In this document: positions 1-64,000 of the stretch, piece after piece
Layout of the letters: the number at the start of each line of letters is the position of its first letter
How positions within the stretch are numbered: position 1 is the stretch's first letter
DNA from: a virus
Taxonomy: Duplodnaviria; Heunggongvirae; Uroviricota; Caudoviricetes
IMG/VR virus record: IMGVR_UViG_3300048091_000424
Length of the DNA: 64,000 nt
Reading direction: 5' to 3' (one strand)
Translations under genes and position numbers: made by a program
The notes under the pieces: model-generated
What the model saw: the letters and a program-made list of their open reading frames with translations, nothing else
Told to the model about the DNA's origin: nothing
The model's database searches: none

Positions 1-47
1 ACAAGACTGCGGAATGGGGTATTGACGACATTGGTCACAGCGTCGTC

Positions 48-557
48 ATGAAGCTTAATTATTTGCCGACTGTCCCGGTACCGAACAAGCGGTACATCAA
101 AGACACTCACAGCTTCGACGACCTGCTTTCTGCACCGCAGTCAATTCTTGGCCAAGTCGTCGAGGAACTCAAGGATGTGAGTGCTGAGGACTTCGCCCTC
201 GCCCACTTCTGTGCCTTCAAGCAAATTGAGAACCTGGGTTACCACCAACAAGATCTGAGCGGCTTTGATCCCAACCGCTTCGCGCTTAAAGTCATGCAGG
301 CTTATGAGGCATTCAGTACGCCGGTCGGCGTTTATGCCAACGTGGGCAAGCTTGAAATCGACGACATGGCCCGCGAGGGTGCCAAGGCCCTGGTGTCCTT
401 GCTGGTGCGTGAGCATGACTTTGATCACACCGTGTTCAAGAATCTACAATCGCGCAGTGTCGCGATCCTGGCCAGCGCCGGGCTCGACAAGTCCAGGTTA
501 CCGAAAATGAGCTACCAAGACCTTGGGCAGGTGTTCGGTGAAGATCTCGGGTTATGA
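48..557 (+). CDS. Hypothetical protein (169 aa), member of the C-terminal FxxDLGL-tail family
   Basis: ATG ORF from track; ends ...LGQVFGEDLGL-COOH; internal DFALAHFCAFKQ block resembles DFTLAHFTAMSK in the 16577..17983 product. Confidence 0.6.
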   Translation: MKLNYLPTVPVPNKRYIKDTHSFDDLLSAPQSILGQVVEELKDVSAEDFALAHFCAFKQIENLGYHQQDLSGFDPNRFALKVMQAYEAFSTPVGVYANVGKLEIDDMAREGAKALVSLLVREHDFDHTVFKNLQSRSVAILASAGLDKSRLPKMSYQDLGQVFGEDLGL

Positions 558-630
558 AATGTGACAATTAAGCATCTATGTTGCTTTGCGATGAATGCGC
601 CAGCTATGCTTGAGAAAAGAGGGGAATCCA

Positions 631-1482
631 ATGCCAATTAGTATCCGCGACGCTTTGAAAAACTGTGAAACCAGGGAAGCCAAGACTCCACTGTTCAGCC
701 TGGACAAGGTGAAGCCACTGGTGGTTCCAGTGACGCTGCTTGCCGTCGGCGCCGCGATCCCATTCGCGCCAGGCCTGGATTCCATGTTCCAGTCCATAGC
801 GGACGTCTCTCAACGGGTGGCTGAAAACACTACGCTGATTGCGCAAAAGCATACCTACCTCCTCTACGCCCTGGGCGGAATTTCCGGTACGGTTGGCCTC
901 ATGCTGTCTGGCGTTGGCTTACTTGAGCACCGCGATAGCCAGAAAGGCATAGAAAAAGCGAAGGGCAAAGAAATCATCGTCGCCACGCAAACCGCCTGGA
1001 CAAGCCTAACCCGCACCAACGATAACCTAGCTCTGCAGCTTGCGAACCGCAAGAACTGGCTGGCCAACACGCTGGGCGATAAGAGCGATCTGACCTCCGA
1101 CATCCTGGCGAATCATGGTCTTGATAAAAAGGATCATGCTGCAATGGCGGAACTTGGTCGTGCCTTCGTCTTTGGCACGCAATACGCCGTGGTCGGCGCC
1201 GATCTGCAAGGCATCAAGTTGGATGTCGACAGCTTGAGCAGCCACCCGAAGACGCAGAACGCCATTGCTGAAGGCATGCTCCAGTACTACAAGAGCAAAT
1301 CTGATGTACCAAACGCCTTGACCACCAGCTTGAAAAGCTTTGTTGGTTTAGAATCCAAGGACAACCATGTGGAACTCTTCCGGCTGGTCAGATCTGGACT
1401 GGAAGCTTTGCGTGACTTGCAGGTAGTGCACAAATCACAGGACAAAACTAGCGATCAGAGCGGCCCGAGCCACGGCATGTAG
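631..1482 (+). CDS. Hypothetical membrane-associated protein, paralogue of 1596..2477
   Basis: Track ORF 595..1482; internal ATG at 631 follows AGAGGGG Shine-Dalgarno; N-terminus IRDALKNCETREA matches IQSALRNVVSREA of next gene; hydrophobic segments; shared AFVFG/AYIFG and IAEGM/IIEGM blocks. Confidence 0.6.
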   Translation: MPISIRDALKNCETREAKTPLFSLDKVKPLVVPVTLLAVGAAIPFAPGLDSMFQSIADVSQRVAENTTLIAQKHTYLLYALGGISGTVGLMLSGVGLLEHRDSQKGIEKAKGKEIIVATQTAWTSLTRTNDNLALQLANRKNWLANTLGDKSDLTSDILANHGLDKKDHAAMAELGRAFVFGTQYAVVGADLQGIKLDVDSLSSHPKTQNAIAEGMLQYYKSKSDVPNALTTSLKSFVGLESKDNHVELFRLVRSGLEALRDLQVVHKSQDKTSDQSGPSHGM

Positions 1483-1595
1483 GGCTTAACCCCTCAAAAG
1501 AGAATCCCGATCTAGGTCGGGATTTTCTATTTCTGAACTGTATCTTTAGCCGAGTATTGCCAGCTAAGATAAAAGAAAAGAGAGAGGATCATCTT

Positions 1596-2477
1596 ATGAA
1601 TACCATCCAATCTGCCCTGCGCAACGTGGTTAGCCGTGAAGCAGAGCGCCTGAAGCAATTCGACTTCAGTAGCGAGAAGATGGATGACGCCATCCACCTC
1701 GTGATCCCCGGCATCTTGTGCGGCATTGCGCTGACCGCTTTAACCATTAAGGCGGGCGGCGTCACTGAGTTGCCGGCTTACACCGCCGCTCACCTGCAGA
1801 CCTGGAAAGATCAGGTCGTAAACTTCGCCATGCAAAACCAGACGGCGTTGACCGCTGCGGGTAGCGTGATCGCAGGTGGTGGTGCGGTCATGTTCCTGAA
1901 AGGTCTGAAGGAGGAAAACGATGAACTACGCGCTCGCTGGCGCCATGCGTTCAATCCGAAGGGCCACGGCGCCGCGTACATCAACGAGGTCGAACAGACC
2001 ACGGATAAGTTGTTGTCCACCCAGCAGAACGTAGTCCGAGAAGTAGCCAGACAAGAAAAATGGGCTGACTTCGCCCTAACGGATCTGAAAGTGACGAACT
2101 TGATGATCCTGCGCACCATGGGGTACGACGTCGCCGCTGATGACCAACTCGCCACCCTACAAGATGCTTACATCTTCGGCGTGAAAAAGGCCTGCGCGGA
2201 TGCCCTGGACACCAAGCGAGACATCATCAATGGCTTCGACCAGCCGAACTATCTGGTCGAGCGCTCCATCATCGAGGGTATGACGGAGTACTTCCGCGCC
2301 ACGGCGGTAAAAGAGCCTGGCCTGGCCGACAAGTTGAAGTTCGTGTTCTTCGGGGATGACGAGATTCTGAAGGATCGAACCAAGGCCTATCAGACGGCGC
2401 ATGCCGGCTACAAGGCGATCAAGAAGATCCGTACCATCACTCCGCAGGAAGCTTCAGCGGATGAGTTCAGCCTCTGA
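1596..2477 (+). CDS. Hypothetical membrane-associated protein, paralogue of 631..1482
   Basis: Track ORF 1557..2477; ATG at 1596 follows GAGAGAGGA; same architecture and conserved blocks as 631..1482. Confidence 0.6.
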   Translation: MNTIQSALRNVVSREAERLKQFDFSSEKMDDAIHLVIPGILCGIALTALTIKAGGVTELPAYTAAHLQTWKDQVVNFAMQNQTALTAAGSVIAGGGAVMFLKGLKEENDELRARWRHAFNPKGHGAAYINEVEQTTDKLLSTQQNVVREVARQEKWADFALTDLKVTNLMILRTMGYDVAADDQLATLQDAYIFGVKKACADALDTKRDIINGFDQPNYLVERSIIEGMTEYFRATAVKEPGLADKLKFVFFGDDEILKDRTKAYQTAHAGYKAIKKIRTITPQEASADEFSL

Positions 2478-2485
2478 CCAAAACG

Positions 2486-2510
2486 CCGCCCTCGCCTTGC
2501 GTGAGGGCGG
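2486..2510. terminator. GC-rich hairpin between convergent genes
   Basis: CCGCCCTC-N9-GAGGGCGG inverted repeat between stop of 1596..2477 (+) and stop of 2523..2798 (-); flanking A/T runs are weak. Confidence 0.5.
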
Positions 2511-2522
2511 TGTCCTTTAGGC

Positions 2523-2798
2523 TCAGGCCTCGATCTGAGCAATCTGATCGACGCAGTTTTCGACCACGCCAATGAACTCCATGACTGCCTCAATGTGCAG
2601 CGGGCTCGTGTCGGCCAACATCAGCACGATATCTTGCAGGTAAACGGCAACCCGATCATTCAGCCCACCCAGGGCGACCAAGTCTTCCTTCGGCAGCTTT
2701 TTCATCGAGAGCGTATTGAGCTTGGTGGCACCATCGTTCAGCTCAAGAATGAGCTTGGTGAGTTTTTCGCGAGCGATTGGGCTGAGATCTTCAGTCAT
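2523..2798 (-). CDS. Hypothetical protein (91 aa)
   Basis: ORF with protein-like composition; preferred over the overlapping + strand ORF 2595..2852. Confidence 0.5.
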   Translation of the reverse strand: MTEDLSPIAREKLTKLILELNDGATKLNTLSMKKLPKEDLVALGGLNDRVAVYLQDIVLMLADTSPLHIEAVMEFIGVVENCVDQIAQIEA

Positions 2799-2902
2799 GG
2801 AAAGGCCTTGGAGAGTTTATTGAACCACACCTCACAATATCTCCCTGCCTGACATCACTCAAGACAAATTTGTCTTCGTGATCCCATAACGATTTGCAAT
2901 AA

Positions 2903-3493
2903 TTGCCGCACTCATCTACGCGAGAGCTCATCGTGGTTGTTCTCAAAACGCTGCCTGCACTGATCCTACTCGCCTGCCTTCAGTTCTTCTCGCCTTCCCC
3001 GGCTGAGGCACAGACGCTCGACTGGAAAACCAACCTGTTGAACCAGGATCGCTGCCTTACGCTAACGCGGGTGAAGTCCAAAGAGACCCGGCGTTTTTGC
3101 TACTGGCGAAAAAACAGTGGCCTGGATCGCCAGGGCTACAGCATGGCCAACTGGATGCTCCGCGATGTGGACTACAACGCGGTTGTGTACATGGATCCCA
3201 CACTACTAGACACCTTGTTCATCATCCAACAGTGGTTGATCCTCGAAGGTCGCAATGGCGAAATTCATGTTCTTTCAGGTTACCGGACTCCGGAACACAA
3301 CAAACGCACGAAGGGGTCGGCGAAAAACTCGCAACACATGCGCGGAACGGCCACGGATCTGCACGTACCGGGCGTCTCTACAAAATTGCTTGCCGCGATG
3401 GGTCGGGTGATCGGCGCCGGTGGCGTGGGTATCTACATCAAAAACAATTTCGTCCATGTCGACACGGCAGGTGTTCGTGTCTGGGCCGGTTGA
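2903..3493 (+). CDS. Secreted peptidase M15A / DUF882 (YcbK/MepK-like) family protein
   Basis: N-terminal hydrophobic signal-like segment ending AEAQ; zinc-ligand pattern SQHMRGTATD ... FVHVD typical of M15 cell-wall peptidases; start uncertain (non-ATG in track; GTG near 2930 possible). Confidence 0.7.
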   Translation: MPHSSTRELIVVVLKTLPALILLACLQFFSPSPAEAQTLDWKTNLLNQDRCLTLTRVKSKETRRFCYWRKNSGLDRQGYSMANWMLRDVDYNAVVYMDPTLLDTLFIIQQWLILEGRNGEIHVLSGYRTPEHNKRTKGSAKNSQHMRGTATDLHVPGVSTKLLAAMGRVIGAGGVGIYIKNNFVHVDTAGVRVWAG

Positions 3494-3648
3494 ACACCCC
3501 TTTAATATATGAGCTTTCAACAATTTAATTGGGTGTAATACCCCATAGAAAGAGTCTAGCTTCCAAATACAGAACCGACGAATAACCTCAACTTTGTTCT
3601 CTAAGTAGTTGATTTGACTCTTTCTTATTGCAAGAATGCGGGAAATCT

Positions 3649-4164
3649 ATGCGCCATTTGTTTGCTGGACGGCCTCTATTAGTTGACCTGATCATGGTGA
3701 CTTACGGTTTCTACCTGGAGTATCTGTGTTTGATGGCCTTGCCTTCATACCTGATCTATCTCTGTCTTTACCAGATGCCATCCGAGGCCAAGCTCACTCA
3801 TTTCCTTGCTGAGAACAAGCTACGTTATTGCGATCAGGCGCAGCGGACTTACCCTTGGCGCATGGCCCTGTACAAAATCACACCTAAGACCTCCGGCACC
3901 GACTTGACGTTCCACTATGCATTGGAACTGAATGCAGGGCCCTGGTTTTGGCCGCGCTGGCGCAAAATCTTCGTCGCCAAGGCGGACACTGCCAATCACT
4001 TTCTAAAGAGTGTCCCCTCTTCACTGCGACCCCATATGCTGCCAGCCCAAAGAATTCCGAACCACGTGTACGTCGATGGCGTTCGCCAAAGTCTGCATAT
4101 GGGTGCATTCACCATTGGCCTAGTGCTGTTGTTGAACGTCAGCATTCTCTGGCTTTATTTCTGA
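3649..4164 (+). CDS. Hypothetical membrane protein
   Basis: Track ORF 3628..4164, first ATG at 3649; hydrophobic N- and C-terminal segments; no recognisable domain. Confidence 0.35.
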   Translation: MRHLFAGRPLLVDLIMVTYGFYLEYLCLMALPSYLIYLCLYQMPSEAKLTHFLAENKLRYCDQAQRTYPWRMALYKITPKTSGTDLTFHYALELNAGPWFWPRWRKIFVAKADTANHFLKSVPSSLRPHMLPAQRIPNHVYVDGVRQSLHMGAFTIGLVLLLNVSILWLYF

Positions 4165-4232
4165 GTCATCGGTCACGTAAAATTGACTGCTGGCTCGACC
4201 GCCTTTTTCAGACAAAATGACCTGAGGTTTTA

Positions 4233-4799
4233 ATGAGCATCAAACCAGACAAGTGGATCCGCCGCATGGCGCAGGAACACGGCATGATCGAGCCTTTCGT
4301 TGAGCGCCAGGTACGCGGCAGCGAAGATAGCCGCTTGATCTCCTACGGCGTGTCGAGCTACGGCTACGATGTACGCTGCACCACTCACTTCAAGGTGTTT
4401 ACCAACATCAATTCAGCAGTCGTCGATCCCAAGGCCTTCGATGAAGGCAGCTTCGTCGACGTTCACAGCGACGTGTGCATCATTCCACCGAACTCCTTCG
4501 CCTTGGCCAGCACCGTCGAATATTTCCGCATTCCGCGCAATGTGCTGACCGTATGCCTGGGCAAGAGCACCTACGCCCGCTGCGGCATTATCGTCAACGT
4601 GACGCCGCTTGAGCCCGAATGGGAAGGCCATGTGACTCTGGAGTTCTCCAACACGACCACGCTGCCGGCGAAGATCTACGCCAACGAGGGCGTGGCTCAG
4701 ATGCTGTTCTTCGAATCCGACGAAGACTGTGAAGTGTCGTACAAGGATCGTGGCGGTAAGTACCAGGGCCAACGTGGCGTCACCCTACCTCGCACCTGA
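4233..4799 (+). CDS. dcd: dCTP deaminase
   Basis: Full-length match by recollection to gammaproteobacterial (Pseudomonas-type) Dcd: [22 protein letters not shown]..., [31 protein letters not shown]..., 188 aa. Confidence 0.95.
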
Positions 4800-4811
4800 T
4801 ATGCACCCATG

Positions 4812-4840
4812 AAAAAGGACGAGCTTGCTCGTCCTTTTTG
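4812..4840 (+). terminator. Rho-independent terminator after dcd
   Basis: AGGACGAGC/GCTCGTCCT stem followed by TTTTT. Confidence 0.85.
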
Positions 4841-5132
4841 CTGCCTGCTACTCCACGGTCAAAGATTGTCGCTAAGCCATGGTGTAACTGATTTGTTTGG
4901 CTAGCCGCTGCCTAGCCTGCCACTACTTGCCTGTTATCGGCTGACCATGACGGGTGCCTCGCGGGCCTCTTCTGGTTTTTAAGAGCGAGGAAGCTTTTGC
5001 ACACTCTTGAATGCCAGAATTTCATATTTTACGAGCGTGAGGCATTCACACGCTCGTGGTCATTCTAGCTCCCTCCGATTTTCACCGTCAATTTATGCAC
5101 ATTAAATACTTTATGAATTTGCGAATGTTGAC

Positions 5133-5161
5133 TTGCATGTAAGCCTCCAGAGGCTTACAAT
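5133..5161 (+). promoter_or_regulatory. Sigma70-like promoter TTGCAT-N17-TACAAT whose spacer is a palindrome GTAAGCCT-CCAG-AGGCTTAC
   Basis: Hexamers and 17-nt spacing read directly; 8-bp inverted repeat 5139..5158 overlaps the -10; 66 nt upstream of the nuclease ATG. Confidence 0.45.
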
Positions 5162-5226
5162 TCATTCCATAGGGAGGCGGTTAAACGCTGTCCCAGATGG
5201 CTCAATTCGACAATTAATAGGAAAAA

Positions 5227-6120
5227 ATGATGAAACTACGGACACTTACAAGCAGCGTCGCGGTGGTATTGGCTATGGCCTGTTCTTCTGGCGAAGCCAG
5301 GAGCCTCATGGACTTGATCCCGTCCCCGTACCAGCAGGGTTCCCGCAGCGAACAGCATGAGTCGCGTCAAAGTTCGTTGAGCCAAAGCGAGGCGCTGTCG
5401 CTGTACTCCACCCGCCAGCAACAAAACTCGTTTGACGACTGCGCTGACAAGTTTCCGCAAAACCGTCCGATCTCGATGGCCAGTGTGTCGCCCAAGATGA
5501 AGCCGATGGCACTGTGCTCTGACAACTTCGCCGTCCTCTACTCGCAAACCAGCAAAACCCCGATGGTGGTGGTTGAGCGCCTGAACTCCGCCCTGCTGCG
5601 CGACGCCAAAGGCGAAGAACGCACCAACGCCTTCTACCCGGATCCGCGCATTCCTAAAGGCGCCCGTGCCGAGCTCTCGGATTACCGTGGATCGAACCTT
5701 GACCGTGGTCACCAGTCGCCAGCAGCGGATGCCCCGGATCAAAAGGCCATGGCGCAGTCGTTCGCCCTGTCGAACATGATCCCGCAAGACCCGAACAACA
5801 ACCGTAAAATCTGGAGCAAGGTTGAGAAGGACGTGCGCAAGTACGCCCAGCGCGTTGACGGTAACGTCTTCGTGTTCACCGGCCCGCTGTATGACCAAGG
5901 TTTCCAGACCATCGGTGAGAACAAGGTGTGGGTGCCTACCCGCCTGTTCAAGCTGGTCTACGACGAAAAGACACAACGTGCCTGGGCCTATGTACTGAGC
6001 AACGGTAACACGCCGATTCAGAAACCGATGGATTATGACAGCTTCGTCAAACTCACGGGCCTGCAGTTGCTGGGCAACCTGCCGGTCTCTGGCAGTGTAG
6101 GCCGCGTGACCTCGATCTAA
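5227..6120 (+). CDS. Secreted DNA/RNA non-specific endonuclease (NucA/EndoG-type)
   Basis: Signal/lipobox-like N-terminus (VVLAMACSSG); catalytic NLDRGHQSP motif and downstream SNMIPQDPNNN. Confidence 0.9.
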   Translation: MMKLRTLTSSVAVVLAMACSSGEARSLMDLIPSPYQQGSRSEQHESRQSSLSQSEALSLYSTRQQQNSFDDCADKFPQNRPISMASVSPKMKPMALCSDNFAVLYSQTSKTPMVVVERLNSALLRDAKGEERTNAFYPDPRIPKGARAELSDYRGSNLDRGHQSPAADAPDQKAMAQSFALSNMIPQDPNNNRKIWSKVEKDVRKYAQRVDGNVFVFTGPLYDQGFQTIGENKVWVPTRLFKLVYDEKTQRAWAYVLSNGNTPIQKPMDYDSFVKLTGLQLLGNLPVSGSVGRVTSI

Positions 6121-6236
6121 ATCGAGTCGGCTGAATATGGGTGGCCTCAGGGCCGCCCATTTTTGTTCACGTCCTTCGGATCTTCCAGGATGGCGCTACG
6201 CTTGAACCACAGACAATTTTGTTCAGGAAATACAGC

Positions 6237-6449
6237 ATGACCATGACATTGGTACAATTCGAGACCATCGTAACGGTGTTAGGCGGAACGCTTGATTGTC
6301 CATCCAATCTTGCTGCACGACGGGTCTTGGTAGATGGAGTGACCCAAGCTGACGCCATGCGTGAATGTGGCATCAAACGAGGCACGGTGAACAAGGCCGT
6401 ACGCCGCTATGAGAAAGTTCATGCAAGCCTTCTTGCCGCATACTGCTAA
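6237..6449 (+). CDS. Small helix-turn-helix protein (KorA/TrfB-like repressor?)
   Basis: Track ORF 6141..6449; ATG at 6237 after AGGAAA; segment VTQADAMRECGIKRGTVNKAVRRY looks like an HTH. Confidence 0.45.
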   Translation: MTMTLVQFETIVTVLGGTLDCPSNLAARRVLVDGVTQADAMRECGIKRGTVNKAVRRYEKVHASLLAAYC

Positions 6450-6597
6450 AACCCCAGAGAAGCCGGCAAGCGGGCCTCCTCAGCCACTCTCAGCGGCGCT
6501 GCGCAACAAATCCAAGCAGACTACCAAAAGAGCGACGAAGTCGCCTCAGAGCCACTACAAGGCGCTGATTGATTTCCAAAACTAACATTCAGACAAC

Positions 6598-6624
6598 AAA
6601 AAGCCGCTCCGTAGAGCGGCTTTG
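6598..6624. terminator. Bidirectional hairpin terminator
   Basis: AAAAA-GCCGCTC-CGTA-GAGCGGC-TTT between convergent genes. Confidence 0.7.
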
Positions 6625-6645
6625 GCAGTCCAGTTACCACCGGCG

Positions 6646-7413
6646 CTAATCGTGTTCGCCCTTAGTGTCACTGCCGTCAACGAACAACTGATACCGCTGA
6701 ATGATGGTGATGTTCAACGGCAGGCCCTTGGCCAGGCTTTCATCAAAATGACTCAGGGTGGATGGCGTGTACAGACCCTTGGTCTTTTCGAGGTACAGCG
6801 CCAGTTCTGCCCCGCTAATGTCTTTGACCAAGATCATGTTGATCAGTCGGTTAAATTCAAACACCTGCAGGGACAACAATCCGCTGACCACGACCACCCA
6901 GACCAACAGCATTACCGGAGCCGCCAATAGCACCGAAATCATCAAGAGGAACTGAATCAGCACGAACTTCGCAATGAAGAACAGGAACAAGCTGACTGAC
7001 ATTTTCTGCACATTCTTTTCGTCAAAGCCTTCCTTGTACAGCTTCACCAACTCCTGCCCCTGGAAGAGTGTGTAGATCAGCATCCCGAGGAAAGCAGGAA
7101 TCATCAATACCAGAATATTGGTCAGTTCAGTCCACGCCATCGAGCAGAACAACACCACCGCCGTGAGGCCCATCAACCCCACCAAACCTTTGCCAATCAG
7201 GTCGACATCGATCAGGCGCACCCGAGTCTCATTGATCGAGCGGCCAATAAGATCACTCAACACATGCTGAAAGTAGTCGATGTTCTTGTCGCGCACGCTC
7301 TGCAGCTGCGTGGCGGTCAGTGGCTGATTGTGTGGCATGAAGTGGTTGAAGCGGTTGCTCAGAATGAGGTCGAGCAGATAACCAACGAATAGCCGGTACA
7401 GAGATATCAGCAT
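6646..7413 (-). CDS. Multi-pass membrane protein
   Basis: 255-aa ORF with several long hydrophobic segments. Confidence 0.6.
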   Translation of the reverse strand: MLISLYRLFVGYLLDLILSNRFNHFMPHNQPLTATQLQSVRDKNIDYFQHVLSDLIGRSINETRVRLIDVDLIGKGLVGLMGLTAVVLFCSMAWTELTNILVLMIPAFLGMLIYTLFQGQELVKLYKEGFDEKNVQKMSVSLFLFFIAKFVLIQFLLMISVLLAAPVMLLVWVVVVSGLLSLQVFEFNRLINMILVKDISGAELALYLEKTKGLYTPSTLSHFDESLAKGLPLNITIIQRYQLFVDGSDTKGEHD

Positions 7414-7476
7414 GCTCTTGCTTTCCGTTTCGGGGGCGAATATGAATATCTTATCATGTGAAGATCGAAGGTATCT

Positions 7477-8361
7477 TCAAGATTCCAGTGAAAGTTCACC
7501 GATAAATTCGCGCCAGGCCACCTTGCCCACGGCATCGAATAACCTCAAGGCGTGACAGGCGTAGAGACCTGATGTTGAGAACGCATTAAGCTCAACGACC
7601 TTTGGCTCGCCGGCGAACAGGCCAACATCACAGGTGTACGCCAGGTCAACCTGCCACGGTAGTGCCGCGACCTGCTGTGCGACCTCAAGACACAGCTTAC
7701 TCACCACCGGATCAATACTGCGCTGCCCATTTACATGGTAGCGACTGCCGGTGACCACCTTCCCTTCGACAATGAAGAACCGGTATTCAGCGCGAATGCT
7801 TTGGGCTGGCGCAATCAATACACGGGTATCGTCTGTGACCGAGGTCAGTTGGCGAAGACTGTTGATCTCAACCCCTGCGGTTTCCTGTTCCAGGCATAGC
7901 CCGGTGAACGTCTTTCCTCCTGAGTCAGGTCGGACAAACAGGCGGCTGTCGCCGAAGAGTCGATATATCTGATCACGCCTGCGCACGAAATCACCGAACG
8001 GCAGGTACACCCCTTCTGCATTGCCCAGGAGCTCCAAGGGTAAGCGAGGCATGTAGTGGGAGCACGCCAGGCGATCCTTGGTGTAGTAGGCGCCGGGAAT
8101 GGCGTTTGAGTTACGCAGGCGCTGTTCAACGAACCCAATGCTGCCGTAGAGCACGATGCATTCATCGGCGCTGTAAGCTCGTAGGGGCTCTCTGTACGTA
8201 TCACGGCAGTACTCGGTCACCTCAACGGTGTAACCTAGCCTGCGCAGCGCCATGGGTAGCCTGACGTGGGGTGTGTCGGCGAGCATCCCCTGATCTATGA
8301 CAAAGGTGACCGAGCCACGGCCACGATTCGCCAAGGGTTGCGGCGGGATCACGGGGCGCAT
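7477..8361 (-). CDS. ATP-grasp domain protein (R2K-type/DUF4343-like)
   Basis: LFVRPDSGGKTFTG ... AEYRFFIVEGKVVTGSRY ... VVELNAFSTSGLY pattern typical of small ATP-grasp enzymes. Confidence 0.55.
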   Translation of the reverse strand: MRPVIPPQPLANRGRGSVTFVIDQGMLADTPHVRLPMALRRLGYTVEVTEYCRDTYREPLRAYSADECIVLYGSIGFVEQRLRNSNAIPGAYYTKDRLACSHYMPRLPLELLGNAEGVYLPFGDFVRRRDQIYRLFGDSRLFVRPDSGGKTFTGLCLEQETAGVEINSLRQLTSVTDDTRVLIAPAQSIRAEYRFFIVEGKVVTGSRYHVNGQRSIDPVVSKLCLEVAQQVAALPWQVDLAYTCDVGLFAGEPKVVELNAFSTSGLYACHALRLFDAVGKVAWREFIGELSLES

Positions 8362-8528
8362 TTTACAGCGTCCCGAGACACCCTATTCATTTCCGGCGTG
8401 GCAAACATCAGGCTGCCGACGAACACGACAGCCATTTCCTGACCCACACTGCAACCACCGGTGGCCGGCGTGCTACAGCCTGTGCAAGTCGCCAGAAACA
8501 GGCAACCCAAGAGAAAATGGCGCATCAT
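8349..8528 (-). CDS. Small putative lipoprotein (59 aa; below ORF-track cutoff)
   Basis: My translation: MMRHFLLGCLFLATCTGCSTPATGGCSVGQEM...; lipobox-like LATC; starts 6 nt after the stop of 8535..9278 and overlaps the ATP-grasp start by 13 nt. Confidence 0.45.
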   Translation of the reverse strand: MMRHFLLGCLFLATCTGCSTPATGGCSVGQEMAVVFVGSLMFATPEMNRVSRDAVKCAP

Positions 8529-8534
8529 GCCCCC

Positions 8535-9278
8535 TTAAATCAGCTTCAACCCAGCGGTTAGATGACTGATATTGTCCAGAAACTCGGGGCCGACCGCCAG
8601 CATTTTCACACCGTCCAGTTCAACCAGCGAGGTCGTCGAGCCCATGGCATCAAACTGACCCTGCAGGTCTAGCAATACCTCGTCCGTGGCCACACTCAAA
8701 GAAATCTTGGTGTACCCGTTTTTGATCCAGGAATCAAAAGCGATGTTGGTGTGGCTGGAGATCAGGAACTGCTTGAAGTCCGACTGCGTGTCCGGCTCCA
8801 GCATTTTTGCCATCTGACTCAGGCAACCGATGGCAGCCAGGGCGCAGACGGTTTCCTTCTTCATCGTTCTCGAACGGCTGAAAATGAAGTACTGCCGAGC
8901 TCTGCGTTCAGAGCCTTGTTCTGCGCAGTCGTATGGGGCGTCTTCCCATTTTTCGGAGAAGATCCCGTTGGCCGCGCAGGTGACGGTCTTAACGCCTTTG
9001 AATTCGGTCGCGCCGTTGTCAATGACCTTCTGACCGTCGTCGGCTTGGCCCATAAACGTCTGAACAGCAGCCTCCTCGACAACAAAGCCGAAGTCGACGT
9101 CTGGTGCAGCCAGGAAATTTGTGAGGGTGTTCATCTTCGCGTTGGACAAGCGCAGACCGTCTTTGCTCGGTCTCATGTGGCTGGCTAGCACTTTCATCGC
9201 GGCGTGGCCTGATTGGGAGGCCATCTTTCCCATGCGCATATTCAGATCGCTGCGCATTACGATCCTAAGCTTTCTCAT
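8535..9278 (-). CDS. PTH2-family peptidyl-tRNA hydrolase-like protein with large internal insertion
   Basis: N-terminus KLRIVMRSDLNMRMGKMASQSGHAAMKV resembles PTH2 (..[21 protein letters not shown]..); C-terminus WIKNGYTKISL...LAVGPEFLDNISHLTAGLKLI resembles the PTH2 C-terminal half; 247 aa versus about 115 aa for the domain. Confidence 0.6.
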   Translation of the reverse strand: MRKLRIVMRSDLNMRMGKMASQSGHAAMKVLASHMRPSKDGLRLSNAKMNTLTNFLAAPDVDFGFVVEEAAVQTFMGQADDGQKVIDNGATEFKGVKTVTCAANGIFSEKWEDAPYDCAEQGSERRARQYFIFSRSRTMKKETVCALAAIGCLSQMAKMLEPDTQSDFKQFLISSHTNIAFDSWIKNGYTKISLSVATDEVLLDLQGQFDAMGSTTSLVELDGVKMLAVGPEFLDNISHLTAGLKLI

Positions 9279-9411
9279 TTTTTCCGTATCAGGTGAAGTG
9301 CATCGCCGGTCATTCCGAGCGACTTAAGGCTGGCAATTTATCATCAATATTATATAACTGCAAGCGTTGCCTGCAGTTTCTCCAGGTTTTGTTGTGGGTA
9401 ATCACCTGACT

Positions 9412-9819
9412 CTACTCGATTGGCTTGGGCTTGGGCTTGGGTTTTGGCTTGCGCTTGGGCGTGCGTTCCTCACGTAGGTGATATTTCAAGTCCGTTTGGC
9501 GAGCGGCCACCAGCGCTGACAAAATTTCGGCATAGGTAAGTTTGTACTCGGTAATCACATCAACCAATTCATCGCCGACCTTCGTCGCCACGCTGGGCAG
9601 GGTAAATGTGGTTTTATCGAGGTCTTTCCAGGCGCTGCAAGCGTTCTTGATCGATAGATCATCGATGGAGGCGAGAATCCAAAACCGTTCAATCTGGTTA
9701 GAGATCATATACCCCTGATCGTAAGTCTCGACTTCCTTGATAGCCATGGCCTCTGCCCACTTCAAGCCGAAAATGCCGGAGGCCCGACTATGCAATCTTA
9801 TCCGTGAGTCAATTTCCAT
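9412..9819 (-). CDS. Hypothetical protein with C-terminal (KP)n tail
   Basis: 135-aa ORF ending RKPKPKPKPKPKPIE. Confidence 0.55.
   Translation of the reverse strand: MEIDSRIRLHSRASGIFGLKWAEAMAIKEVETYDQGYMISNQIERFWILASIDDLSIKNACSAWKDLDKTTFTLPSVATKVGDELVDVITEYKLTYAEILSALVAARQTDLKYHLREERTPKRKPKPKPKPKPIE
9421..9460. repeat. Imperfect hexanucleotide repeat (GGCTTG)n encoding the KP tail
   Basis: tggcttgggcttgggcttgggttttggcttgcgcttgggc read directly. Confidence 0.7.
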
Positions 9820-9949
9820 CGAGTTCTTCCGCGTGAGTTATGAGGTGGACTGTATGGTCGAATTGCCATCAAGTATTCAGACAAAATGCCGGGAAATCAA
9901 CCACGACTCAACCGTCACCCCCTACCAGCACCGCTCCACTGATACAGAA

Positions 9950-9976
9950 AACAAAAAAGCACCCCGAGAGGTGCTT
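9950..9976 (-). terminator. Rho-independent terminator for 9997..10389
   Basis: On the minus strand, a GCACC/GGTGC hairpin followed by TTTTTT. Confidence 0.75.
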
Positions 9977-9996
9977 TGGCTGAAGCGATGCCGGCC

Positions 9997-10389
9997 TTAC
10001 TGCTCAGGGCTGAGCGCTTTGGCCTTTTCAGCTTCCGATTTGTGCCTCATATAGGCGCTGGCCGCCTTGCTTTGCTGCTCGGGCGTGAGCATGCCCATGA
10101 CCCTGGTCTGGCGCTTTTTGGCGGCGTCCATATGCTCCTGGTTCATCGCAGCCTTGTCGTTGTCCGACAGCCTGCTAAGGTAGCGCATGTTAATTTCGTA
10201 GTGCGCCCGCATCTCTTCCTGGGTGGCGTCACTCAGAATCGAGGTTTGGTCATTGCTTAAACCCAGCTCTTGCTGAGCCTGCTGCACCATCTGAGCCGGG
10301 CTCGGAGCCCCGCCCTGGCCACCTTGGGCGGCCAACGCCAAGGACGGGACAGCCATGGACAGTGCAACGGCAAGCAGAACATTTTTCAT
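9997..10389 (-). CDS. Secreted LTXXQ-motif (CpxP/Spy-like) periplasmic protein
   Basis: Signal peptide MKNVLLAVALSMAVPSLALA; LTPEQQ and LSNDQT motifs; helical charged composition. Confidence 0.55.
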   Translation of the reverse strand: MKNVLLAVALSMAVPSLALAAQGGQGGAPSPAQMVQQAQQELGLSNDQTSILSDATQEEMRAHYEINMRYLSRLSDNDKAAMNQEHMDAAKKRQTRVMGMLTPEQQSKAASAYMRHKSEAEKAKALSPEQ

Positions 10390-10499
10390 GAAATACTCCT
10401 CAATGAATGTTGATCAATATGCTAGTCAGCATCTTCAATCGGTTCAAATGGTTAGATGTAAACGTTCGGTAAATTAAACACTGACGGGCAAAAACATTG

Positions 10500-10528
10500 T
10501 TTACAAATTGACAAAAGCATCATAGTAT
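10500..10528 (+). promoter_or_regulatory. Sigma70-like promoter TTTACA-N17-TAGTAT upstream of the sigma factor gene
   Basis: Hexamers and spacing read directly; 67 nt upstream of ATG 10595. Confidence 0.5.
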
Positions 10529-10594
10529 TTAGCCATCAACGTGCACCGAGAGATCATCGTGATCAACCCTGTCGTCGCCAAGGAAGCCAGCCCT

Positions 10595-11353
10595 ATGTCC
10601 ACTGAACCATACCTGCGGCCTGATCGCGACGACGTCCTGCAGAAGCTGGAAAGTTACCAGCAAACTGGCTGCCAGAAAACCCTGGCATGGCTGCTGAACG
10701 AACACCGGGACATGTGTTACAGCATCGCCTACCGGTACGATCATCGGTTTGAAGTGGACGATACCTTTCAGGACTGCATGGAAATTCTGATTCATGCCAT
10801 CCGGGATCACGATTTGACCGGGTCGTACCCATTCTTTTCGTACGCCTACACCCGCGTATCCCGTGAGGTTGCTCGCAAGAAAATCCGCCAATGGTCGATT
10901 GTCAGTGTTCCGGACAACCGAGAGCTACTAAAGGTCTTTCGCAAGGTCAACAAAATGGGGATTCCGGCTTACCCGTCAGATGCTAAAGCCAAAGAAGTCG
11001 CCGAAATTCTTGATGTCAAGGTTGAGTACGTTTTCGCCGCTGCGGCGCTTTACTATAAAAAACCGATGTCTCTGGACAGCGGCACTCATAGCGACGTGGT
11101 GAGGTCAACGCTCTATGACGATTCATGCTCTCCTGAGCGAATTGTAAGTGAGCAGGATTTTGAGGCCAAACGTACCGAACTCGCTCAGAGGATGATCGGT
11201 CGACTGAACGAGCGAGAGGCTCTGGTCATCCAGCTGCGACACTTGAACGAGCCACCTTTGAAGTTGCGTGAGGTCGGCGAAGAGCTGGGCATTACCGCAG
11301 CGCGTGTGCAGCAGATCGAAACCAAGGCCATGAAGATGATGATGGCGGCTTGA
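10595..11353 (+). CDS. RNA polymerase sigma-70 family factor
   Basis: ATG at 10595 after AAGGAAG; region-2-like FQDCMEILIHAIRDHD...FFSYAYTRVSREV; region-4.2 HTH LREVGEELGITAARVQQIETKAMKMM. Confidence 0.85.
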   Translation: MSTEPYLRPDRDDVLQKLESYQQTGCQKTLAWLLNEHRDMCYSIAYRYDHRFEVDDTFQDCMEILIHAIRDHDLTGSYPFFSYAYTRVSREVARKKIRQWSIVSVPDNRELLKVFRKVNKMGIPAYPSDAKAKEVAEILDVKVEYVFAAAALYYKKPMSLDSGTHSDVVRSTLYDDSCSPERIVSEQDFEAKRTELAQRMIGRLNEREALVIQLRHLNEPPLKLREVGEELGITAARVQQIETKAMKMMMAA

Positions 11354-11421
11354 CCGTCGGAGAAGACAGCAGGTCGACCAGAATGCCTGCTTCCCCTCCT
11401 TGTCTTTCCAGCGGCTTGCAG

Positions 11422-11440
11422 TGTCAATTTATGCTATAAT
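11422..11440 (+). promoter_or_regulatory. Recurrent motif TGTCAATTTA-N3-TATAAT (candidate element-specific promoter)
   Basis: Exact 10-mer plus -10-like hexamer, 29 nt upstream of ATG 11469. Confidence 0.5.
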
Positions 11441-11468
11441 TTGAGCAGTAAAAATCGAGGGTCTGATC

Positions 11469-12113
11469 ATGCTCGTTACCTCGCATCGCAATATTGAATT
11501 CACCATGGTGTGCGGGCACAAAGAGATTGTGTCTGACGCTATTCGCGGTTCTCGGCAGATGGCCGAGGAAAGGCGAAACCTGGCCAGCATGCTGTGCTCC
11601 ACATGCGTGAGGGTGCTTGAAGGCTGGCTTAAGGCCGATCATGGTCAGCAGGCCTACCCGATGGACTTCCCGGTGCTCAACGGCGCTTCGGATGCCCAGG
11701 TGAGGTTCGCCTCCGACATGCGCCTGAAAGAATTCAAGAAGTACGGCCCCATCATGCAAACCTTGAGCAAAGACAGCACCGAACTGGCCAAGTTTGCCTG
11801 GCGTGCCCTGTACATGTGCTTCATGGTCACCGATAGCCGCTACTGGCTGGACGAACGGAAGCGATTCAACCATCACGTTTGGGGCGGCGAGATCCAGCGC
11901 CTGATGAAGGAGCCTGGGTTCAGCGACCGTGTATCGTCGTCTTCGGCCTACGGTTTCTTTTACAACAGCCGCGCACGTGACTCGATCAGCTACTTCATGG
12001 CGATCAACCCGGCTTGCGATCTTCAGGGTAAAAACCTGCCATTGATGCGGTTCTGGACGAAGGAAATGTTCAAAACCACGGTGGAGGTAGAGGAAGACCG
12101 GCAGGCGAGTTGA
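11469..12113 (+). CDS. Hypothetical protein (214 aa)
   Basis: Protein-like ORF preceded by promoter motif; preferred over antisense ORF 11424..12194. Confidence 0.55.
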   Translation: MLVTSHRNIEFTMVCGHKEIVSDAIRGSRQMAEERRNLASMLCSTCVRVLEGWLKADHGQQAYPMDFPVLNGASDAQVRFASDMRLKEFKKYGPIMQTLSKDSTELAKFAWRALYMCFMVTDSRYWLDERKRFNHHVWGGEIQRLMKEPGFSDRVSSSSAYGFFYNSRARDSISYFMAINPACDLQGKNLPLMRFWTKEMFKTTVEVEEDRQAS

Positions 12114-12246
12114 AAGGTCGCCCCTTCCGCGCAGCGGGCTCGCTCCAAGGGATTGGAGCAATCTCCACGAACATTTCTGGCCAATTGACGGCATTCATAA
12201 TCAGCTGTAGATTTTGCGATCAAAATTGATTGAGGGGAATTTTTCG

Positions 12247-12642
12247 ATGTTTCGTCGTAAGCCAACATCCATCCACCCAGAACTCAACCGAGCTGCTGCC
12301 AAACGTGCCCGCACCTTCAACGTCGGCATGCTGAAAGTGGTAGCTATCGCAGTGGGTTCCTTGTTGGTCATTGGCGGAACGTGGGCCGTAGCCGAAATGA
12401 GCGCCTCAACGCCTGACCCGGCAAAGTTGCGCATGGCTGAACTCAAAGGGCGCTCTGTCGCCCATACGTTTATCATCGATGCCTACGAGCAGTGCATGGC
12501 GCCAAAAGATGCCAACCGCTACCGCTGCTTGAAGTCGACCGCTGACGCAGCCAAAACGAAGACCATGACCTCCTTCCAAATCATCGGGGTGTTCAAGGAC
12601 TACGGCATCAACATCAACGGCTCTGATTTCCCGGAAATCTAA
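12247..12642 (+). CDS. Small membrane-anchored protein, tandem paralogue A
   Basis: ATG 12247 after GAGGGG; one TM segment; AHTFIIDAYEQC...C block matches AHDQILTAYYQC...C in the next gene. Confidence 0.55.
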   Translation: MFRRKPTSIHPELNRAAAKRARTFNVGMLKVVAIAVGSLLVIGGTWAVAEMSASTPDPAKLRMAELKGRSVAHTFIIDAYEQCMAPKDANRYRCLKSTADAAKTKTMTSFQIIGVFKDYGININGSDFPEI

Positions 12643-12677
12643 GGCCAGTTGTACCTTTTGTGATTATGGAGAGTGGC

Positions 12678-13067
12678 ATGGACGAAACAAACGCTGCAGG
12701 AATCGAAACCACTGCCGTTAAGCACCCGGCGAAACTTCTGGACTGGAAGCCGAAGACCTTCGGGGACTTCCTGCTGGTCGGTGTCGGTGTACTGTTATTT
12801 GCCGGCTTGCTTTGGGCATACATTGCAGCAGGCCTTGATGGCGTCCGTACCCAGGAGCGCCTTGACGAGTTGAGGAGCCGATCACCCGCCCATGATCAGA
12901 TTCTGACGGCCTACTATCAGTGCACGGGGCGGATGCCGTCTGCACCCCTCTCCTGCCTTGGGTCTGTTTCCAAGGGTGCTGAGATGAGCGGGATCAAGCC
13001 TGAAGTGGTCAAGTCAGTGTTGGTCGACGCAGGAATTACGCCCCCATCCGAAGTCAAAGCCCCCTGA
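12678..13067 (+). CDS. Small membrane-anchored protein, tandem paralogue B
   Basis: ATG 12678 after GGAGAG; same architecture as 12247..12642. Confidence 0.55.
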   Translation: MDETNAAGIETTAVKHPAKLLDWKPKTFGDFLLVGVGVLLFAGLLWAYIAAGLDGVRTQERLDELRSRSPAHDQILTAYYQCTGRMPSAPLSCLGSVSKGAEMSGIKPEVVKSVLVDAGITPPSEVKAP

Positions 13068-13116
13068 ATGCTATCAGGGGCTCCGAGCAGAGCACCTGTG
13101 GAAAAGGAGATGAATC

Positions 13117-13467
13117 ATGCAAACGGACTACAACATAGGCGTAAAGCGCCTAAACGAGATCACCGCTTGCCAAAAATGCGGCAACAACGAGGTGAAGGAA
13201 AAACGCCAATGGGCATTGCACTCCTGCGGCCATTGGAACGAATCCGTTGAGTTCGTGTGCGGGGCTAAGTACGAATTCACGCCAAATTTCATGAAAGTCG
13301 GCCTGGCGAAAGTCTGCACCTACGACCCTGAATTCAAGGCTCGCCAGGAACTGACCACCTCCGTGAAGGCTGAGTTTTTTAAGCTGGCGGAGAAGCGCGG
13401 CATTCATCCAGAAGAGATGAAAAGCCTGAGGGACAAGCTCCAATACTGGTATCCCTCAAGCTGGTGA
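13117..13467 (+). CDS. Hypothetical Cys-rich (zinc-ribbon-like) protein
   Basis: AAGGAGA RBS; CQKCG ... HSCGHW ... C pattern. Confidence 0.55.
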   Translation: MQTDYNIGVKRLNEITACQKCGNNEVKEKRQWALHSCGHWNESVEFVCGAKYEFTPNFMKVGLAKVCTYDPEFKARQELTTSVKAEFFKLAEKRGIHPEEMKSLRDKLQYWYPSSW

Positions 13468-13470
13468 ACA

Positions 13471-15204
13471 CTAAAGGTAGGCTGACAACAGCGAGTCTAG
13501 GGGCTTTGAAACCTGGGCCTTAGCAACCTGAACCGTTTCGACAGGCTTCAGGTTGTAGTCGGCTGCCATGTCTTTGTAAACCGCAATCGATGCGTCGACA
13601 TCCGCTTGACTGGCAACCCCGGTGTACCTGGAGTAATGATTCTCCATCGTGGTGTGAATGTCCTCGGCCAATTTCATGGCCAACGGATCATCAGTGCGCT
13701 TGAACAGCATTTTCCTCGTCGCAGAAATCTCGCTCCACATCGCCTTCACTGCGGGTGTGAACATCGTATCCGAGTTAAGGCGCAACTCCCCAGGAAAATA
13801 GGTTCCATCCTTGGCCATGAAGTTCTTCTCCATAAGGAACTTGGCAATCTCCGGAATTTCTTCTTTGGTTTTCATATGGATCGCCGCAGGATCTATCTGC
13901 GGAAAAATCTCATCGAGTGCCCAAGCGGTTTTGTGCGCGTAGTCGTTTACCGTCGAGATTCGCATGGGGCGAATGAGGTCGGTGTACAAATCATTGGTGC
14001 CTGTTTCACGCATGTAATCCAGGCTGGCAACCAGGTCACCGAAGGTTTCCTCAAGGCTGCGTTGATAAGCCAGTTGCATATCAGACAGATCCCTGTCCCC
14101 AGCACCTGGTTGATCCAGCTGGAAGAAACAATGACCCCCTTCGTGTGATTTCATAAAGAAATCCCAAAGGTTTTTGTCTACTAGCATCTCCGGCATGTTG
14201 CTGAATTTGTAGAAATTACCGTCTTTTGTGACCGGGGCAATCTGGTGGTGGTGGACTATACAAAGTGCGCTCTCCGAGGCCTCACCAGGCTCAACCATTT
14301 GAGCTAGGCCTCCCACCTTGTCCGCTGTAAAACTGTCGATGGATTTCTGCAAGGTGTGATCACGGGCATAATTCTTAACCATCTGAATGCCGTCAAATTC
14401 GCCGAACTGGACAATCTTGCGTTCCGAGACCTTGTCCTTGGACAACACTGTTTCTATCGTTGGCCGCGATTGCAGGTCAACCAGACCAAATCCACTGGTG
14501 GTATTCGCAAACCCAGTGGCATAAATGCCGCCAAGAGTAATGCTGGCCAGCACCGCTGCCACCACCCCAAGCTTTAGACCCTTTTTCAGGTAAAGGGTCA
14601 GTGGCTTGTCCTTGAGTGCTTCCACGTCCACAGACGCCGGCGCCGAATCGACCATGGTCAGGAAGTCGCGGCTCTCTGCGCGGTTCTTGTCCACCCACTG
14701 TGATTCTGAAATTTCAGTTTTAACGCTGGTCAGCGACAGGCCTGGGTGGATTGAGGCACAAATTCTGCTGAAACCGCTGTTGAAGTGCTCCAGTGAACCG
14801 ATGTCGTGGCATGCACGCCTGGTCATTTCAACCAATCCGTCGCGAGCGTGCTCGCCGCCTAGCAACGACGTCAGGTCTTGCGCATACATCTCGCCCAGGT
14901 GATTGTTGATGCCACTGTGAAGCGGCTTATAGAGGCGCTCATTGTCGGTCAGCAGTGCACTGGTCAGCATCATGCCCTTTGACTTTGGGCTCAAAGCGTT
15001 CATGAACTCGAGTGATGGGTAGTTGATCTCGGGGTGACTTGCCGTAGCTGACAGGTCGACCAGGCTAGCCAAGACCGGTGAGTAGCCCGCCGAGTCGACG
15101 ACATCTTCAAGGCGAACCTGCCCAACCGCGTATCCGCTTAATGCACCCGACAAATGTAACTTCAGCGCTTCGTTAACCATGTTTTGGGATCTCCTTTCCG
15201 ACAT
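13471..15204 (-). CDS. Membrane-anchored protein with HExxH metalloprotease-type motif
   Basis: 577-aa ORF; one TM segment (LGVVAAVLASITLGGIYATGF); FMKSHEGGHCF contains H-E-x-x-H. Confidence 0.5.
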   Translation of the reverse strand: MSERRSQNMVNEALKLHLSGALSGYAVGQVRLEDVVDSAGYSPVLASLVDLSATASHPEINYPSLEFMNALSPKSKGMMLTSALLTDNERLYKPLHSGINNHLGEMYAQDLTSLLGGEHARDGLVEMTRRACHDIGSLEHFNSGFSRICASIHPGLSLTSVKTEISESQWVDKNRAESRDFLTMVDSAPASVDVEALKDKPLTLYLKKGLKLGVVAAVLASITLGGIYATGFANTTSGFGLVDLQSRPTIETVLSKDKVSERKIVQFGEFDGIQMVKNYARDHTLQKSIDSFTADKVGGLAQMVEPGEASESALCIVHHHQIAPVTKDGNFYKFSNMPEMLVDKNLWDFFMKSHEGGHCFFQLDQPGAGDRDLSDMQLAYQRSLEETFGDLVASLDYMRETGTNDLYTDLIRPMRISTVNDYAHKTAWALDEIFPQIDPAAIHMKTKEEIPEIAKFLMEKNFMAKDGTYFPGELRLNSDTMFTPAVKAMWSEISATRKMLFKRTDDPLAMKLAEDIHTTMENHYSRYTGVASQADVDASIAVYKDMAADYNLKPVETVQVAKAQVSKPLDSLLSAYL

Positions 15205-15260
15205 AATCTCATAGCCGCCTCATGTTGTTCAAAATCCTCGTTTGCATTACATAAAATGGT

Positions 15261-15279
15261 TGTCAATTTAGCCTATATG
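15261..15279 (+). promoter_or_regulatory. Recurrent motif TGTCAATTTA-N3-TATATG (TATAAT also at 15282)
   Basis: Exact 10-mer upstream of the RNA ligase gene. Confidence 0.45.
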
Positions 15280-15433
15280 CTTATAATGATGGCCATTCAT
15301 TCACCTAACCTTTTGCGAGTCGATCATTTGATCAATTCCATGACATTCGCCGGCAGGATCAACTGCCTCGTTTCAGCCTAGCGCCCTTCCCTCGCACATT
15401 TTTGCGGGCCCGGCGCCTGTAGAGATTGCGATC

Positions 15434-16462
15434 ATGAACACCCAATACCTTTTTGATGCCGAACAGTTCCGCGACGCCGTGTTCAAACGGGATCGACGTG
15501 TCTGTGTGTTTTGCTCGGCACCGGCTGAATCAGCCGCACACATCCTGGAATCCCAGCTGTGGGACGACGGCGGCCACTACCTGCAAAATGGCGCCAGCGT
15601 CTGCAGAGAGCACCGACTCGCTTTTGAAATGACACATCTGTTGCCTAAGCAAATTCGGATTGCTGCTCGTATCCCGGAAATACTGGTACCTCAGGACTAC
15701 TTTCCGACCACGCCCTATGACCACTGGGGCAACGAGATTTTGCACAATGGAATGCGTCTGCGCGGTGAGCTGTTTCTCGATGATAATGTCCAGCAGCTAC
15801 TGAGCCAGGGCCGCGTACTGGATCAGTTCACCTGGCAGGTGAAGTACCCAACCACCCCTCACCTACCATGGTCAGAAGGGATTCAGCGGGATGACCGCCT
15901 TCTGCGTGACGTGCTTCACTTCCTGGGTAAGCGCGTCGTCGTCACAATGAAGATGGATGGCGAAAACACCTCGCTTTACAGTGACTACATCCACGCTCGT
16001 TCGCTGGATTCAAGGCACCACGAATCTCGTGACTGGGTGAAAAACTTCTGGGCCAGATTCAAATGGCAAATCCCTGAAGGTTGGAGGATCTGCGGTGAAA
16101 ACCTGTTTGCCCAGCACTCGATCCGGTACAACGATCTGGTGAGCTACTTCAATGGCTTCTCGATCTGGAACGAACGCAACAAGGCGTTGGACTGGGATGA
16201 CACCCTGGGCTACTTCGACATCCTTGGGATCACCCCGGTCGAGGAAATCTACCGTGGCGTCTTTGACCAGAAGTTGATCCACACAGCCTACCTGGAAAAG
16301 TCAAAAGGCAAGGTGTGCGAAGGCTATGTCGTACGCGTGGAGGACGAGTTCGACTTCCGAGATTTCCGCCGTTCGGTGGCCAAGTTTGTCCGCAAAGACC
16401 ATGTGCAAACCAAAGATCACTGGATGACCAGTGAGATCATCCCCAACAAGCTGAAAGGTTGA
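15434..16462 (+). CDS. RNA ligase family protein with N-terminal HNH-like Cys/His module
   Basis: Nucleotidyltransferase motif I KMDGEN, CGEN, EGYVVR, KFVRKDH; N-terminus CVFC...AAHILE...GG...N...C..H resembles an HNH motif. Confidence 0.75.
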   Translation: MNTQYLFDAEQFRDAVFKRDRRVCVFCSAPAESAAHILESQLWDDGGHYLQNGASVCREHRLAFEMTHLLPKQIRIAARIPEILVPQDYFPTTPYDHWGNEILHNGMRLRGELFLDDNVQQLLSQGRVLDQFTWQVKYPTTPHLPWSEGIQRDDRLLRDVLHFLGKRVVVTMKMDGENTSLYSDYIHARSLDSRHHESRDWVKNFWARFKWQIPEGWRICGENLFAQHSIRYNDLVSYFNGFSIWNERNKALDWDDTLGYFDILGITPVEEIYRGVFDQKLIHTAYLEKSKGKVCEGYVVRVEDEFDFRDFRRSVAKFVRKDHVQTKDHWMTSEIIPNKLKG

Positions 16463-16576
16463 TCGCTGCACCACCAGCGGAGTTCGCTGCTTCGCTGTTT
16501 TCAGCGCCTGTTCCCTTGGACTTATTGCCATTAAATTGATATAAGATGGCATAACGAAATCACCAAGGATCTGGCC

Positions 16577-17983
16577 ATGTACATTCGCCCTAAACGCAAT
16601 CACCCTAACGCCGGCCCCCTGCTCACCCGCACCTTGATGCGCCGCGAGGGGTCGGCGTTTGATGCCGCGATTTTTCGTGACGACGGTGATCACTACGCTG
16701 AAGACATTAAGTTCGAGTATCTCCTCTACACGGTACCCTTCTGCCTTCAGCCTGCGTTATTTGGGATTTTTCTGGGCTTCTCCAAGCCGGCCATCACCCG
16801 ATTTTTGAGCCAGGCTGAAGTCAACCTGAGCGACATCGCAGGCCTGGCAACTGATGCGTTTGATCGCGCCGTCATGATTGCGGAAACCGGTGAAGAATTT
16901 ACCCTGTGGCAATTGCAGCGTTACCTGATCGAAGCCATGTCTGGTTGCCCGGTGCGAACCCACGCCATGATCAAGGAACTGCGGTCGAAAGAATTCAGCG
17001 GTAGCATCGGCGAGTCGCTGCTGCACTGTGAAGTACCCGCGTTGTGGGTTAGTAGCCGATTTGGTGGTGATGAGACCTTCACCATGCAGCGCCTACCAAA
17101 AAACATCAATCCAAACCTCTCTTACGAGAGCAATCTGGATATTCCCAATCACTCCTTTCCCGATCTTCTCCGTAGATCCGGTGTACTCAAAGATCAGTAC
17201 ATTCGCAAAGTCTTCGCCCTTCATGATTTCTACGAAGACCTGCTGATCAACCTCAGGGATGGGGAAGGATTAGCATTGCGCATCGTCAACAGCCTGGAGT
17301 TCCTCGATGACGATGAGGTCACCTCCTTTGCTTGGGGGCTGACCAATGCTGTGTTCATCCCAGACACCGACCGCATCGCGCCCCTGGGCGAAGAAAACAG
17401 TACCAATCCCCGTCCGTTGTTCCAGGTGCTGAAAACGCTGATCGAAGAGATGGAGTGCTTTGAGTCAGCCGACACGGTGACAGTAGCGCTCAACTACCTG
17501 CCAGCCGATTACATCGGCAACATTGACCGTGTGCAAGCGGACGAGCTCTACGCTCCTCTCCACGACTTCACCACGGTACTCAATCGTTTCTGTGAGGAAC
17601 TGCTAGAGCTTAATCCACTGGACTTCACCTTGGCCCATTTCACAGCCATGTCGAAGCTGCGCAATTTCCATTTTGCGGACTTCGAGCGGCCACGCCTGAG
17701 TAACACCTGCGTGCTGAGGCACGTAGCCTCCGCCGTTAAAGCTTTCAAGCCTTTTTTCAGCGAGGCGCCGACGCCGAAATGGGAAATCGACAAGCTGGTC
17801 GTGGCTTGCTGGAGGGACTTTGCTGACTTGTTCCGCGAGAAAGATTTTCGCCTCCTGTATGACGCGTCAGAGTTCATCTCCTCTGCGGTGCTCCCTATGA
17901 ACATGATCATGGAATATGACCGAAAATTCCCTGATCTGTGCGAGGATGACAAGAAAATATTGGCACGCTTCGAGGCACTTTAG
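16577..17983 (+). CDS. Hypothetical protein (468 aa), probable divergent relative of the tail family with degenerate C-terminus
   Basis: AAGGA RBS; C-terminal third resembles 48..557 (DFTLAHFTAMSK); ends ILARFEAL instead of FxxDLGL. Confidence 0.6.
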   Translation: MYIRPKRNHPNAGPLLTRTLMRREGSAFDAAIFRDDGDHYAEDIKFEYLLYTVPFCLQPALFGIFLGFSKPAITRFLSQAEVNLSDIAGLATDAFDRAVMIAETGEEFTLWQLQRYLIEAMSGCPVRTHAMIKELRSKEFSGSIGESLLHCEVPALWVSSRFGGDETFTMQRLPKNINPNLSYESNLDIPNHSFPDLLRRSGVLKDQYIRKVFALHDFYEDLLINLRDGEGLALRIVNSLEFLDDDEVTSFAWGLTNAVFIPDTDRIAPLGEENSTNPRPLFQVLKTLIEEMECFESADTVTVALNYLPADYIGNIDRVQADELYAPLHDFTTVLNRFCEELLELNPLDFTLAHFTAMSKLRNFHFADFERPRLSNTCVLRHVASAVKAFKPFFSEAPTPKWEIDKLVVACWRDFADLFREKDFRLLYDASEFISSAVLPMNMIMEYDRKFPDLCEDDKKILARFEAL

Positions 17984-18143
17984 ATCCTTTGAACTTGGGG
18001 TTTTCCACGTGCACAAGGATGAGCAGTGGATCACCTTCGAGGTCATTCAGGAGGATCTGAAGGGTCGCTGAGATACCGATGTGTATTATCTTGATTCCTG
18101 TATACAGCTAAACACAGAATAATATGAAATTCATATGAAGTTA

Positions 18144-18169
18144 ATAGGATAATAATATTATTATCCTAT
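18144..18169. promoter_or_regulatory. Perfect 26-bp palindrome ATAGGATAATAATATTATTATCCTAT (operator-like)
   Basis: Self-complementary by direct reading; a half-site copy ATAGGATTAAAAAATATTAT lies at about 18253..18272 next to TTGACC-N17-TACCAT. Confidence 0.6.
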
Positions 18170-18343
18170 GTATATCGAGTCATGAGTTACTAATTATCTT
18201 CAAGCTGATACTAGTGCAGTCATGGCTCTCGATGTAAAAATGTAAGTTTTTACATAGGATTAAAAAATATTATTTGATGTATTGACCTGCAAAAATCTCA
18301 TCATTACCATTTTATGAAGCTGAAGCTCATATAGGTAATCTTT

Positions 18344-20767
18344 ATGCAAGACTCTCATACGATAAAAATAGAAGCCGCTAAGAAGTCTATCGCCTCAGGA
18401 ATTTTCAACCTGAGCCACCTCGAAGACTTTCGGAGTGAATTTGATAACCTGAGTTGGAAGAAGCTCACTGCCTTCGGCGGTGAGAATATGAATGCCCTTT
18501 CCTCTTCTGACCAGGTTTTTATCAAGGATATTCTGGCCAAAGCCCTTGGGATTGATATTCAGGATTTGACACCTGACAGCTTGTTCAGCCCGCATAGGTC
18601 GTTACAGATTTTGCAGTCCATCAGAGTCGGCCAACCCGTACACGAGTTAATGTGGGAGCTATCAGTAGAGGCCAAGAGATACATCGATCATTTGATACAT
18701 GCTCATGGTGAGGAAAAACCAGTTTTTAAATTCCTGGTCGGAAACCCTGGTTCAGGGAAGACGACCTTTAGAAATCTGCTGCAATCTAAACTAGATCCGA
18801 GTTCTCCAATCATCCATAACACATTTGGCGCACAAACGACTGGGAACACTATTCACCTTGCGTGTGCATTCCTGTTCGATAAGGTAATGATTGATTCAGC
18901 GGCGAAAAAACTAAAGGAAACGAAGCTTCGTGATGCGCGGGCCTACGGGAATATAAAGAAATACGCAATGTCCCACAATTACTATCAGGTGCTGTCTCCT
19001 TTATTTGGCTACGCTGAATCAGATAAAGATGGATCGCTGGCCGAATTTGTTAATGAATATCACAACGCCGTGAACTGTTGGATTAAGAAAGACACAGTTG
19101 GAGAACTTAAATCACTTCAAAGACATTATGGTGAACCCTGCGAGGTAATGCCTAGACCAAAAGAGTCGAATTCAATAAACTTTACTGCACAGATAATGAG
19201 TTTCTATAGCAAGATCGGACTTTATCCGGTTTGGTTAATGGACGAGTTCGAGGCTCACGAATCTCTTTACCGCGCTTATAGAATTAAAGTTTTGGACTAT
19301 TTCCGTGGGTTCTTTGACATTTTATCTGACCCGAGTTCTAAAGGCTTCTGCCTGATTTTCTCCACTGAAGCTGGCATGCACATCATTGATAGCTATCCAG
19401 CTTTAAGTGACAGACTCTCTTCTGGTAAGTATTTTTCGCTCACTCAAGCCATCTGGAGGCTGTCGGCACTAGATAAATGGAATAATGAGTATGCAATCAA
19501 GGTCATAAAGGAGTTGTACCACGCATCAGCTCAAATTGACGATATTTCTGAGGCTGTAGATAGAGCCATAAGCGAACTTGGTGGTGAACTTGACCTTGTA
19601 TTGAACAGAGAGTTCAACAAGGAAGTCGCTAGAAATCGTTTGACCCCAACTGTGACTGGCCTACTTGATCCACTATCTGAACCAGACTCGACAATAAAAA
19701 CAGACATCAAGAAAATCGCCGACAAAATTAAGTCGATTGAAGCCGCTGCAACTCAAGTGACTCGTGCTTGTTATGAACCAGAAATGGAAAACATTAAATC
19801 ACCAACTAGTGACCAGCAACACGCTGGTAACCTAGTCTTAGCTAAGGAAAATTACGACCCTACAGCAGCTGTTGTATTGATGGAGTATGCTGCCGGCAAG
19901 GATCGTAACCGTGATCCGTTCGAAGACGATCCATTCGGTGATGATCAGTTAGTAGAATCTTCAGAAGATGATGACTTCGACAGTTTTGATGGGTTCGAAC
20001 TGCCAAACCTGTACGCAAGTGATTATCGAGGTGAAGCTGATTTTATTGAATACCTAATTAGCTTCGAACATAACATCACCAATATTACAGTCGACAACTT
20101 GAGACCGCAGCAAATCAAGGAAAGTTCAATATTCAACTTCTTTGCGCGTAACAAGCACAAACACTCAGCCAAGTGGCCGGCACAACTGCAATTTAATAAA
20201 AAACCTCTAGAGTTTTCTGGCGAGCTAAATAGTAGTGATTTAAAATTCATTATCAGCGATTTCGAAAAATCCAGGTCACCCTCAAGCCTGGCTAAGAAAT
20301 ACGCAAGGTTTCGTGATTTGGGTGGCCGTTACGAAAACCTTCCATTGCAAATTCAGACTGCGATAGAAGATAAACTACCAGAAATCAACAAGCAATTTAA
20401 CTTCAACCTTAATCTTATTTTATCAGCTGTGGCGAGCGACCACCTCCTACCAACGGTTAAGATAACAGACCTGAAAAGGATACAGTCGGATGGAGACAAC
20501 ATAATCTCTATCCAAGGTCAGTCAGTCACACAACTCGTTCGGTGGAATGTGTTTGAGACGCTGTCTCTTACCAGATCACTTGTTTATGCCTACGCGTTCA
20601 ACTCAGGATATTTCCCACCTGATGCAGAGGTGGATGAGTATGTCCTTGAATGGCACGAAAAATTGGGGATGACGAAAATTACGCCAGATCGAAATGGGGT
20701 TTTCTTCTACTCGAAAGATGGCCTATGGGATAAGGAACTCCAGAATATCCGTAATACGTGGGAATGA
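18344..20767 (+). CDS. Large P-loop NTPase (807 aa) in an AT-rich island
   Basis: Walker A FLVGNPGSGKTTF, Walker B-like VWLMDEFE; acidic linker DPFEDDPFGDDQLVESSEDDDFDSFDGFE; composition visibly AT-richer than the flanks. Confidence 0.8.
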   Translation: MQDSHTIKIEAAKKSIASGIFNLSHLEDFRSEFDNLSWKKLTAFGGENMNALSSSDQVFIKDILAKALGIDIQDLTPDSLFSPHRSLQILQSIRVGQPVHELMWELSVEAKRYIDHLIHAHGEEKPVFKFLVGNPGSGKTTFRNLLQSKLDPSSPIIHNTFGAQTTGNTIHLACAFLFDKVMIDSAAKKLKETKLRDARAYGNIKKYAMSHNYYQVLSPLFGYAESDKDGSLAEFVNEYHNAVNCWIKKDTVGELKSLQRHYGEPCEVMPRPKESNSINFTAQIMSFYSKIGLYPVWLMDEFEAHESLYRAYRIKVLDYFRGFFDILSDPSSKGFCLIFSTEAGMHIIDSYPALSDRLSSGKYFSLTQAIWRLSALDKWNNEYAIKVIKELYHASAQIDDISEAVDRAISELGGELDLVLNREFNKEVARNRLTPTVTGLLDPLSEPDSTIKTDIKKIADKIKSIEAAATQVTRACYEPEMENIKSPTSDQQHAGNLVLAKENYDPTAAVVLMEYAAGKDRNRDPFEDDPFGDDQLVESSEDDDFDSFDGFELPNLYASDYRGEADFIEYLISFEHNITNITVDNLRPQQIKESSIFNFFARNKHKHSAKWPAQLQFNKKPLEFSGELNSSDLKFIISDFEKSRSPSSLAKKYARFRDLGGRYENLPLQIQTAIEDKLPEINKQFNFNLNLILSAVASDHLLPTVKITDLKRIQSDGDNIISIQGQSVTQLVRWNVFETLSLTRSLVYAYAFNSGYFPPDAEVDEYVLEWHEKLGMTKITPDRNGVFFYSKDGLWDKELQNIRNTWE

Positions 20768-20780
20768 CCTTCTCTTAGGC

Positions 20781-20806
20781 AAAAAACCGCCCCCTTCGGG
20801 GGCGGT
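20781..20806. terminator. Strong GC hairpin after the NTPase gene
   Basis: AAAAAA-ACCGCCCC-cttcg-GGGGCGGT; the A-run precedes it, so the U-tract is better on the minus strand. Confidence 0.7.
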
Positions 20807-20910
20807 CTATTGCGCATCCTGGGAAATTTCGAGGCCCAGAAAAGCAACTTTGACGCAGGAATGACGCGCCCCATAAACTGGGGTATGGCAACGTATTTTG
20901 AGTCCAACCC

Positions 20911-21516
20911 ATGCGCAAGCTGCCCAACTTGAAAGATCGGTTTTTCTACCACGGATCCCCGTGCTCCATTGATGTCTTCGACTACAAGTTCGCCGAGAAC
21001 GGGCAGGGATTTGGCTTTTACTTCACCACGGATAAATCCGGCGCCGCAGGCTTTTGCTCCGAAAACCCCATCACCAAGGCGGCGGGGTTACCTTTCGTCC
21101 CGACACTTCACAAAGTCCGCCTAAAGGTAGAAAACCCACTGGGTCACCAGCATGTCCAGGCGCTGACGAAGGCCCAATGCCGGGAGATCATTAAACGCGC
21201 TCCAAACCTCGAGGAAAGGCTCTGGAACACCTGGGATGTCGATAGCCTCGGTGCAGACAAAGCGCTGGATGAGGCAGCCAAGCTCTTTAGCGGCAAGGAT
21301 TGCATCCTCATCAGTACACTCAACCAAATCGCCAACGAATTCTTTGAGGGCGAGATGGGGGCGCTCAGCTCTGCCCTGCGCGACGTGACTGGTTACGACG
21401 GCTTGATCCGCACATGCGGTAAAGATGTGACGATCATGGCCTGGTTCCCTGACCAGGTCGAAATCGTGTCTCGCATCGACCCAGCTCTCGAACTGGATGA
21501 GGCGCCTGCACCATGA
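20911..21516 (+). CDS. Hypothetical protein; possible ADP-ribosyltransferase-like (ART-PolyVal-type) enzyme
   Basis: FYHGS...GFGFYFTT...GYDGLIR...AWFPDQVEIV recalls the H-Y-E ART pattern of polyvalent-protein ARTs (from memory, unverified); stop overlaps next start (ATGA). Confidence 0.5.
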   Translation: MRKLPNLKDRFFYHGSPCSIDVFDYKFAENGQGFGFYFTTDKSGAAGFCSENPITKAAGLPFVPTLHKVRLKVENPLGHQHVQALTKAQCREIIKRAPNLEERLWNTWDVDSLGADKALDEAAKLFSGKDCILISTLNQIANEFFEGEMGALSSALRDVTGYDGLIRTCGKDVTIMAWFPDQVEIVSRIDPALELDEAPAP

Positions 21517-22634
21517 GTGACACTACCCCAAGCGCCTTCGACCAGTTGGTAAAAATCCGCGTTGAAATCCGCAAGCATTGTAAGTCTCAGACTGGCGGCG
21601 ATCCGATGGACGTCTACGACCTCCTGTCCGACTACTGTGACATCTTGGAGCGCCTGGCCACCCAGCGGCAATATTCGGTCATGGCCACGGCCATGGATCG
21701 CCTCAACACCGTCGCTGAAGATTTGTTTCAGCGTCCGCACATGGTGCCGGTGATCGCCGATTTGTTTTTGGAGCGCCTCCCCTTTAGTCACCGCACGGTA
21801 TTCAACCTCGCTGGAAGTTTGACCGGCGTGCTGCGTGAAAACCTGTCGCAACTTGCTGTCGAAAACCTCATAGCCCACGAGGCATTTCTTTCAGATAGGG
21901 ATGAGCATCTCGCAGGTGGCGTTATCCGAAATCTGCTGCGCTATTGCGATAGTCCAGCACCGGCTTTGCAGTACGCGCAGTCGATCCTGCCCCTGTTCAA
22001 TAGTAAGACGTCGGGTTTTGAGTCAGTCCTAAGCGCCATACTCGACAGTAGAACATTGAAAAATATGCCTCATGAGAAATTCCAGCCTTTGGTGGAATGG
22101 GTGTCAGAGCTCGATGTTCTTACCTTGTGCCAAGGGCTAAAGCCGGGCTATGCCACGAAAGAGAGAGTCGCCATCTTCCGCGAAGCGGGCTTACCTCTTC
22201 TCGCCGATGGCCTCTACTATAAAAACAACCAGGTGAACGCTCGGGAGATGATCGAAATCCATAGGCGAACAGGCCTTAAACCCGACGCGGCATACCTTGA
22301 TCAATTCTTCGGCCAGGGTAAAACCCCTGAGGCGAGGGAGCTTCGCGAGCTGCTGAAGTATTCTTTGGCAGTTGAGAACGTTTTCCCACTGGACTGGGAG
22401 GGAATCAAAGCACCGTGGGTCACCAGCTCCCTGGTAGATGCTTTTGCCCGCCTCGAGCAGATGGGTGTAAGACCCCGCTCTCCTGAGGAATGCGAACCGC
22501 TGATTTCACAGTTGGGCGATCACCTTAGAAGCTCGGAAAACATGGACTCGCTGCTCAACAAAAAGACTAAGCCATACCTGCAGATCTCCCATAAATTTAA
22601 CGGCAAGCTGTTTGGCCTAGAACTCGGCCTTTAG
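21513..22634 (+). CDS. FxxDLGL-tail family protein (373 aa), subtype A
   Basis: Ends KLFGLELGL; shares LLKYSLAVENVFP and PRSPEECEPLIS with 25072..26253. Confidence 0.75.
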   Translation: MSDTTPSAFDQLVKIRVEIRKHCKSQTGGDPMDVYDLLSDYCDILERLATQRQYSVMATAMDRLNTVAEDLFQRPHMVPVIADLFLERLPFSHRTVFNLAGSLTGVLRENLSQLAVENLIAHEAFLSDRDEHLAGGVIRNLLRYCDSPAPALQYAQSILPLFNSKTSGFESVLSAILDSRTLKNMPHEKFQPLVEWVSELDVLTLCQGLKPGYATKERVAIFREAGLPLLADGLYYKNNQVNAREMIEIHRRTGLKPDAAYLDQFFGQGKTPEARELRELLKYSLAVENVFPLDWEGIKAPWVTSSLVDAFARLEQMGVRPRSPEECEPLISQLGDHLRSSENMDSLLNKKTKPYLQISHKFNGKLFGLELGL

Positions 22635-22644
22635 GGAATTTTCA

Positions 22645-23841
22645 ATGTCAAACCAAATTGCCCGTGATCTGACGCAAGCCGCACAAGCGCTGATCCGAAC
22701 CGTGAACGGCACCAATCCGGGCGAAGATGTTCTGCACCAACAATTATGGGATCTGGCTAATGCGTGCCATCTGGCCAAGCAAAATGACAGCCTCAATCTC
22801 CTGGCGCGTGCTCACCAGGCGGTAAAGGAAACGACACGAGGGTTCATGAACCTGGTCACACGTCGTGGATGTCCCGATGTCATCGCTCAGTACCTGGAGT
22901 TGTTTCCTCTCCATGAGCAATACGCTGAGGAGTTTTTGCAGATCATTCACGAATCGGAGTGTCTCAATGCGGCAGATAAGAGCCGCTTGCTTGGGGATCT
23001 GGTCGACAATGTTATCAAGCATGAAACCTTCACCGTGAAAAATCAGTTTGGGGGCACCGACTTCTACGACGCCCGCAAGTTTCTGGTGATGAATCTGAAT
23101 GGCTTCGAATTCGAAGAGGGCAAAAGCCTCGACTCCACGCCGCTTGGCAAATTCTGTACGAATCTCTGCGAGATCCGAAACGATGCCGCCGCCATCATAA
23201 TCACCACGTTGAACACGGCGGAAAGTGCCCGGTCGGCCAATGCGGCTGTTGGATACAAAGCTCTAGGATATTGGTTCAATGGTCATCAGCCGGATCTGTT
23301 TTTGGGTGTGATGCGCAACAATCCGTCTGACTACAATACCTTTAACATTGTGCAAACAACGAGGGATACGCTTGAGGCGCCCTACCTCGCCGCTTGCCTC
23401 AATATGCGTTCAATCGATCCTGATTTTGAGATCCTGATCGAAGGCCTTAAAACCTATGAACTCAGGGTTGATGAGACCTTTAAACGCACGATGGCGTACG
23501 ACTCTGATGGAGAGTCAATGCGAACTCTTTCTGAGGGAACTCTGGAGACATTGATCGCATACTCACTCACCGTCGAACATGTCTTGCCCCACGCCATACA
23601 GACTGTTGGGACGAAGTACGACCTCATCACAGCATTGGTCAACGCCGGTCGAGAAGTGGCGAAGCCCGAGTACCAGGCGTTTGATAGCAAAGCCAGGGCT
23701 CAAGAGGTCGTCGACTTTGTAATGGACAGGGTCACCGGGAAAGAGGACTTCTCCCAGATGGAGACCAGTTGGCTACTGCCGTATGCTCAAAAGAACCTTA
23801 CCTACCTCAAGCACGCGTTCAGTCGTGACCTAGGATTGTGA
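22645..23841 (+). CDS. FxxDLGL-tail family protein (398 aa), subtype B
   Basis: Ends NLTYLKHAFSRDLGL; collinear with 23882..25069. Confidence 0.75.
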   Translation: MSNQIARDLTQAAQALIRTVNGTNPGEDVLHQQLWDLANACHLAKQNDSLNLLARAHQAVKETTRGFMNLVTRRGCPDVIAQYLELFPLHEQYAEEFLQIIHESECLNAADKSRLLGDLVDNVIKHETFTVKNQFGGTDFYDARKFLVMNLNGFEFEEGKSLDSTPLGKFCTNLCEIRNDAAAIIITTLNTAESARSANAAVGYKALGYWFNGHQPDLFLGVMRNNPSDYNTFNIVQTTRDTLEAPYLAACLNMRSIDPDFEILIEGLKTYELRVDETFKRTMAYDSDGESMRTLSEGTLETLIAYSLTVEHVLPHAIQTVGTKYDLITALVNAGREVAKPEYQAFDSKARAQEVVDFVMDRVTGKEDFSQMETSWLLPYAQKNLTYLKHAFSRDLGL

Positions 23842-23881
23842 AATGTCTACCCGCCACCCATATCAACGAAGGAACGGATAA

Positions 23882-25069
23882 ATGACAACTCTGACGAGTA
23901 GACTCGCCACAGCGACCAAGGCTTTGCAATCCAGCCTAGAGCTCCGACATCCTTCCCCCGAGGTGTTGATGCAGCAACTGCACGACCTGGCGGAGATCGG
24001 GTATCAAGCCCATGGCACATTCAGCGTCAACCTCTTGGCAAAGCTTGATGGTGCGTTGAAGGACTGCACGCGAGGGCTGATGAGCAACCTGGAACGCAAC
24101 GAACATCCCGAAGTCATCGAGCTATTCCTTCAGCTGTTTCCTGTAAACGACCATTACGTCGTTGAGTTTATGGAAACAATCTGTCGTTGCGGGACTCTGG
24201 ACATAATTGAAAAAAGGAACCTGAGGGAGAAGCTGATTGCCAATGTGATCAATCATGAGACCTTGGCCACCTATGGTCGCGACGCCATCCTGAACCATAG
24301 CGCCGCGATAAACTTCATAGAGGCCAGCATGGACGGGTATGGCGATGGCGGCGAATCAGCTACTGTCGACAAGGTCTTCACTGACTTTTTCAAGTCAATC
24401 GTGCAGACACGATACGAGGGTGCCAATGTGCTTATGCGTGCGCTAAGCGCCAAAGAAGCCAATCCAGGCATCACCAAGCTGGACGGGTGGAAAAAGCTCA
24501 AGGCATGGCTCCTGGACAATGAACAGTTCGTAATCAGTTGCGTGCTAGCCAACGGGATGTCGGATTACAATTCCGCATCCAGCATCCTGCATGCTCAAAA
24601 TAGCTTGGGCTTACCTCACCTGGCCGCTGCCTTGAACCTACGGTCTTCAGATCCAATTTTGAAGGTTCTGGTTGAGGGTCACACCATCTATGGTTTGTCA
24701 GTGGATGAAAGCTTCATGCAGGGTATTGGCCTTACCGACGGTGGAACCCAGCGCAAGTTTGATCATCTTACCCTCGAGTGTCTCCTCGCCTACTCCTTGA
24801 TGATAAAACCCATTTTGCCTGACCCGCTGGAGCCCAAGGCCGCGAACAGCTTGGTTGAGTCTCTTTGCGCGGCTGCCAACATAGTTACTTTTGAGCAGTA
24901 TGAGAGGTTTGACTGCAAACCTAACGCTCAAGCGGTTGTCGACTTTGTGATGGAACGTGTGACCGGAAAAGAGAATTTTGCCCTGCTCGAAGACAGCTGG
25001 CTGCGCCCTTACGCCGAGAAGAACCTGACCTACTTGAAACACGCGTTCACTCGCGATTTGGGATTGTGA
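23882..25069 (+). CDS. FxxDLGL-tail family protein (395 aa), subtype B
   Basis: AAGGAA RBS; ends NLTYLKHAFTRDLGL; AQAVVDFVMERVTGKENF matches AQEVVDFVMDRVTGKEDF. Confidence 0.75.
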   Translation: MTTLTSRLATATKALQSSLELRHPSPEVLMQQLHDLAEIGYQAHGTFSVNLLAKLDGALKDCTRGLMSNLERNEHPEVIELFLQLFPVNDHYVVEFMETICRCGTLDIIEKRNLREKLIANVINHETLATYGRDAILNHSAAINFIEASMDGYGDGGESATVDKVFTDFFKSIVQTRYEGANVLMRALSAKEANPGITKLDGWKKLKAWLLDNEQFVISCVLANGMSDYNSASSILHAQNSLGLPHLAAALNLRSSDPILKVLVEGHTIYGLSVDESFMQGIGLTDGGTQRKFDHLTLECLLAYSLMIKPILPDPLEPKAANSLVESLCAAANIVTFEQYERFDCKPNAQAVVDFVMERVTGKENFALLEDSWLRPYAEKNLTYLKHAFTRDLGL

Positions 25070-25071
25070 TT

Positions 25072-26253
25072 ATGCCCACTCAGAACGCCCTACCCCCCAT
25101 TGTCCGTGACATCAGCCGGTACAATGACTTGCTCACAATCAATAATGAGTTGTACCGATTGGTTGTGACTGATGACCCGGATCCGCTCCTCGTTCACGCG
25201 CTGATGGTCGACTTCATTCAGGGAATGGATGACCTTGCGACCCAGCGCCTGCATGTCCTGGTGGGGAAAGCAGCCGCGATGATGGATGTGACCATTCTGG
25301 ATCTGTTCAAGCGTCCGGCAATTGCTGAAGTCATTTCTGAGTTGTACTTCCAACATTTTCAGGCACCGATTCGTCTGGTGTTCAGTATCGCTGCCGGGCC
25401 GGAAGGCCAACTGCTGACGGATGCATATAGCGATGAGCTGCGTGATGCTTTGGTGGCTCGGGGCGTCGAGAACTTGATCGCCTACGATGCTTTTACCACT
25501 GACACCGACCAGCATCTCATGGATTCGTTGATCATCCACATTCTTCGACTTAGCGAGCAAACTCAGCCAGCAGTGGACTTGTGCGACGCTATTGTGGGAC
25601 GTCGTAATGACAAAAAAGCAGGCATCGATGTCATATTTTCAGCGGTTTACATCGCCATCCAGGACGCAAAATATAAACCCGACGCTACCAGGCCTTTATT
25701 GGCTTGGATGCAGGGCAGGCAAGCTGATTTGGTCAACCAGATGGTCAATACCAAGCAGGGAATTTGGATGGCTATGGAACTGACTGACTTTTTTCAAAGC
25801 AACGGGCTGCAAGATCTTGCGGATCGCTGGTACCTTCGCTCCAGCTACTTGGATTTTCAGCGTTTGTACGCCATTCATCAGCGCTGTGGCTTGAAACCTG
25901 ATCAGGATTATCTGCAGCAATTCATCGCTGCCGATTGCAGCCCATCCATTAAGCTACTGGGTGACTTGCTCAAGTATTCGCTTGCAGTCGAAAATTTTAT
26001 CCCTGACGCCAGTAAACTCACCTTCAAGCCGACCTGGGTCACCAAATCCTTGGTGGATGCCTTCAACACCTTCCGCGAAATGGGCATTGAACCCCGCTCA
26101 CCAAAAGAGTGTGAGCCACTGATTTCCCTTTTGGCTGGGCATTTGAAAAGCGAAGAAACCATGACTCCCCTAATGGCCAAGGAAATCCAGCCCTACATCG
26201 CGATCTCGAATAGCTTCCAGACTAAAATGTTCGGCATGGACTTGGGTCTGTAG
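25072..26253 (+). CDS. FxxDLGL-tail family protein (about 393 aa), subtype A
   Basis: Track ORF 25066..26253; ATG at 25072; ends KMFGMDLGL. Confidence 0.75.
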   Translation: MPTQNALPPIVRDISRYNDLLTINNELYRLVVTDDPDPLLVHALMVDFIQGMDDLATQRLHVLVGKAAAMMDVTILDLFKRPAIAEVISELYFQHFQAPIRLVFSIAAGPEGQLLTDAYSDELRDALVARGVENLIAYDAFTTDTDQHLMDSLIIHILRLSEQTQPAVDLCDAIVGRRNDKKAGIDVIFSAVYIAIQDAKYKPDATRPLLAWMQGRQADLVNQMVNTKQGIWMAMELTDFFQSNGLQDLADRWYLRSSYLDFQRLYAIHQRCGLKPDQDYLQQFIAADCSPSIKLLGDLLKYSLAVENFIPDASKLTFKPTWVTKSLVDAFNTFREMGIEPRSPKECEPLISLLAGHLKSEETMTPLMAKEIQPYIAISNSFQTKMFGMDLGL

Positions 26254-26311
26254 GCCACCACACAAAAAGGGCCATGTAAATTTTTCTGGCTTAAGAATTA
26301 CGGAGTTAACA

Positions 26312-27514
26312 ATGTCAACTGATCCATTTGCCCGGCTCGAAAACATCAACCCCGGCATGGGCCGACAAGCCATGTGCGATGCCATCGTGGATGTCGGCAA
26401 GGCCCTTGAGGCAGCGCTACCAGCGTACGGCAGGATCACCTTGATCTCGCTGAGTCAGCAGATATTACAACTGCGCACGGAGCTGCTGGAAGCATTCCCG
26501 CTGATGGAGGATCCTGCCCCGTACCTGGCGCTGATTTCAGCCCTTCCGCTTGATATGAAGGCAGCACACCAGCTGACCTATGATTTTGGCAAGCTTGGTG
26601 ATGATCCCGGTCATGGGCCGGTGCTTTTTGAATTGACCCGTGCGCTGGTGGATAACTTAAAACGCAACAATACCCTCGAGCGCGAGGCTGAATTTTTCAA
26701 GCACTCACACACCCCTCGGGCAGCTGGAGATATCGTGTGGACAACCACCGATTTTGAAAGGGATTTTGATGACTTTGCTTACCTCCTGCTGGATAGTCAG
26801 GCGAAAGACCCACACTGCTGCCTCGACCTGGTCGAGCACGTATTTTCTTTTTCCATCAATTGCCGCGACCTCAATCTTCAAGGAGGCTTGCTAACGGCAA
26901 TGCTGGCCCTCAACACGACATTCAACCATGAATCCGCATGCTGGCCAGCCGTGAAGCAATGGCTCAAGACCCACGAAGATCGGGTCTGCACGAGCTTGTT
27001 GAGCCAAGGCTGGAGCCGACAATTCAAACCGGAGCTGGCCCAGAAGGCCTTGGCACTTGGCTACCCGAAACTGCACAATGCGATAGTGCTCCGCAGTTGC
27101 CGGCACAATGAAAGCAACTTTCTGGCGCTTAAGCGGTTCCACGGGATCGATCCCGATCAAACCTGCTACGACATCATCTTGAAAAATCATCGTGACGAGG
27201 CCTGTGGAGCAGACAGCACGAGTCTTACAGCCTTGTTGGCGCACGCCCTGGTGTACGACCACCAGATCCCGGAAGACTGGATGATCAAGGCTTCAGACTC
27301 ACCGCTGAAATTGCTGGATAGCGCATATCAGGAAGTCAAAAAGAATGGCTTAGTGCCATCCATTGACAAACTCCACGACTTGTTTGAGAAGTCCTTACGA
27401 AAGTTGCGTAATGATCGAGATTTGACGTGGCTGGAGTCGTCAATATTTGCCCCATTTCTCCGTCAGTCATTGGCCTATCAGGCTGAGCGCTTCGGGCAGG
27501 ATTTAGGCCTTTAG
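26312..27514 (+). CDS. FxxDLGL-tail family protein (400 aa), subtype C
   Basis: GGAG RBS; ends ERFGQDLGL. Confidence 0.75.
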   Translation: MSTDPFARLENINPGMGRQAMCDAIVDVGKALEAALPAYGRITLISLSQQILQLRTELLEAFPLMEDPAPYLALISALPLDMKAAHQLTYDFGKLGDDPGHGPVLFELTRALVDNLKRNNTLEREAEFFKHSHTPRAAGDIVWTTTDFERDFDDFAYLLLDSQAKDPHCCLDLVEHVFSFSINCRDLNLQGGLLTAMLALNTTFNHESACWPAVKQWLKTHEDRVCTSLLSQGWSRQFKPELAQKALALGYPKLHNAIVLRSCRHNESNFLALKRFHGIDPDQTCYDIILKNHRDEACGADSTSLTALLAHALVYDHQIPEDWMIKASDSPLKLLDSAYQEVKKNGLVPSIDKLHDLFEKSLRKLRNDRDLTWLESSIFAPFLRQSLAYQAERFGQDLGL

Positions 27515-27592
27515 TCCTATAATTCACTTGTATTGACTACAAGTCCATGAGCGATATACTTAGGTTACTTTTATTACGCCTGGATCAATACC

Positions 27593-28108
27593 ATGAGTTG
27601 GATTGAAAAACCGAGGCTGGAACGTAAGGCTGAAGTTGAACAGATGTTTCAACGCCTGGAAGAGGAGTCGCCAGATCGTTTCTGGATCTCCAATGACCAG
27701 GACGGGCCCGACACCCAGCTGATGAACATCATTTTGCCGTTGGTGGAAACCGACGCAATCTACTACATCACGATGATGACGGCCCAGCTCAAAGCAGCCC
27801 GCCTGATCGCCTACGACTTGGGGCAACTGCCCGGCGAGATGCTCGCCATCACGCCTAGCCTTCTCGACCGCGTCGGCATTGTGGGTGAAGAGATTTTTGC
27901 GCTCAACACCAACCATGAGACTGGCATCGGCCTGGAAATCGTCCTCGATGAGCCGGGTCTTACCCATCAGATCATTGACGACGTTCTCCTCCGCTTCATT
28001 GATGGCGGTGAGATGCCGCTGCCAACCCGCAAGATCTATGCACTGGATCTGGCGAAGCGCTTAGCCAAGGCACGTGAAGAGAAGCAACACGCACTGTACC
28101 CTCTTTGA
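27593..28108 (+). CDS. Hypothetical acidic protein (171 aa)
   Basis: ORF preceded by TTGACT-N16-TATACT at about 27535..27562; preferred over antisense ORF. Confidence 0.5.
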   Translation: MSWIEKPRLERKAEVEQMFQRLEEESPDRFWISNDQDGPDTQLMNIILPLVETDAIYYITMMTAQLKAARLIAYDLGQLPGEMLAITPSLLDRVGIVGEEIFALNTNHETGIGLEIVLDEPGLTHQIIDDVLLRFIDGGEMPLPTRKIYALDLAKRLAKAREEKQHALYPL

Positions 28109-28173
28109 TAAAATAAAAAGGTGTACTGAAGTACTGTTTTATCCATAAAAACAATAACAAAGGATAATTCGTT

Positions 28174-28662
28174 TTGAACTCGCAATTGCATTTGATCGCT
28201 GCTTTCGGGATCCAGGGTCAGGTCGGATTGAAAAACTCCAGCCCCTGGAACATCCCAGCAGAGCAGCAACACTCGACTGAAACGATTGCAAACGCGACCG
28301 TGATCATGTGCCTCCCGACGTTTCAATCGCTTGGCTATGCGTTGCCGAAGCGTCGAAACATTGTCGTGACGGATGAAATCGGCTTTTTGCCTGGATGCGA
28401 GGTGGTCACCACCATCGAACAGGCGCTCGAGCTGGTCAAGCATGATCGACGTGTTTATGTAATCGGCGGCGTGCCACTGTGGAGCCAAGCACTGGCCCAT
28501 GCCACCCATTTGGTGTTGAGTGAGGTCAACTACAACGGCGAGGCCGACACCCTGCTGCCTGAGCCTTTCTTCACCCGTGTGCGCAGCGAGTTTCGCTTGA
28601 ACCATCTGCGGCATCAGGAAGAGTTCACGGCAACCTACTGGATAAGACATGGTCACCGCTAA
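28174..28662 (+). CDS. folA: Dihydrofolate reductase
   Basis: LIAAFG...PW.IP......T....VIM...TF.S....LP.R.NIV...; VYVIGG; about 160 aa; TTG start after AAAGGA. Confidence 0.8.
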   Translation: MNSQLHLIAAFGIQGQVGLKNSSPWNIPAEQQHSTETIANATVIMCLPTFQSLGYALPKRRNIVVTDEIGFLPGCEVVTTIEQALELVKHDRRVYVIGGVPLWSQALAHATHLVLSEVNYNGEADTLLPEPFFTRVRSEFRLNHLRHQEEFTATYWIRHGHR

Positions 28663-29152
28663 CACCGCTGAAGCTCAACCGAATCCCCGCCGCTTGCTCC
28701 ATTTCATCGCCTGCGGCTTCGGCTCCGGGCTGATGCGCCCCGCTCCTGGTACTTGGGGTAGCTTAGCGGCTATCCCCTTTATCCTGGCTCTCCAGGGGCT
28801 CTCTACGCCGGTTTATACATTGATCCTTTTCTTAGCCACTTTGTTTGGCATTTGGGTTTGCCAGCGTGTGTCCGAGGATCTTGGCGTTGACGATCACCCA
28901 GCCATTGTTTGGGATGAATTTGTCGGCATGGGCTTTGCCCTGATCTGCCTGCCAGCAGAACATCAATTCCTGGGCGCAGCCCTGGGCTTTGGTTTGTTCC
29001 GCTTTTTCGACGTCGTGAAGCCAGGCCCGGTGGGCTGGCTGGACAGAAATCTAAGGGGCGGCATGGGCATCATGCTTGATGATGTTCTCGCGGGTATTTT
29101 TGCAGGCGTCTGCCTCCAACTGGCATTCTTTGGTTGGGCCTGGATGATTTAG
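28649..29152 (+). CDS. pgpA: Phosphatidylglycerophosphatase A
   Basis: PGTWGSLAAIPF, DHPAIVWDEFVGM, FRFFDVVKP, GMGIMLDDVLAG; overlaps the folA stop. Confidence 0.9.
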   Translation: MVTANTAEAQPNPRRLLHFIACGFGSGLMRPAPGTWGSLAAIPFILALQGLSTPVYTLILFLATLFGIWVCQRVSEDLGVDDHPAIVWDEFVGMGFALICLPAEHQFLGAALGFGLFRFFDVVKPGPVGWLDRNLRGGMGIMLDDVLAGIFAGVCLQLAFFGWAWMI

Positions 29153-29170
29153 TCACCAGCCACTAACTAT

Positions 29171-29713
29171 TTAGTGCAATGATTGTATAATGACTTTCGA
29201 GTATGGAGTTTTTGTAACATGAATAAAGCCAGAGACGGCTGACACTAATTTTATAAAGTTTGGATGTGTTATAGTATCTTTTGGCAATTCATTATAAAGT
29301 TCCATGAGTCTACATGAAACATTAAACGGATCAGGCAACTGCAATGGATCTTTATCCAAAAATGTTACCTTCCCGCTCTCAATAGTATATCGCCGTCCTA
29401 CAACATATGCTTTTCTCTTCTTTGACACAATAGCCGCAGATATCCAATTTACTCCGTCGCCACCATTATCGCTATACGAATTGGATGAATTATTCTCGAC
29501 AACTAAGTAAGCATCAGGATTTAATGTGCTTATTACTGCATTTGCGTAGGTGACATAAAGAGGACTAGGTTTTAATAATAGAGGAGAATAGCCGTCATTA
29601 AATAAAAGATGACAAGACACCGACACCGACCTTCCTTCAAGTAAGTCTTTGGAGACTTTAGAAAGCAAGATAGTGACGATTGGCATATAAAACATAAAGC
29701 CCATCCACTGCAC
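29171..29713 (-). CDS. Hypothetical protein (180 aa) in a short AT-rich patch
   Basis: ORF with N/S/K/I-rich composition unlike neighbours; no recognisable motif. Confidence 0.45.
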   Translation of the reverse strand: MQWMGFMFYMPIVTILLSKVSKDLLEGRSVSVSCHLLFNDGYSPLLLKPSPLYVTYANAVISTLNPDAYLVVENNSSNSYSDNGGDGVNWISAAIVSKKRKAYVVGRRYTIESGKVTFLDKDPLQLPDPFNVSCRLMELYNELPKDTITHPNFIKLVSAVSGFIHVTKTPYSKVIIQSLH

Positions 29714-29840
29714 TCATATCCGCTTGGTTTGACGCCACGATACCCTCTGCAGAAGGTAACATCAAGACGCCACCTTTCCTGGGCGACGCGCCACAAGGGC
29801 CGGGCCAGCCCTAGGTGGCTTTGACCTGATCACAGGATTC

Positions 29841-31406
29841 TCACAAGCCTAGGTCATTGGCGAAAGCGTGGCCGATCACCTTCAATGGAAGGTGGGGCAA
29901 GACCAGAGATTTCTCTAGTCCACCTTTGGACGTTATGGTGTTGAATTGCTGGATTGACTTAATATTGGCGCCAATTTCACTGATAGACAATGCGTTCAGT
30001 TTTACAATCTCAGCCATTATCTCAGGGTCTTTGTCGGTCACCGCATGTTTGATTACATGAAAAATAAGTTCTGATACTTTTCGCTTGGCCTGATCGCTTT
30101 CCGGGAAGGATCCCAGGAGCATTTTTGCATAAGCCATCCCACATCGACCCCTGGAATTCGTATGTGTGATCCCATATTCGAACCGTTCCAACAAGAACTC
30201 CAAGAATTCCTGCTTGGCATCCTCATTCAACAAGTTAACCCAGCGCTTCAATTTTCTTGTCGTTGCCAAGGAATTGGAGTCGCTGCATTCGGCGGAATAA
30301 TCTCTGCACCATAGAATAATACTGTCAACAGTAGAAACTTCTCGCAGAAGGTCAGCGCAGGAAGGATTTGCGGCCAACTTATCGAACCAATCTTCGTCCC
30401 ATTCAAACGCGTGCTCATTGAGCATCATGCGCAAAGGAGTCATTTCGGAACCGTCTCTGATTGCGAGTAACTCAGGTATGGGCGCGGGATTGTAATCCCA
30501 ACTAACCGCTGAGGCTAAAATACAGGACGCCAACTCCAAATGATTATCCGCAATAACCTGTCTGCCAAGATAACTGCCAATGAGTTGCTGTCGGCTGATG
30601 TCGTCGAGCACGTACAACCCGTACCTGAAATTCCGACGTGAAAAATCATCTCCAGTTAGCGTGAAGGCACGTGAAAAGCCGCCATAGGAGAGGTCGTACA
30701 GGGTGGCATCGGTGAAACGTTTGATGGAGGCGCCCACCATCTCTTGATCGAGCACGCCGGCGAGTACCATCAGCATGGGTATGCGACACAGACTGCCCTC
30801 GCCGGTTTCCAGGTTCTTGTAGGCCTTGGTTACCTTGAATTGGCTGCTAAACGGTTTGGAGTATTTTGAGCCTGGTCGTTCGCAGCGTTTGATGCCACGA
30901 ACCCATTCTTGAACCCAGGTGTCTAGATGCAACTCGTCCTGCAAAATGATCGGGACAATCCGTCCGGCCAGTAGCATCTGCCCATCCATAGTGCTGCTGT
31001 TACGACCAGGCATCGCGTCGCACTGCTTTAAGATGTTGACCTGTTCAAGCGGGGTGTATCGGTTGTTCAGTGCCTTGACGGTGTGCGGCAGCCAGATGAA
31101 GTAGCTGGTCATTTCCATGTGATGGATCAGATGGCTTAACAGCGCAATGCTGTCAGAAGAATTATCTGAGGTAAGGAAGATCCTCTTCCATTCGATCCGC
31201 TGATCCGCAATCAGCTCCGCGACCTCTTCATCACTGAACCATGGCCAGTAAAATTCAGTGTGCGCCTGGCTGGTGCTAATCAGCTCATCGATGGCCTTAC
31301 GCTTTACGAAGATTTCTTCGCCAGCGAGATCTTGCTCTTCGATATGCATCAGCAGTGGCGTAATGAACCGCTCTCGCACGTCAGCGGGCTTCATGATGGT
31401 TGTCAT
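29841..31406 (-). CDS. FxxDLGL-tail family protein (521 aa)
   Basis: Ends VIGHAFANDLGL; start overlaps upstream stop (ATGA). Confidence 0.75.
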   Translation of the reverse strand: MTTIMKPADVRERFITPLLMHIEEQDLAGEEIFVKRKAIDELISTSQAHTEFYWPWFSDEEVAELIADQRIEWKRIFLTSDNSSDSIALLSHLIHHMEMTSYFIWLPHTVKALNNRYTPLEQVNILKQCDAMPGRNSSTMDGQMLLAGRIVPIILQDELHLDTWVQEWVRGIKRCERPGSKYSKPFSSQFKVTKAYKNLETGEGSLCRIPMLMVLAGVLDQEMVGASIKRFTDATLYDLSYGGFSRAFTLTGDDFSRRNFRYGLYVLDDISRQQLIGSYLGRQVIADNHLELASCILASAVSWDYNPAPIPELLAIRDGSEMTPLRMMLNEHAFEWDEDWFDKLAANPSCADLLREVSTVDSIILWCRDYSAECSDSNSLATTRKLKRWVNLLNEDAKQEFLEFLLERFEYGITHTNSRGRCGMAYAKMLLGSFPESDQAKRKVSELIFHVIKHAVTDKDPEIMAEIVKLNALSISEIGANIKSIQQFNTITSKGGLEKSLVLPHLPLKVIGHAFANDLGL

Positions 31407-32485
31407 AGCCCGAGGTCAGCCGAGAAGGCGCCGCCAAGCGCTTCTACGCTGAAATCTCGTTTATCCAGGCGATCCAAGTCAATACCCGGAATGGCGTTCA
31501 GCAGATCGAAGTCCTGAAGGGTCTTGAGTCCTGTTGCCAAAGCCTTCGCGTCCATCTGATTGAAGTACTTCGCATAACTCACGCCCGCCAGATGTGCGCG
31601 CCCTACTCCCAAGGCCAGGCCCACACTGTCACCCAAAGCCAGATCAGCTCGTATGCCTTTCATGAGTTCTGACTTGAATGCGTTCATGCGATCATCAGTA
31701 TCCAGCAGCAACTGCAACAGGTGCTCGGCATGATCACTGTCGAATGCACCCTCCAAGCGCTCTTTGAGAAAACCGGCCAGGCGGTTGATGAACGAAGGCC
31801 CTGGGTTATCGTCTGTTGAGGACGTCGCCAACTGTAGGTCAAGGAATAACGCTTTGCTGTTCTCGTCGTACTCCCGTCCCATCAGGCTGCCCAACAGGGC
31901 GTCATCCAGGAAGGTCATAAAGGGCGGCGCAGTCTGCTCATGCGCGGTCACACGCCGCAACTCACCAACGAGTCGATAAGCATTACAGTCAAGACTGGTG
32001 GCCGCCTGGCCGAGCTCACTCAAACCATTCTTTACCAGCAGGTTAGGAGCAGCGCGGCCAAGGCCTTCCATGAGCGACTTTGCGATGCTCGAAAGTGCTG
32101 CAGGGCTTACCGGGTCGGTCGATGAAGCAACAGAACGCAGCAGTGAACGCGCAGAGAAGCCGGCAGACTTGGTCAGGCCTTTGTCCATATCCGCAAGGCC
32201 CAGCGATGAGCCCACCACAGGAGTCAGAGGCTTGACGAGATCCGCGTTCAGGCTTGCTGCAGCGACATCCAGTTGATGGTAATCACAGGACACTTTGAAG
32301 AGGATCGGTACAGTGATATCGAAGTGGCCGGTGAGCGCGGCCAACTCCGTCTGAACCAAAGAAGTGGGCAGACCTGTCGTCAGGCCACCCCCTTCGGATA
32401 AAAACGAAAATACTGCCTGGTTCAGCGCGTTCAGTGAGTCTTCAGGAAGCGCCTCGTTTACTGGATTTGACATTGGATTTGCCAC
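31403..32485 (-). CDS. FxxDLGL-tail family protein (360 aa)
   Basis: Ends ALGGAFSADLGL. Confidence 0.75.
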   Translation of the reverse strand: MANPMSNPVNEALPEDSLNALNQAVFSFLSEGGGLTTGLPTSLVQTELAALTGHFDITVPILFKVSCDYHQLDVAAASLNADLVKPLTPVVGSSLGLADMDKGLTKSAGFSARSLLRSVASSTDPVSPAALSSIAKSLMEGLGRAAPNLLVKNGLSELGQAATSLDCNAYRLVGELRRVTAHEQTAPPFMTFLDDALLGSLMGREYDENSKALFLDLQLATSSTDDNPGPSFINRLAGFLKERLEGAFDSDHAEHLLQLLLDTDDRMNAFKSELMKGIRADLALGDSVGLALGVGRAHLAGVSYAKYFNQMDAKALATGLKTLQDFDLLNAIPGIDLDRLDKRDFSVEALGGAFSADLGL

Positions 32486-33005
32486 TCTTCGTCGTCATCC
32501 CGGCCTTAGCTGCGCTCAAGCCAGCTGGGGTCACTCGGGCGGGCTGCGCCTGGTGTTCGGGGTGCTTAGACAGCCAATTACTAATCACCAGCTTAACATA
32601 GGGCTGGAAGGCCACGTAAACAGGCCGATTGAAAATCCCCCAGCTAAGCACTGTAAAGCGCCGGTGCTTATCAAGGTCAATGTCGCACCCACATTCATCG
32701 CGCAGGCGACCTATCCAGGTTTGGGCGCTGAGCTTGCTGACACCCATCATCTGGCCAAGCAACTCGCCCGTGACGATGTTTTGTAGCCCCTCGATGAGCA
32801 TCAGGAACAGGCACATGTCCATGCTGCTGAAGCGCGAGGCTCGAGGCAGTCCGTATTCGTTTAGGTAGCTATTGCCATCACCATCTACAAAAAGGAGGGC
32901 TTTCTTGACTTTGAAGGCAATCGCCTGATTCTCAACGCCGGTATAGGAGCGAATCAGCTCATCCATCTCGGCGGATTGTAGGAAAGCTATCGGGTCGATT
33001 GTCAT
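32442..33005 (-). CDS. Hypothetical protein (187 aa), possible HTH, basic C-terminal tail
   Basis: First gene of the minus-strand operon 33005 to 29841; GELLGQMMGVSKLSAQTWIGRLRDE segment is HTH-like. Confidence 0.5.
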   Translation of the reverse strand: MTIDPIAFLQSAEMDELIRSYTGVENQAIAFKVKKALLFVDGDGNSYLNEYGLPRASRFSSMDMCLFLMLIEGLQNIVTGELLGQMMGVSKLSAQTWIGRLRDECGCDIDLDKHRRFTVLSWGIFNRPVYVAFQPYVKLVISNWLSKHPEHQAQPARVTPAGLSAAKAGMTTKSGKSNVKSSKRGAS

Positions 33006-33125
33006 GGTGACTTTTCCTAAGGTTTGATTTTGAGTCCGAGCCTTTTCTGTCTGGGGTCTCGCTTTCTGTCAGTATAGCCATACTATACTCGAAAATCCAG
33101 CCACCAACAAAACAATGACATTCTA

Positions 33126-33154
33126 TTGACACCTTTTTTGGTGGCCAGTAGACT
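33126..33154 (+). promoter_or_regulatory. Sigma70-like promoter TTGACA-N17-TAGACT for tRNA cluster 1
   Basis: Hexamers and spacing read directly; 18 nt upstream of tRNA-Asn. Confidence 0.6.
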
Positions 33155-33171
33155 TGATCTTGCAAGGCCAT

Positions 33172-33247
33172 TCCGTGATAGCTCAGTCGGTAGAGCATCG
33201 GACTGTTAATCCGAGTGTCCCTGGTTCGAGTCCAGGTCACGGAGCCA
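33172..33247 (+). tRNA. tRNA-Asn(GTT)
   Basis: Hand-folded cloverleaf: acceptor TCCGTGA/TCACGGA, anticodon arm TCGGA-CTGTTAA-TCCGA, TTCGAGT T-loop, encoded CCA. Confidence 0.9.
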
Positions 33248-33259
33248 GCCTTACGCACT

Positions 33260-33346
33260 GCCCGAATGGCGAAACTGGTAGACGCATGGGACTTAAAATC
33301 CTCTGCTCGAAAGGGCGTCCCGGTTCGACTCCGGGTTCGGGCACCA
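33260..33346 (+). tRNA. tRNA-Leu(TAA), class II
   Basis: Acceptor GCCCGAA/TTCGGGC, loop CTTAAAA, long variable arm, encoded CCA. Confidence 0.85.
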
Positions 33347-33356
33347 AGAATTCAAA

Positions 33357-33440
33357 GCCGAAGTGGTGGAATTGGTAGACGCGGCTGATTCAAAATCAGT
33401 TGCCTACGGCGTGCGGGTTCGAGTCCCGCCTTCGGCACCA
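33357..33440 (+). tRNA. tRNA-Leu(CAA), class II
   Basis: Acceptor GCCGAAG/CTTCGGC, loop TTCAAAA, long variable arm, encoded CCA. Confidence 0.85.
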
Positions 33441-33448
33441 AACAAGAA

Positions 33449-33476
33449 AGGCCCAGCATATGTCTGGGCCTTTTTC
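33449..33476 (+). terminator. Rho-independent terminator after tRNA cluster 1
   Basis: AGGCCCAG-catatgt-CTGGGCCT followed by TTTTT. Confidence 0.85.
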
Positions 33477-33504
33477 ATTTTACTGCGCCCTGGATGTCGT
33501 CATC

Positions 33505-33717
33505 ATGAAACGCCTGTTTAGTCTGTTGTCCGAGCTTACGCGCCCTGCCCCACAACCAAACCTGGAAGGTCGCATCGAACCTACCGTGCCACGGCACATA
33601 GCAGCCTCACCCTTCGAAATGGCCTCAGATGAGCTGGCCAGAGATGGCGCCCGTCGCTTCAGCAATATCGATCAATTACGCGACAGAGTGAAGGGAACGC
33701 TTAGTCCCAATAATTAA
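33505..33717 (+). CDS. Possible small protein (70 aa)
   Basis: In-frame ATG within track ORF 33400..33717, downstream of the tRNA/terminator; no clear RBS. Confidence 0.25.
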   Translation: MKRLFSLLSELTRPAPQPNLEGRIEPTVPRHIAASPFEMASDELARDGARRFSNIDQLRDRVKGTLSPNN

Positions 33718-33741
33718 TTTCAAATATTTTTAAAATTGCTG

Positions 33742-33771
33742 TTGACAGTGTTTCAGGATTAGTTCTATCTT
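33742..33771 (+). promoter_or_regulatory. Sigma70-like promoter TTGACA-N18-TATCTT upstream of micro-ORFs and tRNA cluster 2
   Basis: Hexamers read directly. Confidence 0.5.
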
Positions 33772-33803
33772 AGCTACATCACTAGTTCAACCGAGTTTTT
33801 GAC

Positions 33804-33896
33804 ATGACCACTTTCACTCAACGCGATGATGCACGGCAGCAGGACGAACGTCCTGATATCTGCTCGCGTGATGAACGCTCTGTCAAAACTTTCTAG
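33804..33896 (+). CDS. Leader-peptide-like micro-ORF 1 (30 aa, 12 of 30 residues D/E/R)
   Basis: My translation: MTTFTQRDDARQQDERPDICSRDERSVKTF; internal hairpin CAGGAC-GAAC-GTCCTG at 33840..33855. Confidence 0.35.
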   Translation: MTTFTQRDDARQQDERPDICSRDERSVKTF

Positions 33897-33908
33897 CATC
33901 TCAGATTT

Positions 33909-33970
33909 GAGGGCTAGACGCCCTCTTCTGCTAAAACAGCCGGGGGCCCAAACCTCCGGCTTTTTGTTTT
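33909..33970 (+). terminator. Hairpin (GAGGGC-tagac-GCCCTC) plus intrinsic terminator (AGCCGGGGG-cccaaa-CCTCCGGCT-TTTTTGTTTT)
   Basis: Inverted repeats and U-tract read directly; terminator stem 33938..33961. Confidence 0.7.
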
Positions 33971-33983
33971 AAGGATTTCTATC

Positions 33984-34061
33984 ATGGCTACTTACACTAA
34001 CTTCGCTGACCGGACTGATCGTGACGAACGTCGCGATGAGCGCGAGTGCCTGACTGTCTAG
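33984..34061 (+). CDS. Leader-peptide-like micro-ORF 2 (25 aa, 12 of 25 residues D/E/R)
   Basis: My translation: MATYTNFADRTDRDERRDERECLTV; AAGGA RBS 10 nt upstream; internal hairpin 34018..34037 centred on GACGAACGTC. Confidence 0.4.
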   Translation: MATYTNFADRTDRDERRDERECLTV

Positions 34062-34072
34062 TGCCGTGATAC

Positions 34073-34128
34073 GGGGCTAGAAGCCCCCAGACCGACGAAC
34101 CGGGGGCCATGGCTCCCGGTTTTTTTTG
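34073..34128 (+). terminator. Hairpin (GGGGC-tagaa-GCCCC) plus intrinsic terminator (ACCGGGGG-ccatgg-CTCCCGGT-TTTTTTT)
   Basis: Same two-hairpin layout as unit 1, with compensatory base changes; ends 12 nt before the first tRNA of cluster 2. Confidence 0.7.
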
Positions 34129-34139
34129 AGTGTTATTTT

Positions 34140-34215
34140 GTCCCTCTCGTCTAATGGCTCAGGATATCTGGTTCTCAACCAGGTGATTGGGGTTCGAGTC
34201 CCCAGAGGGAAACCA
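34140..34215 (+). tRNA. tRNA-Glu(CTC)
   Basis: Glu-type body GTCCCTC-TC-GTCT...; anticodon arm TCTGG-TTCTCAA-CCAGG; G1/A72 mismatch; encoded CCA. Confidence 0.75.
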
Positions 34216-34292
34216 ATTAGTGGTCATTGCCAGGTTAGAGGCGATGCCAGCAAGGAATAAAGCGCTCATTAAGGTGAGTGTCAAGTTTACAA

Positions 34293-34368
34293 GGCCCGTT
34301 AGCCAAGTTGGAAAGGTACGTGACTGTCTATCACGCATGCAGGGGTTCGAGCCCCCTACGGGTCGCCA
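34293..34368 (+). tRNA. tRNA with anticodon GTC (Asp by anticodon), non-canonical loop CUGUCUA (U37), Gln-like D-arm
   Basis: Acceptor GGCCCGT/ACGGGTC, D-arm GCC-AAGTTGGAAA-GGC, anticodon arm CGTGA-CTGTCTA-TCACG, encoded CCA. Confidence 0.65.
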
Positions 34369-34413
34369 CTTAGTTACACTTTTCGAAACTGAAAAGTGTG
34401 TTTTAAAAGTTAC

Positions 34414-34489
34414 GCTCCATTCGTCTAGCGGCCTAGGACGGAGGGTCTTCGCCCCTCTAACACCGGTTCGAATCCGGTATGGAGAACCA
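34414..34489 (+). tRNA. tRNA-Glu(TTC) with C33 (loop UCUUCGC)
   Basis: GCTCCAT-TC-GTCT-AGCGGCCTA-GGAC; arm GAGGG-TCTTCGC-CCCTC; G1/A72 mismatch; encoded CCA. Confidence 0.7.
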
Positions 34490-34529
34490 GTTATAGCTAC
34501 ACGTTTTATAAAGGTTTATAAGTTACAAA

Positions 34530-34604
34530 GGCCCGTTAGCCAAGTTGGAAAGGCATATGACTGTCTATCATACATCAGGGGTTCGAGCCCCCTACGGGTC
34601 GCCA
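34530..34604 (+). tRNA. Second copy of the GTC tRNA with loop CUGUCUA
   Basis: Anticodon stem TATGA/TCATA versus CGTGA/TCACG in copy 1, i.e. compensatory changes that preserve pairing. Confidence 0.65.
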
Positions 34605-34652
34605 TTTAAGTTGCACTCTGATGCATTTCAAAGTGTTGGTTTTAATAGTTTT

Positions 34653-34728
34653 GTTCCATTCGTCTAGTGGCCTAGGACAGAGGGTCTTCACCCCTCAAAC
34701 GCCGGTTCGAGTCCGGTATGGAACTCCA
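34653..34728 (+). tRNA. tRNA-Glu(TTC) with C33 (loop UCUUCAC)
   Basis: Acceptor GTTCCAT/ATGGAAC fully paired; arm GAGGG-TCTTCAC-CCCTC; encoded CCA. Confidence 0.7.
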
Positions 34729-34812
34729 ATTTTGTTCGTTGTGTGGAGTAATTTCTGTGTCGGCAATCGAAACATAGACACAATTAAAGCTGTCACTTTG
34801 GACACAAAACAC

Positions 34813-34890
34813 GGTTTGTTAGCTCAGCTGGATATGAGCGCCGGCTTGTCACGCCGGAGGTCGCGGGTTCGAGCCCCGTACAAACCGCCA
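34813..34890 (+). tRNA. tRNA-Asp(GTC), canonical
   Basis: Acceptor GGTTTGT/ACAAACC; arm CCGGC-TTGTCAC-GCCGG; GGTCGCGGGTTCGAGCCCCGT as in bacterial tRNA-Asp; encoded CCA. Confidence 0.9.
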
Positions 34891-34896
34891 CTTACC

Positions 34897-34973
34897 GCTT
34901 CTGTAGCTCAACTGGATAGAGCAGCGCCCTACGAAGGCGAAGGTTAGAGGTTCGAGCCCTCTCAGAAGCACCA
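34897..34973 (+). tRNA. tRNA-Arg(ACG)
   Basis: Acceptor GCTTCTG/CAGAAGC; loop CTACGAA; encoded CCA. Confidence 0.9.
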
Positions 34974-35004
34974 TTTCAAACGCCTGGCTCACCCCAGACG
35001 ATCT

Positions 35005-35083
35005 ACCCCAGTCGCCAAACTGGATTAAGGCACCGGTCTTCGAAACCGGTCATGTGCAAGTTCGAATCTTGCCTGGGGTACCA
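35005..35083 (+). tRNA. tRNA-Arg(TCG), Gln-like D-arm
   Basis: Acceptor ACCCCAG/CTGGGGT; arm CCGGT-CTTCGAA-ACCGG; T-arm GCAAG-TTCGAAT-CTTGC; encoded CCA. Confidence 0.75.
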
Positions 35084-35178
35084 CCTTCTCGTCGCCTGTC
35101 CAGAAGCCACAATTGATTCCTTCGGTCAGCGTTGAAAATTAACTGGACAGGTGACTGCCAACTGGGTTTTTGGCAGCA

Positions 35179-35760
35179 TCAATGCTCCCACCACTTCGAC
35201 TTCGGTATGGCCGGATTCATCAGTCGGATTCGGTTTACCATCCCACCCGTCACATGCGAGTCCAGGAAGGTTAGAGGGTATTCCTTTCCCTTCAGCCACA
35301 GGGTTAGATTATACGTTGGGTTCCGGTAACCACTCCTCCCCGTCTGAGCTGTCTCGATCAACTCTGCGGGAACAATGGCGATACGAGCCGAAAAACGCTC
35401 GTAATACACGACAGCTCCGAGATCAAAGCACAAAAGAAGGTTTTTATCCCTGCCACGCCGTTCGGGGTCGCCGCTTAGCAGGTCACCCAGCACGAAATCA
35501 GCTCTTTTGCTGTGCAAATAAAGCCATTCGCTGACGGCGTAGATCCCCACCAGAATAATGGCCAGGGATAGCTCTGAAGCCACGGCGGTCAGCAGCCCGA
35601 CGACGCCCACCGCCCAGCGCCAGCGAAGTGTTACGAGACGCATCTGCTGCTTAAAATCAGCAAAGTACGCATCCGGAAGATCGTAGGTCACCACGCTCCT
35701 CGCGCCGGCGCCCTGATCCAAGGCTTTCGCCAACACACTGCTCAGCGATGTATCTGACAT
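35179..35760 (-). CDS. Hypothetical membrane protein (193 aa)
   Basis: Two adjacent hydrophobic helices; last gene of the minus-strand SPFH operon. Confidence 0.55.
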   Translation of the reverse strand: MSDTSLSSVLAKALDQGAGARSVVTYDLPDAYFADFKQQMRLVTLRWRWAVGVVGLLTAVASELSLAIILVGIYAVSEWLYLHSKRADFVLGDLLSGDPERRGRDKNLLLCFDLGAVVYYERFSARIAIVPAELIETAQTGRSGYRNPTYNLTLWLKGKEYPLTFLDSHVTGGMVNRIRLMNPAIPKSKWWEH

Positions 35761-35819
35761 ATCGATCCCCCAAGTGCGTCTTCCTACTGAGGCCTGCGAA
35801 TGCTGCCGTCAGGGCGAAC

Positions 35820-36272
35820 CTATTTGGATGTTGCGGAAGTTAGCAGCCCTATCGCTTGAAGCTCCGCCTTGACTGCAGCCTGGAAAGCATCCGTCTTGAC
35901 GGTGCTCAGGTTAAGAATTTTCTCCGCGCAAGCTTCGTCGCTGAGTTCTTGGTACACAATCACTTTGGCAGCCACAAAACTCTTTGCCGCCACCACCACA
36001 CGCTCAGGATTGGTCGGATCGAAACCTTTCACCGCCATAGCCAGCAAGTACATGCCCAGCGTAAACACAAGGGCAATGGGCGCCATCATGCAGATCACAA
36101 GCGTAACAAGCGCCTCTGGCTTTGCGCCATTCAGCAATGCCTGGAGGGTCACTGCCTCAAAAGCCCTGTGTCCAAAAAAGAAACAAACCGTGGAGAACAA
36201 CACCAATAGCACGCCATAAACCAAATTCCCGAATGCTGCATTTTTTTGCACGTCAGCTTTGCTCATCATCAT
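35820..36272 (-). CDS. Hypothetical multi-pass membrane protein
   Basis: Track ORF 35820..36323; ATGATGATG at 36272 after GAGG; hydrophobic segments. Confidence 0.55.
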   Translation of the reverse strand: MMMSKADVQKNAAFGNLVYGVLLVLFSTVCFFFGHRAFEAVTLQALLNGAKPEALVTLVICMMAPIALVFTLGMYLLAMAVKGFDPTNPERVVVAAKSFVAAKVIVYQELSDEACAEKILNLSTVKTDAFQAAVKAELQAIGLLTSATSK

Positions 36273-36323
36273 TGCCTCAAAAGGTCGTGCGGAGAACGGG
36301 GGCCGACGCCGGCCCCCATGCAA

Positions 36324-37262
36324 TCATTCATTGACTGATATGGTGGGTGTAGCGGCCTTCTCACTGATCATCACGGTCAGCAAGTTGGTCACGAGCGTGG
36401 CTTTTTGCGACTCGGTGAACTCGACCGTAGGGCCATGATCGCTTTCTTCACCCAGTTGCTTGATCACCTGACGTACCAGGGGTACGGAAGCATCCAGGAT
36501 CGCAGTACGGGCCGAGACCATCGCGCTCGCCTGCTGGCGCAGAAGCATCAAGCCAGCGATCTCCTGCGCATACGCAATATTGCTCAACCGGACATCGAGT
36601 ACACGAATACCGATGATGAACAGCTTCTTCTGGATCTTCTCCCGCATTTCATTCGCGATTTGTTCGGAGTTCTGGCGAAGGCAGGTTTTATCCGTCTTCT
36701 CCTTCATCTCCGCATCCGACAGATCGAATGGGTAGATCGACACCGATTCACGCAGGACGACTTCCATGGCATTGGCGACGATTGAATCCGGGTCATCGGC
36801 GTTAAAAATGTAGGACTCAGGGTTTACCACCCGATAGTTCAAGACAGCGCCAACGGTGATTGGACGTCCATCACTGTCGGTCATTTTAACGCTGGCCGTG
36901 GTTAGGGTCTTGGCTTTCAGACTGACCCTGGAACCGTCCATGAAGGGGTTAATCCAGAAAAAACCACTATCGAGCGCCGAGCCTTTCCGAGTGCCGAAAA
37001 ACGTCAGCACCACCGATTCGTTCGGGTTGATCTGCGTGAATCCACTCCACGACAGCATGAGTACAATCAGTGCCAGCGGGCACGCAAAGTCATAAATGTC
37101 GCCGATAAGATACGCGTGACTGCCATCAGCACGAATACCGTAGCCAATGAACGGCATGTAGATGATGCAGGCCAATGCCAGGATCATCACCAATACCATG
37201 GCACCACCGTTGAAGGGGGTGTAGCGTCGGATTTCATGCTTATGGTCTTGCTCTTGTTCCAT
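36324..37262 (-). CDS. SPFH/band-7 (stomatin-prohibitin-like) domain membrane protein
   Basis: N-terminal TM helices followed by an SPFH-like core and the A/Q-rich helix IAYAQEIAGLMLLRQQASAMV. Confidence 0.75.
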   Translation of the reverse strand: MEQEQDHKHEIRRYTPFNGGAMVLVMILALACIIYMPFIGYGIRADGSHAYLIGDIYDFACPLALIVLMLSWSGFTQINPNESVVLTFFGTRKGSALDSGFFWINPFMDGSRVSLKAKTLTTASVKMTDSDGRPITVGAVLNYRVVNPESYIFNADDPDSIVANAMEVVLRESVSIYPFDLSDAEMKEKTDKTCLRQNSEQIANEMREKIQKKLFIIGIRVLDVRLSNIAYAQEIAGLMLLRQQASAMVSARTAILDASVPLVRQVIKQLGEESDHGPTVEFTESQKATLVTNLLTVMISEKAATPTISVNE

Positions 37263-37435
37263 GAAAAGTACCTATGTGAATGAAGGTTACAGCCGCAGCT
37301 GGCTCGCTTTGCACAACTCACAAACTATACCGATATATTGACACTGCGACAAACAACATGCCTGTGACACTGGCGCCAGCCAGACCGCGTGCGTCACACT
37401 TAAATATCGTCGCAATCACTTCAGGCTGCCGCAGC

Positions 37436-38308
37436 ATGACCCCGGATTATCGCCAGCTCTCTGATGAGGATCTTCTGGATCTTGTGCTCTACGACAAGAT
37501 CGAGGTTCAGGACATTCCGCCAGCCAGAATGACTCGATCTTTCATACTCGAGGGCTCCCGGCAATTGCAGCGGTTTACCAAGAAGCTCACCCCGGAGCAA
37601 TTCACTCCGGAAGTGCAGACGATTGAGATCGAGCATTTACTCAAATCGCTTAGTTTTGTGGAGCTGGCCACGCTTCCCGAGAAGGCCGGTTACGCTGTGG
37701 TCGCCAGGCTGTATTTGAAGCGGTTCTCGGACAACATTCATGAAATACATCCGTCCTACCTGACTGATGATGACATCCAGACCGCCATCCTGAAAAATCC
37801 TGACTTGGTGAAATTACACAACCCTGCTCTCTTTGTTGCTGCACTCACACCGGCCCTGGCCAATCAACTGATTGAACATGACATTGCCAAGATCGATATG
37901 GTCGACCCATGGGTCATCACCGACGAATCTCTAAAGGCCGGCATTCACAAGAGGCCGCTCCGACTCCCCCATTTCGGAAAAGGCGAAGCGTTTCGACGCC
38001 TCATGGCTTTGCTCAAAACTGGATACTGGCCAGATCCAGACAACAACATCTGGATTACCTACCACAAACCCAGGACAGTGGCTGAGGCCGTAAAGAACAG
38101 ACTGGCTGACCACAATCAGCTGGCTGATATAACTCTACTCGATGCATATCTTTGCATTCAGCCGCTGACGTCTCTGAAGCTTCACGTGAGCAACAATGAG
38201 CTCCTCTTGCGCCTGATGCCCTGGTATCCGAAAGAAGAGGTGCTATCGACCTTCAAGGAGAACCTGGTGGTGGTCGGCGATGTGTTCAAAGCAGACCTCG
38301 GTCTCTAA
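37436..38308 (+). CDS. FxxDLGL-tail family protein
   Basis: Track ORF 37280..38308, start uncertain (ATG 37358 or 37436); ends VVGDVFKADLGL; GYWPDPDNNIW matches SGYWPEHWHDI in the next gene. Confidence 0.7.
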   Translation: MTPDYRQLSDEDLLDLVLYDKIEVQDIPPARMTRSFILEGSRQLQRFTKKLTPEQFTPEVQTIEIEHLLKSLSFVELATLPEKAGYAVVARLYLKRFSDNIHEIHPSYLTDDDIQTAILKNPDLVKLHNPALFVAALTPALANQLIEHDIAKIDMVDPWVITDESLKAGIHKRPLRLPHFGKGEAFRRLMALLKTGYWPDPDNNIWITYHKPRTVAEAVKNRLADHNQLADITLLDAYLCIQPLTSLKLHVSNNELLLRLMPWYPKEEVLSTFKENLVVVGDVFKADLGL

Positions 38309-38326
38309 CCAAAAAGGATTTTCCCG

Positions 38327-39277
38327 ATGACCGACGCGCACGAAAGCTATGACCACTACGATTACGAACCGTCGCCATTTGAGACCAAACCAAAGGGTGA
38401 CTGGACTGACCAGGACTACGCCGATGCTTTGGGTGAGCAGAAAATCGTCTGGAATGAGATTCCTGGGTCATTCAGAACCAGCACAGTCTACCAGGTGGCC
38501 GTGACTCAGGATCGTACGTTGTACGGGCAAATACCGAAGGATCATCTGAACACCGAAATTCAGCTGAATGCGATCCGAACTTTCCCCGCGTTGTTCGCTG
38601 AGCAGAAGTTCTTTAACCCAAAGCTCTGCGATAACTACTACACCCTGGCGTGCGCGGCGGTCGCGACTGACGCCCAAAATATCTACGAGGTCAGCATTCA
38701 GTGCATTGATCGTCGTCTAGTGAGCGAGGCCATCCTCACCCAGCCGACCGTGGTGTACCACCTGTGGCAAAGATCGGAAGAACTGTGCAAAGAATTGGTG
38801 GATCAAGCCTTCGTCGAAGAGGCGGCTATCGATAACCTCAGCTGCATAGTCCTGCACAAATCGTTTAAGGGCAGAAACTACCTCGCTGACTTCCCTCTCC
38901 CGGATGAGGTTCTGATCAAAGCCGTCGAGGCACAACCGAAGAAAGCACGCTTGCTCGCAGAACTTGGCAGGGAGGGACTGCTCACTGAAATGATCAGGTC
39001 TGGCTACTGGCCTGAACACTGGCATGACATATCCAGGCCACAAGACCTGGATGCAGGCATTACGGCGTTCATCCGGAACAAGGAATCTGCAATTCAGCGA
39101 GCCTACTACAAGGCCTACATCAACCAGTGGCCATCGAGTGAAGTCATTCCCCTGATGCTCAACTGGCCGAGGAAAAACTACCTCCCGGACTTGTTCCCCA
39201 AGGAGGAATTGTTTGACGTGTTCAAGGGCGATCTGCAGACCCTGGGCAAATGGTTCAGCGAAGACCTTGGACTGTAA
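38327..39277 (+). CDS. FxxDLGL-tail family protein (316 aa)
   Basis: AAAGGA RBS; ends LGKWFSEDLGL. Confidence 0.75.
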   Translation: MTDAHESYDHYDYEPSPFETKPKGDWTDQDYADALGEQKIVWNEIPGSFRTSTVYQVAVTQDRTLYGQIPKDHLNTEIQLNAIRTFPALFAEQKFFNPKLCDNYYTLACAAVATDAQNIYEVSIQCIDRRLVSEAILTQPTVVYHLWQRSEELCKELVDQAFVEEAAIDNLSCIVLHKSFKGRNYLADFPLPDEVLIKAVEAQPKKARLLAELGREGLLTEMIRSGYWPEHWHDISRPQDLDAGITAFIRNKESAIQRAYYKAYINQWPSSEVIPLMLNWPRKNYLPDLFPKEELFDVFKGDLQTLGKWFSEDLGL

Positions 39278-39673
39278 TCATTTACGCAGGATGAGCCAGG
39301 CCACGACCAGCAGCACGACGGCGAGGACTTTGACGCTCGTCTTCACCTCCCAGGGATTAATGGGCTTAAACCTCTCCTGAGAGGCCTTGCCGGCCCCTTC
39401 CCTGTCTGCACCATTACTCTGACCGAACACCTTTCTCCCCTCCAGCGCTTTCTGCTGGTACAGCTTGGTGTCATAGCTCATGCGCTTCTGAGGATCCATC
39501 AGCGTGGTGTACGCCAAGTTGAGCATGGTCATGACACGCACCGCCTCAGGCGAACCTTGATGGCGGTCAGGATGGTGCCGCTGAGCCAGACGCTTGAAGG
39601 CAGTCCTGATCTCAGTGGTCGTCGCGTTTTGGCTCACTCCGAGCCGGTCGTAATGCGTAATGGTGTGTTCCAT
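39278..39673 (-). CDS. J-domain (DnaJ-like) protein with C-terminal transmembrane anchor
   Basis: YDRLGVSQNATTTEIRTAFKRLAQRHHPDR contains the HPD motif; C-terminal VLAVVLLVVAWLIL. Confidence 0.9.
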   Translation of the reverse strand: MEHTITHYDRLGVSQNATTTEIRTAFKRLAQRHHPDRHQGSPEAVRVMTMLNLAYTTLMDPQKRMSYDTKLYQQKALEGRKVFGQSNGADREGAGKASQERFKPINPWEVKTSVKVLAVVLLVVAWLILRK

Positions 39674-39712
39674 AGGGGTATCATCGTGCTAATTGTTCGT
39701 AGGGTGTCTGCC

Positions 39713-40441
39713 TCAGGGTGTTTCCAGGGTTAACGTAGAACTCTCGTACGTTTCGTTGCTGTTCATCTCGACCAAGGTCAGGAAACCGTGCTGCTCGGGG
39801 TAGCAGACGCCGGTGTCGATGTAGCAGATATTGCCAAGCCTTTGTCGACTTTTAAGGGACGTGTGACCAACAAATAATATGTCTAAATTGCCTATCGTTT
39901 TGTTGTACCTGTCAACACGCCATACGGTCGATTCAGCCAAATGACTCCCCCTCAATAACTCGGGAGAGTAGTGGCTGATTTCCAGAACGAAATCATCCCA
40001 ATCATCCATAGGACATTGTGCGTGCACGATCCCAAATCGACGCCCATCTTGAGCTTCCACCTCGATAGCCAAGGGTAATCGCTGAAACGCGTGAATGATT
40101 GCCGCTCGGGTACCGGATGGCAGTTCATAGAACCAGGCTCCGCCATGATTGACATGCCTCTGCCGACGGCCTTGCAGATCTACGCCTGCAGCAATACACA
40201 TCAGATCGTGGTTGCCAATAACCGCATGCACCCAGGGTTTGGCCAGCCATTCGAGAACTTTTATGGAGAATGGGCCACGGTCGACCAGATCGCCGGCGAG
40301 AAACAAGCGGTCTTTTTCCGGGTCAAAACTGACATGCTCTAGCAGCGCTTCCAGTTCACAGAAATGCCCATGGACATCACTGGCAATGAAGTCTCGGCCA
40401 CGCGTGTTTTTTGAGAACTTGAGGTAGTTTTTATTGGTCAC
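39713..40441 (-). CDS. Ser/Thr protein phosphatase (lambda PP/PrpA-type metallophosphoesterase)
   Basis: DVHGH, GDLVDRGP, GNHD, VHAQ, GHT motifs; GTG start at 40441 after GAGGA (track start 40465). Confidence 0.85.
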   Translation of the reverse strand: MTNKNYLKFSKNTRGRDFIASDVHGHFCELEALLEHVSFDPEKDRLFLAGDLVDRGPFSIKVLEWLAKPWVHAVIGNHDLMCIAAGVDLQGRRQRHVNHGGAWFYELPSGTRAAIIHAFQRLPLAIEVEAQDGRRFGIVHAQCPMDDWDDFVLEISHYSPELLRGSHLAESTVWRVDRYNKTIGNLDILFVGHTSLKSRQRLGNICYIDTGVCYPEQHGFLTLVEMNSNETYESSTLTLETP

Positions 40442-40619
40442 GCGAGGCCATCCTCGACAACTCACAACCGCTATCGGGATGGGCCATCAATCAACTTACG
40501 ACAGCATTGAACCTGCAGGACGAAACGCCGCAAGGGACTCAACAAACTGGAGAGAAGAAGTTGACACAGGTAACCGACTTCGGAGGAGATTTTTGATGGC
40601 CCAGGTTAACACTTATTAT

Positions 40620-40660
40620 AGACAAAACAAAGTCTTAAGCGGACTCTTAACATCCGCTTA
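40620..40660 (-). terminator. Hairpin terminator after 40694..41005
   Basis: TAAGCGGA-N9-TCCGCTTA, followed on the minus strand by a T-rich tract. Confidence 0.55.
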
Positions 40661-40693
40661 GATGGAGGGGCAAATCGATGGTTTTACAGTCGG

Positions 40694-41005
40694 CTATTCA
40701 TTAGCGCACAAGAACTCGAGGCATCCTATCAACCAGAAAAATGCACCCCAGGCAGCAATTGATCCAACACACTTAAGGGCAAGAATTGCCCACTCACCCA
40801 GTGTTTGGTCTGCTAGAACAGGGACTTGCAGGAAAAAGTTAACCACGGCGATCACCAAAATGACCAACGAGGTCGGCACCGCAATCATCACGAAGCGACC
40901 CACTTTATTCAGGCGTGGCTCACGCAGTCCGCATTGGCAGTAAGGACAATGCTGCGGGTCATTGCGTAATTCTGTCTTGCATTCCGGGCAGGTAACAGTG
41001 GCCAT
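40694..41005 (-). CDS. Zinc-ribbon membrane protein (103 aa)
   Basis: CPECKTEL...CPYCQC followed by two hydrophobic helices. Confidence 0.6.
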   Translation of the reverse strand: MATVTCPECKTELRNDPQHCPYCQCGLREPRLNKVGRFVMIAVPTSLVILVIAVVNFFLQVPVLADQTLGEWAILALKCVGSIAAWGAFFWLIGCLEFLCANE

Positions 41006-41073
41006 GGGAAAATCACCTGAGTGGTTTCCCTTATTAACAACTATTCACGCTCATTAGTCAATTGTCCGTATAG

Positions 41074-41098
41074 CAAAAAGCCGCCATCTGGCGGCTTT
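41074..41098 (-). terminator. Rho-independent terminator after 41108..41692
   Basis: AGCCGCC-atct-GGCGGCT, with TTTTT on the minus strand. Confidence 0.8.
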
Positions 41099-41107
41099 AG
41101 ATGATGC

Positions 41108-41692
41108 TTAATGCGTCAACTCACCGCGAATCGTGTCGATTCGACCGAGCAGTCCTTCAAGGGGATAGCCCTCTTCAATCAAGCGGGACACATCGCCCTT
41201 CAACGAGAGAACGTGTGAGGAGGCTGAATTCAGTTTTTTAGCCACGTCACGATCTTTGGTGTGGGCGTAAGACGCACCCAGGTCGGGACGAATATCAAAC
41301 GGCTGAACCTTCAGCAGGTTGGCCAGGGAGACCAGTACCGATTGCGTCAGCGGGCGCTTGCCGTTCAAAGCAATGGTCAAGTTGGAGCGATCAACCCCAA
41401 TGTTTTTGGCCGCCGCGCAACGAGTGATGCGGTTGGAGCGCTGATACAATGCCCAGGCGCCAACTAGACGCTCCCAAGTTTCGCGGTCAGAGCCTTTGAC
41501 GGCGACGTCGATGGGCGTTTTAAGAATTTCTTCACAAGCTTTGATGATGGCTTTGCCGAAAAAACGCAGGTTTTCATGCTGTCCCGGCATCTTGAGCGGT
41601 TCGAGCTCGCGCAGGTAACTATTCTCTGGCAGCCGACTCCAAATGCCATCCAGCAGCTGCCCCAAATTAGGCTTGGTGGGCTTTCTCGCCAT
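41108..41692 (-). CDS. XRE-type helix-turn-helix domain protein (194 aa)
   Basis: ITRCAAAKNIGVDRSNLTIALNGKRPLTQSVLVSLANLLKV is a typical Cro/C1 HTH. Confidence 0.6.
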   Translation of the reverse strand: MARKPTKPNLGQLLDGIWSRLPENSYLRELEPLKMPGQHENLRFFGKAIIKACEEILKTPIDVAVKGSDRETWERLVGAWALYQRSNRITRCAAAKNIGVDRSNLTIALNGKRPLTQSVLVSLANLLKVQPFDIRPDLGASYAHTKDRDVAKKLNSASSHVLSLKGDVSRLIEEGYPLEGLLGRIDTIRGELTH

Positions 41693-41773
41693 GTTAAACA
41701 GGCCTCCCTTGTGAGTGGGCCGCGAATGCAGTCGTGGCTGGGTTACGAGTGGAAAAGTAAGTGATCATCGAGT

Positions 41774-42175
41774 TCACTGCTTTGGTGCTCCCTGGTTAGG
41801 TTCAGGGTTGCAGTTCGGAATGACGACATCCCCTTCCACCAGCCCCATACGGGAAAATTCTTTGAAGACGCATCGCTTGGCTTGCGGCTCGAAGTAGGAC
41901 ACCCACAGTGAATCTTCTTTCCAGGTGGCGCCGAGGAACTGAGCATTGGTGGGGAGCTCAACGGTAAGCGTGCCCCCGAAGCGGCGAGCGACTGTGTTTC
42001 CCAGGTAGAACTGCCAGAAACTCCAGCCGACGACGCCGACCAACAGCGCTGAGCAGAAGGCCTTGCCCAGACGAGTCAACTGACTGCCGCTTGCGTACTG
42101 TAAGACAACGAAACCCACGAGGCCCATAACCACCAGCAACGCGATGAAATAGACGTAAATAGCCATAAATACCAA
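41774..42175 (-). CDS. Hypothetical membrane protein (133 aa)
   Basis: Two N-terminal TM helices; preceded by promoter motif at 42219..42237. Confidence 0.55.
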   Translation of the reverse strand: MVFMAIYVYFIALLVVMGLVGFVVLQYASGSQLTRLGKAFCSALLVGVVGWSFWQFYLGNTVARRFGGTLTVELPTNAQFLGATWKEDSLWVSYFEPQAKRCVFKEFSRMGLVEGDVVIPNCNPEPNQGAPKQ

Positions 42176-42218
42176 CGTAACAGTGAGCCCCCTCCTTGGC
42201 GGAGGGTATCTAGCCGGA

Positions 42219-42237
42219 AATATACCTTAAATTGACA
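42219..42237 (-). promoter_or_regulatory. Recurrent motif TGTCAATTTA-N3-TATATT (minus strand)
   Basis: Exact 10-mer; 44 nt upstream of start 42175. Confidence 0.5.
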
Positions 42238-42276
42238 AAAATATGAAATCGGTTTTTCCGCTAACCGTCCAGGGCC

Positions 42277-42651
42277 TCAGGCCATGTCCAGCAGATCGGC
42301 ATGCACACTGTCCCACTGCTCTTTTGCCGTTTTGCGCAGGGTTGCGCTAGTCACGGCGGCAAAGGTGTTCAGCGATTCTTCCAGATCCAACGGCGGTATC
42401 CGGCGCACCCGATTCAGCGACACCCAGAAGGCATCCAGGGCGTCGAGGTTGAACTCCCCCGCGTCTTCCACATCCAGGGCGGACTCTGGATCATCCAATG
42501 CCTCATGCCACGGGTACAGCTCCCCGTCGATAATAAGATCGCAGCACACTTGCTCGTCCACCAGGCGGGCGCGCTGCATCACCAGCCAACGGCCACAGCA
42601 TTCATAGCGGACGTCGGTATCCTGGGTAGGCACTGGAATCGGTTGACTCAT
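42277..42651 (-). CDS. Hypothetical acidic protein (124 aa)
   Basis: ORF with D/E-rich composition; preferred over + strand shadows. Confidence 0.5.
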   Translation of the reverse strand: MSQPIPVPTQDTDVRYECCGRWLVMQRARLVDEQVCCDLIIDGELYPWHEALDDPESALDVEDAGEFNLDALDAFWVSLNRVRRIPPLDLEESLNTFAAVTSATLRKTAKEQWDSVHADLLDMA

Positions 42652-42872
42652 GTTCAGAATCCTTCTTGGAATTAGGTGCCAGGTCAGGCCTCCCGGTGTT
42701 GGGTGGCCGCCCCGCTGTGTTTGTTACCAACCTGACAGCGCTTGGAGCCACGGCGGGCGATATTGCGCTCAAGGGATAGCTCTGACAGTACAAACAGATA
42801 TCGCCGCTAGAACGGCCACGGGGGAGCTTCAAGCCGGCCTGCCTGCGGCGATCCGGAGATACGACTTCTCTC

Positions 42873-44021
42873 TTACGCCACGCCCACGGCTTCACTCACT
42901 CCCGCCGTCGGCAACATTACCGCTTTCGACCACGAGAACAATCGGCGTCCGATCTGAGGCGTCGGCAACTCGCCAATGCTCTGACCTTTAGACGCGTGCA
43001 GCTTCAACCACAGCCACGGCAGGTTAACCCCGCACAGCAGACTAAGGCCCAGGCCATCACTGAAGCGTGGGCTGGCGCTGAGCACCTTACAGCGACCCTC
43101 GCTGTCGAGCTTGAATTTGGCGTTGAACAAACCGGAAAATCCAAATTCACGGACGATTATTTGCAGCTGACGGCGCAGCTCCGGGTTGTCGACAATTAAC
43201 TCACCCTCCTCCTCGCCTTCCGGTTTCTGGCGAGCGACGTAGGTCACCAGCTGACCTTTCCACGCCAGGCAATCCACGGAGAATTCTTGGCCAGGCAGGT
43301 ACTCCATCACGATCCAGTTATTGGCGGCGCCGGCTTTGATCGAAGCCTGGTGCGCCAGCAAACCGAAATCAGGGAAGCGCATGACCTTGTTCTCGGGAAA
43401 GAACAGTTGCTGGTGTGGATCAGGGTGGTCGTCGAAACGGTAGAACGCTTTGCCGAGTAGCCGATTGGACGGTTTTGCGCACACGGCTTTAAGTTCGTCC
43501 GGAACAGCCACCATGCGTGTTTTGATGGTCGCCACGCTGTCATTCAACTGGGTCTCATAGTCGTCGTTCCAGATCAGCCAGGCCGGCACCATGTCGCCAT
43601 AGTAGGCCTGCTCAAGCCGGTGGTAGAACTCAGCCTTAACGTCGAGCACCGCCAGTTCCTTTGGCGAGCAGCTGTACAGCAACTCCACGCCGATGGCCCG
43701 GAAGTCTTCACGGCGCTCGATCATCGCTGCATAGAAACGACTGACGACGATACAGTCGATGCCATGCTCGGCGGCATAGCCCAGGGCCCAGTCAGTGTAA
43801 TCCTGCGCCGAAATGCTCGAAGCTTCGACCGCGACCTGGTCAGCCAGGGTGAAACCGATGAAGTTCGGATTGTGGTGCGTCACATGGATTTGTTGCAGAA
43901 TACGCTCGCTTTCATGGAGCATCGACTCATGTTGCTTGATGGACTGAATGGCTTCGGCGATCACTGCCATTCCGTCGTTGAACCAGACCTTGAGCTTCAC
44001 GTACACCACACCCTGAGCCAT
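42873..44021 (-). CDS. ATP-grasp enzyme (382 aa)
   Basis: WIVMEYLPGQEFSVDCLAWKG...VARQK...GLFNAKFKLD...KVLSASPRFSDG follows the ATP-grasp_4/CPSase-like pattern. Confidence 0.65.
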   Translation of the reverse strand: MAQGVVYVKLKVWFNDGMAVIAEAIQSIKQHESMLHESERILQQIHVTHHNPNFIGFTLADQVAVEASSISAQDYTDWALGYAAEHGIDCIVVSRFYAAMIERREDFRAIGVELLYSCSPKELAVLDVKAEFYHRLEQAYYGDMVPAWLIWNDDYETQLNDSVATIKTRMVAVPDELKAVCAKPSNRLLGKAFYRFDDHPDPHQQLFFPENKVMRFPDFGLLAHQASIKAGAANNWIVMEYLPGQEFSVDCLAWKGQLVTYVARQKPEGEEEGELIVDNPELRRQLQIIVREFGFSGLFNAKFKLDSEGRCKVLSASPRFSDGLGLSLLCGVNLPWLWLKLHASKGQSIGELPTPQIGRRLFSWSKAVMLPTAGVSEAVGVA

Positions 44022-44108
44022 AAAATATGGGCGGATGGTACGTAGCAGATTGATAAACTGTCAATATATACGTATTGTTTCAAGGGGTTAAACACACCTC
44101 ATTCATGC

Positions 44109-44792
44109 ATGGAGAAGGCGGTGAACAAGGCTTGCAGCGTCAGCAAAATAAAGACAGCGACATTGTCATTTACCGCATCACCCCCTGTGGGGATGTCCGT
44201 GTGCACAGAAAGCCAGGAAGAATACCGTCAGCGCCTGAACACCATCATCAAATGGGAAGTGGCCCAGTATTTCGATACCGGCAAGAAAGAACCGGCAAAC
44301 TGGGGACAGTTTAGCCTCCAGCGCAGCATGGTATTTCCCGTCCACAAAGGAACCACCGCCTACTCCTATCAGGGAAAAGGCCTAATCCACGCCTATGATC
44401 TGAGCATGCTCAAGCCGGCGTTGATGAAAACCAAGGGAAAGAAGCTGAAGGATTATCAGGAGGCTGTAGACCGATTCACTCGCGTCGTAAGCACTCTATC
44501 CGTCAATGACCTTCATGAGCTGAAGATCCACTACCAGGGTGACCTGACGCTCGCACTCAGAGTGAAAGACAGGCAACTCCATTGGATTACCGGGGAAGAA
44601 ACCCACGAGACCCTCACCTTCCAGGACTCGGAAACCGCTGAAGGCCTGATGACCGCGTTGGAGCAATACGGGGAAACTGGCGAGATCGATGATGCCTACA
44701 CGATGTTCATGCTAACGCCATTCGATCTGCACAAATCGGAGATGAACCTCAATCAGAGGGGCCGACTGTTCGCCATCGATCTTGGGCTTTGA
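44109..44792 (+). CDS. FxxDLGL-tail family protein (227 aa)
   Basis: Ends RGRLFAIDLGL; start uncertain. Confidence 0.65.
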   Translation: MEKAVNKACSVSKIKTATLSFTASPPVGMSVCTESQEEYRQRLNTIIKWEVAQYFDTGKKEPANWGQFSLQRSMVFPVHKGTTAYSYQGKGLIHAYDLSMLKPALMKTKGKKLKDYQEAVDRFTRVVSTLSVNDLHELKIHYQGDLTLALRVKDRQLHWITGEETHETLTFQDSETAEGLMTALEQYGETGEIDDAYTMFMLTPFDLHKSEMNLNQRGRLFAIDLGL

Positions 44793-44853
44793 ATCGTCTC
44801 AGGAAATTGTGGTGTATTCCAAGTTGACGTGTACCAAATGACAATACATGTAA

Positions 44854-44882
44854 TTGACTCTTTCTTGCTGTCACTTTAATAT
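44854..44882 (+). promoter_or_regulatory. Sigma70-like promoter TTGACT-N17-TAATAT
   Basis: Hexamers and spacing read directly; 29 nt upstream of ATG 44911. Confidence 0.6.
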
Positions 44883-44910
44883 CACTCACATAACTCCAGG
44901 AGTGTTAGTG

Positions 44911-46038
44911 ATGGATGCGGATTTTCTAAAGGCGATAGAAGCCGAGCGGGCCAAACAAGAAAGTTTCCAAAATGCTGTCGCAGCGGAAGCGGCCAAGCAG
45001 CAAAAAGTGGTCAATGGCAAGCTGCTCAACTACCGCTCAATCTGGTTCATGTTTATGGTGCTGGTGTTTGCGCCAGCCTGGTTCCTGGCTTCCAGTGTTG
45101 AGGGCATTTCCTTCGGCCTTGCCGTCGATGTCGTGCACGCCGGGCTTGAGGGCCTGTACTTCCCCGGCTGGCTCGCCAGCCTGGTCAGCTACCCTGTGAC
45201 CGCGATGGCAACCCTGATTCCAGGATCGAGCAGGTCGGCCTATTGGGCCGTGTACATGGTCTTTTCATCCTTCAGCGTGGTCATCTTTTTTGTGTATTTC
45301 ATGCTGGTTGAGCCCCCGAACTACCGGAGGATGAAGTTCGAGGCCGACCCGCTGTGGGAAGAGAAACTTCTCGTCAAGTACCCGGTTCCCAGTAAACTGA
45401 GACCGGTTTCTTTCAGCAGCATGATCGTCTTCCTGATCCTCTCTTCGCTGTTCGGGGAAGTGGTGTCCGGCTACAACCGAGATCCGCTGGCTGACACTTA
45501 TGTTGGCTCCATCTACCTCATCGACAAGAATCGCAACGAGACGCCACTCCGGGCCACCATCAAACTGGACATGATCGATCCTGGCTACATCTACGATAGA
45601 AAGCCCGGTGTGAATACTCGCAGCTGGCACATCGAATTCAGCGGTGAAGACCTGCCCATGCTGAAATCCATCGGGATCGATGAAAAGTTCTTCAAAGGTA
45701 ATGTCGACTTCGATGGCTATGGCAGCGTGGTCTGCTCTGCGAGTATCGGTACCGCGCAGTATTACGTGCCAAGCTTCCTGGGCGGGACGATCTTGCTGAT
45801 CCGCAATCACTATGTGAATGCTCCGGACAGATACTCCGACTACAAGTGCCCGGAAAACATGCACTTCGGCCTTGAAAACTTGAACCAGGGTCATTTCGCC
45901 ATCGCGGACATTTCAAAGAAATACATCATTGCCGCGAAAATCGAGCGCGATTCCCGGTTTAGCTGGATCCAGCGCAAAATTATGGAATATCGCTATCAGA
46001 AGATCGGCACGAACTTCTTTGACCGAAGGAACCGATAA
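44911..46038 (+). CDS. Membrane protein; C-terminal domain paralogous to 61623..62288
   Basis: AGGAG RBS; several TM helices; ERDSRFSWIQRKIMEYRY matches ERDSRVSFIQRMVMRMRF. Confidence 0.65.
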   Translation: MDADFLKAIEAERAKQESFQNAVAAEAAKQQKVVNGKLLNYRSIWFMFMVLVFAPAWFLASSVEGISFGLAVDVVHAGLEGLYFPGWLASLVSYPVTAMATLIPGSSRSAYWAVYMVFSSFSVVIFFVYFMLVEPPNYRRMKFEADPLWEEKLLVKYPVPSKLRPVSFSSMIVFLILSSLFGEVVSGYNRDPLADTYVGSIYLIDKNRNETPLRATIKLDMIDPGYIYDRKPGVNTRSWHIEFSGEDLPMLKSIGIDEKFFKGNVDFDGYGSVVCSASIGTAQYYVPSFLGGTILLIRNHYVNAPDRYSDYKCPENMHFGLENLNQGHFAIADISKKYIIAAKIERDSRFSWIQRKIMEYRYQKIGTNFFDRRNR

Positions 46039-46056
46039 GCCTTCCTGATTGATGCG

Positions 46057-46086
46057 AAAAGCCCGCTTCGATGCGGGCTTTTTTTA
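46057..46086. terminator. Bidirectional rho-independent terminator
   Basis: AAAA-GCCCGC-ttcgat-GCGGGC-TTTTTTT. Confidence 0.85.
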
Positions 46087-46125
46087 TGCGTGTTTGGGTG
46101 GTTGAATCCTAGAAATTTGTGCCAG

Positions 46126-46350
46126 CTACTTTGGCTTTTTACCGCTCTTGTGCACCAGGCGCTCGCTAATTTCGGTCGTCGAGTAGACCGTGGCGAAGTC
46201 AGCATCCCAGTGATTCGAGCAGTCGAAGTGGCCCTGGCCCTTCAGGCCGCTGGCATCGACCAACCCTTCGTACCAAAATCCGATCATCCACTCCTCCGAG
46301 CCTTCCGGGCGGATCCAGTAATATCCGGAATCACGCACATTGTCAGTCAT
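46126..46350 (-). CDS. Small hypothetical protein (74 aa)
   Basis: ORF overlapping the upstream gene by 8 nt. Confidence 0.5.
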   Translation of the reverse strand: MTDNVRDSGYYWIRPEGSEEWMIGFWYEGLVDASGLKGQGHFDCSNHWDADFATVYSTTEISERLVHKSGKKPK

Positions 46351-46567
46351 TGGCCGCCACCTTTTCGCGCTCTACCTGGGCGAGGTAAGCAGTAAAACCT
46401 TTAATTTTCTCTTCAACCCAGCTGTCTGGCGTCTCAGCATCCAGAGATCCGCCGTTGGTGAAGTACCAGTCGGCGTATTCCCAGCCGGCGAGATAGTCTT
46501 CTGTGCAGTCTGCCGGGGGCGATTTCTGAAGCTGGTGTAGAGGCAGCGTCTTGGCAGCGTTAGACAT
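46343..46567 (-). CDS. Small hypothetical protein (74 aa)
   Basis: ORF; W/Y/E-rich. Confidence 0.5.
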   Translation of the reverse strand: MSNAAKTLPLHQLQKSPPADCTEDYLAGWEYADWYFTNGGSLDAETPDSWVEEKIKGFTAYLAQVEREKVAAND

Positions 46568-46655
46568 GGCGAAATCCCTTTGTGTCGTTCGGTGCAGATG
46601 AATGCACAGACTGTATGCCTCTAGAGGTTAATCGTCAAGGGAGTACCAAGAAATG

Positions 46656-47963
46656 CTATAGCTCGGGTGCGCTAGGATCGAGTGTGGTTTTTCCGAACTC
46701 GACCCATTTGACTTTGGAGACACCTTTCAGCGCCACCTCATCATCCGGAAAACCATCAACCGCAGTTAGGCCGGACACCTCAAAAGGAAAGAGGCCAGCA
46801 CAAGGCGCCACGCCCTTATACGGGTCGTGCGGGTCTCGCCAGTAAACACCGGAGATGACCTCAGGGAATTTTTCCTTGGCCCATTCAATAATCGCAAATT
46901 CCACACCAATGATGTCGTGCGGACGAAAACCATGCCTGGCCAACAATTCAGAGGTACCCACCTGGATGCAGGCCTGCGACAGCGTTTTATCATCACCCTC
47001 CTCCATTTCGGCCTCAGCGTCCTCTCGGGTTTTGTAGCTGTAGCTTTGAACGCCATCCATCTCGTCGTCGTACCAACTGAGACTGAAAATCGTCCGAGGT
47101 TCCAGCAAACCCTGGGCAATCCCCCATTCGGTTATTTCTTGCTTCAGCGCTTCAGCAGTCGACGTCATGGGATCGAGGATCGAATACAAGTCTAGCAGCG
47201 TTGTGCTGTCTGCCTTGAGGTGGAGCTTCTTACCGCCGAATTTGGAGATACGCTGCCAAGCTTCAGGACAGGCAGACATGGAGAATAGATTCCCTTCGTA
47301 GCTTGTCCCTCGCTCGAACTTATGACTGGCGTCGAGGGATCCCCAGTGCCAGAGCGAAGCCACTTTGATTACTGGGATCTTAGATCCTCCGGGTATTGAA
47401 GCCACTGGAGAAGAAGACCCTGACGAGAGTGCCTGTCCAACTGAAATGAAGTTTTCCTGAATGAAGTCAGCAATGATCGAGAAGTCTTCAAGGGCGATCT
47501 CTGCAGACGATTCATCGCAGCCAGAGATGCCATACAACTCGTCCACTTCCATAAGCCTGGCACTGCATGGCTGACGTGTAATCCCGCTCCAGAACGCCAC
47601 CGCCGCCTCTATGGTGTGAACACCATTGGCATCAAGGATCAGTTGGGCTGCGCTGTTGTACAAGCCACTGTGCACCGGCATCCCAGCGTCATCGACAATG
47701 GCAATCACCGCTTCCTGGCTCAGCGCATCAGCCAGTCCGATGGTTAGGTCGTGGCACGAGCCATGCGCCAGCTCCATCACTGCGGACTCAATCGAGGCGT
47801 TTTTCTCGCTGTAAGTCTCGGAGAGCTTCGCGAAAGCTTGCGTGTCTTCGATGGGTAAATCGAACGCTTTCACCGCGCCGGCAAGAAACTTTTTGGCGAA
47901 ATCAATACCAGTACTCATTGCGGCCTCTTTCCACGGAAACTCAAGAAACGCCGGCAGAGCCAC
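46656..47963 (-). CDS. Hypothetical protein (435 aa)
   Basis: Long ORF with protein-like composition; no motif recognised. Confidence 0.6.
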   Translation of the reverse strand: MALPAFLEFPWKEAAMSTGIDFAKKFLAGAVKAFDLPIEDTQAFAKLSETYSEKNASIESAVMELAHGSCHDLTIGLADALSQEAVIAIVDDAGMPVHSGLYNSAAQLILDANGVHTIEAAVAFWSGITRQPCSARLMEVDELYGISGCDESSAEIALEDFSIIADFIQENFISVGQALSSGSSSPVASIPGGSKIPVIKVASLWHWGSLDASHKFERGTSYEGNLFSMSACPEAWQRISKFGGKKLHLKADSTTLLDLYSILDPMTSTAEALKQEITEWGIAQGLLEPRTIFSLSWYDDEMDGVQSYSYKTREDAEAEMEEGDDKTLSQACIQVGTSELLARHGFRPHDIIGVEFAIIEWAKEKFPEVISGVYWRDPHDPYKGVAPCAGLFPFEVSGLTAVDGFPDDEVALKGVSKVKWVEFGKTTLDPSAPEL

Positions 47964-48027
47964 TGCCTGCCGGCCATTTCTCTATGGTAACGAAGGAGCT
48001 CAACGAATGGCGAACAGCATAAACCGC

Positions 48028-48285
48028 TCAGTTGAATCGAATGACTTCTCCCCTGGTCAACTGCCGATGAGATTCCAGGGCGCCAGCATCGCTGCGTTTG
48101 GGATTATCAGGCTGGTAGTGCCGGGCCTTCTCTGGATCGTTCGTCCAGCAGAACGAATGACCATAGCCAGTGGCGTACGAACTACCTTTCAGGTACTTGC
48201 CACGCTTCTTGATGGTGTACAACGGTGCTTTTCTGTCCATTGCGTTCGACATGGTGGGCTCCAGATTATTTCGATCAAAAAGCAA
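48028..48285 (-). CDS. Small hypothetical protein (85 aa)
   Basis: ORF in the same orientation as its neighbours. Confidence 0.45.
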   Translation of the reverse strand: MLFDRNNLEPTMSNAMDRKAPLYTIKKRGKYLKGSSYATGYGHSFCWTNDPEKARHYQPDNPKRSDAGALESHRQLTRGEVIRFN

Positions 48286-48413
48286 TATGGCTCAGGTTTG
48301 CCAGAATGCAAGAAATGGCGAAGTTCGCAGTCAATTATTTAACAATATTGCCGGCCTAGTCTTTGGCCGGAATATCAGGAACAACAGGGCAAGGGCCTTG
48401 GCACCCTACCCCG

Positions 48414-49820
48414 TTAACGCCCTGGCCCGAAGTCAGTTTCCGGCTGCTCCTTGAGAAAGCGACTAACCGCATCGCGACGAGCTGTCCTCACCGCCGTCTT
48501 GGCAGCCTCCAGAATCAACGCCTTATCCGGTGTCCGGTTCCTTGCAATGGCCCGTGCCTCTTCCTTCGCCATGGTGGCCTGCATGATCGGGCCTGGCTTG
48601 ACCGAACTCACCGCTTCCATGGCGCTCAGCAGGTAAGCTCCCTGCAGATACGTTTCTGGCCTTTTGGTCGAACCATCCTTTTGACGAATACGTCGGCCAA
48701 AGTTATCCGCTGCGCACATCGTCGCCACATCCCCTAAAAAGGCCTTGTCGTGGCGCTGAATTCGATCAAGGTCAAGGCGCTCATATAGCGCCTGAAGGCC
48801 CTGGCGACCTGCTGACGAAATGCGGTGTACTTCTTGATGGGTCAACGCACATTTGTGCACAAAGTACTGGATTTCAGACGGCATCTTGATGCGGGCGGCC
48901 AGCGTGTCAAGAAGCCCCTCAAAACGTTCTACATTTTCGTGCCCATGGTGATGGCCACGAACGGAGCCGTCCGCGTACCACAGCAAATCGGCTGGTGTCT
49001 TGATCTTGCCCAGGTCATGGAGCAAAGCAGCCATGCGAATCCGCAGAGAGCTCGCCGTTGAATGGCCCGTCGTTAGCTTGGCCGCTTCATCGAGAACCAT
49101 CTTGGTATGGATCCAGACATCACCCTCGGCGTGGTAATCATCCCGCTGTGGAACGCCCTTCATCTGCTCCAGTTCAGGGAACAGGACTTTCAGCGCCCCA
49201 CAGGCATCCAGCACATCAAAATAGACGTGTGGGTTGGGTGTCAGCATCGCCTTCTCGGTTTCTTTCCAAATCCGTTCTGGCTTGATGTTGGGCTTGCCGC
49301 TCGGCGTCGTTGGATTGAGCATCCCTTTGGACGTCATCTCAGTCATCAGAGACATGGTCTCTGGCGCCACAGAGAAGTCGTACCTTGCCGCGAAGCGGGC
49401 TACGCGCAGAATGCGCAACGGATCCTCAGCAAAGCTCGGGCCGACATGCCGCAGCGTGCGATTTTGAAGGTCTTGTTGGCCGCCGTAGGGATCGAACACC
49501 GTTCCGTCATCCAGCTCGGCCATGGCGTTGATGGTGCAATCCCGGCGCCCAAGATCTTGCTCCAGCGTGATGCCTTCCCACTTGTACTTGAAGTCGTTGT
49601 AACCATCACCGGTGCTGATTTCCGAGCGGCCAAGGGCGTACTCGTCGCCGGTTTCTGGGTGCAGAAAGACCGGGAAATCCCCGCCCACCTGGGTAAAGCC
49701 GCGACTCAACATTGACTCCGGTGATTCGCCGATCACCACATAGTCGATATCCGTGGGCTCAAGGCCAAGCAGCCTATCCCGGACACAACCCCCCACTCTG
49801 TAGCACTTCTCAAATGTCAT
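48414..49820 (-). CDS. cca: CCA-adding tRNA nucleotidyltransferase with HD domain
   Basis: ATG 49820 after GGGAGGA; YRVGGCVRDRLLG...DIDYVV head motif; HD motif AALLHDLGK. Confidence 0.9.
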   Translation of the reverse strand: MTFEKCYRVGGCVRDRLLGLEPTDIDYVVIGESPESMLSRGFTQVGGDFPVFLHPETGDEYALGRSEISTGDGYNDFKYKWEGITLEQDLGRRDCTINAMAELDDGTVFDPYGGQQDLQNRTLRHVGPSFAEDPLRILRVARFAARYDFSVAPETMSLMTEMTSKGMLNPTTPSGKPNIKPERIWKETEKAMLTPNPHVYFDVLDACGALKVLFPELEQMKGVPQRDDYHAEGDVWIHTKMVLDEAAKLTTGHSTASSLRIRMAALLHDLGKIKTPADLLWYADGSVRGHHHGHENVERFEGLLDTLAARIKMPSEIQYFVHKCALTHQEVHRISSAGRQGLQALYERLDLDRIQRHDKAFLGDVATMCAADNFGRRIRQKDGSTKRPETYLQGAYLLSAMEAVSSVKPGPIMQATMAKEEARAIARNRTPDKALILEAAKTAVRTARRDAVSRFLKEQPETDFGPGR

Positions 49821-49930
49821 AGGCCTATATCCTCCCTGACGGGTACCAAGTGCGTGTGTCTTACGCACGCGCTCACATGTTAAATTCAAGTATGACTCAC
49901 GCCGCAACGGCAAAGAAGAGATTCTCGTGC

Positions 49931-51289
49931 ATGGACAACACCTTCCTCGGGCAATATTACCCAGCAGCCTCTGATCGTGAGCGCCGAGCCCTGGCCGAGA
50001 GGATCAGACACATCTCTGATGAAGATCGAGCCGCCCTGTTCAATGACCTGTCGAAAATGTCCGCTGATACCCTATTCTACTTCGTTGAGGGTATGACTCA
50101 GGCTCAGGCATTACCGCACCTGGTCACCATGGCTATCGAATCCAGGCCAACTTTAACGGGTTTCAACTACAACAACACCCTCTCCATGATCAACTTGGCG
50201 CTAAAAACCCCTTTCGACGAAAAATTCGACAAGGCCGCTGCCGTCTCGGGCGTTGCTAAGCTGATCAAAGGGTATGTGCACCGCACCAACATGAACCTCA
50301 TCGAAGGTATCTCAACGTCGCTGACGAAGGAATCGATAACCCTCTTGTCGGGTCATCACGAGATCGACGCGGCATTTGTTGAACACCTCGGGCGTGCATT
50401 AACTAAAAAACCAAGTTTCGCGCAGACCCAAAACATCATTTATGGCCTGCGTGATCTTGATATTCCACTCTCGTTCGCAACCTTCCTCGTTACGATCAAG
50501 GAGCCTGAGCAATACGCCATTCGTTCGAACCTCTTAAACGACTTTTACCACGGCAATGCCTTGACGCCCGCCTACATCAAAACCATTCGTGCCGAGTTGG
50601 GCGATGACGTTCTGATTAACCTGGCCAGGTTGAACATTAACGAAAAGAAAGCCGGCCTCACATCCTTCAACTGGATAGTGAGTGAATTGACAGAAGCGGT
50701 TGTGATCAACCAGGCCACCCTGGATCAGCAGCTTGCAGCTTCTATCAAGGCGAAAAAGGCCTGTGATTTTTTCAGCGACATTCTGGCGGGAACCAAAGGC
50801 TCTGGGATCTACGAACAATCTGCCACGTTTGTGTTGAACAACCTGGCTACCCTCATCAAGCACGAAAAACTGGCACCGAGTGAATCTTTTGCCTACTTTG
50901 CCAGGGATTCAAAACGGGGCCAGGAGCTGGTAAGCGTTTACCTGGACAAAATAGCGTCCATGATTTCGGGGCTGGATGATTTCCGCGATGTGAACCCTGA
51001 GCATCGCTTCGACGCTAAGGCCAATACCCAAGGCGCGGTGTTGAGCGAGGTGTTCAACATTCGCTATGAGCTGCCTGAAGCTCGGGACATCAAAACCTGG
51101 CGCAACGCAACCATCCGGGCTATCACCACCACTGGTGTGCTGGAGTTTGCCGAGAGCCTAGCCGACATCCATGAACCAGCTGCGATGGCGATCTACAAGG
51201 ACATGGGCACCGTAGCGAACCGAGATGAAATCCTGAAGAAGTTCATGAAGATTCGCCAGGTCGCGTTCTGTTCCGACTTAGGTATGTGA
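49931..51289 (+). CDS. FxxDLGL-tail family protein (variant ...AFCSDLGM)
   Basis: ATG 49931 gives MDNTFLGQYY, parallel to MQNTFLGENF of the next gene; collinear paralogues. Confidence 0.75.
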   Translation: MDNTFLGQYYPAASDRERRALAERIRHISDEDRAALFNDLSKMSADTLFYFVEGMTQAQALPHLVTMAIESRPTLTGFNYNNTLSMINLALKTPFDEKFDKAAAVSGVAKLIKGYVHRTNMNLIEGISTSLTKESITLLSGHHEIDAAFVEHLGRALTKKPSFAQTQNIIYGLRDLDIPLSFATFLVTIKEPEQYAIRSNLLNDFYHGNALTPAYIKTIRAELGDDVLINLARLNINEKKAGLTSFNWIVSELTEAVVINQATLDQQLAASIKAKKACDFFSDILAGTKGSGIYEQSATFVLNNLATLIKHEKLAPSESFAYFARDSKRGQELVSVYLDKIASMISGLDDFRDVNPEHRFDAKANTQGAVLSEVFNIRYELPEARDIKTWRNATIRAITTTGVLEFAESLADIHEPAAMAIYKDMGTVANRDEILKKFMKIRQVAFCSDLGM

Positions 51290-51320
51290 AACATCCCCCA
51301 ACCACGAAAGAGACGTAAGC

Positions 51321-52667
51321 ATGCAGAACACCTTCCTCGGGGAAAATTTCACTCTCCCAGCATTTTCAGAAAAGGCGCTGCTGGGAGAAAGAATCAAGAA
51401 TATGACCGCCGAAGAGCGGACTTACCTTGAAAATGACCTGGCGGCCATGAGTGCTGAAGCTGTGTATCACATCGTCTCCCAAATGGCTGTCGCCACCCGT
51501 CTGCCAAATCTGGCCAGTGCGGCTGTAGCCTCTCGCCCTGTGCCCACGGGTTTTTGCTTTAATCACACCTTGTCGATGCTCAATTACGTCCTGGTCAATC
51601 AGGATGAAGAGGAGTTTGACGCCGACCAAGCGCTCCTCGACGCCGCTAGCCTGATCAAAGGCTATCAGCACCGGACGAACATGAACCTGCTGGAAGAAGT
51701 TTCATCCCAGGTGACCAAAAAGTCGAAGGCGTTGATGGCCGGGAACGCAGGCATCGACGAAGCCTTTGTCGAACACCTTGGCCGAGCGCTGGAGAAAAGG
51801 TTAGTTTTCAGCAAAGCGGAAGGCATGATCGCCGGCCTATGTGAACTAAACCTTCCCCAGTCACTTAAATGCGTACTGGCTGCCTTCAAGGCGTCAGAGC
51901 ATGTGCACCTCCTCCATACAACACTCCAGGATTTGTACACAAAGGACGCGCTCAACCCGGCTTACATCGAAGTGGTGAGGTCTGTGTTGGGCGACCAGAG
52001 CTTGATCAGCCTGGCCAGGACGCACCTGAATGACAACTCTGGGCAGAAGTCTTTTGTTTGGCTACTGGAAGCATTTTCAGAGAAGACACTGCTCGATCAC
52101 CTTACCCTGGGTGATCATCTGGAATATTCGATCAAACTGAAGAAGCCCTGTTTCTTCTTCAACAGCATTCTGAGAGGGAACAAAGAGCTAGGTCTTCTCC
52201 AGAATACTGGGAACTTTGTGTTGGACAACCTCGCGGTTTTGGTCGCGAGCGAAGCATTTCCGCCTAGCGATAAGCTGGTCGAGTTTGCCATCGAGCAAGG
52301 ACGCGGCGCCGAATTGGTTAGTCTGTATCTGGACAATATTCGGGCACAGATCACTCGTATGGAGGATCGTGTTCACGCCGAAGATCGTTTCGATTCGATA
52401 GGCGCCACACCGGGCCAGGTGTTGAATGAAGTCCTCAAGAATCGCTATAGCATTGAGGCTCCGGAGATTACCCGGTGGCGTGATGCGACCATCCGAGCCG
52501 TCATCAAAATTGGCGTGCTGGAGTTTCAGACGGTACTGGCTGACATGAACGAGGAGCTGGCCACCACCCTTCACAAGCAAATTGGTAATGCGCCGAACCG
52601 TATGGAAATTCTGGAGAAGTGCCTCAAGATTCGGCAGGTCGCGTTCAGCCACGACCTGGGCTTGTAG
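51321..52667 (+). CDS. FxxDLGL-tail family protein (448 aa)
   Basis: Ends KIRQVAFSHDLGL; paralogue of 49931..51289. Confidence 0.75.
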   Translation: MQNTFLGENFTLPAFSEKALLGERIKNMTAEERTYLENDLAAMSAEAVYHIVSQMAVATRLPNLASAAVASRPVPTGFCFNHTLSMLNYVLVNQDEEEFDADQALLDAASLIKGYQHRTNMNLLEEVSSQVTKKSKALMAGNAGIDEAFVEHLGRALEKRLVFSKAEGMIAGLCELNLPQSLKCVLAAFKASEHVHLLHTTLQDLYTKDALNPAYIEVVRSVLGDQSLISLARTHLNDNSGQKSFVWLLEAFSEKTLLDHLTLGDHLEYSIKLKKPCFFFNSILRGNKELGLLQNTGNFVLDNLAVLVASEAFPPSDKLVEFAIEQGRGAELVSLYLDNIRAQITRMEDRVHAEDRFDSIGATPGQVLNEVLKNRYSIEAPEITRWRDATIRAVIKIGVLEFQTVLADMNEELATTLHKQIGNAPNRMEILEKCLKIRQVAFSHDLGL

Positions 52668-52681
52668 CGAGTCGCTGGCAG

Positions 52682-53236
52682 TTACGCGCCCTGCTCAGCT
52701 GCCCGTCGCTCATCCCCTTCTCGTAGCCATTGCGCTACCGTCTCAGGGTCTTCAAGACGCATGAAGACTTTTACGTTGACCGAAGCGATGGTTTCCTTCC
52801 TGCCGAGCAGCACGTCGATAAACCATTGGCCTTTTTCGCCGTGCTTGGCCACATAGGCGGCTTCGATATCTTCAGGTACGGTCACCACCAGCCCTTCCTT
52901 TCGAGCGAACGCGAGGTTGGGATACATCGGCTCCAAGTCTTCCAAGACTCGGATGGCAACCTTCTCAAAATCACCCAGCCGCTTCCAGACTTTTACGATC
53001 ACCGATAAGTTGGCATCCTTTCTGCCGAGCAACACGTCGATGAACCCCTGGGCCTTCTCGCCGTGCTTGGCCACATATTCGGCTTCGATGTGTTCCGGCA
53101 CGGTCACCACAAGCCCTGCCACGCGAATATAGGCAAGGTTGGAAGACATGGGCGACAAGGCCTCCAACACATGGAGGGAGACCTGGGTTTCTACCGATGG
53201 AAGCTCGTCAACGCGCTGTGCAGGTACCGTATGCAT
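52682..53236 (-). CDS. Hypothetical protein made of two tandem 74-aa repeats
   Basis: aa 24-97 and 98-171 align (GLVVTVPE.IEA.YVAKHGEK.Q.FIDVLLGRK). Confidence 0.6.
   Translation of the reverse strand: MHTVPAQRVDELPSVETQVSLHVLEALSPMSSNLAYIRVAGLVVTVPEHIEAEYVAKHGEKAQGFIDVLLGRKDANLSVIVKVWKRLGDFEKVAIRVLEDLEPMYPNLAFARKEGLVVTVPEDIEAAYVAKHGEKGQWFIDVLLGRKETIASVNVKVFMRLEDPETVAQWLREGDERRAAEQGA
52724..53167 (-). repeat. Intragenic tandem duplication (2 x 222 nt)
   Basis: Derived from the protein self-alignment above. Confidence 0.6.
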
Positions 53237-53277
53237 GGGGCTCTCGAATAGTCAGTGAATGTCATTGGTGATCCGGT

Positions 53278-53712
53278 CTACAACGAAAAATCCGGATGTT
53301 CCATCTTCAGGTAAACGCTTTCGTCTATTTTTTTAACCCTGTCTTCAAGCTGCTCAAGCGTAAGAATCTCCCCCAACGGTGGGCGCATCCCCCATTTCTT
53401 GGTTTTGTGGCTGAAGCCAATGGCCGCGTAGAAGTCCCACAGCGATGCCTGAAGAAAATGGGGATCGTCGCGCCAGTCATACACGTAGTCTTCACGCTTT
53501 TTCCGCTCCGCTTCCATACGGGCAACCAGGCGTAGCGGCTCGAAAATAACTGACAGGTCTTCCGTAAAGTCACGACTGCCAAACCAACCGATACTGGTCA
53601 AGGCTCGGTAATCACTGCGATTTGGATCGGCCTCAAGCGGAAAACGATGGATCTCAAGTCCTTCGCCGATTAAGACCGTGGCCTGATACCAGTTAAATTG
53701 GCCTTTGCGCAT
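53278..53712 (-). CDS. Hypothetical protein (144 aa)
   Basis: ORF in an operon with 53723..54757. Confidence 0.55.
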   Translation of the reverse strand: MRKGQFNWYQATVLIGEGLEIHRFPLEADPNRSDYRALTSIGWFGSRDFTEDLSVIFEPLRLVARMEAERKKREDYVYDWRDDPHFLQASLWDFYAAIGFSHKTKKWGMRPPLGEILTLEQLEDRVKKIDESVYLKMEHPDFSL

Positions 53713-53722
53713 TCAACTCCCC

Positions 53723-54757
53723 TCAACGCTTTTCGAGCAACGCCCGCATCGCCACTCCAAGGTCGCAGAACTGCCCCTTGGCGCTCTCCGTACGGCCCTT
53801 AGCCCAGGCGTCAAAGACAAACGCTTCACGGTGGTAGTCTTCCAGCATACGCATGTCCCCAGAAAGCCCATAGCTCAGGCGGGATTGCTCAGCACGCTCT
53901 CCAATCTCCACCTGGTGCCGGCGTAGCGGAGTTCCGAACAGCGGCAGACCCAGCTCAATGGCCTTGGATGACCACAACATGTCGTATTGGGTGATGATCA
54001 GTGGTGCAGCCTCGGCAATCGACTCAATGCTGTACCCATCGGTGAAGGCTTCCTCAGGGGAAATCATGACAAACCCATCACCCCACAGCGACTGCCCCTT
54101 TTCCATCAGCTCAGGGGTGTTCACATGCCGGGTGTCCCAGATCGCCAGCACCTGACCTTTGAAGTCCTTCTTGCCGACGCCCGCCAAATCCGGAGCAACT
54201 CGCAGGATCAACCCGGTACGATCACGGTCGAGGCTTTTGGCTGCAAAAACGACGCCGGGCTTGTCGATGAGCTGACCCGCAGTTCTCCCTGTGATGTTGT
54301 GTAGCCAATGCTCCAGCTCTGGGAATGAGGACTCCTTCGGCCAGTCTTTCACATCAGCAATCAATTGACTGTCACCGACCTGAATCACTCTGATGTTTTC
54401 CAGGACAGCCACCAGCATGGCGCTGTGGGCGCCGGAGGCCACAATGGCATCAGGCTTGAGTTTGCGCAGGAGTACAGACCAGGATTGATAAATGGTCTGC
54501 CGAAGGGTCGGATCCGTCCAGCCAGCGTTGTGCAGGTGGCGCCAAGGGCCTTCTGCGACGTGATTGGTTTGGATCTTGACCGTTACGGTTGAATAGACCT
54601 TGTCAACCCAGGTCAGGTCGACATCCGGGAGGTTGTTGTTAGTCGCCAGGATGATTCTGACGCCTTCGAACTGAGCCCTCAGCGCCTGCGCACAACACTT
54701 AAGCTGGTGCAGGGATTGCTGAGCAGGGCCCTGTTCGTAGATGAACAATACACGCAT
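53723..54757 (-). CDS. GT-B-fold glycosyltransferase-like protein (GT1/MGT-like?)
   Basis: MRVLFIY N-terminus, KPDAIVASGAHSA, C-terminal ...SSKAIELGLPLFGTPLRRHQVEIGERAE resembles the nucleotide-sugar binding region of GT1 enzymes. Confidence 0.45.
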   Translation of the reverse strand: MRVLFIYEQGPAQQSLHQLKCCAQALRAQFEGVRIILATNNNLPDVDLTWVDKVYSTVTVKIQTNHVAEGPWRHLHNAGWTDPTLRQTIYQSWSVLLRKLKPDAIVASGAHSAMLVAVLENIRVIQVGDSQLIADVKDWPKESSFPELEHWLHNITGRTAGQLIDKPGVVFAAKSLDRDRTGLILRVAPDLAGVGKKDFKGQVLAIWDTRHVNTPELMEKGQSLWGDGFVMISPEEAFTDGYSIESIAEAAPLIITQYDMLWSSKAIELGLPLFGTPLRRHQVEIGERAEQSRLSYGLSGDMRMLEDYHREAFVFDAWAKGRTESAKGQFCDLGVAMRALLEKR

Positions 54758-54783
54758 GATCCAACCTCTTAGTCTGTTGCCAT

Positions 54784-54802
54784 CATACGCGATAAATTGA
54801 CA
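54784..54802 (-). promoter_or_regulatory. Recurrent motif TGTCAATTTA followed by TCGCGTATGAT (minus strand)
   Basis: Exact 10-mer; 27 nt upstream of start 54757; the -10-like element is less clear. Confidence 0.4.
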
Positions 54803-54841
54803 GGTTAACCAGGTTGCGAGTTAACCGTGTTGCTTTGCCTT

Positions 54842-55252
54842 TTAAGCTGTGCGCCGCTCACTGGTTTTAGGAATGTCCTTCAACGGATATTTCTCGGACA
54901 ACACCGCTGGAGCGAGACTCAACAACTTAAGGATCGTATGCAGGCTCTTGTAGTCCCAGACCAGGTTGACATCATGGTTGGGGGTTTCCATGCAGGTTAC
55001 GCCTACCATTGCAGCCGACTCTTGGGCCGTTCCAGCGTTCTCAAGCATCAATAGAGTGCTGAATTTCGCTTTCAGATCCTTGTGCAGCATCTTGGCCATG
55101 TCGACTGACAAGTTCGCCGCCGTCACGTCATGAACCTGCTTGTAAGGGTTTTCCACTTTGATGACAGCAATCGGGCCATTTGCCGTGGGTACCGGCCACA
55201 ACAACGTCGCCGTAACGCCGACCTTAGTAGGCACACGATATTCTTTGGTCAT
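54842..55252 (-). CDS. Hypothetical protein (136 aa)
   Basis: Track ORF 54842..55390; internal ATG 55252 avoids overlap with the upstream gene. Confidence 0.5.
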   Translation of the reverse strand: MTKEYRVPTKVGVTATLLWPVPTANGPIAVIKVENPYKQVHDVTAANLSVDMAKMLHKDLKAKFSTLLMLENAGTAQESAAMVGVTCMETPNHDVNLVWDYKSLHTILKLLSLAPAVLSEKYPLKDIPKTSERRTA

Positions 55253-55338
55253 GGCAATAGCGATCCTGAATAATTGAGAGTTACATGCATACACAGACAC
55301 GAGCAAAAACGAACCAGGCCCCTTCGGGGAAGGATCGA

Positions 55339-56277
55339 CTAGTTGAAGTATACGGGGTACCAGACCTGCCGGCCATAGTCGAAATTCCACTTCTGCCTTA
55401 ATTCAACCGTGTCTGCAGCATTTATATACGAAGGGCCCGTGGCGTCGACTATCAAGTAGCGTTTTCCGTCTTTGATGTAGGCCAATTCGTCAGGAACTTC
55501 AGGCATTTCTACCGCCGAGACGATGTGTTCTTTGTCCGGCAAAAGCACCAAAAATACCGAGCGGTTCGGATACATCTTTTTTAACAAACCGGCCATGTAG
55601 ACCTGTTTGCTCTCGCAATCCCCTTGCTTCTCCACCAGCATTCGGATGGGCGTCAGCATGCCAAACTCGTTGTTCTGAAGGGCGTCGTAAGGGATCGACT
55701 GGAGAAAATTGAGCCGGTCGTTGATCATCTGCGATTGCGTTTTACCGGGGTCTCGCCGCTGAAAGAACTGATGGGTGACACCTATGATGTCGGCATAGTC
55801 GAGGATGATGTCCTCGTAGTTGATGATCAGCTCTTTCAGCTCCTGGTCATAACGGTAGTAGGTGATCGGGCGCAGCTCGTCGAACGCGCCATCGATGTAA
55901 GCTTTGACCTTGAGATAGGCCTCCTTGGCCATGGCTTCACTGCCCTCCCTGTAGGTGTAACTGATCTCGTAGGATTCGCCAAAGGTTCTGAGACTCACTT
56001 GCACATCAGCCGAAGAGAGTTGCTGGGACAGGATCTTGGCTTCGTCCATGACCTTATCTCGCAATTGTTCATGGCCATACATGTCTCGGCCAGCTGTCAT
56101 GGCTATGCGCATCCTGGACTCACCGATAGTAAGGCCAAAATGCTGCGTCTCCCCCGCCTCGTCTTTCCACCAGTGCTCTAGGTAGTAAGGCTCTGCCTGA
56201 CTGTGGCCAGCGAAGACCAAGTTGATTACTAGGGGCAAAAGGAGTTTCGTGAAGTGTCGGCGCATGATAATAGACAA
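55339..56277 (-). CDS. Secreted protein, possible transglutaminase-like cysteine peptidase
   Basis: Signal peptide ...LVFAGHSQA; ordered GDCES ... EHIVSAV ... IVDATG resembles a Cys-His-Asp triad. Confidence 0.45.
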   Translation of the reverse strand: MSIIMRRHFTKLLLPLVINLVFAGHSQAEPYYLEHWWKDEAGETQHFGLTIGESRMRIAMTAGRDMYGHEQLRDKVMDEAKILSQQLSSADVQVSLRTFGESYEISYTYREGSEAMAKEAYLKVKAYIDGAFDELRPITYYRYDQELKELIINYEDIILDYADIIGVTHQFFQRRDPGKTQSQMINDRLNFLQSIPYDALQNNEFGMLTPIRMLVEKQGDCESKQVYMAGLLKKMYPNRSVFLVLLPDKEHIVSAVEMPEVPDELAYIKDGKRYLIVDATGPSYINAADTVELRQKWNFDYGRQVWYPVYFN

Positions 56278-56365
56278 CGATCTAATATTGGGCGTGTTCG
56301 CCAGATACTTAGATTATCTCAATACGAGACTGACAATACACATGAATTGTTAGTTTGCTCGGTGG

Positions 56366-56392
56366 ATAAAAACCCCGGCCAGGCCGGGTTTC
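56366..56392 (-). terminator. Rho-independent terminator (minus strand)
   Basis: CCCGG/CCGGG hairpin, followed on the minus strand by TTTTT. Confidence 0.7.
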
Positions 56393-56415
56393 GTAGTTTT
56401 TAACCGGTCAGACGG

Positions 56416-57733
56416 TTAAGGCGCCGTACCATCCCAGTAATGCAGCGGCACCTTCGGCCCTGTGGAGGCCAACCAGCCTGTTCTCCCGCCAATCAAGGTC
56501 GTCACCGCATGGTTGCGCACAAACCCGACGTGCTGGGCCGCCAGCAACGCTGCGTCGCGAATAAGCGGTGTAATCGAGCTCGCGGACTGGAAAAGCGGCG
56601 TCAAATGACGACTGGCGGACTGGTAATACCCGAGGTGCTTGCGGCGGTACTTGGAGTATTGCGCAAAAATCGCGGGCCAGTGCAACACTTGGGGCTCCTC
56701 CGCGATCTCGCGTTCGATGATGACCTCGGCAATAGACATGGCGTCCACCAGGCCCATGTTGGCGCCCTGCCCCAGTTGTGGGCTCATCGAGTGCGCACAA
56801 TCACCGATGGCCAACACCCTGCCGCAATGCCAGCCAGGCATCTCGATGTCGGTGTAGGTGGCCAGGGAAAATTGATCCTCCGACTGCAATTGCTCCAACA
56901 AGGGATTGACGTGGGTGCCCACCAGGGCTCTGACGTCGCGCTTCCAACCGTCCAGTGACCCACTCGACCCAAAGAGGCCGTGGCCGTATTCAACAGGTCG
57001 GCTCCAAAACAGGCTGCACAGCCGCTGCGTGTTATTGGCAGCTTCGCCTATCGGCATGATTCCAAACATCTGCCGGCTCTGCTTGTACCATTGGCGCAGA
57101 ACGCTTTCGTTCAGGCGGTCTGGCAGCTCGACCGTCGCCCACAAGGCACCCCCACGTATAAGGCTTCGCCCGGTGCTGGATTGATGACTTGTATTGCAGC
57201 GTGGAGTTACGCCCGCTTGCGAGGATCAACGCGTCGTATTCGGATGAAATCTGCCGGGTTGCAACGATGCTGTCTAACACGGATTGGCTGGCCGGGGACG
57301 GATTGCGCTCCGTAAGCGTGATCTCGATCACTTCAGCACTGACAAAATCACTGACATTAACCCCGAAGAAGAACTTCACGCCGCAGCGCTTGGCTTCTTC
57401 ATACAACACCTCGAGGAGAACACTGCGATGAATGCCCAGGCCGTGTGCCCCACGCTTCCAGTGTTCATACCGGGTATCGAGAATCAGTCGCTCACCGAGC
57501 TTGGAAGTGCCCAGCACGCCCTTGAGTGGAGCGCCCTTCCTCAGGCATTGATCCAACAGCCCCAATTCGTGAAGAACAGCCATCCCGGACGGTTGCAACA
57601 TGATTCCTGAACCGACCGCCTCGAGCGTAGATGCCCGCTCAAGGACATGAACTTCCAGGCCTGAACGTTTGAGGAAAATTGACGTGGCAATCCCTGCCAC
57701 CCCAGCGCCAACAACTGCTATGGCCATACGCAT
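56416..57733 (-). pseudogene. FAD-dependent monooxygenase interrupted by a +1 frameshift
   Basis: N-terminal ORF (57032..57733) has VVGAGVAGIATS; C-terminal ORF (56416..57144) has IGDCAHSMSPQLGQGANMGLVDA; frames meet at a run of five C at 57149..57153. Confidence 0.7.
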
Positions 57734-57781
57734 TCCTTTTCGGGGGATCTGATCGCGTCTAAATTACACAGATTTGCGGAA

Positions 57782-57812
57782 ACAAAAAAGCCCGGACATG
57801 TCCGGGCTTCTC
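57782..57812 (-). terminator. Rho-independent terminator after the TerD gene
   Basis: AGCCCGGAC-at-GTCCGGGCT, with TTTTTT on the minus strand. Confidence 0.85.
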
Positions 57813-57827
57813 TGACGACGAGCGTGA

Positions 57828-58421
57828 TTACAGCGCGGACTTCACCGCTGCGATCATGTCAGTAACGACGTTGCCAGGGGTCGCCTTGGCCAGTGCAATG
57901 ACCTTCCAGCCGCCAGCTACACGCTCCAGCGCGGCCATAACCATCCCGGTATTGTTACCCTTCTCGGAGATGTTCATGAACGTAAGCTTGGTCTTGCGGC
58001 CCGCTTCCATGTCATAGATGGAGCAGTGGGCGTTTTCGACCTCGTTAAAGGTCTGATTACGAAACGAGTTAACTGTGAAAACCAGGTACTTGGCCCGTGG
58101 GTTCAAACGATCCAGATCGACATCGATGGTCTCGTCATCGCCGTCGCCGGCGCCGGTCAGGTTGTCACCGCCGTGACGGATGGAGCCACAGGCGCTGATC
58201 TTGTTGCGGAACCAGATCGTATCGAGCAGTTGTTTGTCGTCATCCAGCACCAAGCAGGATGCATCCAGGTCGATTTCCTTGGCTGTACCACCAAAACCAA
58301 GAAAACCTTTGGACTTCGCCGGATCCCAACCCAGGCCCATGGCGATTTTGGACAGCGGCAGGCCATTAGGCTTGGACAGGCTTACACGATCACCTTTCGA
58401 AAGACTGACTACGTTACTCAT
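57828..58421 (-). CDS. TerD-family stress protein
   Basis: VSLSKGDRVSL..., DLDASCLVLD, calcium-site motif GDNLTGAGDGDDETI. Confidence 0.9.
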   Translation of the reverse strand: MSNVVSLSKGDRVSLSKPNGLPLSKIAMGLGWDPAKSKGFLGFGGTAKEIDLDASCLVLDDDKQLLDTIWFRNKISACGSIRHGGDNLTGAGDGDDETIDVDLDRLNPRAKYLVFTVNSFRNQTFNEVENAHCSIYDMEAGRKTKLTFMNISEKGNNTGMVMAALERVAGGWKVIALAKATPGNVVTDMIAAVKSAL

Positions 58422-58479
58422 AAAAATGTTCCCTTTTTGAGAAAAGAAGCCGGCAGCAAGTGCGTGCCGGCATTAGCAG

Positions 58480-59073
58480 TTAGCCCGCGACCAGACCGAC
58501 TTCCTTCAGGACGCCCTGCAGGCCATCACGGTAACCCTGGCCGACAGCACGAACTTTCCAGGCGTTGCCTTCACGGTAGATATCGGCCATCACGACTCCG
58601 GTCTCTGGCTTGTAGTCTTCGGTGAGGGAGAAACGGATCAGGGTTTTGCCGGTGTCCATATCGTCGATATGGAACACAGCGGTGGGCACCTGACCGAAGT
58701 CGTGGCCGCGCTCTTTGGCTTCGTGGATGCTTACCACATAGCGCAAAATCGAAACGGTTTCAGGCAGGCGTGCACGCTTGAAGGTGATTTGTTCATCGTC
58801 ACCCTCACCTGCGCCGTCCAGGCTGTCCTTACCACACTTGAGGGAGCCGCACGCCGATTCCGGGTTGCCATAGAAAATGAAGTTCTTGGCGCCGTGGCAT
58901 TTGCCGTTGGCATCGAGCATCAGCACGCTGGCGTCCAGGTCGAATTTATGGCCGTTGACCGGTTCCTTTGGTGCATCCCAGCTCAAACCCACGCGCAGGT
59001 TTTGCAGATCATCGGCACGCTTGGTCAAGTCCACAAATTGGTCTTTGGAAAGATTTACGATCATATCGCTCAT
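58480..59073 (-). CDS. TerD-family stress protein
   Basis: FDLDASVLMLD, GKDSLDGAGEGDDEQI. Confidence 0.9.
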   Translation of the reverse strand: MSDMIVNLSKDQFVDLTKRADDLQNLRVGLSWDAPKEPVNGHKFDLDASVLMLDANGKCHGAKNFIFYGNPESACGSLKCGKDSLDGAGEGDDEQITFKRARLPETVSILRYVVSIHEAKERGHDFGQVPTAVFHIDDMDTGKTLIRFSLTEDYKPETGVVMADIYREGNAWKVRAVGQGYRDGLQGVLKEVGLVAG

Positions 59074-59149
59074 GGAAATTACCCTATCAGACAGTGAATT
59101 AAATGGTGTGAATTGGCGGGGCCTAATTGCGGCCCCACCGAGTGGCCAG

Positions 59150-60175
59150 TTAGGCCGTTACCGGAGCTTTGCTCTCTTCAGCCTTTTTGTGGCGGAAGGA
59201 AGAAAAGATCGCCAGGGCAATCAAGACTGCGCCAGCCAGACCGGTGAACATCTCTGGCACGTGCATGAAGTTGTGGCAGAGCATGATTGCAGCCAGGACA
59301 CCGATGGCGTAGTGAGCGCCGTGCTCCAGGTAGACCAGTTCAGCCAGTACACCAGCACGAACCAGGTGGATCGTGATCGAACGCACGAACCAAGCGCCGA
59401 TGGCCAGACCCAGCATGATGATGATCGGGTCATTGCTCATCGCGAAGGCGCCAATCACACCGTCCAACGAGAAGGACGCATCAACGACCTCAAGATAGAG
59501 AAAACTCATGAACCCACCGCGCTTGATAGTTTCCGTCACTGCCTCGCCAGTGTCTTTGTCTTCGAAGGCGTTCTTCAGCAGACCCATCACGAAGTACAGA
59601 GCGATACCGAAGACGCCGGCGAACAAGAACGTGCCAACCTTGCCTGCTTCAATACCCATGGACACGCTAATCAGGACAACCAGGGCCACAATCGAGCTCA
59701 TCGTCTGGTGCTCGCCAAAGCGGCCCATAAGACGCTCTACGCCACCCAGCCAGTGGTGTTCTTTTTCGGAGTCGAACAGGAAGTCGAGGAAGATCATCAG
59801 CAGGAACATGCCGCCGAATGCGGTAATCGCGGTGCTCGCTTCGTCCAGGTGTTTGGAGTACGACGCGGTGTCATTGAACACCATGTTGGCCGTTTCCATG
59901 AAGCCCAGGTTGGCGGTGACTGCAACGATGAGCACCGGCAGTAGCAAACGCACGCCTACCACTGCAATCAAGATACCCAGCCAAAGGAACAGGTTCTGCC
60001 AAAAAACACTCATATTTTGGAGGATTTTAGCGTTGAACACGGCGTTATCAAAGCTCACGCTCACTTCAAGCACGCCCAGGATCGCGACGATGAAGGCACC
60101 TTCCACCCCATGGAAGTAGTAACCCAGACAAATACCGATGATGGCGACCAGCGCCGACGTCCAATAATTTCGCAT
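59150..60175 (-). CDS. TerC-family/DUF475 integral membrane protein
   Basis: ATG at 60175; multi-TM; paired motifs EVSVSFDNAVF and VDASFSLDGVIGAFA. Confidence 0.8.
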   Translation of the reverse strand: MRNYWTSALVAIIGICLGYYFHGVEGAFIVAILGVLEVSVSFDNAVFNAKILQNMSVFWQNLFLWLGILIAVVGVRLLLPVLIVAVTANLGFMETANMVFNDTASYSKHLDEASTAITAFGGMFLLMIFLDFLFDSEKEHHWLGGVERLMGRFGEHQTMSSIVALVVLISVSMGIEAGKVGTFLFAGVFGIALYFVMGLLKNAFEDKDTGEAVTETIKRGGFMSFLYLEVVDASFSLDGVIGAFAMSNDPIIIMLGLAIGAWFVRSITIHLVRAGVLAELVYLEHGAHYAIGVLAAIMLCHNFMHVPEMFTGLAGAVLIALAIFSSFRHKKAEESKAPVTA

Positions 60176-60410
60176 TGCCAAACCTCTAGTTTTAGGAAGC
60201 GAGGCGAGACACCGGTAGGAGCCCTTTCTCGACTTTTGAGTGAGTGGAGTAGCCCCGAGCATTCAATCCGATAGGATCGGTACTGGGCCAGAGCCAAACG
60301 CGAGAGGGATTATTGCGAATATTGACGACTTGTCAATACATGTGGAATGTTTTTATGGCGTTTTGATGCCAGCCTGCCGAACAGTGGTGCCCGGCAGGAG
60401 GTGCGATAGG

Positions 60411-61457
60411 TCAATCGATGTCAGACGGTGAGCGCGGATTGCGAACTCGGCGGCTGTTTGCTTCACGCTTTTTCCGGACAGATTCAAAAGCTCGCCAGAT
60501 CGACATCGCTGCCAACGTCTGAGCGCAGTTAATGCGCCTGTCGTAGCCACCTTCGTACAGTCCGTCCTCAGTGATCCGTTTCACATCACGAATCAATTTG
60601 GTATTGGGAACGATGTTCTCTTCCAGGTCGAAGGTGCCGTAGTACACCTCGCACATGCCAGAGATCATGTGGCTGTCAGGGCGCATCTCACCGATCTTTT
60701 CCAGGCCACGGAGTGGCAGGCCGGTCAATTCCTGCAAGACAATCGCGGCAGCGGTTTCACGGTTGTGCATTTTCGACGCCGGCACCCGTGGAAACTCGAG
60801 CACGTGCAGACTGTCAATTTCACTGAATCGTTCCACCATGAGGAAATGTCCATCACGTGGATCATGCATGAGAATGATCGCGGTCTTCCCGTCCGGGTAG
60901 CGCATCACGTACTGATATTTGGGCCCAACAACAATTTCAAAGCCAGGCCCCTCCAGCACCACATCGCCTGGACGGCTGGAGCGCTTCTGCCCTGCCATCG
61001 AATCATTGCCCTGCAGGCGCCTAAGGAGTGTGCTGATGCTTTGTTCGATAATGACAGTGAGGTTGGCATGGCTCTGCACCGCTGACGGTGACAAGGCCTT
61101 GTTAACGTCCTTTACACCTGGGAGGGTCATCAGGTAGCTCTCAAAGGCCACTTGAAACTGAGTGCCGATTGATTGTGCCCGTAAATACTCAATATCAAGG
61201 AGTTGCCGAAACTTGTTGAGACCACTACTCACATCGGTACGGTGCCAGGGGTGGATCTCGCACATCAGCTCCAGTAATTGGCTTAGTGATTTAAGCCAGT
61301 GTTCACCCAGGTCGGGGATCTCATAAATCGGGCTGGAGAAGAGTTGATACAACGCCGAGGAACTGAAATTATTCAGCATGAAATCAAGGCGTTCTTCAGG
61401 CGTAGCGATGGCCATCAATGTGGCTTCAGCAGATACATTTGGCATGGTTATACCCAT
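60411..61457 (-). CDS. Protein with degenerate Nudix-like domain (348 aa)
   Basis: LEFPRV-x8-RETAAAIVLQELTGL approximates the Nudix box but lacks the REx2EE glutamates. Confidence 0.4.
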   Translation of the reverse strand: MGITMPNVSAEATLMAIATPEERLDFMLNNFSSSALYQLFSSPIYEIPDLGEHWLKSLSQLLELMCEIHPWHRTDVSSGLNKFRQLLDIEYLRAQSIGTQFQVAFESYLMTLPGVKDVNKALSPSAVQSHANLTVIIEQSISTLLRRLQGNDSMAGQKRSSRPGDVVLEGPGFEIVVGPKYQYVMRYPDGKTAIILMHDPRDGHFLMVERFSEIDSLHVLEFPRVPASKMHNRETAAAIVLQELTGLPLRGLEKIGEMRPDSHMISGMCEVYYGTFDLEENIVPNTKLIRDVKRITEDGLYEGGYDRRINCAQTLAAMSIWRAFESVRKKREANSRRVRNPRSPSDID

Positions 61458-61561
61458 TCCTATTTTTCTTATTGATTTATAATGACAAAATTCACGAAGA
61501 AAACAATCTATTTGTTGTCAATTGAATGCAGAAAAAACATTAAAAAAAGATGCACCATCAA

Positions 61562-61589
61562 TTGACACACGGTAAAGGCCAGGTATACT
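61562..61589 (+). promoter_or_regulatory. Sigma70-like promoter TTGACA-N16-TATACT
   Basis: Hexamers read directly; 34 nt upstream of ATG 61623. Confidence 0.6.
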
Positions 61590-61622
61590 GACACCAAGAA
61601 CGTCAAATCTTGGAGAACGACG

Positions 61623-62288
61623 ATGAAAATCCGTAGCTTTAGTACCGCAGCTGCTGTGGTCGTGACCGTCTTGGTGGTCATCGAGATCTTTTTAGGTTTT
61701 GCTCGCAACCCATTGGATGACCGCTGGGTGGGTAAAGTCGAATTGGTGACCATTTCCAAGGTTAAGCCACTCGACGTCACCATGACCTATGAGATGCTCG
61801 ATCCAGGTTTCGTGATGAACATTCGTCCAGACGTTACCCGTCCTGGCGTGAGGATCACCTACGAAGGGCCAGATGCTGACGTCCTGCGTAAAATGAACAT
61901 CAAGCCTGAATTGTTTGCCAGCCCGGATCGGTGGAAATTCAGCCAGGGCTACTGCAACCTCCATGTCGAGAAGAAGTTGGCGTGGCAGGGAACCAGCTAC
62001 CTCGGTGGCCCAGAAGTCAACATGTACGCAATGCGTTACCAGACCGAGCCGAAAGATCCGTGCGAGACCTACGAGCTTGGCGTGGTTGACTTTAACCACC
62101 TCGACTTCAAAATCTTGCGTCCTGGTGAAGGCCAGTACAGCATGAACGGTATCAGTCTGAAAGACATGGTTCATGTGTCGCTGGAGCGTGATAGTCGCGT
62201 AAGCTTCATTCAACGGATGGTTATGCGGATGCGGTTCGGATGGTGGCTTGAACAACCAACTTTCCAGAAAGATGGTTCAAACACCTGA
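61623..62288 (+). CDS. Membrane-anchored protein, paralogue of the C-terminal domain of 44911..46038
   Basis: N-terminal TM; shared blocks MLDPGF/MIDPGY and ERDSRVSFIQR. Confidence 0.65.
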   Translation: MKIRSFSTAAAVVVTVLVVIEIFLGFARNPLDDRWVGKVELVTISKVKPLDVTMTYEMLDPGFVMNIRPDVTRPGVRITYEGPDADVLRKMNIKPELFASPDRWKFSQGYCNLHVEKKLAWQGTSYLGGPEVNMYAMRYQTEPKDPCETYELGVVDFNHLDFKILRPGEGQYSMNGISLKDMVHVSLERDSRVSFIQRMVMRMRFGWWLEQPTFQKDGSNT

Positions 62289-62306
62289 CGATTAACGTAG
62301 GTAAAC

Positions 62307-62336
62307 AAAAGCCCTGGCATGCCAGGGCTTTTTTAT
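62307..62336. terminator. Bidirectional rho-independent terminator
   Basis: AAAA-GCCCTGGC-at-GCCAGGGC-TTTTTT between convergent genes. Confidence 0.85.
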
Positions 62337-62345
62337 TGTGTGAAT

Positions 62346-63665
62346 TTACAACCCAAGGTCTTTGCTGAAGGCTTTGCCCAAATCCTTTGTTGCCAGATAC
62401 TTGGTGTAGTAGCTGGAGTCGTCAAACTCAGTTATAAGTTGTGCGCGCCCCTTCGCATTTAACGTTGACACGCAATACTCCCAATCAATCAAATCCTTTG
62501 CGATTGACAACACTCTTTTTACCGAATCAGATTGCATTTTATCACTACGCCCATTGAGCAAAGTAATAAAGACCTGGCCGATCAACTTTTTTTGCACAGC
62601 TGGATCAAGAGCCGACCCCCAAACTTTACCGATGAGATTAAACATCTCATTAGGGATTTGAGCTGCAGAGGCTTTTTGTGTTGGAACACCGAAACATTGC
62701 AGCGCTATTGAGCTTTTTTGACTGAGTGTTTCAATCAACTGCTCAGCGGAGGCATGGAGTGCCTCACTCATCACCTTACGGATTACCGGCACATGGTAGC
62801 CTTTCCGATCTTTCGGCAGGGCGTCATCATAATGGCCAAAGCGATTTCTGATGCGTGATGGTCTGTCATCAGGTTCATCACTAATGCTCTTGAACAACGC
62901 ATAGCGCTGCAGCCATGCCTTCACCTCTGGGGCGTCGTTACCTGGGTGCATTTTGAAGCCAAGATAATTAGGCTCTCCCTCGGCAGCGTTAATGGCCATT
63001 GGGAGGCGTTCCAGAAGGTTCAACTCAGCACCATAGCGACTGGCCTTCACAGTGTCTGGAGACAGCACCCCTTCCAACGCCTTGTAAATGATCTTCGCCT
63101 CTGCCGGCTCGAACAGTGCCGCCACGAGGTTAAATAACTTGCCCGTCCTGAACCCATTCTCGAGATGATCCGAGCGTACACCCCGGTTATCTTCATCCCC
63201 ATGAACCTCTAAATGACTACCGTATTCACGGATAAATTGTCTCAAGAAGAGGTGATCTGGATGGGGCGGTTGCCGCCAGACGCCATCCCTGTCCAGCCAA
63301 CTACTGGACTCGTAACAAAGACCAGTAAGGAGGAGCCAGAATTCATCCGCCTTTAGCGCTTCGAGAAAGAACCTGAAGTCATCTGCTGACAACAGATCTG
63401 GTCGTGAAAAAACTTCCAATTCGCGGGGTGCTTGCGCCATATTGTGGCGCTGTACCTGAAAACGAACTTCGTTACCTTGGCGCTCCTGAATGGCATACAC
63501 CAGAGGGCCAATCGGTTCGACAAATTCACCCGCCTTTTCCATGGCGTTTAATTTTTTACGAAACTCAATGAACGGCGGACTTTTGCGGGGCAACTCAGGC
63601 TGTTTTTGTTCCACGATCAGGGCTCCTAGGCTATTGATCCAGGTTAGCACTGCCGCAACGGTCAC
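62346..63665 (-). CDS. FxxDLGL-tail family protein (up to 439 aa)
   Basis: Ends DLGKAFSKDLGL; start uncertain (GTG 63614 after TAGGAG is an alternative). Confidence 0.7.
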   Translation of the reverse strand: MTVAAVLTWINSLGALIVEQKQPELPRKSPPFIEFRKKLNAMEKAGEFVEPIGPLVYAIQERQGNEVRFQVQRHNMAQAPRELEVFSRPDLLSADDFRFFLEALKADEFWLLLTGLCYESSSWLDRDGVWRQPPHPDHLFLRQFIREYGSHLEVHGDEDNRGVRSDHLENGFRTGKLFNLVAALFEPAEAKIIYKALEGVLSPDTVKASRYGAELNLLERLPMAINAAEGEPNYLGFKMHPGNDAPEVKAWLQRYALFKSISDEPDDRPSRIRNRFGHYDDALPKDRKGYHVPVIRKVMSEALHASAEQLIETLSQKSSIALQCFGVPTQKASAAQIPNEMFNLIGKVWGSALDPAVQKKLIGQVFITLLNGRSDKMQSDSVKRVLSIAKDLIDWEYCVSTLNAKGRAQLITEFDDSSYYTKYLATKDLGKAFSKDLGL

Positions 63666-63712
63666 CTCAAACGACCGGAAGCATCCCTCCCCGTTTTAAT
63701 CACCCCCTTGCC

Positions 63713-64000
63713 CTACGCGGTCGGGAAACGCGGCACGATGTTCAACGGACTATCCCAGGGGCTGCCGGTGCAGCGACCACGGTCATGCGGACGGTTGTAG
63801 CGCCAGGCGCCATCGCTAAACCGCGCACACTCATAACCTCGCAGCTTGTCCGAAAGCTCAGTACAGATAACCTCTTCACCGCCGAGCGTGATGCAACGAT
63901 CCCCCAGCTCAAAAGCCATGGAGCCCTTCATCCCATTCTCCGGTGTTACGCCGGCGATCTCCAACATTCCGAGCGGAGTGCTCATTTCCGACTGGTTCAT
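63713..64000 (-). CDS. Hypothetical protein (95 aa or longer; touches the window edge)
   Basis: ORF whose ATG lies exactly at the window end; may extend upstream. Confidence 0.4.
   Translation of the reverse strand: MNQSEMSTPLGMLEIAGVTPENGMKGSMAFELGDRCITLGGEEVICTELSDKLRGYECARFSDGAWRYNRPHDRGRCTGSPWDSPLNIVPRFPTA

Follow-up and report, generated by a model that had tools for sequence, protein, structure and literature searches.

In one family of giant, self-transmissible Pseudomonas plasmids (~1 Mb), roughly one gene in six codes for a soluble protein with a shared C-terminal peptide. These proteins are otherwise unrelated, and the shared peptide, or tag, is under strong selection at the peptide level. 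The best explanation, which we put forward tentatively, is that the tag is a consensus-type translocation or docking signal for a T4BSS. The 64,000-nt stretch of DNA analysed here (the window) is part of Pseudomonas serbica IT-P366 "plasmid unnamed1" (1.06 Mb), a megaplasmid of the pMPPla107 family. Across complete pMPPla107, which is reported to be self-transmissible (PMC6482414), the products of 159 of ~1,000 genes terminate in [DE][LM]G[LMIV], and these genes take up 22% of the coding capacity; the carriers are 162-656 aa long. The enrichment at C-termini postulated in the sequence-only reading is evident both there, where DLGL is found 144 times at termini and 14 times internally (290,450 aa), and in the window, where the generalised motif is terminal in 14 of 55 genes of at least 150 aa, where its frequency inside proteins predicts 0.30. 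Related replicons behave similarly (10/35 observed versus 0.18 expected in pPL1, 14/33 versus 0.17 in pBASL58 and 9/39 versus 0.24 in FeN3W). The carriers occur in tandem arrays; none lies in the replication/partition/T4BSS backbone of pMPPla107 (0-150 kb, 950-972 kb), and none of its annotated housekeeping enzymes is tagged. We found no published description of such a tag in the literature.

A six-frame scan of the whole window for F-x-x-[DE]-L-G-[LMIV] gives 14 matches, every one directly before a stop codon, with no internal or wrong-frame occurrence. By a hand estimate, which takes ~3/64 as the frequency at which a stop comes immediately after a random 7-mer, the chance of this is p ~1e-19. 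The 14 C-termini originally listed are exact on translation, with a single terminal stop in each ORF, and the noted carrier lengths (169-521 aa) and Gly at -10 in 8 of 14 are likewise correct. The carrier at 48..557 (+, 169 aa) is a singleton family with no Pfam, NCBIfam or PHROG match; its tail is LGQVFGEDLGL, with the 7-aa core at 534-554 and the stop at 555-557. An array of five tandem alpha-solenoid paralogues on the (+) strand comprises 21513..22634 (373 aa, tail NGKLFGLELGL, core 22611-22631), 22645..23841 (398 aa, LKHAFSRDLGL, core 23818-23838), 23882..25069 (395 aa, LKHAFTRDLGL, core 25046-25066), 25072..26253 (393 aa, QTKMFGMDLGL, core 26230-26250) and 26312..27514 (400 aa, QAERFGQDLGL, core 27491-27511). 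The five share 14-37% identity, the last being the most divergent (14% identical to 22645-23841), and tail residues make up 4 of their 16 invariant columns. In a structural model of 22645..23841, the member modelled, the tail is predicted to form the terminal helix at residues 385-395, beyond which the LGL end is free.

Two carriers lie on the (-) strand at 29841..31406 (521 aa, IGHAFANDLGL, core 29844-29864) and 31403..32485 (360 aa, LGGAFSADLGL, core 31406-31426). Orthologues of the former in pPL1 (63%), pBASL58 (25%), pMPPla107 (22%) and one remote relative are all tailed, and the orthologue of the latter in the remote relative L032 ends in AALEHDLGL. The (+) strand carriers 37436..38308 (290 aa, VGDVFKADLGL, core 38285-38305) and 38327..39277 (316 aa, LGKWFSEDLGL, core 39254-39274) are weakly related to each other; the first has an alternative upstream start at 37280, which would give 342 aa. 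The remaining carriers are 44109..44792 (+, 227 aa, RGRLFAIDLGL, core 44769-44789), the paralogues 49931..51289 (+, 452 aa, alternative upstream starts 49850/49877, RQVAFCSDLGM, core 51266-51286) and 51321..52667 (+, 448 aa, RQVAFSHDLGL, core 52644-52664), and a second singleton family at 62346..63665 (-, 439 aa, LGKAFSKDLGL, core 62349-62369).

Comparison between plasmids suggests a linear C-terminal address of the form Phi(-7)-[small/E](-6)-x-[D/E](-4)-[L/M](-3)-G(-2)-[L/M/I/V]-COOH, which would be preceded by a lineage-specific pair at -11/-10 and displayed where a terminal alpha-helix ends. The motif proves longer than first described, extending over 11 residues in relatives. Position -7 is F in 25/25 tails of P. 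serbica and pPL1, L in 14/14 of pBASL58 and mixed in pMPPla107. Positions -7/-6 read F-[SGA], L-E or a mixture according to plasmid; FeN3W has a further dialect. In a remote relative, orthologues of three unrelated families change jointly from F-[SGA] to L-E. Since dialects that change together in unrelated families point to one co-evolving receptor encoded by the plasmid, we infer that a single receptor of this kind reads the tag.

The bodies of the carriers are as dissimilar as they had seemed by eye. With the last 12 residues removed, the 14 window carriers fall into 9 BLAST clusters, and the only additional, weak profile similarity among them joins the adjacent pair 37436-38308 and 38327-39277. 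On a larger scale, 173 carriers form 100 BLAST clusters, with a profile-profile probability of at least 90 in only 8 of 378 cluster pairs and no similarity in the other 370; none has a Pfam, NCBIfam or PHROG match. A signal-peptide-like N-terminus is present in 1/173 carriers versus 99/599 non-carriers, and a TM-like segment in 1/173 versus 104/599. The tail is conserved beyond the body, as had been proposed: where the bodies of paralogue pairs have diverged to 20-30% identity, identity is 97.6% over the last four residues and 16.9% at the non-motif tail positions. The tails draw on every synonymous codon and on each of the three stop codons, and 136 distinct 15-nt endings occur among the 159 tailed pMPPla107 ORFs, so selection acts on the peptide. 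In keeping with this, a search of 1.84e9 representative proteins for one family gave 29 remote homologues, and a tail is kept in 29/29. Together, the ~100 unrelated clusters, codon diversity, tail conservation and concerted dialects sustain the original idea of a shared address or docking tag.

It could be argued that there is no tag function at all, and that the carriers descend by extreme paralogue divergence from one ancestral helical-repeat protein whose C-terminus is its best-conserved structural element. Both modelled carriers are predicted to be α-helical repeat (HEAT/ARM-like) proteins, a fast-diverging fold, the carriers stand in tandem arrays, profile-profile searching merges some BLAST clusters (largest supercluster, 39 proteins), and in the family with 29 remote homologues no tail-less member exists. 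We nevertheless consider this very improbable in view of the dissimilarity of most cluster pairs and the spread of carrier lengths; even if ancestry were shared, the near-identity of the last four residues would stand out against the bodies. Concerted change between plasmids is unlike a structural core element, and the LGL end, exposed after the last helix in the model, would not be one.

The nature of the tail bears on two further alternatives, since a hydrophobic L-x-L end that requires a free terminus is also seen in C-terminal degrons and beta-clamp motifs. Known C-terminal degrons include the LAA of ssrA and the non-polar C-termini of Parsell and Sauer, which the free carboxylate and non-polar L-G-L recall in general terms. 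The carriers, which are cytoplasmic, might be degraded through an adaptor encoded on the plasmid or by a host AAA+ protease that recognises the non-polar C-terminus; such a switch would limit the cost or duration of expressing a fifth of the plasmid's coding capacity, and the megaplasmid is described as costly (PMC4105467). We regard a stability switch as unlikely. The plasmid tmRNA tag, ANNDNFDAPVALAA, ends in ordinary ...ALAA, so the tail is not ssrA-like, as the sequence-only reading held, and pMPPla107 annotations contain no Clp/Lon-type protease or adaptor. The tag drifts in concert with plasmid lineage rather than host, which argues against a highly conserved host protease, and it is hard to explain why ~100 unrelated families should each keep an 11-residue instability signal under strong purifying selection.

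Least probable of all is that the tail imitates a sliding-clamp-binding or SSB-tail-type motif and would tether the carriers to the replisome or to SSB partners. Clamp motifs take the form QL[SD]LF or the hexapeptide QLxLxL, and E. coli Pol IV ends in QLVLGL-COOH; the terminal x-L-G-L of the tag matches the last four hexapeptide positions, and the plasmid has many replication and repair genes. However, positions -6/-5 are [GAS] and variable, never the defining Q-L, which rules out a canonical clamp motif, and an SSB tail is excluded because the SSB of the plasmid ends normally, in the DDDIPF-type DDDIPFGA; both exclusions had been made at the outset. In addition, dnaN is absent from pMPPla107 annotations, the carriers are helical-repeat ORFans rather than DNA enzymes, drift of the tag by plasmid lineage is at odds with a host clamp that is conserved throughout Pseudomonas, and 160 ligands would swamp the clamp.

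The plasmids themselves encode a candidate receptor. In pMPPla107, the T4BSS genes comprise DotA, DotB-, DotC- and DotD-like proteins, DotG, DotH, DotI and a DotL/IcmO-type coupling protein, adjoined by a DotM_C protein (E=2e-34); the literature leaves open whether this T4SS exports effectors (PMC3136466). pBASL58, FeN3W and pPL1 each encode a full-length coupling protein. On the window's own replicon, the P. serbica plasmid, the coupling protein has DotM alongside, the DotM homologue being confirmed there and on pMPPla107. Tag and coupling protein occur together in 5/5 replicons checked (P. serbica, pPL1, pMPPla107, pBASL58 and FeN3W), a co-occurrence that cannot discriminate between readings, since every known member of the family has both. 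Of the roles first considered, virion cargo is not supported, there being no phage matches and the element being a plasmid; a T4SS-type translocation signal fits best, because this is a pMPPla107-family replicon with its own DotL/IcmO coupling protein and DotM homologue, and pMPPla107 is reported to be self-transmissible (PMC6482414). A degron or a handle for an adaptor may apply but fits less well. The tag would mark many soluble, cytoplasmic, mostly alpha-helical-repeat proteins for one plasmid-encoded receptor, and we infer that the T4BSS coupling complex is the likeliest one, with the DotL/IcmO ATPase, DotM or an adaptor as the candidate component.

Several observations count against the T4BSS reading. 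We detected no IcmS, IcmW or LvgA homologue next to the coupling protein, identified no relaxase and found no promoter motif common to the carriers upstream of them. The plasmid primase and SSB are untagged, although conjugative systems are known to transfer proteins of these kinds. Known T4SS signals are degenerate, and to our knowledge a near-invariant four-residue terminus is without precedent among them. On a Vibrio megaplasmid whose coupling protein is 47% identical, the sampled 50-kb region has no clear tag (2/45 versus 0.28 expected).

The evidence for a single co-evolving plasmid-encoded receptor does not name the T4BSS, and would also apply if the carriers docked on another plasmid-encoded hub: a scaffold or compartment, a repeat-domain adaptor, or a C-terminus-modifying enzyme. 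Candidates are the ankyrin or Sel1 proteins present, an ankyrin protein lying in the backbone, and the plasmid's several ATP-grasp (R2K/RimK-like) carboxylate-acting ligases; the exact free C-terminus and invariant acidic -4 are features that an enzyme recognising carboxylates, or a peptide-binding domain, could use. In the window, ATP-grasp genes (7477-8361, R2K, and 42873-44021) are interspersed with carriers, and one in pMPPla107 (668452-669708) is flanked by two carriers, but such adjacency is expected by chance because 15-25% of genes are carriers. With ~75% of plasmid genes lacking an assigned function (PMC3136466), an unknown machine is plausible. Neither a shell or encapsulin gene nor any obvious scaffold is among the pMPPla107 annotations, and no candidate has specific support; we see another hub as possible but doubtful.

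The T4BSS reading draws on resemblance to the effectors of the Legionella/Coxiella Dot/Icm system, which are likewise soluble cytoplasmic proteins, numbering in the hundreds, many of them belonging to paralogue families and lacking an assigned function, with a C-terminal signal and a critical Leu near the extreme end (PMC7251119, PMC5802825). Their signals include the RalF type, with Leu or another hydrophobic residue at the very C-terminus, the E-block read by DotM, a known binder of C-terminal signals (PMC5802825), and an FxxxLxxxK helix read by LvgA, the Phe entering a hydrophobic pocket (PMC7251119). The tag's Phi(-7)-x-x-x-L(-3), predicted to sit on the terminal helix, is of similar form, and the replicon has its own Dot/Icm-like apparatus, together with homologues of DotL/IcmO and DotM. 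Unlike the degenerate, compositional Legionella signals, the tag is a near-invariant short consensus fixed at the carboxyl end. An E-block was ruled out, as the stretch from -30 to -12 is rich in K/R/L and the net charge of the last 12 residues is only about -1, so DotM binding by the known mechanism is not predicted.

Other systems share single aspects. The XVIPCD of Xanthomonadales antibacterial T4ASS effectors (PMC8740702) and the Arg-rich C-terminal signal of Agrobacterium VirB/D4 substrates are also C-terminal elements common to otherwise unrelated effectors and are read by the coupling protein; however, these are a folded ~120-aa domain and a positively charged patch in type A systems, whereas the tag is an 11-residue acidic/hydrophobic peptide and the megaplasmid system is type B. 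In appearance the best analogy is sorting peptides such as peroxisomal PTS1 (SKL-COOH) and encapsulin cargo-loading peptides, short C-terminal addresses by which many unrelated soluble proteins reach one receptor; these differ in sequence, the cargo set here is far larger than any encapsulin's, and pMPPla107 annotations contain no peroxin, encapsulin or shell gene.

In contrast to the chromosomal Dot/Icm system of an intracellular pathogen, the tag belongs to a conjugative megaplasmid of environmental Pseudomonas, for which translocation is our proposal. The kib system of Pseudomonas putida IsoF, also a Dot/Icm-type T4BSS, is described as delivering a toxic effector into competing bacteria; it has one effector-immunity pair rather than ~160 tagged proteins, and the title and abstract of that report note no DLGL-type tag (PMC9519443). 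As described there, kib shows that such Pseudomonas systems can translocate proteins into other cells (PMC9519443). Under the T4BSS reading, the tagged megaplasmid proteins would be T4BSS substrates, delivered into a recipient or target cell.

All 14 window ORFs that the sequence-only reading had picked out as ending in a shared peptide (48..557 to 62346..63665) give clean translations, and their C-termini read exactly as it had them. When all six frames of the 64-kb window were scanned, F-x-x-[DE]-L-G-[LMIV] matched directly before a stop codon in 14 of 14 cases, with no internal or out-of-frame match anywhere in the window. A looser pattern is terminal in 14 of the 55 window genes of at least 150 aa, where its internal frequency predicts 0.30. 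Once stripped of their last 12 residues, these carriers (proteins ending in the tail) fall into nine BLAST clusters; beyond these clusters, profile searches link just the adjacent genes 37436-38308 and 38327-39277, and only weakly. Pfam and NCBIfam gave no match for any of the 14, and PHROG no credible one. Even within the solenoid family, an array of five paralogues at 21513-27514 that share 14-37% identity, tail residues supply 4 of the 16 invariant columns. Homologous carrier pairs with 20-30% body identity agree in 97.6% of the last four residues, in 69.5% of the eight motif positions and in 16.9% of the three free tail positions, which bears out the claim that the tail is conserved beyond the rest of the protein. 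The tail is real, statistically overwhelming and conserved over the whole plasmid family.

By an exact protein match and a genome scan, the window lies at roughly 41-105 kb of 'plasmid unnamed1' of Pseudomonas serbica IT-P366 (NZ_JAQIYM010000090.1, 1,059,468 bp). The 1.17-Mb Pseudomonas silesiensis plasmid pPL1 matches it at ~80% nucleotide identity, and pBASL58 and pMPPla107 match it more distantly. These last two founded a megaplasmid family of ~1 Mb, for which PMC6482414 describes high conjugation rates. Further Pseudomonas members of the family are pPLMAXa, pMPCFBP13716 and a P. nitroreducens contig. Megablast and tblastn searches of 50,697 phage records returned no match to the window, and its PHROG matches are noise; we therefore reject a phage origin, and with it the role as virion cargo that had been among the candidates. 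A term search of PMC6482414 found no C-terminal motif, and our literature searches found no paper connecting DLGL to secretion and nothing else relevant. Within the reach of the searchable literature, the tail is thus undescribed.

pMPPla107, pBASL58 and pPL1 each have 11-12 tailed ORFs in the region that is syntenic with the window. Across the complete pMPPla107, with gene sets built by a simple longest-ORF heuristic, [DE][LM]G[LMIV] ends 159 ORFs of at least 100 aa and exact DLGL ends 144; the next commonest terminal 4-mer occurs eight times, and DLGL is found internally only 14 times among 290,450 residues. These carriers are 162-656 aa long (median 421) and make up 22% of the coding residues (63,872/293,777). 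None lies in the backbone (0-150 kb and 950-972 kb), which holds the partition, replication, replisome, type IVb pilus and type IVB secretion (T4BSS) genes. Outside the backbone there are 3-18 carriers per 50 kb, frequently in tandem arrays, and the sole empty bin is 750-800 kb. When the RefSeq annotation of pMPPla107 was compared by eye, the carriers were 'hypothetical protein' almost throughout and no annotated enzyme had the tail. No 6-8-mer is enriched 5' of the carriers that could represent a shared promoter or regulon motif.

A second and rarer C-terminal motif is present in pMPPla107 (NZ_CP031226.1). The pattern [S/D]-P-[S/E]-P-COOH, typically D-D-S-P-S-P, ends 14 of 954 ORFs of at least 100 aa, compared with 0.19 expected from its internal frequency, and may be a second tag. 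Examples are 324922-325800, 574694-575524, 666251-666790, 750987-751388 and 73954-76263. These proteins are distinct from the DLGL carriers and none is found in the window; one is a 769-aa backbone protein. Some eight radical SAM/SPASM-domain genes are also densely clustered in the backbone (pMPPla107 96552-111562), adjoining the type IVb pilus and T4BSS genes.

The anatomy of the tail is best seen in the 159 pMPPla107 carriers, counting back from the last residue (-1). Gly at -2 is invariant (159), Asp occupies -4 in 156, and -3 and -1 are Leu in 157 and 152 and otherwise conservative (L/M and L/I/M, respectively, in 159/159). Further upstream, -6 is small (G 75, A 54, S 18), -7 hydrophobic (F 63, L 42, M 35, I 18), -10 acidic (D 106, E 39) and -11 often Arg (96), while positions -9, -8 and -5 are free, with the variability of the protein bodies. 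The acidic residues are single, at -10 and -4, and the preceding segment (-30 to -12) is basic and Leu-rich (E 3.9%, K+R 15.8%). In AlphaFold models of two unrelated window carriers, residues -14 to -4 form a terminal helix and the last three residues are free. Every synonymous codon for D, L, G and L is used in these tails, together with all three stop codons, and the 15-nt gene endings comprise 136 distinct sequences among 159; the constraint therefore acts on the peptide, and a DNA-level repeat at gene ends, such as a REP element, terminator or recombination site, is ruled out.

Could the tail simply be the conserved C-terminus of a single paralogous family? We removed the tails from 173 carriers (159 from pMPPla107 and the 14 in the window) and obtained 100 BLAST clusters, 72 of them singletons. 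Profile-profile comparison of the 28 multi-member clusters reached a probability of at least 90 in 8 of 378 pairs, with the other 370 below 90, and merged the clusters into 21 groups, the largest containing 39 proteins. There is therefore some deep paralogy, yet between most families no relationship can be detected at any level, and a single family is unlikely to explain the tail. A signal-peptide-like N-terminus occurs in 1/173 carriers versus 99/599 non-carriers, and a TM-like segment in 1/173 versus 104/599. The carriers are thus predicted to be soluble cytoplasmic proteins, which rules out periplasmic readers such as PDZ proteases, the T2SS and sortase-like systems. We found no specific fold homologue for them, only a generic alpha-solenoid similarity. 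The carrier families are extremely rare: a 521-aa carrier (29841..31406, minus strand) has 7 homologues in 5.8e9 proteins and the solenoid family 31 representatives in 1.84e9, and the tail is kept in every homologue retrieved for the two.

The genes that surround the carriers are of several types. An ART-PolyVal ADP-ribosyltransferase gene (20911-21516) overlaps the start of the solenoid array (21513-27514) by 4 nt, and the order of ART-PolyVal followed by a carrier is also found in a very distant metagenomic relative, L032 (9192-11248); upstream of the ART-PolyVal gene is an 807-aa AAA/zeta-like protein (18344-20767). Eleven tRNA genes are clustered amid the carriers at 33172-35083 (Asn, two Leu, three Glu, three Asp and two Arg), and the pMPPla107 family is known to carry many tRNAs. 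Genes of an RNA-repair or translation-rescue style are likewise interspersed (8535-9278, minus strand; 15434-16462, plus strand; 48414-49913, minus strand), namely a PTH2 peptidyl-tRNA hydrolase, an RNA ligase and a CCA-adding/poly(A) polymerase-HD enzyme. Ter-type stress-response genes (ATPgrasp_Ter, two TerD and TerC/DUF475) occupy 42873-44021 and 57828-60262, both on the minus strand, and a 135-aa ORF (9412-9819, minus strand) has a Lys-Pro repeat at its end (...KPKPKPKPKPIE).

We compared the tail with described C-terminal signals other than those of Dot/Icm systems; readings as a clamp-binding, ssrA, SSB-tail, encapsulin, type I secretion or XVIPCD element each lack a defining feature. 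The sequence-only reading had not recognized it as a beta-clamp motif, an ssrA-like tag or an encapsulin cargo peptide, and all three judgments hold. The beta-clamp-binding consensus, QL[SD]LF or QLxLxL, has Gln and Leu at its first two positions, where the tail has G/A/S (-6) and a variable residue (-5). An ssrA-type degron looks like the tmRNA tag (...ALAA-COOH) that ClpXP/SspB reads. The tmRNA of pMPPla107 encodes the tag ANNDNFDAPVALAA, whereas the tail ends in D-L-G-L; the plasmid also has its own smpB, tuf and aminoacyl-tRNA synthetases. Encapsulin cargo peptides go with an HK97-fold shell gene beside the cargo or elsewhere on its element; at the annotation level, pMPPla107 has no encapsulin, linocin or capsid-like product. 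SSB tails were likewise rejected. Type I secretion uses a dedicated ABC transporter/MFP/OMF exporter and substrates that usually bear RTX repeats; the pMPPla107 exporter annotation, at the same level, amounts to an MFS and HlyD efflux pair, and the carriers lack Pfam repeats or domains. The XVIPCD of X-T4SS effectors is a conserved C-terminal domain of ~120 residues, in contrast to the ~11 conserved residues of the tail, which has no Pfam match. A degron of some other kind is possible but poorly motivated.

Most informative is that the form of the tail differs among plasmids, in samples that apart from pMPPla107 are 17-64 kb each. In P. serbica and pPL1 (n=25), -7 is Phe throughout, -6 is S/G/A and -10 is often Gly; in pBASL58 (n=14), -7 is Leu throughout and -6 often Glu; pMPPla107 (n=159) mixes F/L/M/I at -7 and has R-[DE] at -11/-10. 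The sample from the FeN3W megaplasmid has endings such as ISSDFGL, VREDFGM, VRDEFEL and IVNSFEM, and five carriers of L032, a remote, syntenic relative, include the endings MRLENDMGL, GVLENDMGL and AALEHDLGL. The L032 orthologues of three unrelated window families, the solenoid, the 521-aa and the 360-aa carrier (31403..32485, minus strand), have all changed F-[SGA] to L-E at -7/-6, and remote solenoid homologues share this form, G-[ML]-R-L-E-x-x-[LM]-G-[LM]. What remains universal over these dialects is Phi(-7)...[acidic/polar](-4)-[L/M/F](-3)-x-[L/M/I/V]-COOH.

Concerted change in many unrelated genes of each plasmid is what would be expected if one receptor, evolving with the plasmid, reads all of the tails, and would therefore speak against a reader that is highly conserved in the host, such as the beta-clamp or ClpX. 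A docking hub or compartment on the plasmid would account for a single plasmid-encoded receptor equally well, as would an enzyme that modifies C-termini. Several ATP-grasp ligases are encoded on these plasmids, including an R2K-clade gene in the window (7477-8361, minus strand), and as carboxylate-acting enzymes they are a speculative alternative reader. The probability that the tail addresses a machine yet to be recognized is considerable, though below even.

We consider the T4BSS coupling complex to be the best receptor candidate. Whether the Dot/Icm-like type IV system of pMPPla107 serves conjugation alone or effector secretion too has been open since 2011 (PMC3136466). The plasmid encodes DotA/TraY, DotB-, DotC- and DotD-like proteins, DotG, DotH and DotI, along with a DotL/IcmO-type coupling protein (959870-962416) and an adjoining protein that matches the C-terminal cytoplasmic domain of DotM (E=2e-34). 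The DotL/DotM coupling complex is the effector-recruiting platform in Legionella, and the C-terminal region of DotL binds adaptors. Effector delivery into other bacteria is known for one Pseudomonas T4BSS (PMC9519443). Full-length copies of the coupling protein are present in pBASL58 (79%), FeN3W (64%) and pPL1 (62%), the variable part of the protein is at residues ~640-850, in the C-terminal ~200 residues, and a syntenic ParM-DotM-DotL block is found on the window's own plasmid. A family-specific C-terminal extension can be rejected as the receptor, since BLASTP homologues (40-50%) from many other taxa span 99% of the length. Both the tail and the T4BSS with DotL/DotM reside on the same replicon, in pMPPla107 and in the window's own plasmid, but this co-occurrence is not discriminating because both are present in every known family member.

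The tail also resembles Dot/Icm signals in part. It takes up the final 11 residues and stands at the very end in every case; signals of that class lie within the C-terminal ~20-35 residues of soluble substrates. RalF-type signals require a hydrophobic residue at the extreme C-terminus, and LvgA reads an F-x-x-x-L-x-x-x-K helix through a Phe pocket (PMC7251119), while Legionella DotM binds acidic C-terminal signals (PMC5802825). The terminal residue is hydrophobic in 159/159 pMPPla107 carriers, and Phi(-7)-x-x-x-L(-3) falls on the predicted terminal helix, with no space for the Lys. The tail thus unites a helix of the Phi-x-x-x-L form with acidic residues and a Leu at its end. It differs from Dot/Icm signals in lacking a Glu-rich E-block (EExxE, ~10-17 residues from the end), the element bound by DotM, where the carriers are basic and Leu-rich, and its near-invariant terminus is, to our knowledge, unlike any described T4SS signal. 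We found no Pfam match to IcmS, IcmW, LvgA or DotN among the ten ORFs neighboring the coupling protein or in the backbone, and the plasmid's primase and SSB do not carry the tail. In one 50-kb sample of a Vibrio megaplasmid with a related coupling protein, 2 of 45 genes are tailed versus 0.28 expected, which is not a clear tag. These points temper our confidence in this assignment. On balance, we read the tail as a C-terminal targeting signal for which the T4BSS is the likeliest specific reader, a proposal whose probability we place a little short of even.

In a fuller and somewhat more tentative version of the T4BSS model, the near-invariant tail would be a consensus 'zip code' by which the plasmid's Dot/Icm-like system delivers ~160 helical-repeat proteins that evolve fast, a fifth of the plasmid's coding capacity, to recipient or target cells, and the tag dialect of each lineage would be matched to its own receptor.

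Full-length relatives of the coupling protein occur on many contigs of 0.5-1.1 Mb, including Vibrio owensii (794 kb), Neptuniibacter (949 kb), Natronocella (513 kb), P. aeruginosa (903 kb) and P. luteola (514 kb). Most are 40-50% identical, with 58% in P. aeruginosa, and their spread points to a wide clade of T4BSS megaplasmids of ~1 Mb.

The tag opens a first route to the function of pMPPla107-family plasmids, in which about three quarters of ~1,000 genes are 'hypothetical', and it defines a concrete set of ~160 candidate substrates per plasmid. The plasmid-specific dialects amount to a natural experiment in receptor-tag co-evolution in more than 100 genes at once. If the tail does serve the T4BSS, type IVB systems would gain their first short, consensus-type signal, simple, linear and transplantable, and useful for effector prediction and engineered protein delivery. 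If export is its purpose, a mobile element of environmental Pseudomonas would carry an effector arsenal on the scale of that of Legionella. Should the tail not be a T4BSS signal, it would point to an as yet undescribed machine, encoded by the plasmid, that deals with a fifth of the plasmid proteome, and the novelty would be greater still. Since coupling proteins of the same type are found on many 0.5-1.1 Mb contigs from Vibrio, Neptuniibacter, Natronocella and P. aeruginosa, this biology may be widespread.

Follow-up and report, generated by a model that had tools for sequence, protein, structure and literature searches.

The locus raises the question of why a homologue of the PTH2-type peptidyl-tRNA hydrolase is encoded here as a protein of 247 aa. 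Pth2 enzymes are described as single-domain proteins of 116-120 aa with an alpha/beta fold of four strands and four helices (PMC11202043). The window, which denotes the whole 64,000-nt stretch of DNA that was analysed, had been given a preliminary description where the protein was regarded as a PTH2 homologue of about twice the normal length, with its domain either split by an insertion or partially duplicated. The open reading frames and peptides given there were all found on the minus strand (8535..9278, 8349..8528, and 7477..8361). The features of the protein are as follows, with the basis of each assignment in brackets.

8535..9278, minus strand: tandem-PTH2 gene, 247 aa plus stop (ORF, Pfam, AF2 model, and PDB fold search)
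8955..9278, minus strand: domain 1, aa 1-108, catalytic-type PTH2 without the last helix (HHalign and AF2 model)
9201..9254, minus strand: motif RSDLNMRMGKMASQSGHA, aa 9-26, which holds K18 (alignment with residues 2-35 of S. solfataricus Pth2, 1xty)
8976..9020, minus strand: catalytic loop DNGATEFKGVKTVTC, aa 87-101 (alignment with 1xty and conservation)
8898..8954, minus strand: inter-domain linker, aa 109-127 (no regular secondary structure, pLDDT ~70)
8538..8897, minus strand: domain 2, aa 128-247, complete PTH2 fold, catalytically degenerate (HHalign, model, and Foldseek)

The assignment of the protein to PTH2 was borne out by the Pfam family PF01981, which is matched in two stretches with an E-value of 4.8e-16 and 59.4 bits (gathering score 23). 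The best stretch pairs residues 3-43 with profile positions 2-42 of 115. Residues 2-109 also match phrog_1866 (E 2.7e-17), and the significant PDB fold matches of the 247-aa protein are Pth2 structures only. The NCBIfam Pth2 equivalogs NF003314 and TIGR00283 are not reached (48.8 versus 126 bits and 42.9 versus 82 bits, respectively). These scores are far under the cut-offs, and the protein is not an orthologue of archaeal Pth2. By profile scores, it is a member of the PTH2 domain family that lies outside the archaeal Pth2 equivalog.

A single PTH2 domain that is broken by a large insertion would account for the two partial Pfam stretches and for the PDB phmmer search, where the N-terminus and the C-terminus are paired with one archaeal Pth2. 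This reading is extremely improbable, since each half alone spans the single-domain bacterial PTH2 profile in HHalign. Residues 4-108 align with positions 7-127 of 141 (probability 99.9%, E 1e-35) and residues 126-247 align with positions 4-141 of 141 (probability 98.9%, E 3.3e-17). The AF2 model of the full protein (pLDDT 87.2, pTM 0.90), in which the inter-domain packing is confident too, has two complete beta-alpha units. The single-domain PTH2 proteins of phages align only to residues 6 to ~110. The C-terminal half folds on its own as PTH2, where domain 2 modelled by itself acquires a pLDDT of 92.6 and, in Foldseek, matches all solved Pth2 structures, with 1wn2, 2zv3, 1xty, 1q7s, and 1rlk giving a TMq of 0.73-0.77, a TMt of 0.80-0.85, and a probability of 1.00. 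The split-domain model is thus refuted by the per-half HHalign, the full AF2 model, and the domain 2 model with its fold search. Both halves show the strand and helix order of PTH2 in the full model.

The whole PTH2 domain is present as a tandem duplication; the protein does not have the length of a single-domain Pth2 (~116-120 aa), and its 247 aa hold two PTH2 domains. Of the two options proposed previously, insertion is discarded and duplication is retained, as a complete duplication and not a partial one. The 130-150 residues that had been taken as an insert are made up of the rest of domain 1, the linker of ~19 residues, and the N-terminal half of domain 2. The second PTH2-like strand (VIDNGATEFKGVKTVTC) that had been placed inside this insert is indeed PTH2-like, but it is the genuine catalytic loop and belongs to domain 1. 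The match at the C-terminus had been recognised correctly as PTH2, but it lies in the second domain, where the catalytic loop is lost. Direct comparison of the N-half and C-half profiles gives a weak match (probability 22.6%, E 9e-4). The duplication is ancient, and it is shown via a third-party profile, not via self-similarity.

The conservation of both domains was examined in 72 tandem representatives drawn from the best 150 matches, where the catalytic residues of the N-terminal domain are nearly invariant and their C-terminal equivalents vary. K18 is present in 71 of these 72 representatives and G17, Q22, and H25 are invariant, as are D87, G89, T91, and T100 (72/72). In the alignment with S. 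solfataricus Pth2 (1xty), K18, D87, and T91 of domain 1 pair with K18, D86, and T90. For Sulfolobus Pth2, Fromant et al. reportedly described K18, D86, and T90 as catalytic in 2005. Judged from these alignments, domain 1 bears the PTH2 catalytic constellation K18/D87/T91 within the G-K-x-x-x-Q-x-x-H and D-x-G-x-T motifs. Its element order in the full AF2 model is beta-alpha-(hairpin)-alpha-beta-alpha-beta-beta; helix 4 is absent, whereas all solved Pth2 structures have the C-terminal helix.

Domain 2 keeps the full PTH2 fold, but the catalytic Lys, Asp, and Thr are lost and the loop bearing the Asp and Thr is deleted. The equivalent of the catalytic Lys is E, T, D, or N among the 72 representatives, and the D-x-G-x-T-E-F loop falls in a gap of nine residues in HHalign and of eight residues in PDB alignments. 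Domain 2 has invariant residues of its own (Q129, W184, and K191). The mean column conservation is 0.45 for domain 1, 0.36 for domain 2, and 0.19 for the linker.

The archaeal and eukaryotic Pth2/PTRH2 structures (1xty, 1wn2, 2zv3, 1rlk, 3erj, and 1q7s) have a fold in common with the tandem protein, as seen with Foldseek for domain 2, and their N-terminal G-K...Q..H motif and D-x-G-x-T loop are also present in domain 1. They consist of one domain, whereas the tandem protein has an active-type and a degenerate domain in one chain. The closest sequence relatives of each half are the single-domain PTH2 proteins of phrog_1866, of Xanthomonas phages XacN1 and Xoo-sp13, of mycobacteriophages Myrna and Phabba, and of Chitinophaga, Myxococcota, and Bacteroidales. 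These bacterial and phage proteins are 36-38% identical to domain 1 and share the bacterial-type D-x-G-x-T-E-F-K-G-V motif with the tandem protein, but they have one domain in 120-190 aa where the tandem protein has two in 247 aa. The earlier statement that bacteria use Pth1 holds for the housekeeping enzyme, but genes of the PTH2 family are also common among bacteria and phages. There are 3013 PTH2-family representatives at E<=1e-3, and chromosomal loci were seen in Chitinophaga, Myxococcota, and Bacteroidales. PTH2 genes have been reported in jumbo phages (PMC7824862) and PTH2-like genes within phage tRNA arrays (PMC5966550), and phage PTH2 is also carried by large replicons with tRNA genes (PMC7824862, PMC5966550).

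The full-length tandem relatives are carried by Pseudomonas and Vibrio plasmids of 0.9-1.2 Mb and by metagenomic contigs of 0.5-1.5 Mb. The gene studied here resides on a Pseudomonas megaplasmid of ~1 Mb that also encodes a tRNA array, a sigma factor, and an RNA ligase of its own; 11 tRNA genes lie within the window. The tandem form was not found in phage records, IMG/VR contigs, or BFVD, where phage homologues are single-domain and the viral fold search of BFVD gave single-domain matches only. The tandem architecture is annotated in databases, and no description of it was found in the literature searched.

The proteins of pMPPla107 (WP_114805159.1), pBASL58, Pseudomonas sp. FeN3W, and the Vibrio plasmids of ~0.9 Mb are also two-domain proteins (241-250 aa) that align end to end with the window protein. 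Proteins of the pMPPla107 type are annotated as 'peptidyl-tRNA hydrolase' and are carried by non-mobilizable plasmids of ~1 Mb. They are only 26-34% identical to the window protein, and they represent a paralogous lineage because pPLMAXa holds both types (L017 and L019). Their neighbours are StiP-PELOTA, metallophosphoesterase, and GIY-YIG nuclease genes, whereas the R2K ligase, the small open reading frame, and the four-helix membrane protein that accompany the window gene are missing.

The neighbourhood of the gene in the window consists of the following features.

9956..9977, minus strand: intrinsic-terminator-like hairpin on the upstream side of the unit (stem of 9 bp, then a TTTGTTTTCT tail)
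9412..9819, minus strand: upstream open reading frame of 135 aa with a (KP)5 tail (ORF call)
8349..8525, minus strand: lipoprotein-like open reading frame of 58 aa, or 59 aa from 8528 (conservation and dN/dS)
7477..8361, minus strand: R2K-clade ATP-grasp gene, 294 aa (Pfam and PHROG)
6646..7413, minus strand: membrane protein of 255 aa with ~4 TM helices, downstream of R2K (hydropathy scan)
6600..6623, minus strand: intrinsic-terminator-like hairpin after the membrane-protein gene (stem of 10 bp, 6 of them GC pairs, then a TTGTTGTCTG tail)
15434..16462, plus strand: RNA ligase (PF09414), a syntenic neighbour that serves as context only (Pfam E 7e-28)

The junctions from the PTH2 gene through the small open reading frame and the R2K gene to the membrane-protein gene are +6 to +9, -13, and +63 nt, which agrees with the earlier view that the first three are co-directional and tightly packed. 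The overlap of the small open reading frame with the start of the ATP-grasp gene was likewise correctly seen and amounts to 13 nt (8349..8361). No convincing terminator-like hairpins were seen other than the two that flank the unit (9977-9956 and 6623-6600), and the gene order of the cassette is conserved among relatives. The PTH2 gene is probably co-transcribed with the R2K and membrane-protein genes and, in the near clade, also with the 58-aa open reading frame, as far as gene arrangement can tell.

The small open reading frame had been described as 59 aa long. It is real, but its start is most likely the second ATG (8525), giving 58 aa, judged from an AAGGGGG Shine-Dalgarno 5 nt from that ATG and from the nearest relative, which has ACGATG at the position of the first and second ATG. 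Its homologues are annotated on two plasmids as hypothetical proteins of 58 aa, and only three clusters of 58 aa were found among 5.8 billion proteins. The dN/dS values of three pairs are 0.05, 0.11, and 0.24. It is present in L016, L013, L017, and L008 and absent from the more distant cassettes L001, L003, and L184. The expectation that it is conserved in relatives therefore holds within one clade only. The pattern of substitution marks it as a real coding sequence under purifying selection that is confined to the near Pseudomonas clade, and it is outside the conserved core of the cassette. The product has three conserved Cys, and its signal-peptide-like N-terminus opens with a basic n-region (MRH) that precedes a hydrophobic h-region. 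The putative lipobox site is C-T-G-C in the window, which departs from the consensus [LVI][ASTVI][GAS]C at -3, whereas L008 and L017 have a canonical I-S-G-C in the aligned position.

The designation of 7477..8361 as an R2K-type ATP-grasp gene is confirmed by Pfam matches above the gathering score to R2K_2 (6.5e-16, 59 bits) and R2K_3 (1.7e-15, 58 bits) with a cut-off of ~26 bits, which relates the ligase to the R2K clade (CDC123, R2K.2/DUF4343, and R2K.3). The protein also matches phrog_7313 (1.8e-40) and has a GGK strand, an EYRFF strand, and an E-L-N metal-binding motif. Homologues of the membrane protein are located 3' of R2K in L013, L016, and L017, and a collinear homologue of 24% identity (E 2e-6) is present in L001. 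In L184, the protein that follows R2K has an N-terminal similarity that was judged by eye. Another 255-aa protein beside R2K, in L011, was considered and rejected as it is not homologous.

The R2K gene adjoins tandem PTH2 in ~8 lineages, down to 34% identity and in differing orientations, whereas none of ~150 loci of single-domain PTH2 has R2K within 6 kb. Phages XacN1 and Xoo-sp13 carry both genes ~120-130 kb apart, and no ATP-grasp gene is annotated in the 10 kb around the PTH2 gene of Myrna. No R2K gene adjoins the paralogues of the pMPPla107 type or those of Vibrio, which means that the family as a whole does not depend on the ligase; the neighbours of the pMPPla107-type paralogue gave no ATP-grasp Pfam match. 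R2K ligase homologues occur in jumbo phages, as in PMC4431377 and PMC7824862. The published contexts of R2K are GNATs, a second R2K gene, ADP-ribosylglycohydrolase, and T6SS toxins, and no mention of a linkage to a PTH2 gene was found in that work (PMC4431377). An RNA ligase orthologue is located 0.2-6 kb from tandem PTH2 in L001, L003, L008, L013, and L017, and in L003 it adjoins the PTH2 gene directly and divergently. One tandem homologue adjoins SmpB and one paralogue adjoins a StiP-PELOTA protein.

The reading that we favour, with a probability of about 0.65, is a fused PTH2 pseudo-dimer in which domain 1 hydrolyses and domain 2 serves as its partner, acting as an accessory tRNA-recycling or translation-rescue factor for the giant replicon. 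The most likely function predicted from the sequence is that of a pseudo-dimeric peptidyl- or N-acyl-aminoacyl-tRNA hydrolase with one active site. Domain 1 would cleave the ester bond that joins a peptide or an N-blocked amino acid to the 3' end of tRNA. By analogy, the two domains may form a pseudo-dimer resembling the Pth2 homodimer, where domain 2 would replace the second subunit as a structural or tRNA-binding partner; as a partner only, it would leave one active site per molecule. The targets could be dropped-off peptidyl-tRNA or toxin-acetylated aminoacyl-tRNA, and the same pathway would supply the component on which the R2K ligase acts. The host of the plasmid certainly has Pth1, which counts against the need for a second hydrolase. 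The missing C-terminal helix of domain 1, the low equivalog scores, and the paralogues that lack R2K also weigh against this reading. The title of the 2008 paper by Shimizu et al., cited in PMC11202043, presents the dimeric state of Pth2 as functional.

The context of the gene also suggests other roles. Instead of a tRNA hydrolase, the protein may be an esterase or amidase partner of R2K in a writer-eraser or proof-reading pair. The ATP-grasp enzyme would attach an aminoacyl or peptidyl group to a protein or small molecule, and its partner would remove or release that group, perhaps at the membrane in view of the four-helix and lipoprotein-like neighbours. The Pth2 equivalog scores under the cut-offs, the restriction of R2K to the tandem form, and the conserved membrane protein in the cassette are in its favour, as is the prediction that R2K enzymes are protein-modifying peptide ligases (PMC4431377). 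We nevertheless hold it to be unlikely, as the full PTH2 catalytic constellation is kept as in true tRNA hydrolases and many tandem members have no R2K nearby, some adjoining SmpB, PELOTA-domain, or RNA ligase genes instead. We also know of no PTH2 domain that acts on a substrate other than tRNA, which likewise counts against it.

The RNA ligase synteny, including the adjacent divergent ligase of L003, would also suit a counter-defence factor of the megaplasmid. Together with the RNA ligase, such a factor would undo the damage that the host or competitors inflict on tRNA, either with GNAT toxins, which acetylate aminoacyl-tRNA, or with anticodon nucleases, which produce fragments of peptidyl-tRNA, and it would not take part in routine recycling. 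Pth reverses the tRNA-acetylating toxin TacT (PMC9241777), and jumbo-phage PTH2 has been proposed to aid ribosome rescue after tRNA damage by cleavage (PMC7824862). A recombination patch also spans the tandem-PTH2 gene, with 93% amino acid identity versus ~85% DNA identity. However, the substitutions in this divergent patch are mostly synonymous and so give no sign of an arms race, no match to PADLOC and other defence-related families was found in the cassette, and no toxin gene was identified nearby. A role in counter-defence is therefore given a low probability. A single pathway of the PTH2 pseudo-dimer, the R2K ligase, and the four-helix protein is a speculative and rather improbable extension. 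In such a pathway, PTH2 would act on a specific tRNA, possibly one that the plasmid encodes, and free its peptide or aminoacyl group. The ATP-grasp enzyme would activate the carboxylate set free in this way and ligate it to a target at the membrane, either a protein or part of the envelope. If true, giant plasmids would carry a tRNA-fed system for peptide tagging or modification.

The tandem PTH2 is a distinct and widespread architecture with at least ~72 clusters at 50% identity in a family that is otherwise described as small and single-domain. It would represent a duplicated PTH2 where one copy keeps the chemistry and the other is a dead partner, and it offers a test, set up by nature, of why being dimeric might matter to Pth2. 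It is also a marker gene for the poorly understood Pseudomonas and Vibrio megaplasmids of ~1 Mb. The R2K linkage provides a first contextual handle on bacterial R2K enzymes. CDC123, the eukaryotic relative of R2K, acts on the translation factor eIF2. If PTH2 and R2K both work on one and the same component of translation, that chemistry would have a tractable model in the cassette.

The 135-aa open reading frame at the upstream edge is possibly the first gene of the unit. It has no Pfam family match and it is variable, with only 49-60% identity to its counterparts in otherwise near-identical plasmids. Its allele has been replaced relative to the P. serbica plasmid.

The 247-aa protein was assigned to the PTH2 domain family. 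It matched Pfam PTH2 in two stretches at 59.4 bits (E 4.8e-16), where the cut-off is 23 bits, in agreement with the preliminary description of a PTH2 homologue, and phrog_1866 over residues 2-109. Its scores against the NCBI Pth2 equivalog models were far below both cut-offs (48.8 vs 126 bits and 42.9 vs 82 bits), so the protein is, judged by sequence, a PTH2 domain family member and not an archaeal Pth2 orthologue.

The extra length had been described as an insertion or a partial duplication. The family alignment was cut into halves and each half was compared with a profile built from ordinary ~140-aa PTH2 proteins of bacteria. Residues 4-108 aligned with profile positions 7-127 of 141 (probability 99.9%, E 1e-35) and residues 126-247 with positions 4-141 of 141 (probability 98.9%, E 3.3e-17). 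The latter alignment exhibits a 9-residue gap exactly at the D-x-G-x-T-E-F-K-G of single-domain proteins, and the alignments with archaeal structures exhibit the same loop gap with a length of 8 residues. With 12 family members, AlphaFold2 gave a confident model (pLDDT 87.2, pTM 0.90). In this model one order of strands and helices occurs twice, with a less confident linker between the repeats and a C-terminal helix that is present in the second unit and missing from the first. Pth2 enzymes were its only significant PDB matches, which bears out the anticipated PTH2 fold. A separate model of the C-terminal half (pLDDT 92.6) matched every solved Pth2 (TMq 0.73-0.77, TMt 0.80-0.85). An insertion within a single PTH2 domain is ruled out because each half covers the single-domain profile and the fold occurs twice in the model; the supposed insert is a second PTH2 domain, and the tandem architecture is very probable. 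Phage PTH2 proteins aligned only with residues 6 to about 110. The direct comparison of both halves was weak (E 9e-4, probability 23%), which suggests that the duplication is old.

K18, D87, and T91 of the query align with K18, D86, and T90 of Sulfolobus solfataricus Pth2 (1xty), which are reportedly implicated in catalysis. Conservation was assessed among 72 tandem representatives (225-270 aa, at least 200 profile positions matched, each representing one cluster at 50% identity), which were selected from the 150 top-scoring matches of an exhaustive profile search. G17, Q22, H25, D87, G89, T91, and T100 are invariant (72/72) and K18 is present in 71/72. The position equivalent to K18 in domain 2 is E, T, D, or N, and the hairpin that replaces the catalytic loop is variable. 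The invariant residues of domain 2 (Q129, W184, and K191) are conserved single-domain PTH2 positions that have been lost from domain 1. Only domain 1 looks catalytic. Since different conserved positions were lost from each half, both domains have degenerated in complementary ways, which is the expected pattern if the two halves function only together. Shimizu et al. (2008), by the title listed in PMC11202043, discussed the dimeric state of Pth2 as functionally relevant, so domain 2 may be read as a built-in replacement for the second Pth2 subunit.

The tandem PTH2 gene and its neighbours on the same strand are as follows.

9412..9819, minus strand, 135-aa ORF upstream of the other four, no family, ends in KRKPKPKPKPKPIE
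8535..9278, minus strand, tandem PTH2 ORF, 247 aa
8349..8528, minus strand, small ORF, 59 aa
7477..8361, minus strand, R2K ATP-grasp ORF, 294 aa
6646..7413, minus strand, ORF of a protein with about four predicted transmembrane segments (4-TM protein), 255 aa

The 294-aa protein scored above the R2K_2 and R2K_3 thresholds of Pfam and matched phrog_7313 (1.8e-40), which upholds its earlier naming as an R2K-type ATP-grasp. The remaining three products (of the 135-aa, small, and 255-aa ORFs) matched no family in the Pfam, PHROG, and NCBI models. Past the stop codon of the 247-aa ORF the sequence reads AAGGGGG, then ATGATG; the end of the small ORF overlaps the 294-aa ORF by 13 nt, as had been noticed, and a gap of 63 nt separates the 294-aa and 255-aa ORFs. 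In a consensus scan, convincing terminator-like hairpins with T-rich tails were located only at 9977-9956 and 6623-6600, on both sides of these five genes. This arrangement is compatible with a single transcription unit, such as the operon of the preliminary description, but does not prove it. All peptides quoted in that description were found in the window.

The second ATG (8525) is the most likely start of the small ORF, which is annotated publicly as a 58-aa hypothetical protein. The small ORF is kept in four related plasmids or contigs with an excess of synonymous changes (dN/dS of 0.05, 0.11, and 0.24). However, it is absent from the cassettes of the relatives at 43% identity and is thus a clade-specific addition. 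Its features are a basic n-region, a hydrophobic core, a conserved (S/T)-G-C-S motif, and two more conserved Cys in the mature part. Its relatives carry the canonical lipobox I-S-G-C, and the window has C-T-G-C, which is atypical at position -3; the ORF may encode the lipoprotein that had been proposed.

An R2K profile scan of 179 fetched loci located R2K genes near tandem PTH2 genes only; the approximately 150 single-domain loci had none in their vicinity. R2K is directly downstream of tandem PTH2 in the window clade (L016 and L013), in the 70% identity clade (L017 and L008-10), and in L001 and L184 (about 43%). L003 (43%) also has R2K downstream, with one opposite-strand gene between, and L011 (34%) has it adjacent and divergent. 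The distance is 1.3 kb in L101 and 5.2 kb in L103. Homologues of the 4-TM protein follow R2K in L013, L016, L017, L001, and L184, so the conserved core is tandem PTH2, R2K, and the 4-TM protein. L011, L101, and L103 are AT-rich metagenomic contigs (1.04, 1.54, and 0.52 Mb) with genes for tandem PTH2 and R2K, and in L011 genes resembling GatA and GatB lie close by as well.

Other features of the window and of the compared loci are as follows.

5227..6120, plus strand, non-specific DNA/RNA endonuclease (PF01223, E 1e-45), N-terminal signal-like sequence ending LAMAC
10541..11353, plus strand, plasmid-encoded sigma-70 family factor (Sigma70_r2 and r4; phrog_351 2e-25)
15434..16462, plus strand, RNA ligase (PF09414, E 7e-28)
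33172..35083, plus strand, array of 11 tRNA genes (Asn, Leu x2, Glu x3, Asp x3, Arg x2)
L005 (pMPPla107) 3538..4605 and L007 4145..5200, paralogous tandem PTH2 regions, with a StiP cysteine protease 1-2 genes upstream of tandem PTH2
L182 6001..7382 (514 kb contig GCA_044903105.1), tandem PTH2 adjacent to and convergent with SmpB (tmRNA-binding, ribosome rescue)

The T4 Rnl2-family RNA ligase is syntenic across the R2K-linked clade at 0.2-6 kb from tandem PTH2 (L001, L003, L008, L013, and L017) and directly adjoins it, divergently, in L003. The sigma factor gene is transcribed divergently from the cassette, and its synteny, likewise within 0.2-6 kb, extends to every R2K-linked relative. The tRNA array is typical of pMPPla107-like megaplasmids, which have 44-54 tRNA loci (PMC6482414). 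The pMPPla107-type and Vibrio paralogues lack the cassette and neighbour StiP-PELOTA, metallophosphoesterase, or GIY-YIG genes; the StiP protease of pMPPla107 is fused to a PELOTA RNA-binding domain, and a metallophosphoesterase follows it. The RNA ligase, tRNA genes, SmpB, PELOTA, and other neighbours point to translation and tRNA handling. The endonuclease, by its signal-like N-terminus, is possibly a lipoprotein nuclease; it is kept in the Pseudomonas serbica plasmid, but P. silesiensis pPL1 has no such gene at the corresponding position.

The tandem protein is read as a pseudo-dimeric hydrolase with one active site for peptidyl-tRNA or N-acyl-aminoacyl-tRNA (probability of about 0.65), for which we infer activity in vivo. 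It would be co-expressed with the R2K ligase and would serve a giant plasmid with its own tRNAs and RNA-repair genes. It may instead be dedicated to counter-defence against toxins that acetylate or cleave tRNA, given that Pth reverses TacT (PMC9241777) and that a proposal exists for jumbo-phage PTH2 (PMC7824862), but the defence-system models matched no cassette gene. It may also be a non-tRNA esterase coupled to the R2K enzyme.

PGAP already names these tandem proteins peptidyl-tRNA hydrolase. The searched literature on pMPPla107-like megaplasmids does not mention them, PTH2-domain architectures gave no relevant result in a full-text search, and PTH2 is not among the published R2K contexts. 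It is thus already known that the enzyme family exists and that large mobile replicons carry it, while the tandem of active and dead domains and its specific link to R2K appear undescribed in the literature searched.

PTH2 genes with a single domain are common both on bacterial chromosomes (Chitinophaga, Myxococcota, and Bacteroidales) and, by the phage record search and published reports (PMC7824862; PMC5966550), in jumbo phages and mycobacteriophages, so an archaeal-type hydrolase on a bacterial replicon is not in itself unusual. Searches of phage records, IMG/VR contigs, and BFVD gave no tandem PTH2. In the plasmid collection, full-length relatives were located only on non-mobilizable plasmids of 0.88-1.17 Mb, including pMPPla107, pBASL58, and those of Pseudomonas sp. 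FeN3W, Vibrio parahaemolyticus, and V. vulnificus; other tandem relatives are on metagenomic contigs of 0.1-1.5 Mb. pPLMAXa has two paralogues (L017 with 70% and L019 with 34% identity to the query), and P. silesiensis pPL1 (NZ_CP143488; 1.17 Mb) matches tandem PTH2 in two places and is 81% identical to the window over the aligned part (57% of a 3.3 kb query).

The 1.06 Mb plasmid of P. serbica IT-P366 is 97-99% identical to the window across most of the compared 11.5 kb (4001..15500). A recombination patch was identified at 8800..9948, with 99% identity on both flanks. No gene of the neighbourhood varies more than the 135-aa ORF (49-60% identity vs 85-100% for its neighbours); this ORF and its upstream region (9395..9948) do not align with the P. 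serbica plasmid, and 8795..9194 (PTH2 residues ~29-161) exhibits 11-18 differences per 100 nt, which are mostly synonymous.

Follow-up and report, generated by a model that had tools for sequence, protein, structure and literature searches.

What does TGTCAATTTA, a 10-mer that stands just downstream of a sigma-70-family gene in the 64-kb stretch of DNA analysed here (the window), do, and what reads it? A preliminary description, made from the letters alone, had seen it recur three nucleotides upstream of TATA-rich hexamers and had proposed a separate class of promoters served by the neighbouring sigma factor. The 10-mer proved to be genuine: it is conserved in promoter regions of a ~1-Mb Pseudomonas megaplasmid, and it appears to sit inside ordinary sigma-70-type promoters, with no signature of a new sigma factor.

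The replicon itself could be identified: the window is part of the 1.06-Mb "plasmid unnamed1" of Pseudomonas serbica IT-P366 (NZ_JAQIYM010000090.1), which contains the exact locus, and a phage origin was rejected. Searches of the window against phage DNA gave zero nucleotide matches and those against viral contigs zero relatives. In the sister plasmid pPL1 we scanned 396 kb, 14-15% of which is intergenic; pPL1 is unannotated, and its gene maps are crude calls made for the present analysis. The relatives L019 and L020 were found through a marker protein that is ~55% identical.

That the 10-mer is non-random and associated with promoters, as first described, is borne out by the counts. Four exact copies lie in the window, at 11422-11431(+), 15261-15270(+), 42228-42237(-) and 54793-54802(-), against 0.10 expected, and none of 100 shuffled sequences reaches four; with one mismatch or fewer there are 16 copies against 3.4 expected. 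The composite TGTCAATWTA-N3-5-TAnnnT occurs six times (0.00 expected), always at the 5' end of a gene and each time with its TAnnnT -10 hexamer, and two of the six sites, 37334-37343(-) and 44059-44068(+), are new. By the present gene map five of the six are intergenic (binomial p = 3e-4), and the sixth lies within a divergent ORF, at its 5' end, which is doubtful. All four exact copies face the next start codon (ATG 11469, ATG 15434, TTG 42175 and ATG 54757), and a base-by-base check found a -10-like hexamer beside each. The proposed gap of three nucleotides stands at 11432-11440 (TGC followed by TATAAT), before 15274-15279 (TATATG) and before 42219-42224(-) (TATATT), but not at 54802, where five nucleotides precede a -10 of TATGAT at 54782-54787(-). 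An equal frequency of the motif inside genes had been named as the result that would tell against a promoter element; in the scanned part of pPL1, the 10-mer lies between genes in 18 of its 21 occurrences, and TGTCAAT-N5-9-TAnnnT in 22 of 25 (p = 1.6e-15). No 7-mer is more over-represented between the genes of pPL1 than ATTGACA/TGTCAAT (49 observed vs 9.1 expected), and AATTGACA is the top intergenic 8-mer (30 vs 2.7). The -10 consensus at the pPL1 motif sites is TAT(A/T/G)(A/G)T, with the hexamer kept in relatives, and a semi-conserved run, tgGCATAT, follows the box.

The features of the window on which the argument turns are these:

10500..10528 (+): promoter of the sigma gene, TTTACA-N17-TAGTAT, with a box-like TGACAAA at 10509-10515, 3 nt after the -35
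10595..11353 (+): sigma-70-family gene, 252 aa from its ATG, alternative GTG start at 10541, Pfam Sigma70_r2 and r4
11422..11440 (+): promoter of the 214-aa gene 11469-12113; box TGTCAATTTA 11422-11431, TGC, extended -10 TATAAT 11435-11440
15260..15287 (+): promoter of the RNA-ligase leader and gene; TTGTCA 15260-15265, N16, TATAAT 15282-15287, scan score 11/12
33125..33154 (+): canonical promoter upstream of a tRNA array, ATTGACA-N17-TAGACT; tRNA-Asn begins at 33172
37324..37352 (-): promoter of the SPFH/Band-7 gene 36324-37262; -35 TTGTCG 37347-37352, box TGTCAATATA 37334-37343, -10 TATAGT 37324-37329
42219..42247 (-): promoter of the gene 41774-42175; -35-like TTCATA 42242-42247, box TGTCAATTTA 42228-42237, -10 TATATT 42219-42224
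44035..44078: bidirectional core, read rightward as TTGATA 44050-44055, N17, TATTGT 44073-44078, with box TGTCAATATA 44059-44068 in the spacer
The same core, read leftward to the ATP-grasp (Ter) gene: box complement TTGACA 44064-44059, N18, TACCAT 44040-44035
54782..54802 (-): promoter of the 344-aa gene 53723-54757; box TGTCAATTTA 54793-54802, N5, -10 TATGAT 54782-54787
60309..60337 (-): TerC/DUF475 promoter; -35 TTGACA 60336-60331, N3, box variant CGTCAAT 60327-60321, -10 AATAAT 60314-60309
61561..61589 (+): canonical promoter of the gene 61623-62288, ATTGACA-N16-TATACT

The motif plays two roles at such promoters, not the single forward one originally assigned to it. The majority role is the reversed one: as TAWATTGACA the motif supplies canonical promoters with their extended -35, and in the co-directional spacers of pPL1 ATTGACA points towards the gene 24 times and TGTCAAT nine times. 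We accept the box complement as a -35 for 44059, 61558, 33125 and many pPL1 sites. The near match once placed at about 61547 proved to be two copies, 61516-61525(+) and 61558-61567(-), the latter of which, TGTCAATTGA, is the complement of the extended -35 of the 61561 promoter. The same TGTCAATTGA is a lineage-specific variant of the box in L008. For 11422, 42237 and 54802 a reversed -35 was rejected, as no -10 lies at 16-18 nt in any relative and no gene lies that way; the genes around 11422 are co-directional, so the box complement cannot be a -35 there, and those around 42219 are co-directional too, without a leftward -10.

In the orientation first described, the box is part of the spacer of sigma-70-type promoters, starting 3 (sometimes 4) nt after the -35 position and ending 3-5 nt before a TATnnT -10. 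TGTCAA is then 6-9 nt from the hexamer, and it had been judged correctly that this is too near for it to be a -35. A sigma-70 scan of the window detects promoters at 37352(-), 42247(-), 44050(+), 15260(+) and 10500; the box therefore lies in the spacer. A -35 hexamer is also found 16-18 nt from the -10 at the pPL1 sites 360427, 413485, 571508 and 378627, while 11422, with TGn in its place, and 54802 either lack such a hexamer or have it at another spacing. About half of all sites have TTGnnn 16-18 nt from a canonical TATnnT, contrary to the idea of a factor-specific class without a -35. A separate class is also hard to square with the phasing, which is to the -35 position and not to the -10: in a set of 103 promoter-like sequences from the intergenic DNA of pPL1, the spacer 4-mers most often seen at a fixed position are TGTC, GTCA, TCAA and CAAT at positions 4-7 from the -35 (5-8 cases each), whereas with the same sequences anchored on the -10 every 4-mer count is 4 or less, and all four TGTCAA-containing spacers among 38 TTGACn promoters have it begin at spacer position 4. 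The core machinery, in short, looks like ordinary host sigma-70 recognition and reveals no new kind of promoter.

Two rules suggested by the first sites did not carry over. The spacer copy (class-A pattern) follows the gene direction in 6 and opposes it in 9 of the co-directional pPL1 spacers, leaving the 'always towards the gene' rule unconfirmed; most of the opposite-facing cases belong to canonical promoters of the other strand or to a single module present in three copies. Nor is the geometry uniform, for at 15261 the 10-mer overlaps the -35 of the RNA-ligase promoter, and the TATATG put forward as its -10 is unconserved in four relatives, in which TTGTCA(A/T)TT(T/G)A and the TATAAT of 15282-15287 are invariant. 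A forward -35 role for TTGTCA, that is, T plus the box, holds at 15260 only, the preceding T being found in 1 of 11 class-A sites of pPL1. The RNA ligase of the window resembles jumbo-phage proteins at 41-53% identity.

Comparison with relatives showed which letters are kept. In the spacer between the sigma gene and the 214-aa gene directly downstream of it, nGTCAATTnA-TGCTAT(A/C)(A/C)T is the sole conserved block in four relatives, whose sigma proteins are 50-83% identical; the 214-aa protein has four homologue clusters only. The promoter of the SPFH gene (Pfam Band_7) is kept in pPL1 as TGACAATTTA-TGGG-TATAGT between diverged flanks. Upstream of 41774-42175, the window, pPL1, L019 and L020 share an unchanged TGTCAAT-WYA-N3-TATATT, with a varying -35 (TTCATA or TTGGCA). 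At the 44059 core, for which the scan lists both promoters, TGTCAATATAT is invariant in four genomes and the leftward TAC(C/T)AT is kept as well; promoters of the 42237 and 44059 types have an invariant box while their -35 and -10 hexamers drift. The 54802 box is kept in pPL1 and L022, takes the form TGGCAATATA in L024 and has a degenerate sequence in both L019 and L020, yet there CGCGTATGAT/CGCGTATATT is retained. As for the sigma gene promoter, TTGTT(G/T)ACAAATTGnCAA and TA(G/T)TATTTnGCCATCAA are kept in four relatives, and L008 has a perfect TTGACA-AAT-TGTCAAT; a near match reported at 10507..10516 actually lies at 10504-10513(-) and is the complement of part of this promoter's spacer.

Could the plasmid sigma factor (10595-11353) nevertheless read TGTCAATWTA and a TATA-rich hexamer as its own promoter class? 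Its gene adjoins the best-conserved site, the gene's own promoter has a box-like element, sigma and motif are found together in the window plasmid, pPL1, L006 and L008, and the recognition residues are unlike those of RpoD. All NCBIfam equivalog and subfamily models (RpoH, FliA, RpoD and others) score the protein below cutoff, only the generic superfamily model TIGR02937 being passed, and alignment of this group-3-like sigma with M. tuberculosis SigA gives R584A, E585A, R588Q, W433T, W434R, Q437R and T440A (E. coli sigma-70 numbering), so that it must read something non-canonical. The -10s, however, are canonical TATnnT, unaltered despite the changed region 2.4, and together with the TTGnnn -35s of about half of the sites they fit RpoD and not a sigma without W433/W434/Q437/T440 and R584/E585/R588. 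The distance from region 2 to region 4 in the holoenzyme places recognition blocks roughly 12-18 nt apart, and this sigma is full-length with regions 2-4, which would put its region 4 ~16-18 bp from region 2 and not 6-9 bp. The gap from box to -10 is 6-9 nt, and the position frequency matrix of the pPL1 sites contains no second conserved block 15-18 nt downstream of the box. We know of no sigma-70-family holoenzyme that reads blocks only 6-9 nt apart, and consider the nearby sigma gene a very unlikely reader.

A different reading is suggested by symmetry. A box together with a good -35 makes the palindrome TTGACA-N3-TGTCAA. TTGAC-N5-GTCAA is the modal spacing (10 sites across plasmids), and pairs of half-sites forming a 23-mer peak at N3, with six in pPL1 and two in the window against 0-3 at other spacings and 0 in shuffled sequence. 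The promoter of gene 59150-60262 (Pfam DUF475/TerC) has its palindrome at 60322-60336 (23-mer TATATTGACAAGTCGTCAATATT): both arms are kept while the centre varies in the window, pPL1, L019 and L020 (~55% protein identity), and the right arm, although it cannot serve any -35, is still conserved. The box is thus kept in relatives with proteins ~55% identical, also where a -35 role is impossible. The motif is real, locked in position to the -35, conserved beyond the core hexamers and recurrent as a palindrome with a free centre.

We therefore put forward, tentatively and with somewhat less than even confidence, that TGTCAATWTA is an operator half-site. It would be one half of a ~23-bp palindromic operator, TAWATTGACA-N3-TGTCAATWTA, set into sigma-70-type backbone promoters, whose left half-site would double as the extended -35 hexamer and whose right half-site, the 10-mer, would fill the spacer one helical turn downstream, at roughly -26 to -17 and 3-5 nt before TATnnT. 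A putative, probably plasmid-encoded, dimeric DNA-binding protein would occupy these palindromes and occlude the -35; since it would cover both the -35 and the spacer, it would most likely repress or gate a set of backbone promoters, in the window those of the sigma gene and its downstream neighbour, of the TerC and SPFH genes and of several unknowns. Promoters that keep -35 and -10 without the box fit such a regulatory add-on, as opposed to a core recognition element: at 12185 both hexamers are kept in four relatives and the box in L006 only, and the 54802-type promoter persists in L019 and L020 without a good box. Awkward for a dimer are the well-conserved sites 11422, 42237 and 54802, at which only the right half-site can be recognised. 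Genes on either side of the best palindromes, when read through, showed no obvious DNA-binding candidate, and Pfam and NCBIfam found no convincing regulator among the neighbours. A KorA-like ORF near 6.2-6.4 kb (Pfam KORA, JGI gene call) was not tied to the motif.

Operators of this kind have precedents in the core promoters of mobile elements, such as those of IncP KorA, which sit at the -10, and the palindromes of LexA or the phage CI/Cro type over -35/-10. The likeness lies in a recurrent, conserved, partly palindromic site of ~20 bp, in half-sites one helical turn apart around a free centre, in the overlap with -35 and spacer at many promoters of one replicon and in the inclusion of a regulatory gene's promoter, here that of the sigma gene. 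Unlike in those systems, the half-site core here is the -35 consensus itself, many half-sites are single and in fixed orientation beside the -10, and the binder is putative.

A fixed position relative to the elements of RNA polymerase (RNAP) is equally expected of an activator that contacts the enzyme. A plasmid-encoded activator bound near -22 could recruit or stabilise host RNAP where the -35 is weak or absent, as at the conserved sites 11422, 54802 and pPL1 547714, 382913 and 684829, which have no usable -35, and the box core is indeed centred at about -22 to -24, locked in position and orientation beside the -10. Yet half of the sites have a good -35 at canonical spacing, some a perfect TTGACA, where an activator would not be needed; a protein bound to the palindrome would overlap the -35, which has to be free for sigma region 4, orthologous promoters are maintained where the box is missing, and the 10-mer itself is no inverted repeat. 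On balance we regard an activator as unlikely. It would act as at the late promoters of phage P1 (Lpa). These also combine a sigma-70-type -10 with a box in the low -20s at many promoters of one element, and Lehnherr et al. 1992 are said to have placed the P1 repeat at about -22, in place of the -35; the centre at -22 to -24 agrees, but in P1 a 9-bp inverted repeat takes over the position of the -35, whereas the 10-mer has no such symmetry and a canonical -35 is kept at about half of the promoters here. T4 middle promoters (MotA/AsiA), which had been offered as an analogy, share a non-palindromic box of ~9-10 bp in fixed orientation upstream of TAnnnT, but the comparison fails in sequence and in spacing. 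In T4 the MotA box, (a/t)(a/t)(a/t)TGCTTtA, has its centre at -30 and precedes the -10 by 11-13 bp, as against 3-5 bp for the different sequence found here; canonical -35 hexamers, which AsiA-type appropriation of sigma would make useless, co-occur with it, and Pfam, PHROG and NCBIfam scans of ~35 window proteins returned no MotA or AsiA homologue.

A further alternative has no dedicated factor: host RNAP alone would read the box, or the box would be a by-product. It could be the -35 of an overlapping promoter on the opposite strand, a spacer element tuning the binding of RNAP, or a mark of homologous promoter cassettes copied within the replicon. The core of the half-site is exactly complementary to the sigma-70 -35 consensus, so that a -35 on the opposite strand explains some of the enrichment and at least one invariant box, that at 44059. 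The 44059 core is demonstrably bidirectional, with both -10s kept, pPL1 has five AB sites, the canonical -35 is the majority role of the 7-mer, and the run tgGCATAT after the box could reflect shared promoter descent. Against this, 11422, 42237, 54802 and the TerC site have no opposite-strand -10 or gene and keep the box while their flanks diverge, and neither the strict N3 phasing nor a palindrome with a free centre would be expected. We regard this explanation, too, as unlikely. Far less credit is due to a host nucleoid-associated protein such as IHF (consensus WATCAANNNNTTR): the core TCAA(T) is invariant, TerC variants include CATCAAT, and 6-7 of 9 specified positions match by eye, but position 2 is mostly G where IHF has A, the WTA positions, free in IHF, are conserved here, the TTR part is usually unmatched and the upstream A-tract of the IHF kind was not seen. 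Such a site seems to us highly improbable. Several further systems were rejected. The sigma-54 promoter carries GG-N10-GC (TGGCAC-N5-TTGCW) at -24/-12; GG/GC stand at the required positions in 0 of 6 sites, and the sole TGGCA variant (9331) faces away from genes. A MerR-type spacer operator needs spacers of 19-20 bp, against 16-18 here, the FNR/Anr box (TTGAT-N4-ATCAA) differs from the N5 spacing found here, and none of the LexA, PhoB and CRP consensus sequences fits.

The box offers a concrete handle on the way in which a megaplasmid coordinates its genes or holds them back. Among the promoters that it marks are those of the plasmid sigma factor, of a tellurite-resistance-like cluster and of several backbone genes, and its short sequence is usable for pull-downs and reporter assays. 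A broader version, in our view rather improbable, is silencing or licensing across the replicon by a megaplasmid global regulator that would have evolved to recognise the extended -35 itself, TAWATTGACA, either way round, or else a P1-Lpa-like activator in a plasmid. Were it true, a single protein could gate much of the promoter set of a 1-Mb replicon, through the -35 at canonical promoters or through the spacer copy at those of class A.

To our knowledge, transcription of ~1-Mb Pseudomonas megaplasmids of this kind is almost unstudied. The plasmid of the window is, judging by its proteins, distantly related to pMPPla107. That plasmid, the one that has been studied in a related family, brings large phenotypic changes and fitness costs to a host that acquires it. 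Plasmids of the pMPPla107/pBASL58 family resemble the window plasmid in size (~1 Mb), in GC content (~53%) and in large tRNA arrays with repeated tRNA-Glu(ttc) (PMC6482414). They also encode a distant homologue of the window sigma, 28-29% identical. The resemblance to the window is at the protein level and distant, with no megablast match, and the arrangement of box plus -10, common in pPL1, is found at 0 of 23 TGTCAAT sites in the 100 kb sampled. Extended -35s of the ATTGACA type are nonetheless shared, and one promoter of that family reads TTGACA-AAT-TGTCAAG.

The box, the recurrent 10-mer TGTCAATTTA (TGTCAATWTA in degenerate form), is real and conserved and is, as far as sequence can tell, a familiar kind of feature, a predicted cis-regulatory site set into mobile-element promoters, not a new promoter class. 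Its four exact copies in the window (11422+, 15261+, 42228-, 54793-) compare with 0.10 expected from shuffles, none of 100 of which gives four; this bears out the preliminary description, which had counted at least four for about 0.1 expected. Copies with at most one mismatch number 16 against 3.4 expected, and for the composite TGTCAATWTA-N3-5-TAnnnT the count is six where 0.00 is expected, which contributes the extra sites 37334-37343(-) and 44059-44068(+). Hexamers and start codons were verified base by base at all sites. The three-nucleotide gap first described between box and hexamer does occur but is not fixed (N3-5), and the near matches exist, although two had slightly wrong coordinates and lie at 10504-10513(-) and at 61516(+) with 61558(-). 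On our own codon-usage gene map, on which intergenic calls in the window rest, five of six composite sites are intergenic (p = 3e-4), and those between co-directional genes are all oriented with the genes (3/3).

The RNA ligase, 41-53% identical to jumbo-phage proteins, made jumbo phages an early lead. A phage origin was rejected: there was no phage DNA match and no relative among viral contigs, and the window's sigma-70-family gene (10595-11353(+)) is found on a Pseudomonas megaplasmid, being 100% identical on Pseudomonas serbica IT-P366 "plasmid unnamed1" (1,059,468 bp). Given its GC of ~53%, its array of 11 tRNA genes, its Ter-type genes and a 28-29% identical sigma homologue in pMPPla107 and pBASL58, the megaplasmids used for family comparison (PMC6482414), we place the element by these predicted features as a distant cousin within the wider pMPPla107/pBASL58 megaplasmid world. 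Its syntenic sister is pPL1 of P. silesiensis (1.17 Mb, DNA identity 70-85%), sampled here over 396,169 bp, about a third of one sister replicon, in an unannotated record for which the gene map is our own. Metagenomic relatives were reached through the sigma protein (L006, 83% identical; L008, 50%) and through the 344-aa protein at 53723-54757 (L022, 84%; L024, 75%; L019, 55%; L020, 54%).

Equal frequency inside genes, which had been named as evidence against a promoter element, is not what the pPL1 sample gives: 18 of 21 TGTCAATWTA copies are intergenic, where intergenic DNA makes up 14-15%, as are 22 of 25 TGTCAAT copies with TAnnnT 5-9 nt downstream (p = 1.6e-15). An unbiased k-mer scan of the sample returned ATTGACA/TGTCAAT as top intergenic 7-mer (49 observed, 9.1 expected) and AATTGACA as top 8-mer (30 observed, 2.7 expected). 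We sorted its 50 intergenic TGTCAAT sites into class A, the geometry first described, with TAnnnT 5-9 nt downstream (22/50), and class B, in which the opposite strand reads as a canonical ATTGACA-N16-18-TAnnnT promoter (14/50); five sites are both. In co-directional pPL1 spacers, ATTGACA points towards the gene 24 times and TGTCAAT nine, which makes an extended -35 the commoner predicted job of the sequence; about 6 of the 14 class-B promoters have the full TAWATTGACA.

Window sites of class B and of both classes
61558(-), class B site
33125(-), class B site
44059, site of both classes by promoter scan: rightward TTGATA-17-TATTGT, leftward TTGACA-18-TACCAT, both conserved in deep relatives

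The element-specific promoter class originally proposed does not agree with the class A sites, whose -10s are canonical TAT(A/T/G)(A/G)T and about half of which have a TTGnnn hexamer 16-18 nt upstream. A sigma-70 scan calls promoters at 37352(-), 42247(-), 44050(+), 10500(+) and 15260(+); judged by these predicted elements, class A consists of sigma-70-type promoters whose spacer contains the box. Among 103 intergenic promoter-like pPL1 sequences, the leading position-specific spacer 4-mers are TGTC, GTCA, TCAA and CAAT at spacer positions 4-7 from the -35, anchoring the same sequences on the -10 gives no comparable spacer 4-mer signal, and in the four of 38 TTGACn promoters whose spacer contains TGTCAA, it always starts at position 4. 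On these grounds the box is predicted to keep phase with the -35, N3 or in some cases N4 after it; differences in spacer length fall between box and -10, which accounts for both the N3 first described and the N3-5 observed. With a good -35 the box forms the palindrome TTGACA-N3-TGTCAA. The modal inverted spacing is TTGAC-N5-GTCAA (10 sites across plasmids), and 10-mer half-site pairs peak at N3 (six in pPL1 and two in the window; other spacings 0-3, shuffled 0).

Comparison among relatives indicates that selection acts on the box itself, and also that promoters can exist without it. At 11422, nGTCAATTnA-TGCTAT(A/C)(A/C)T is the one stretch of the spacer conserved across four relatives, in a promoter that is an extended -10 (TGn) without usable -35. 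At 42237, four genomes share TGTCAAT-WYA-N3-TATATT without change, down to about 55% protein identity; their -35 varies (TTCATA or TTGGCA), and neither a leftward promoter nor a leftward gene was found in the four. The promoter of the TerC/DUF475 gene (60309-60337(-)) conserves ATTGACA-N3-C[G/A/T]TCAAT...TCGCAATAATC, both palindrome arms being kept around a free centre, with a spacer arm unable to be any -35. The sigma gene promoter (10500-10528) conserves TTGTT(G/T)ACAAATTGnCAA...TA(G/T)TAT, and that of L008 has a perfect TTGACA-AAT-TGTCAAT. At 54802, pPL1 and L022 have an intact box, L024 has TGGCAAT instead, and L019 and L020 have a degenerate one but retain the -10; the 12185 promoter TTGACG-N17-TAGATT is kept in four relatives, with a spacer box in L006 only. 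Site 15261 is unlike the others: the proximal TATATG once paired with its box is not conserved, whereas no relative compared departs from TTGTCA(A/T)TT(T/G)A or from the perfect TATAAT that lies 16 nt downstream, and the scan scored this TTGTCA-N16-TATAAT promoter 11/12.

The best fit for the box, held tentatively, is an operator. The core of the half-site TGTCAATWTA lies a full helical turn past the -35 hexamer and on its face of the helix, and the half-site often makes a free-centre palindrome with the -35. This is the standard geometry of dimeric helix-turn-helix proteins, and the putative binder would be one of them. Since the binder would cover -35 and spacer, repression would be most plausible. 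We go no further because the binder is putative, several conserved sites offer only one half-site, and the statistics are inflated by a half-site core identical to the -35 consensus. It is rather doubtful that no dedicated factor is involved, the box being read by RNA polymerase alone or resulting from bidirectional -35 sharing or cassette homology. An Lpa-like activator site is likewise improbable. The box position of about -22 resembles that of the P1 late repeat, which Lehnherr et al. in 1992 reportedly placed at about -22; unlike in P1, the box is asymmetric and -35 hexamers are retained. The P1 late promoters number 11, each carrying a 9-bp inverted-repeat Lpa site (PMC10695390). Binding of IHF or a similar host protein at the box would be the least expected.

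Reading by the plasmid sigma, as the preliminary description proposed, is favoured by proximity to its gene and by nothing else, and we consider it very unlikely. The protein has regions 2 and 4 and can be aligned over its full length to group 1-3 sigmas; it falls below the cutoff of every NCBIfam equivalog/subfamily model (RpoH, FliA, RpoD, others), passing only the generic superfamily TIGR02937 (68.5 bits, cutoff 42.9). When HMMER aligns it to M. tuberculosis SigA, taken here to have the motifs of E. coli RpoD (E. coli numbering), the -35-reading residues are changed (R584A, E585A, R588Q), as are those of region 2.3/2.4 (W433T, W434R, Q437R, T440A), which makes it unlikely that this sigma reads TTGACA or TATAAT; the roles of these residues were reportedly established by the structural work of Campbell et al. 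in 2002. We know of no sigma-70-family holoenzyme that reads blocks 6-9 nt apart, as the gap here would demand, and the stretch 15-18 nt past the box showed no further conserved block.

Other known systems differ as well: T4 middle promoters, to which the geometry had been likened, have their box centred at -30 with an 11-13 bp gap, sigma-54 promoters have a GG-N10-GC geometry, MerR-type spacers are 19-20 bp and FNR-type sites are spaced N4. Over 100 kb of pMPPla107/pBASL58, ATTGACA-type -35s are as dense as in pPL1 and one TTGACA-AAT-TGTCAAG promoter occurs; none of 23 TGTCAAT sites there has the box-plus-TAnnnT pattern, so that spacer-box usage seems enriched in the serbica/silesiensis clade. 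The box is of modest interest, and a useful handle for work on these megaplasmids.

Several further features were observed. The sigma promoter region of pPL1 (L005, about 21470-21500, orthologous to window 10490-10520) is AACAATGTTGACAAATTGACAACATTGTT, a 10-bp inverted repeat (AACAATGTTG/CAACATTGTT) with tandem TTGACAA repeats inside it; this could be a distinct site for autoregulation. The divergent intergenic region 61458-61622 has two inverted TGTCAATTGA copies (61516+, 61558-) 32 nt apart, flanked by ATGCA/TGCA to form a larger inverted repeat with an A-rich centre; only the right copy is accounted for, as -35 of the 61623 promoter. In pPL1 (L011, 555200-558360), an identical module stands after each of three paralogous ~274-aa genes in tandem, a bidirectional terminator hairpin plus TGTCAATTTWTTACTAAACTG(A/G)CACCTGGCGCC, whose box opposes gene direction and plays no evident part in a promoter. 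The ~145-nt leader (15289-15433(+)) that separates the RNA-ligase ATG from the TTGTCA-N16-TATAAT promoter is about 90% conserved in four relatives with sigma proteins only 50-83% identical. RNAalifold gives it nested hairpins (GGCAG/CTGCC; GCGCC[CTCGCA..GCGGG]GGCGC; -31 kcal/mol; one compensatory pair), Rfam gave no match even at E<=1, and we regard the leader as a candidate for a novel cis-regulatory element or small RNA.

On the megaplasmid backbone, tellurite-resistance-type genes (42873-44021, 57828-60262) comprise an ATP-grasp 'Ter' (Pfam), TerC/DUF475 and two ~197-aa ORFs whose L019 and L020 orthologues bear TerD domains; synteny of the set extends to every relative, even at 54% identity. 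Two canonical promoters of the ATTGACA type, one at 33125-33154 and one at about 33740, drive the tRNA array (33172-35083: Asn, Leu x2, Glu x3, Asp x3, Arg x2), in which Glu/Asp units recur. What looks like an inserted defence-type gene occupies a low-GC island (17984-20910; 41.7% vs about 53%), which encodes a protein of 807 aa (weak matches to AAA_22, Zeta_toxin, BrxC/D and DUF6035) and has an AT-rich 360-nt region upstream of it; the island is missing in pPL1, L006 and L008 and found in near-identical metagenome contigs. A 159-bp non-coding block (4898-5055) is 95.6% identical to pPL1, its flanking genes about 74%, and the compared 46-kb syntenic pPL1 segment offers no match for the nuclease gene next to it (5227-6120), on its downstream side. 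Downstream of an ART-PolyVal-domain gene, five successive ORFs of about 373-400 aa on one strand (21513-27514) suggest a tandem paralogue family, since some cross-match at the DNA level in the pPL1 comparison. Finally, a 577-aa ORF (13471-15204(-)) present in L006 and L008 is absent from pPL1, whose alignment picks up again past it exactly at the first base of the 10-mer (15260/15261).
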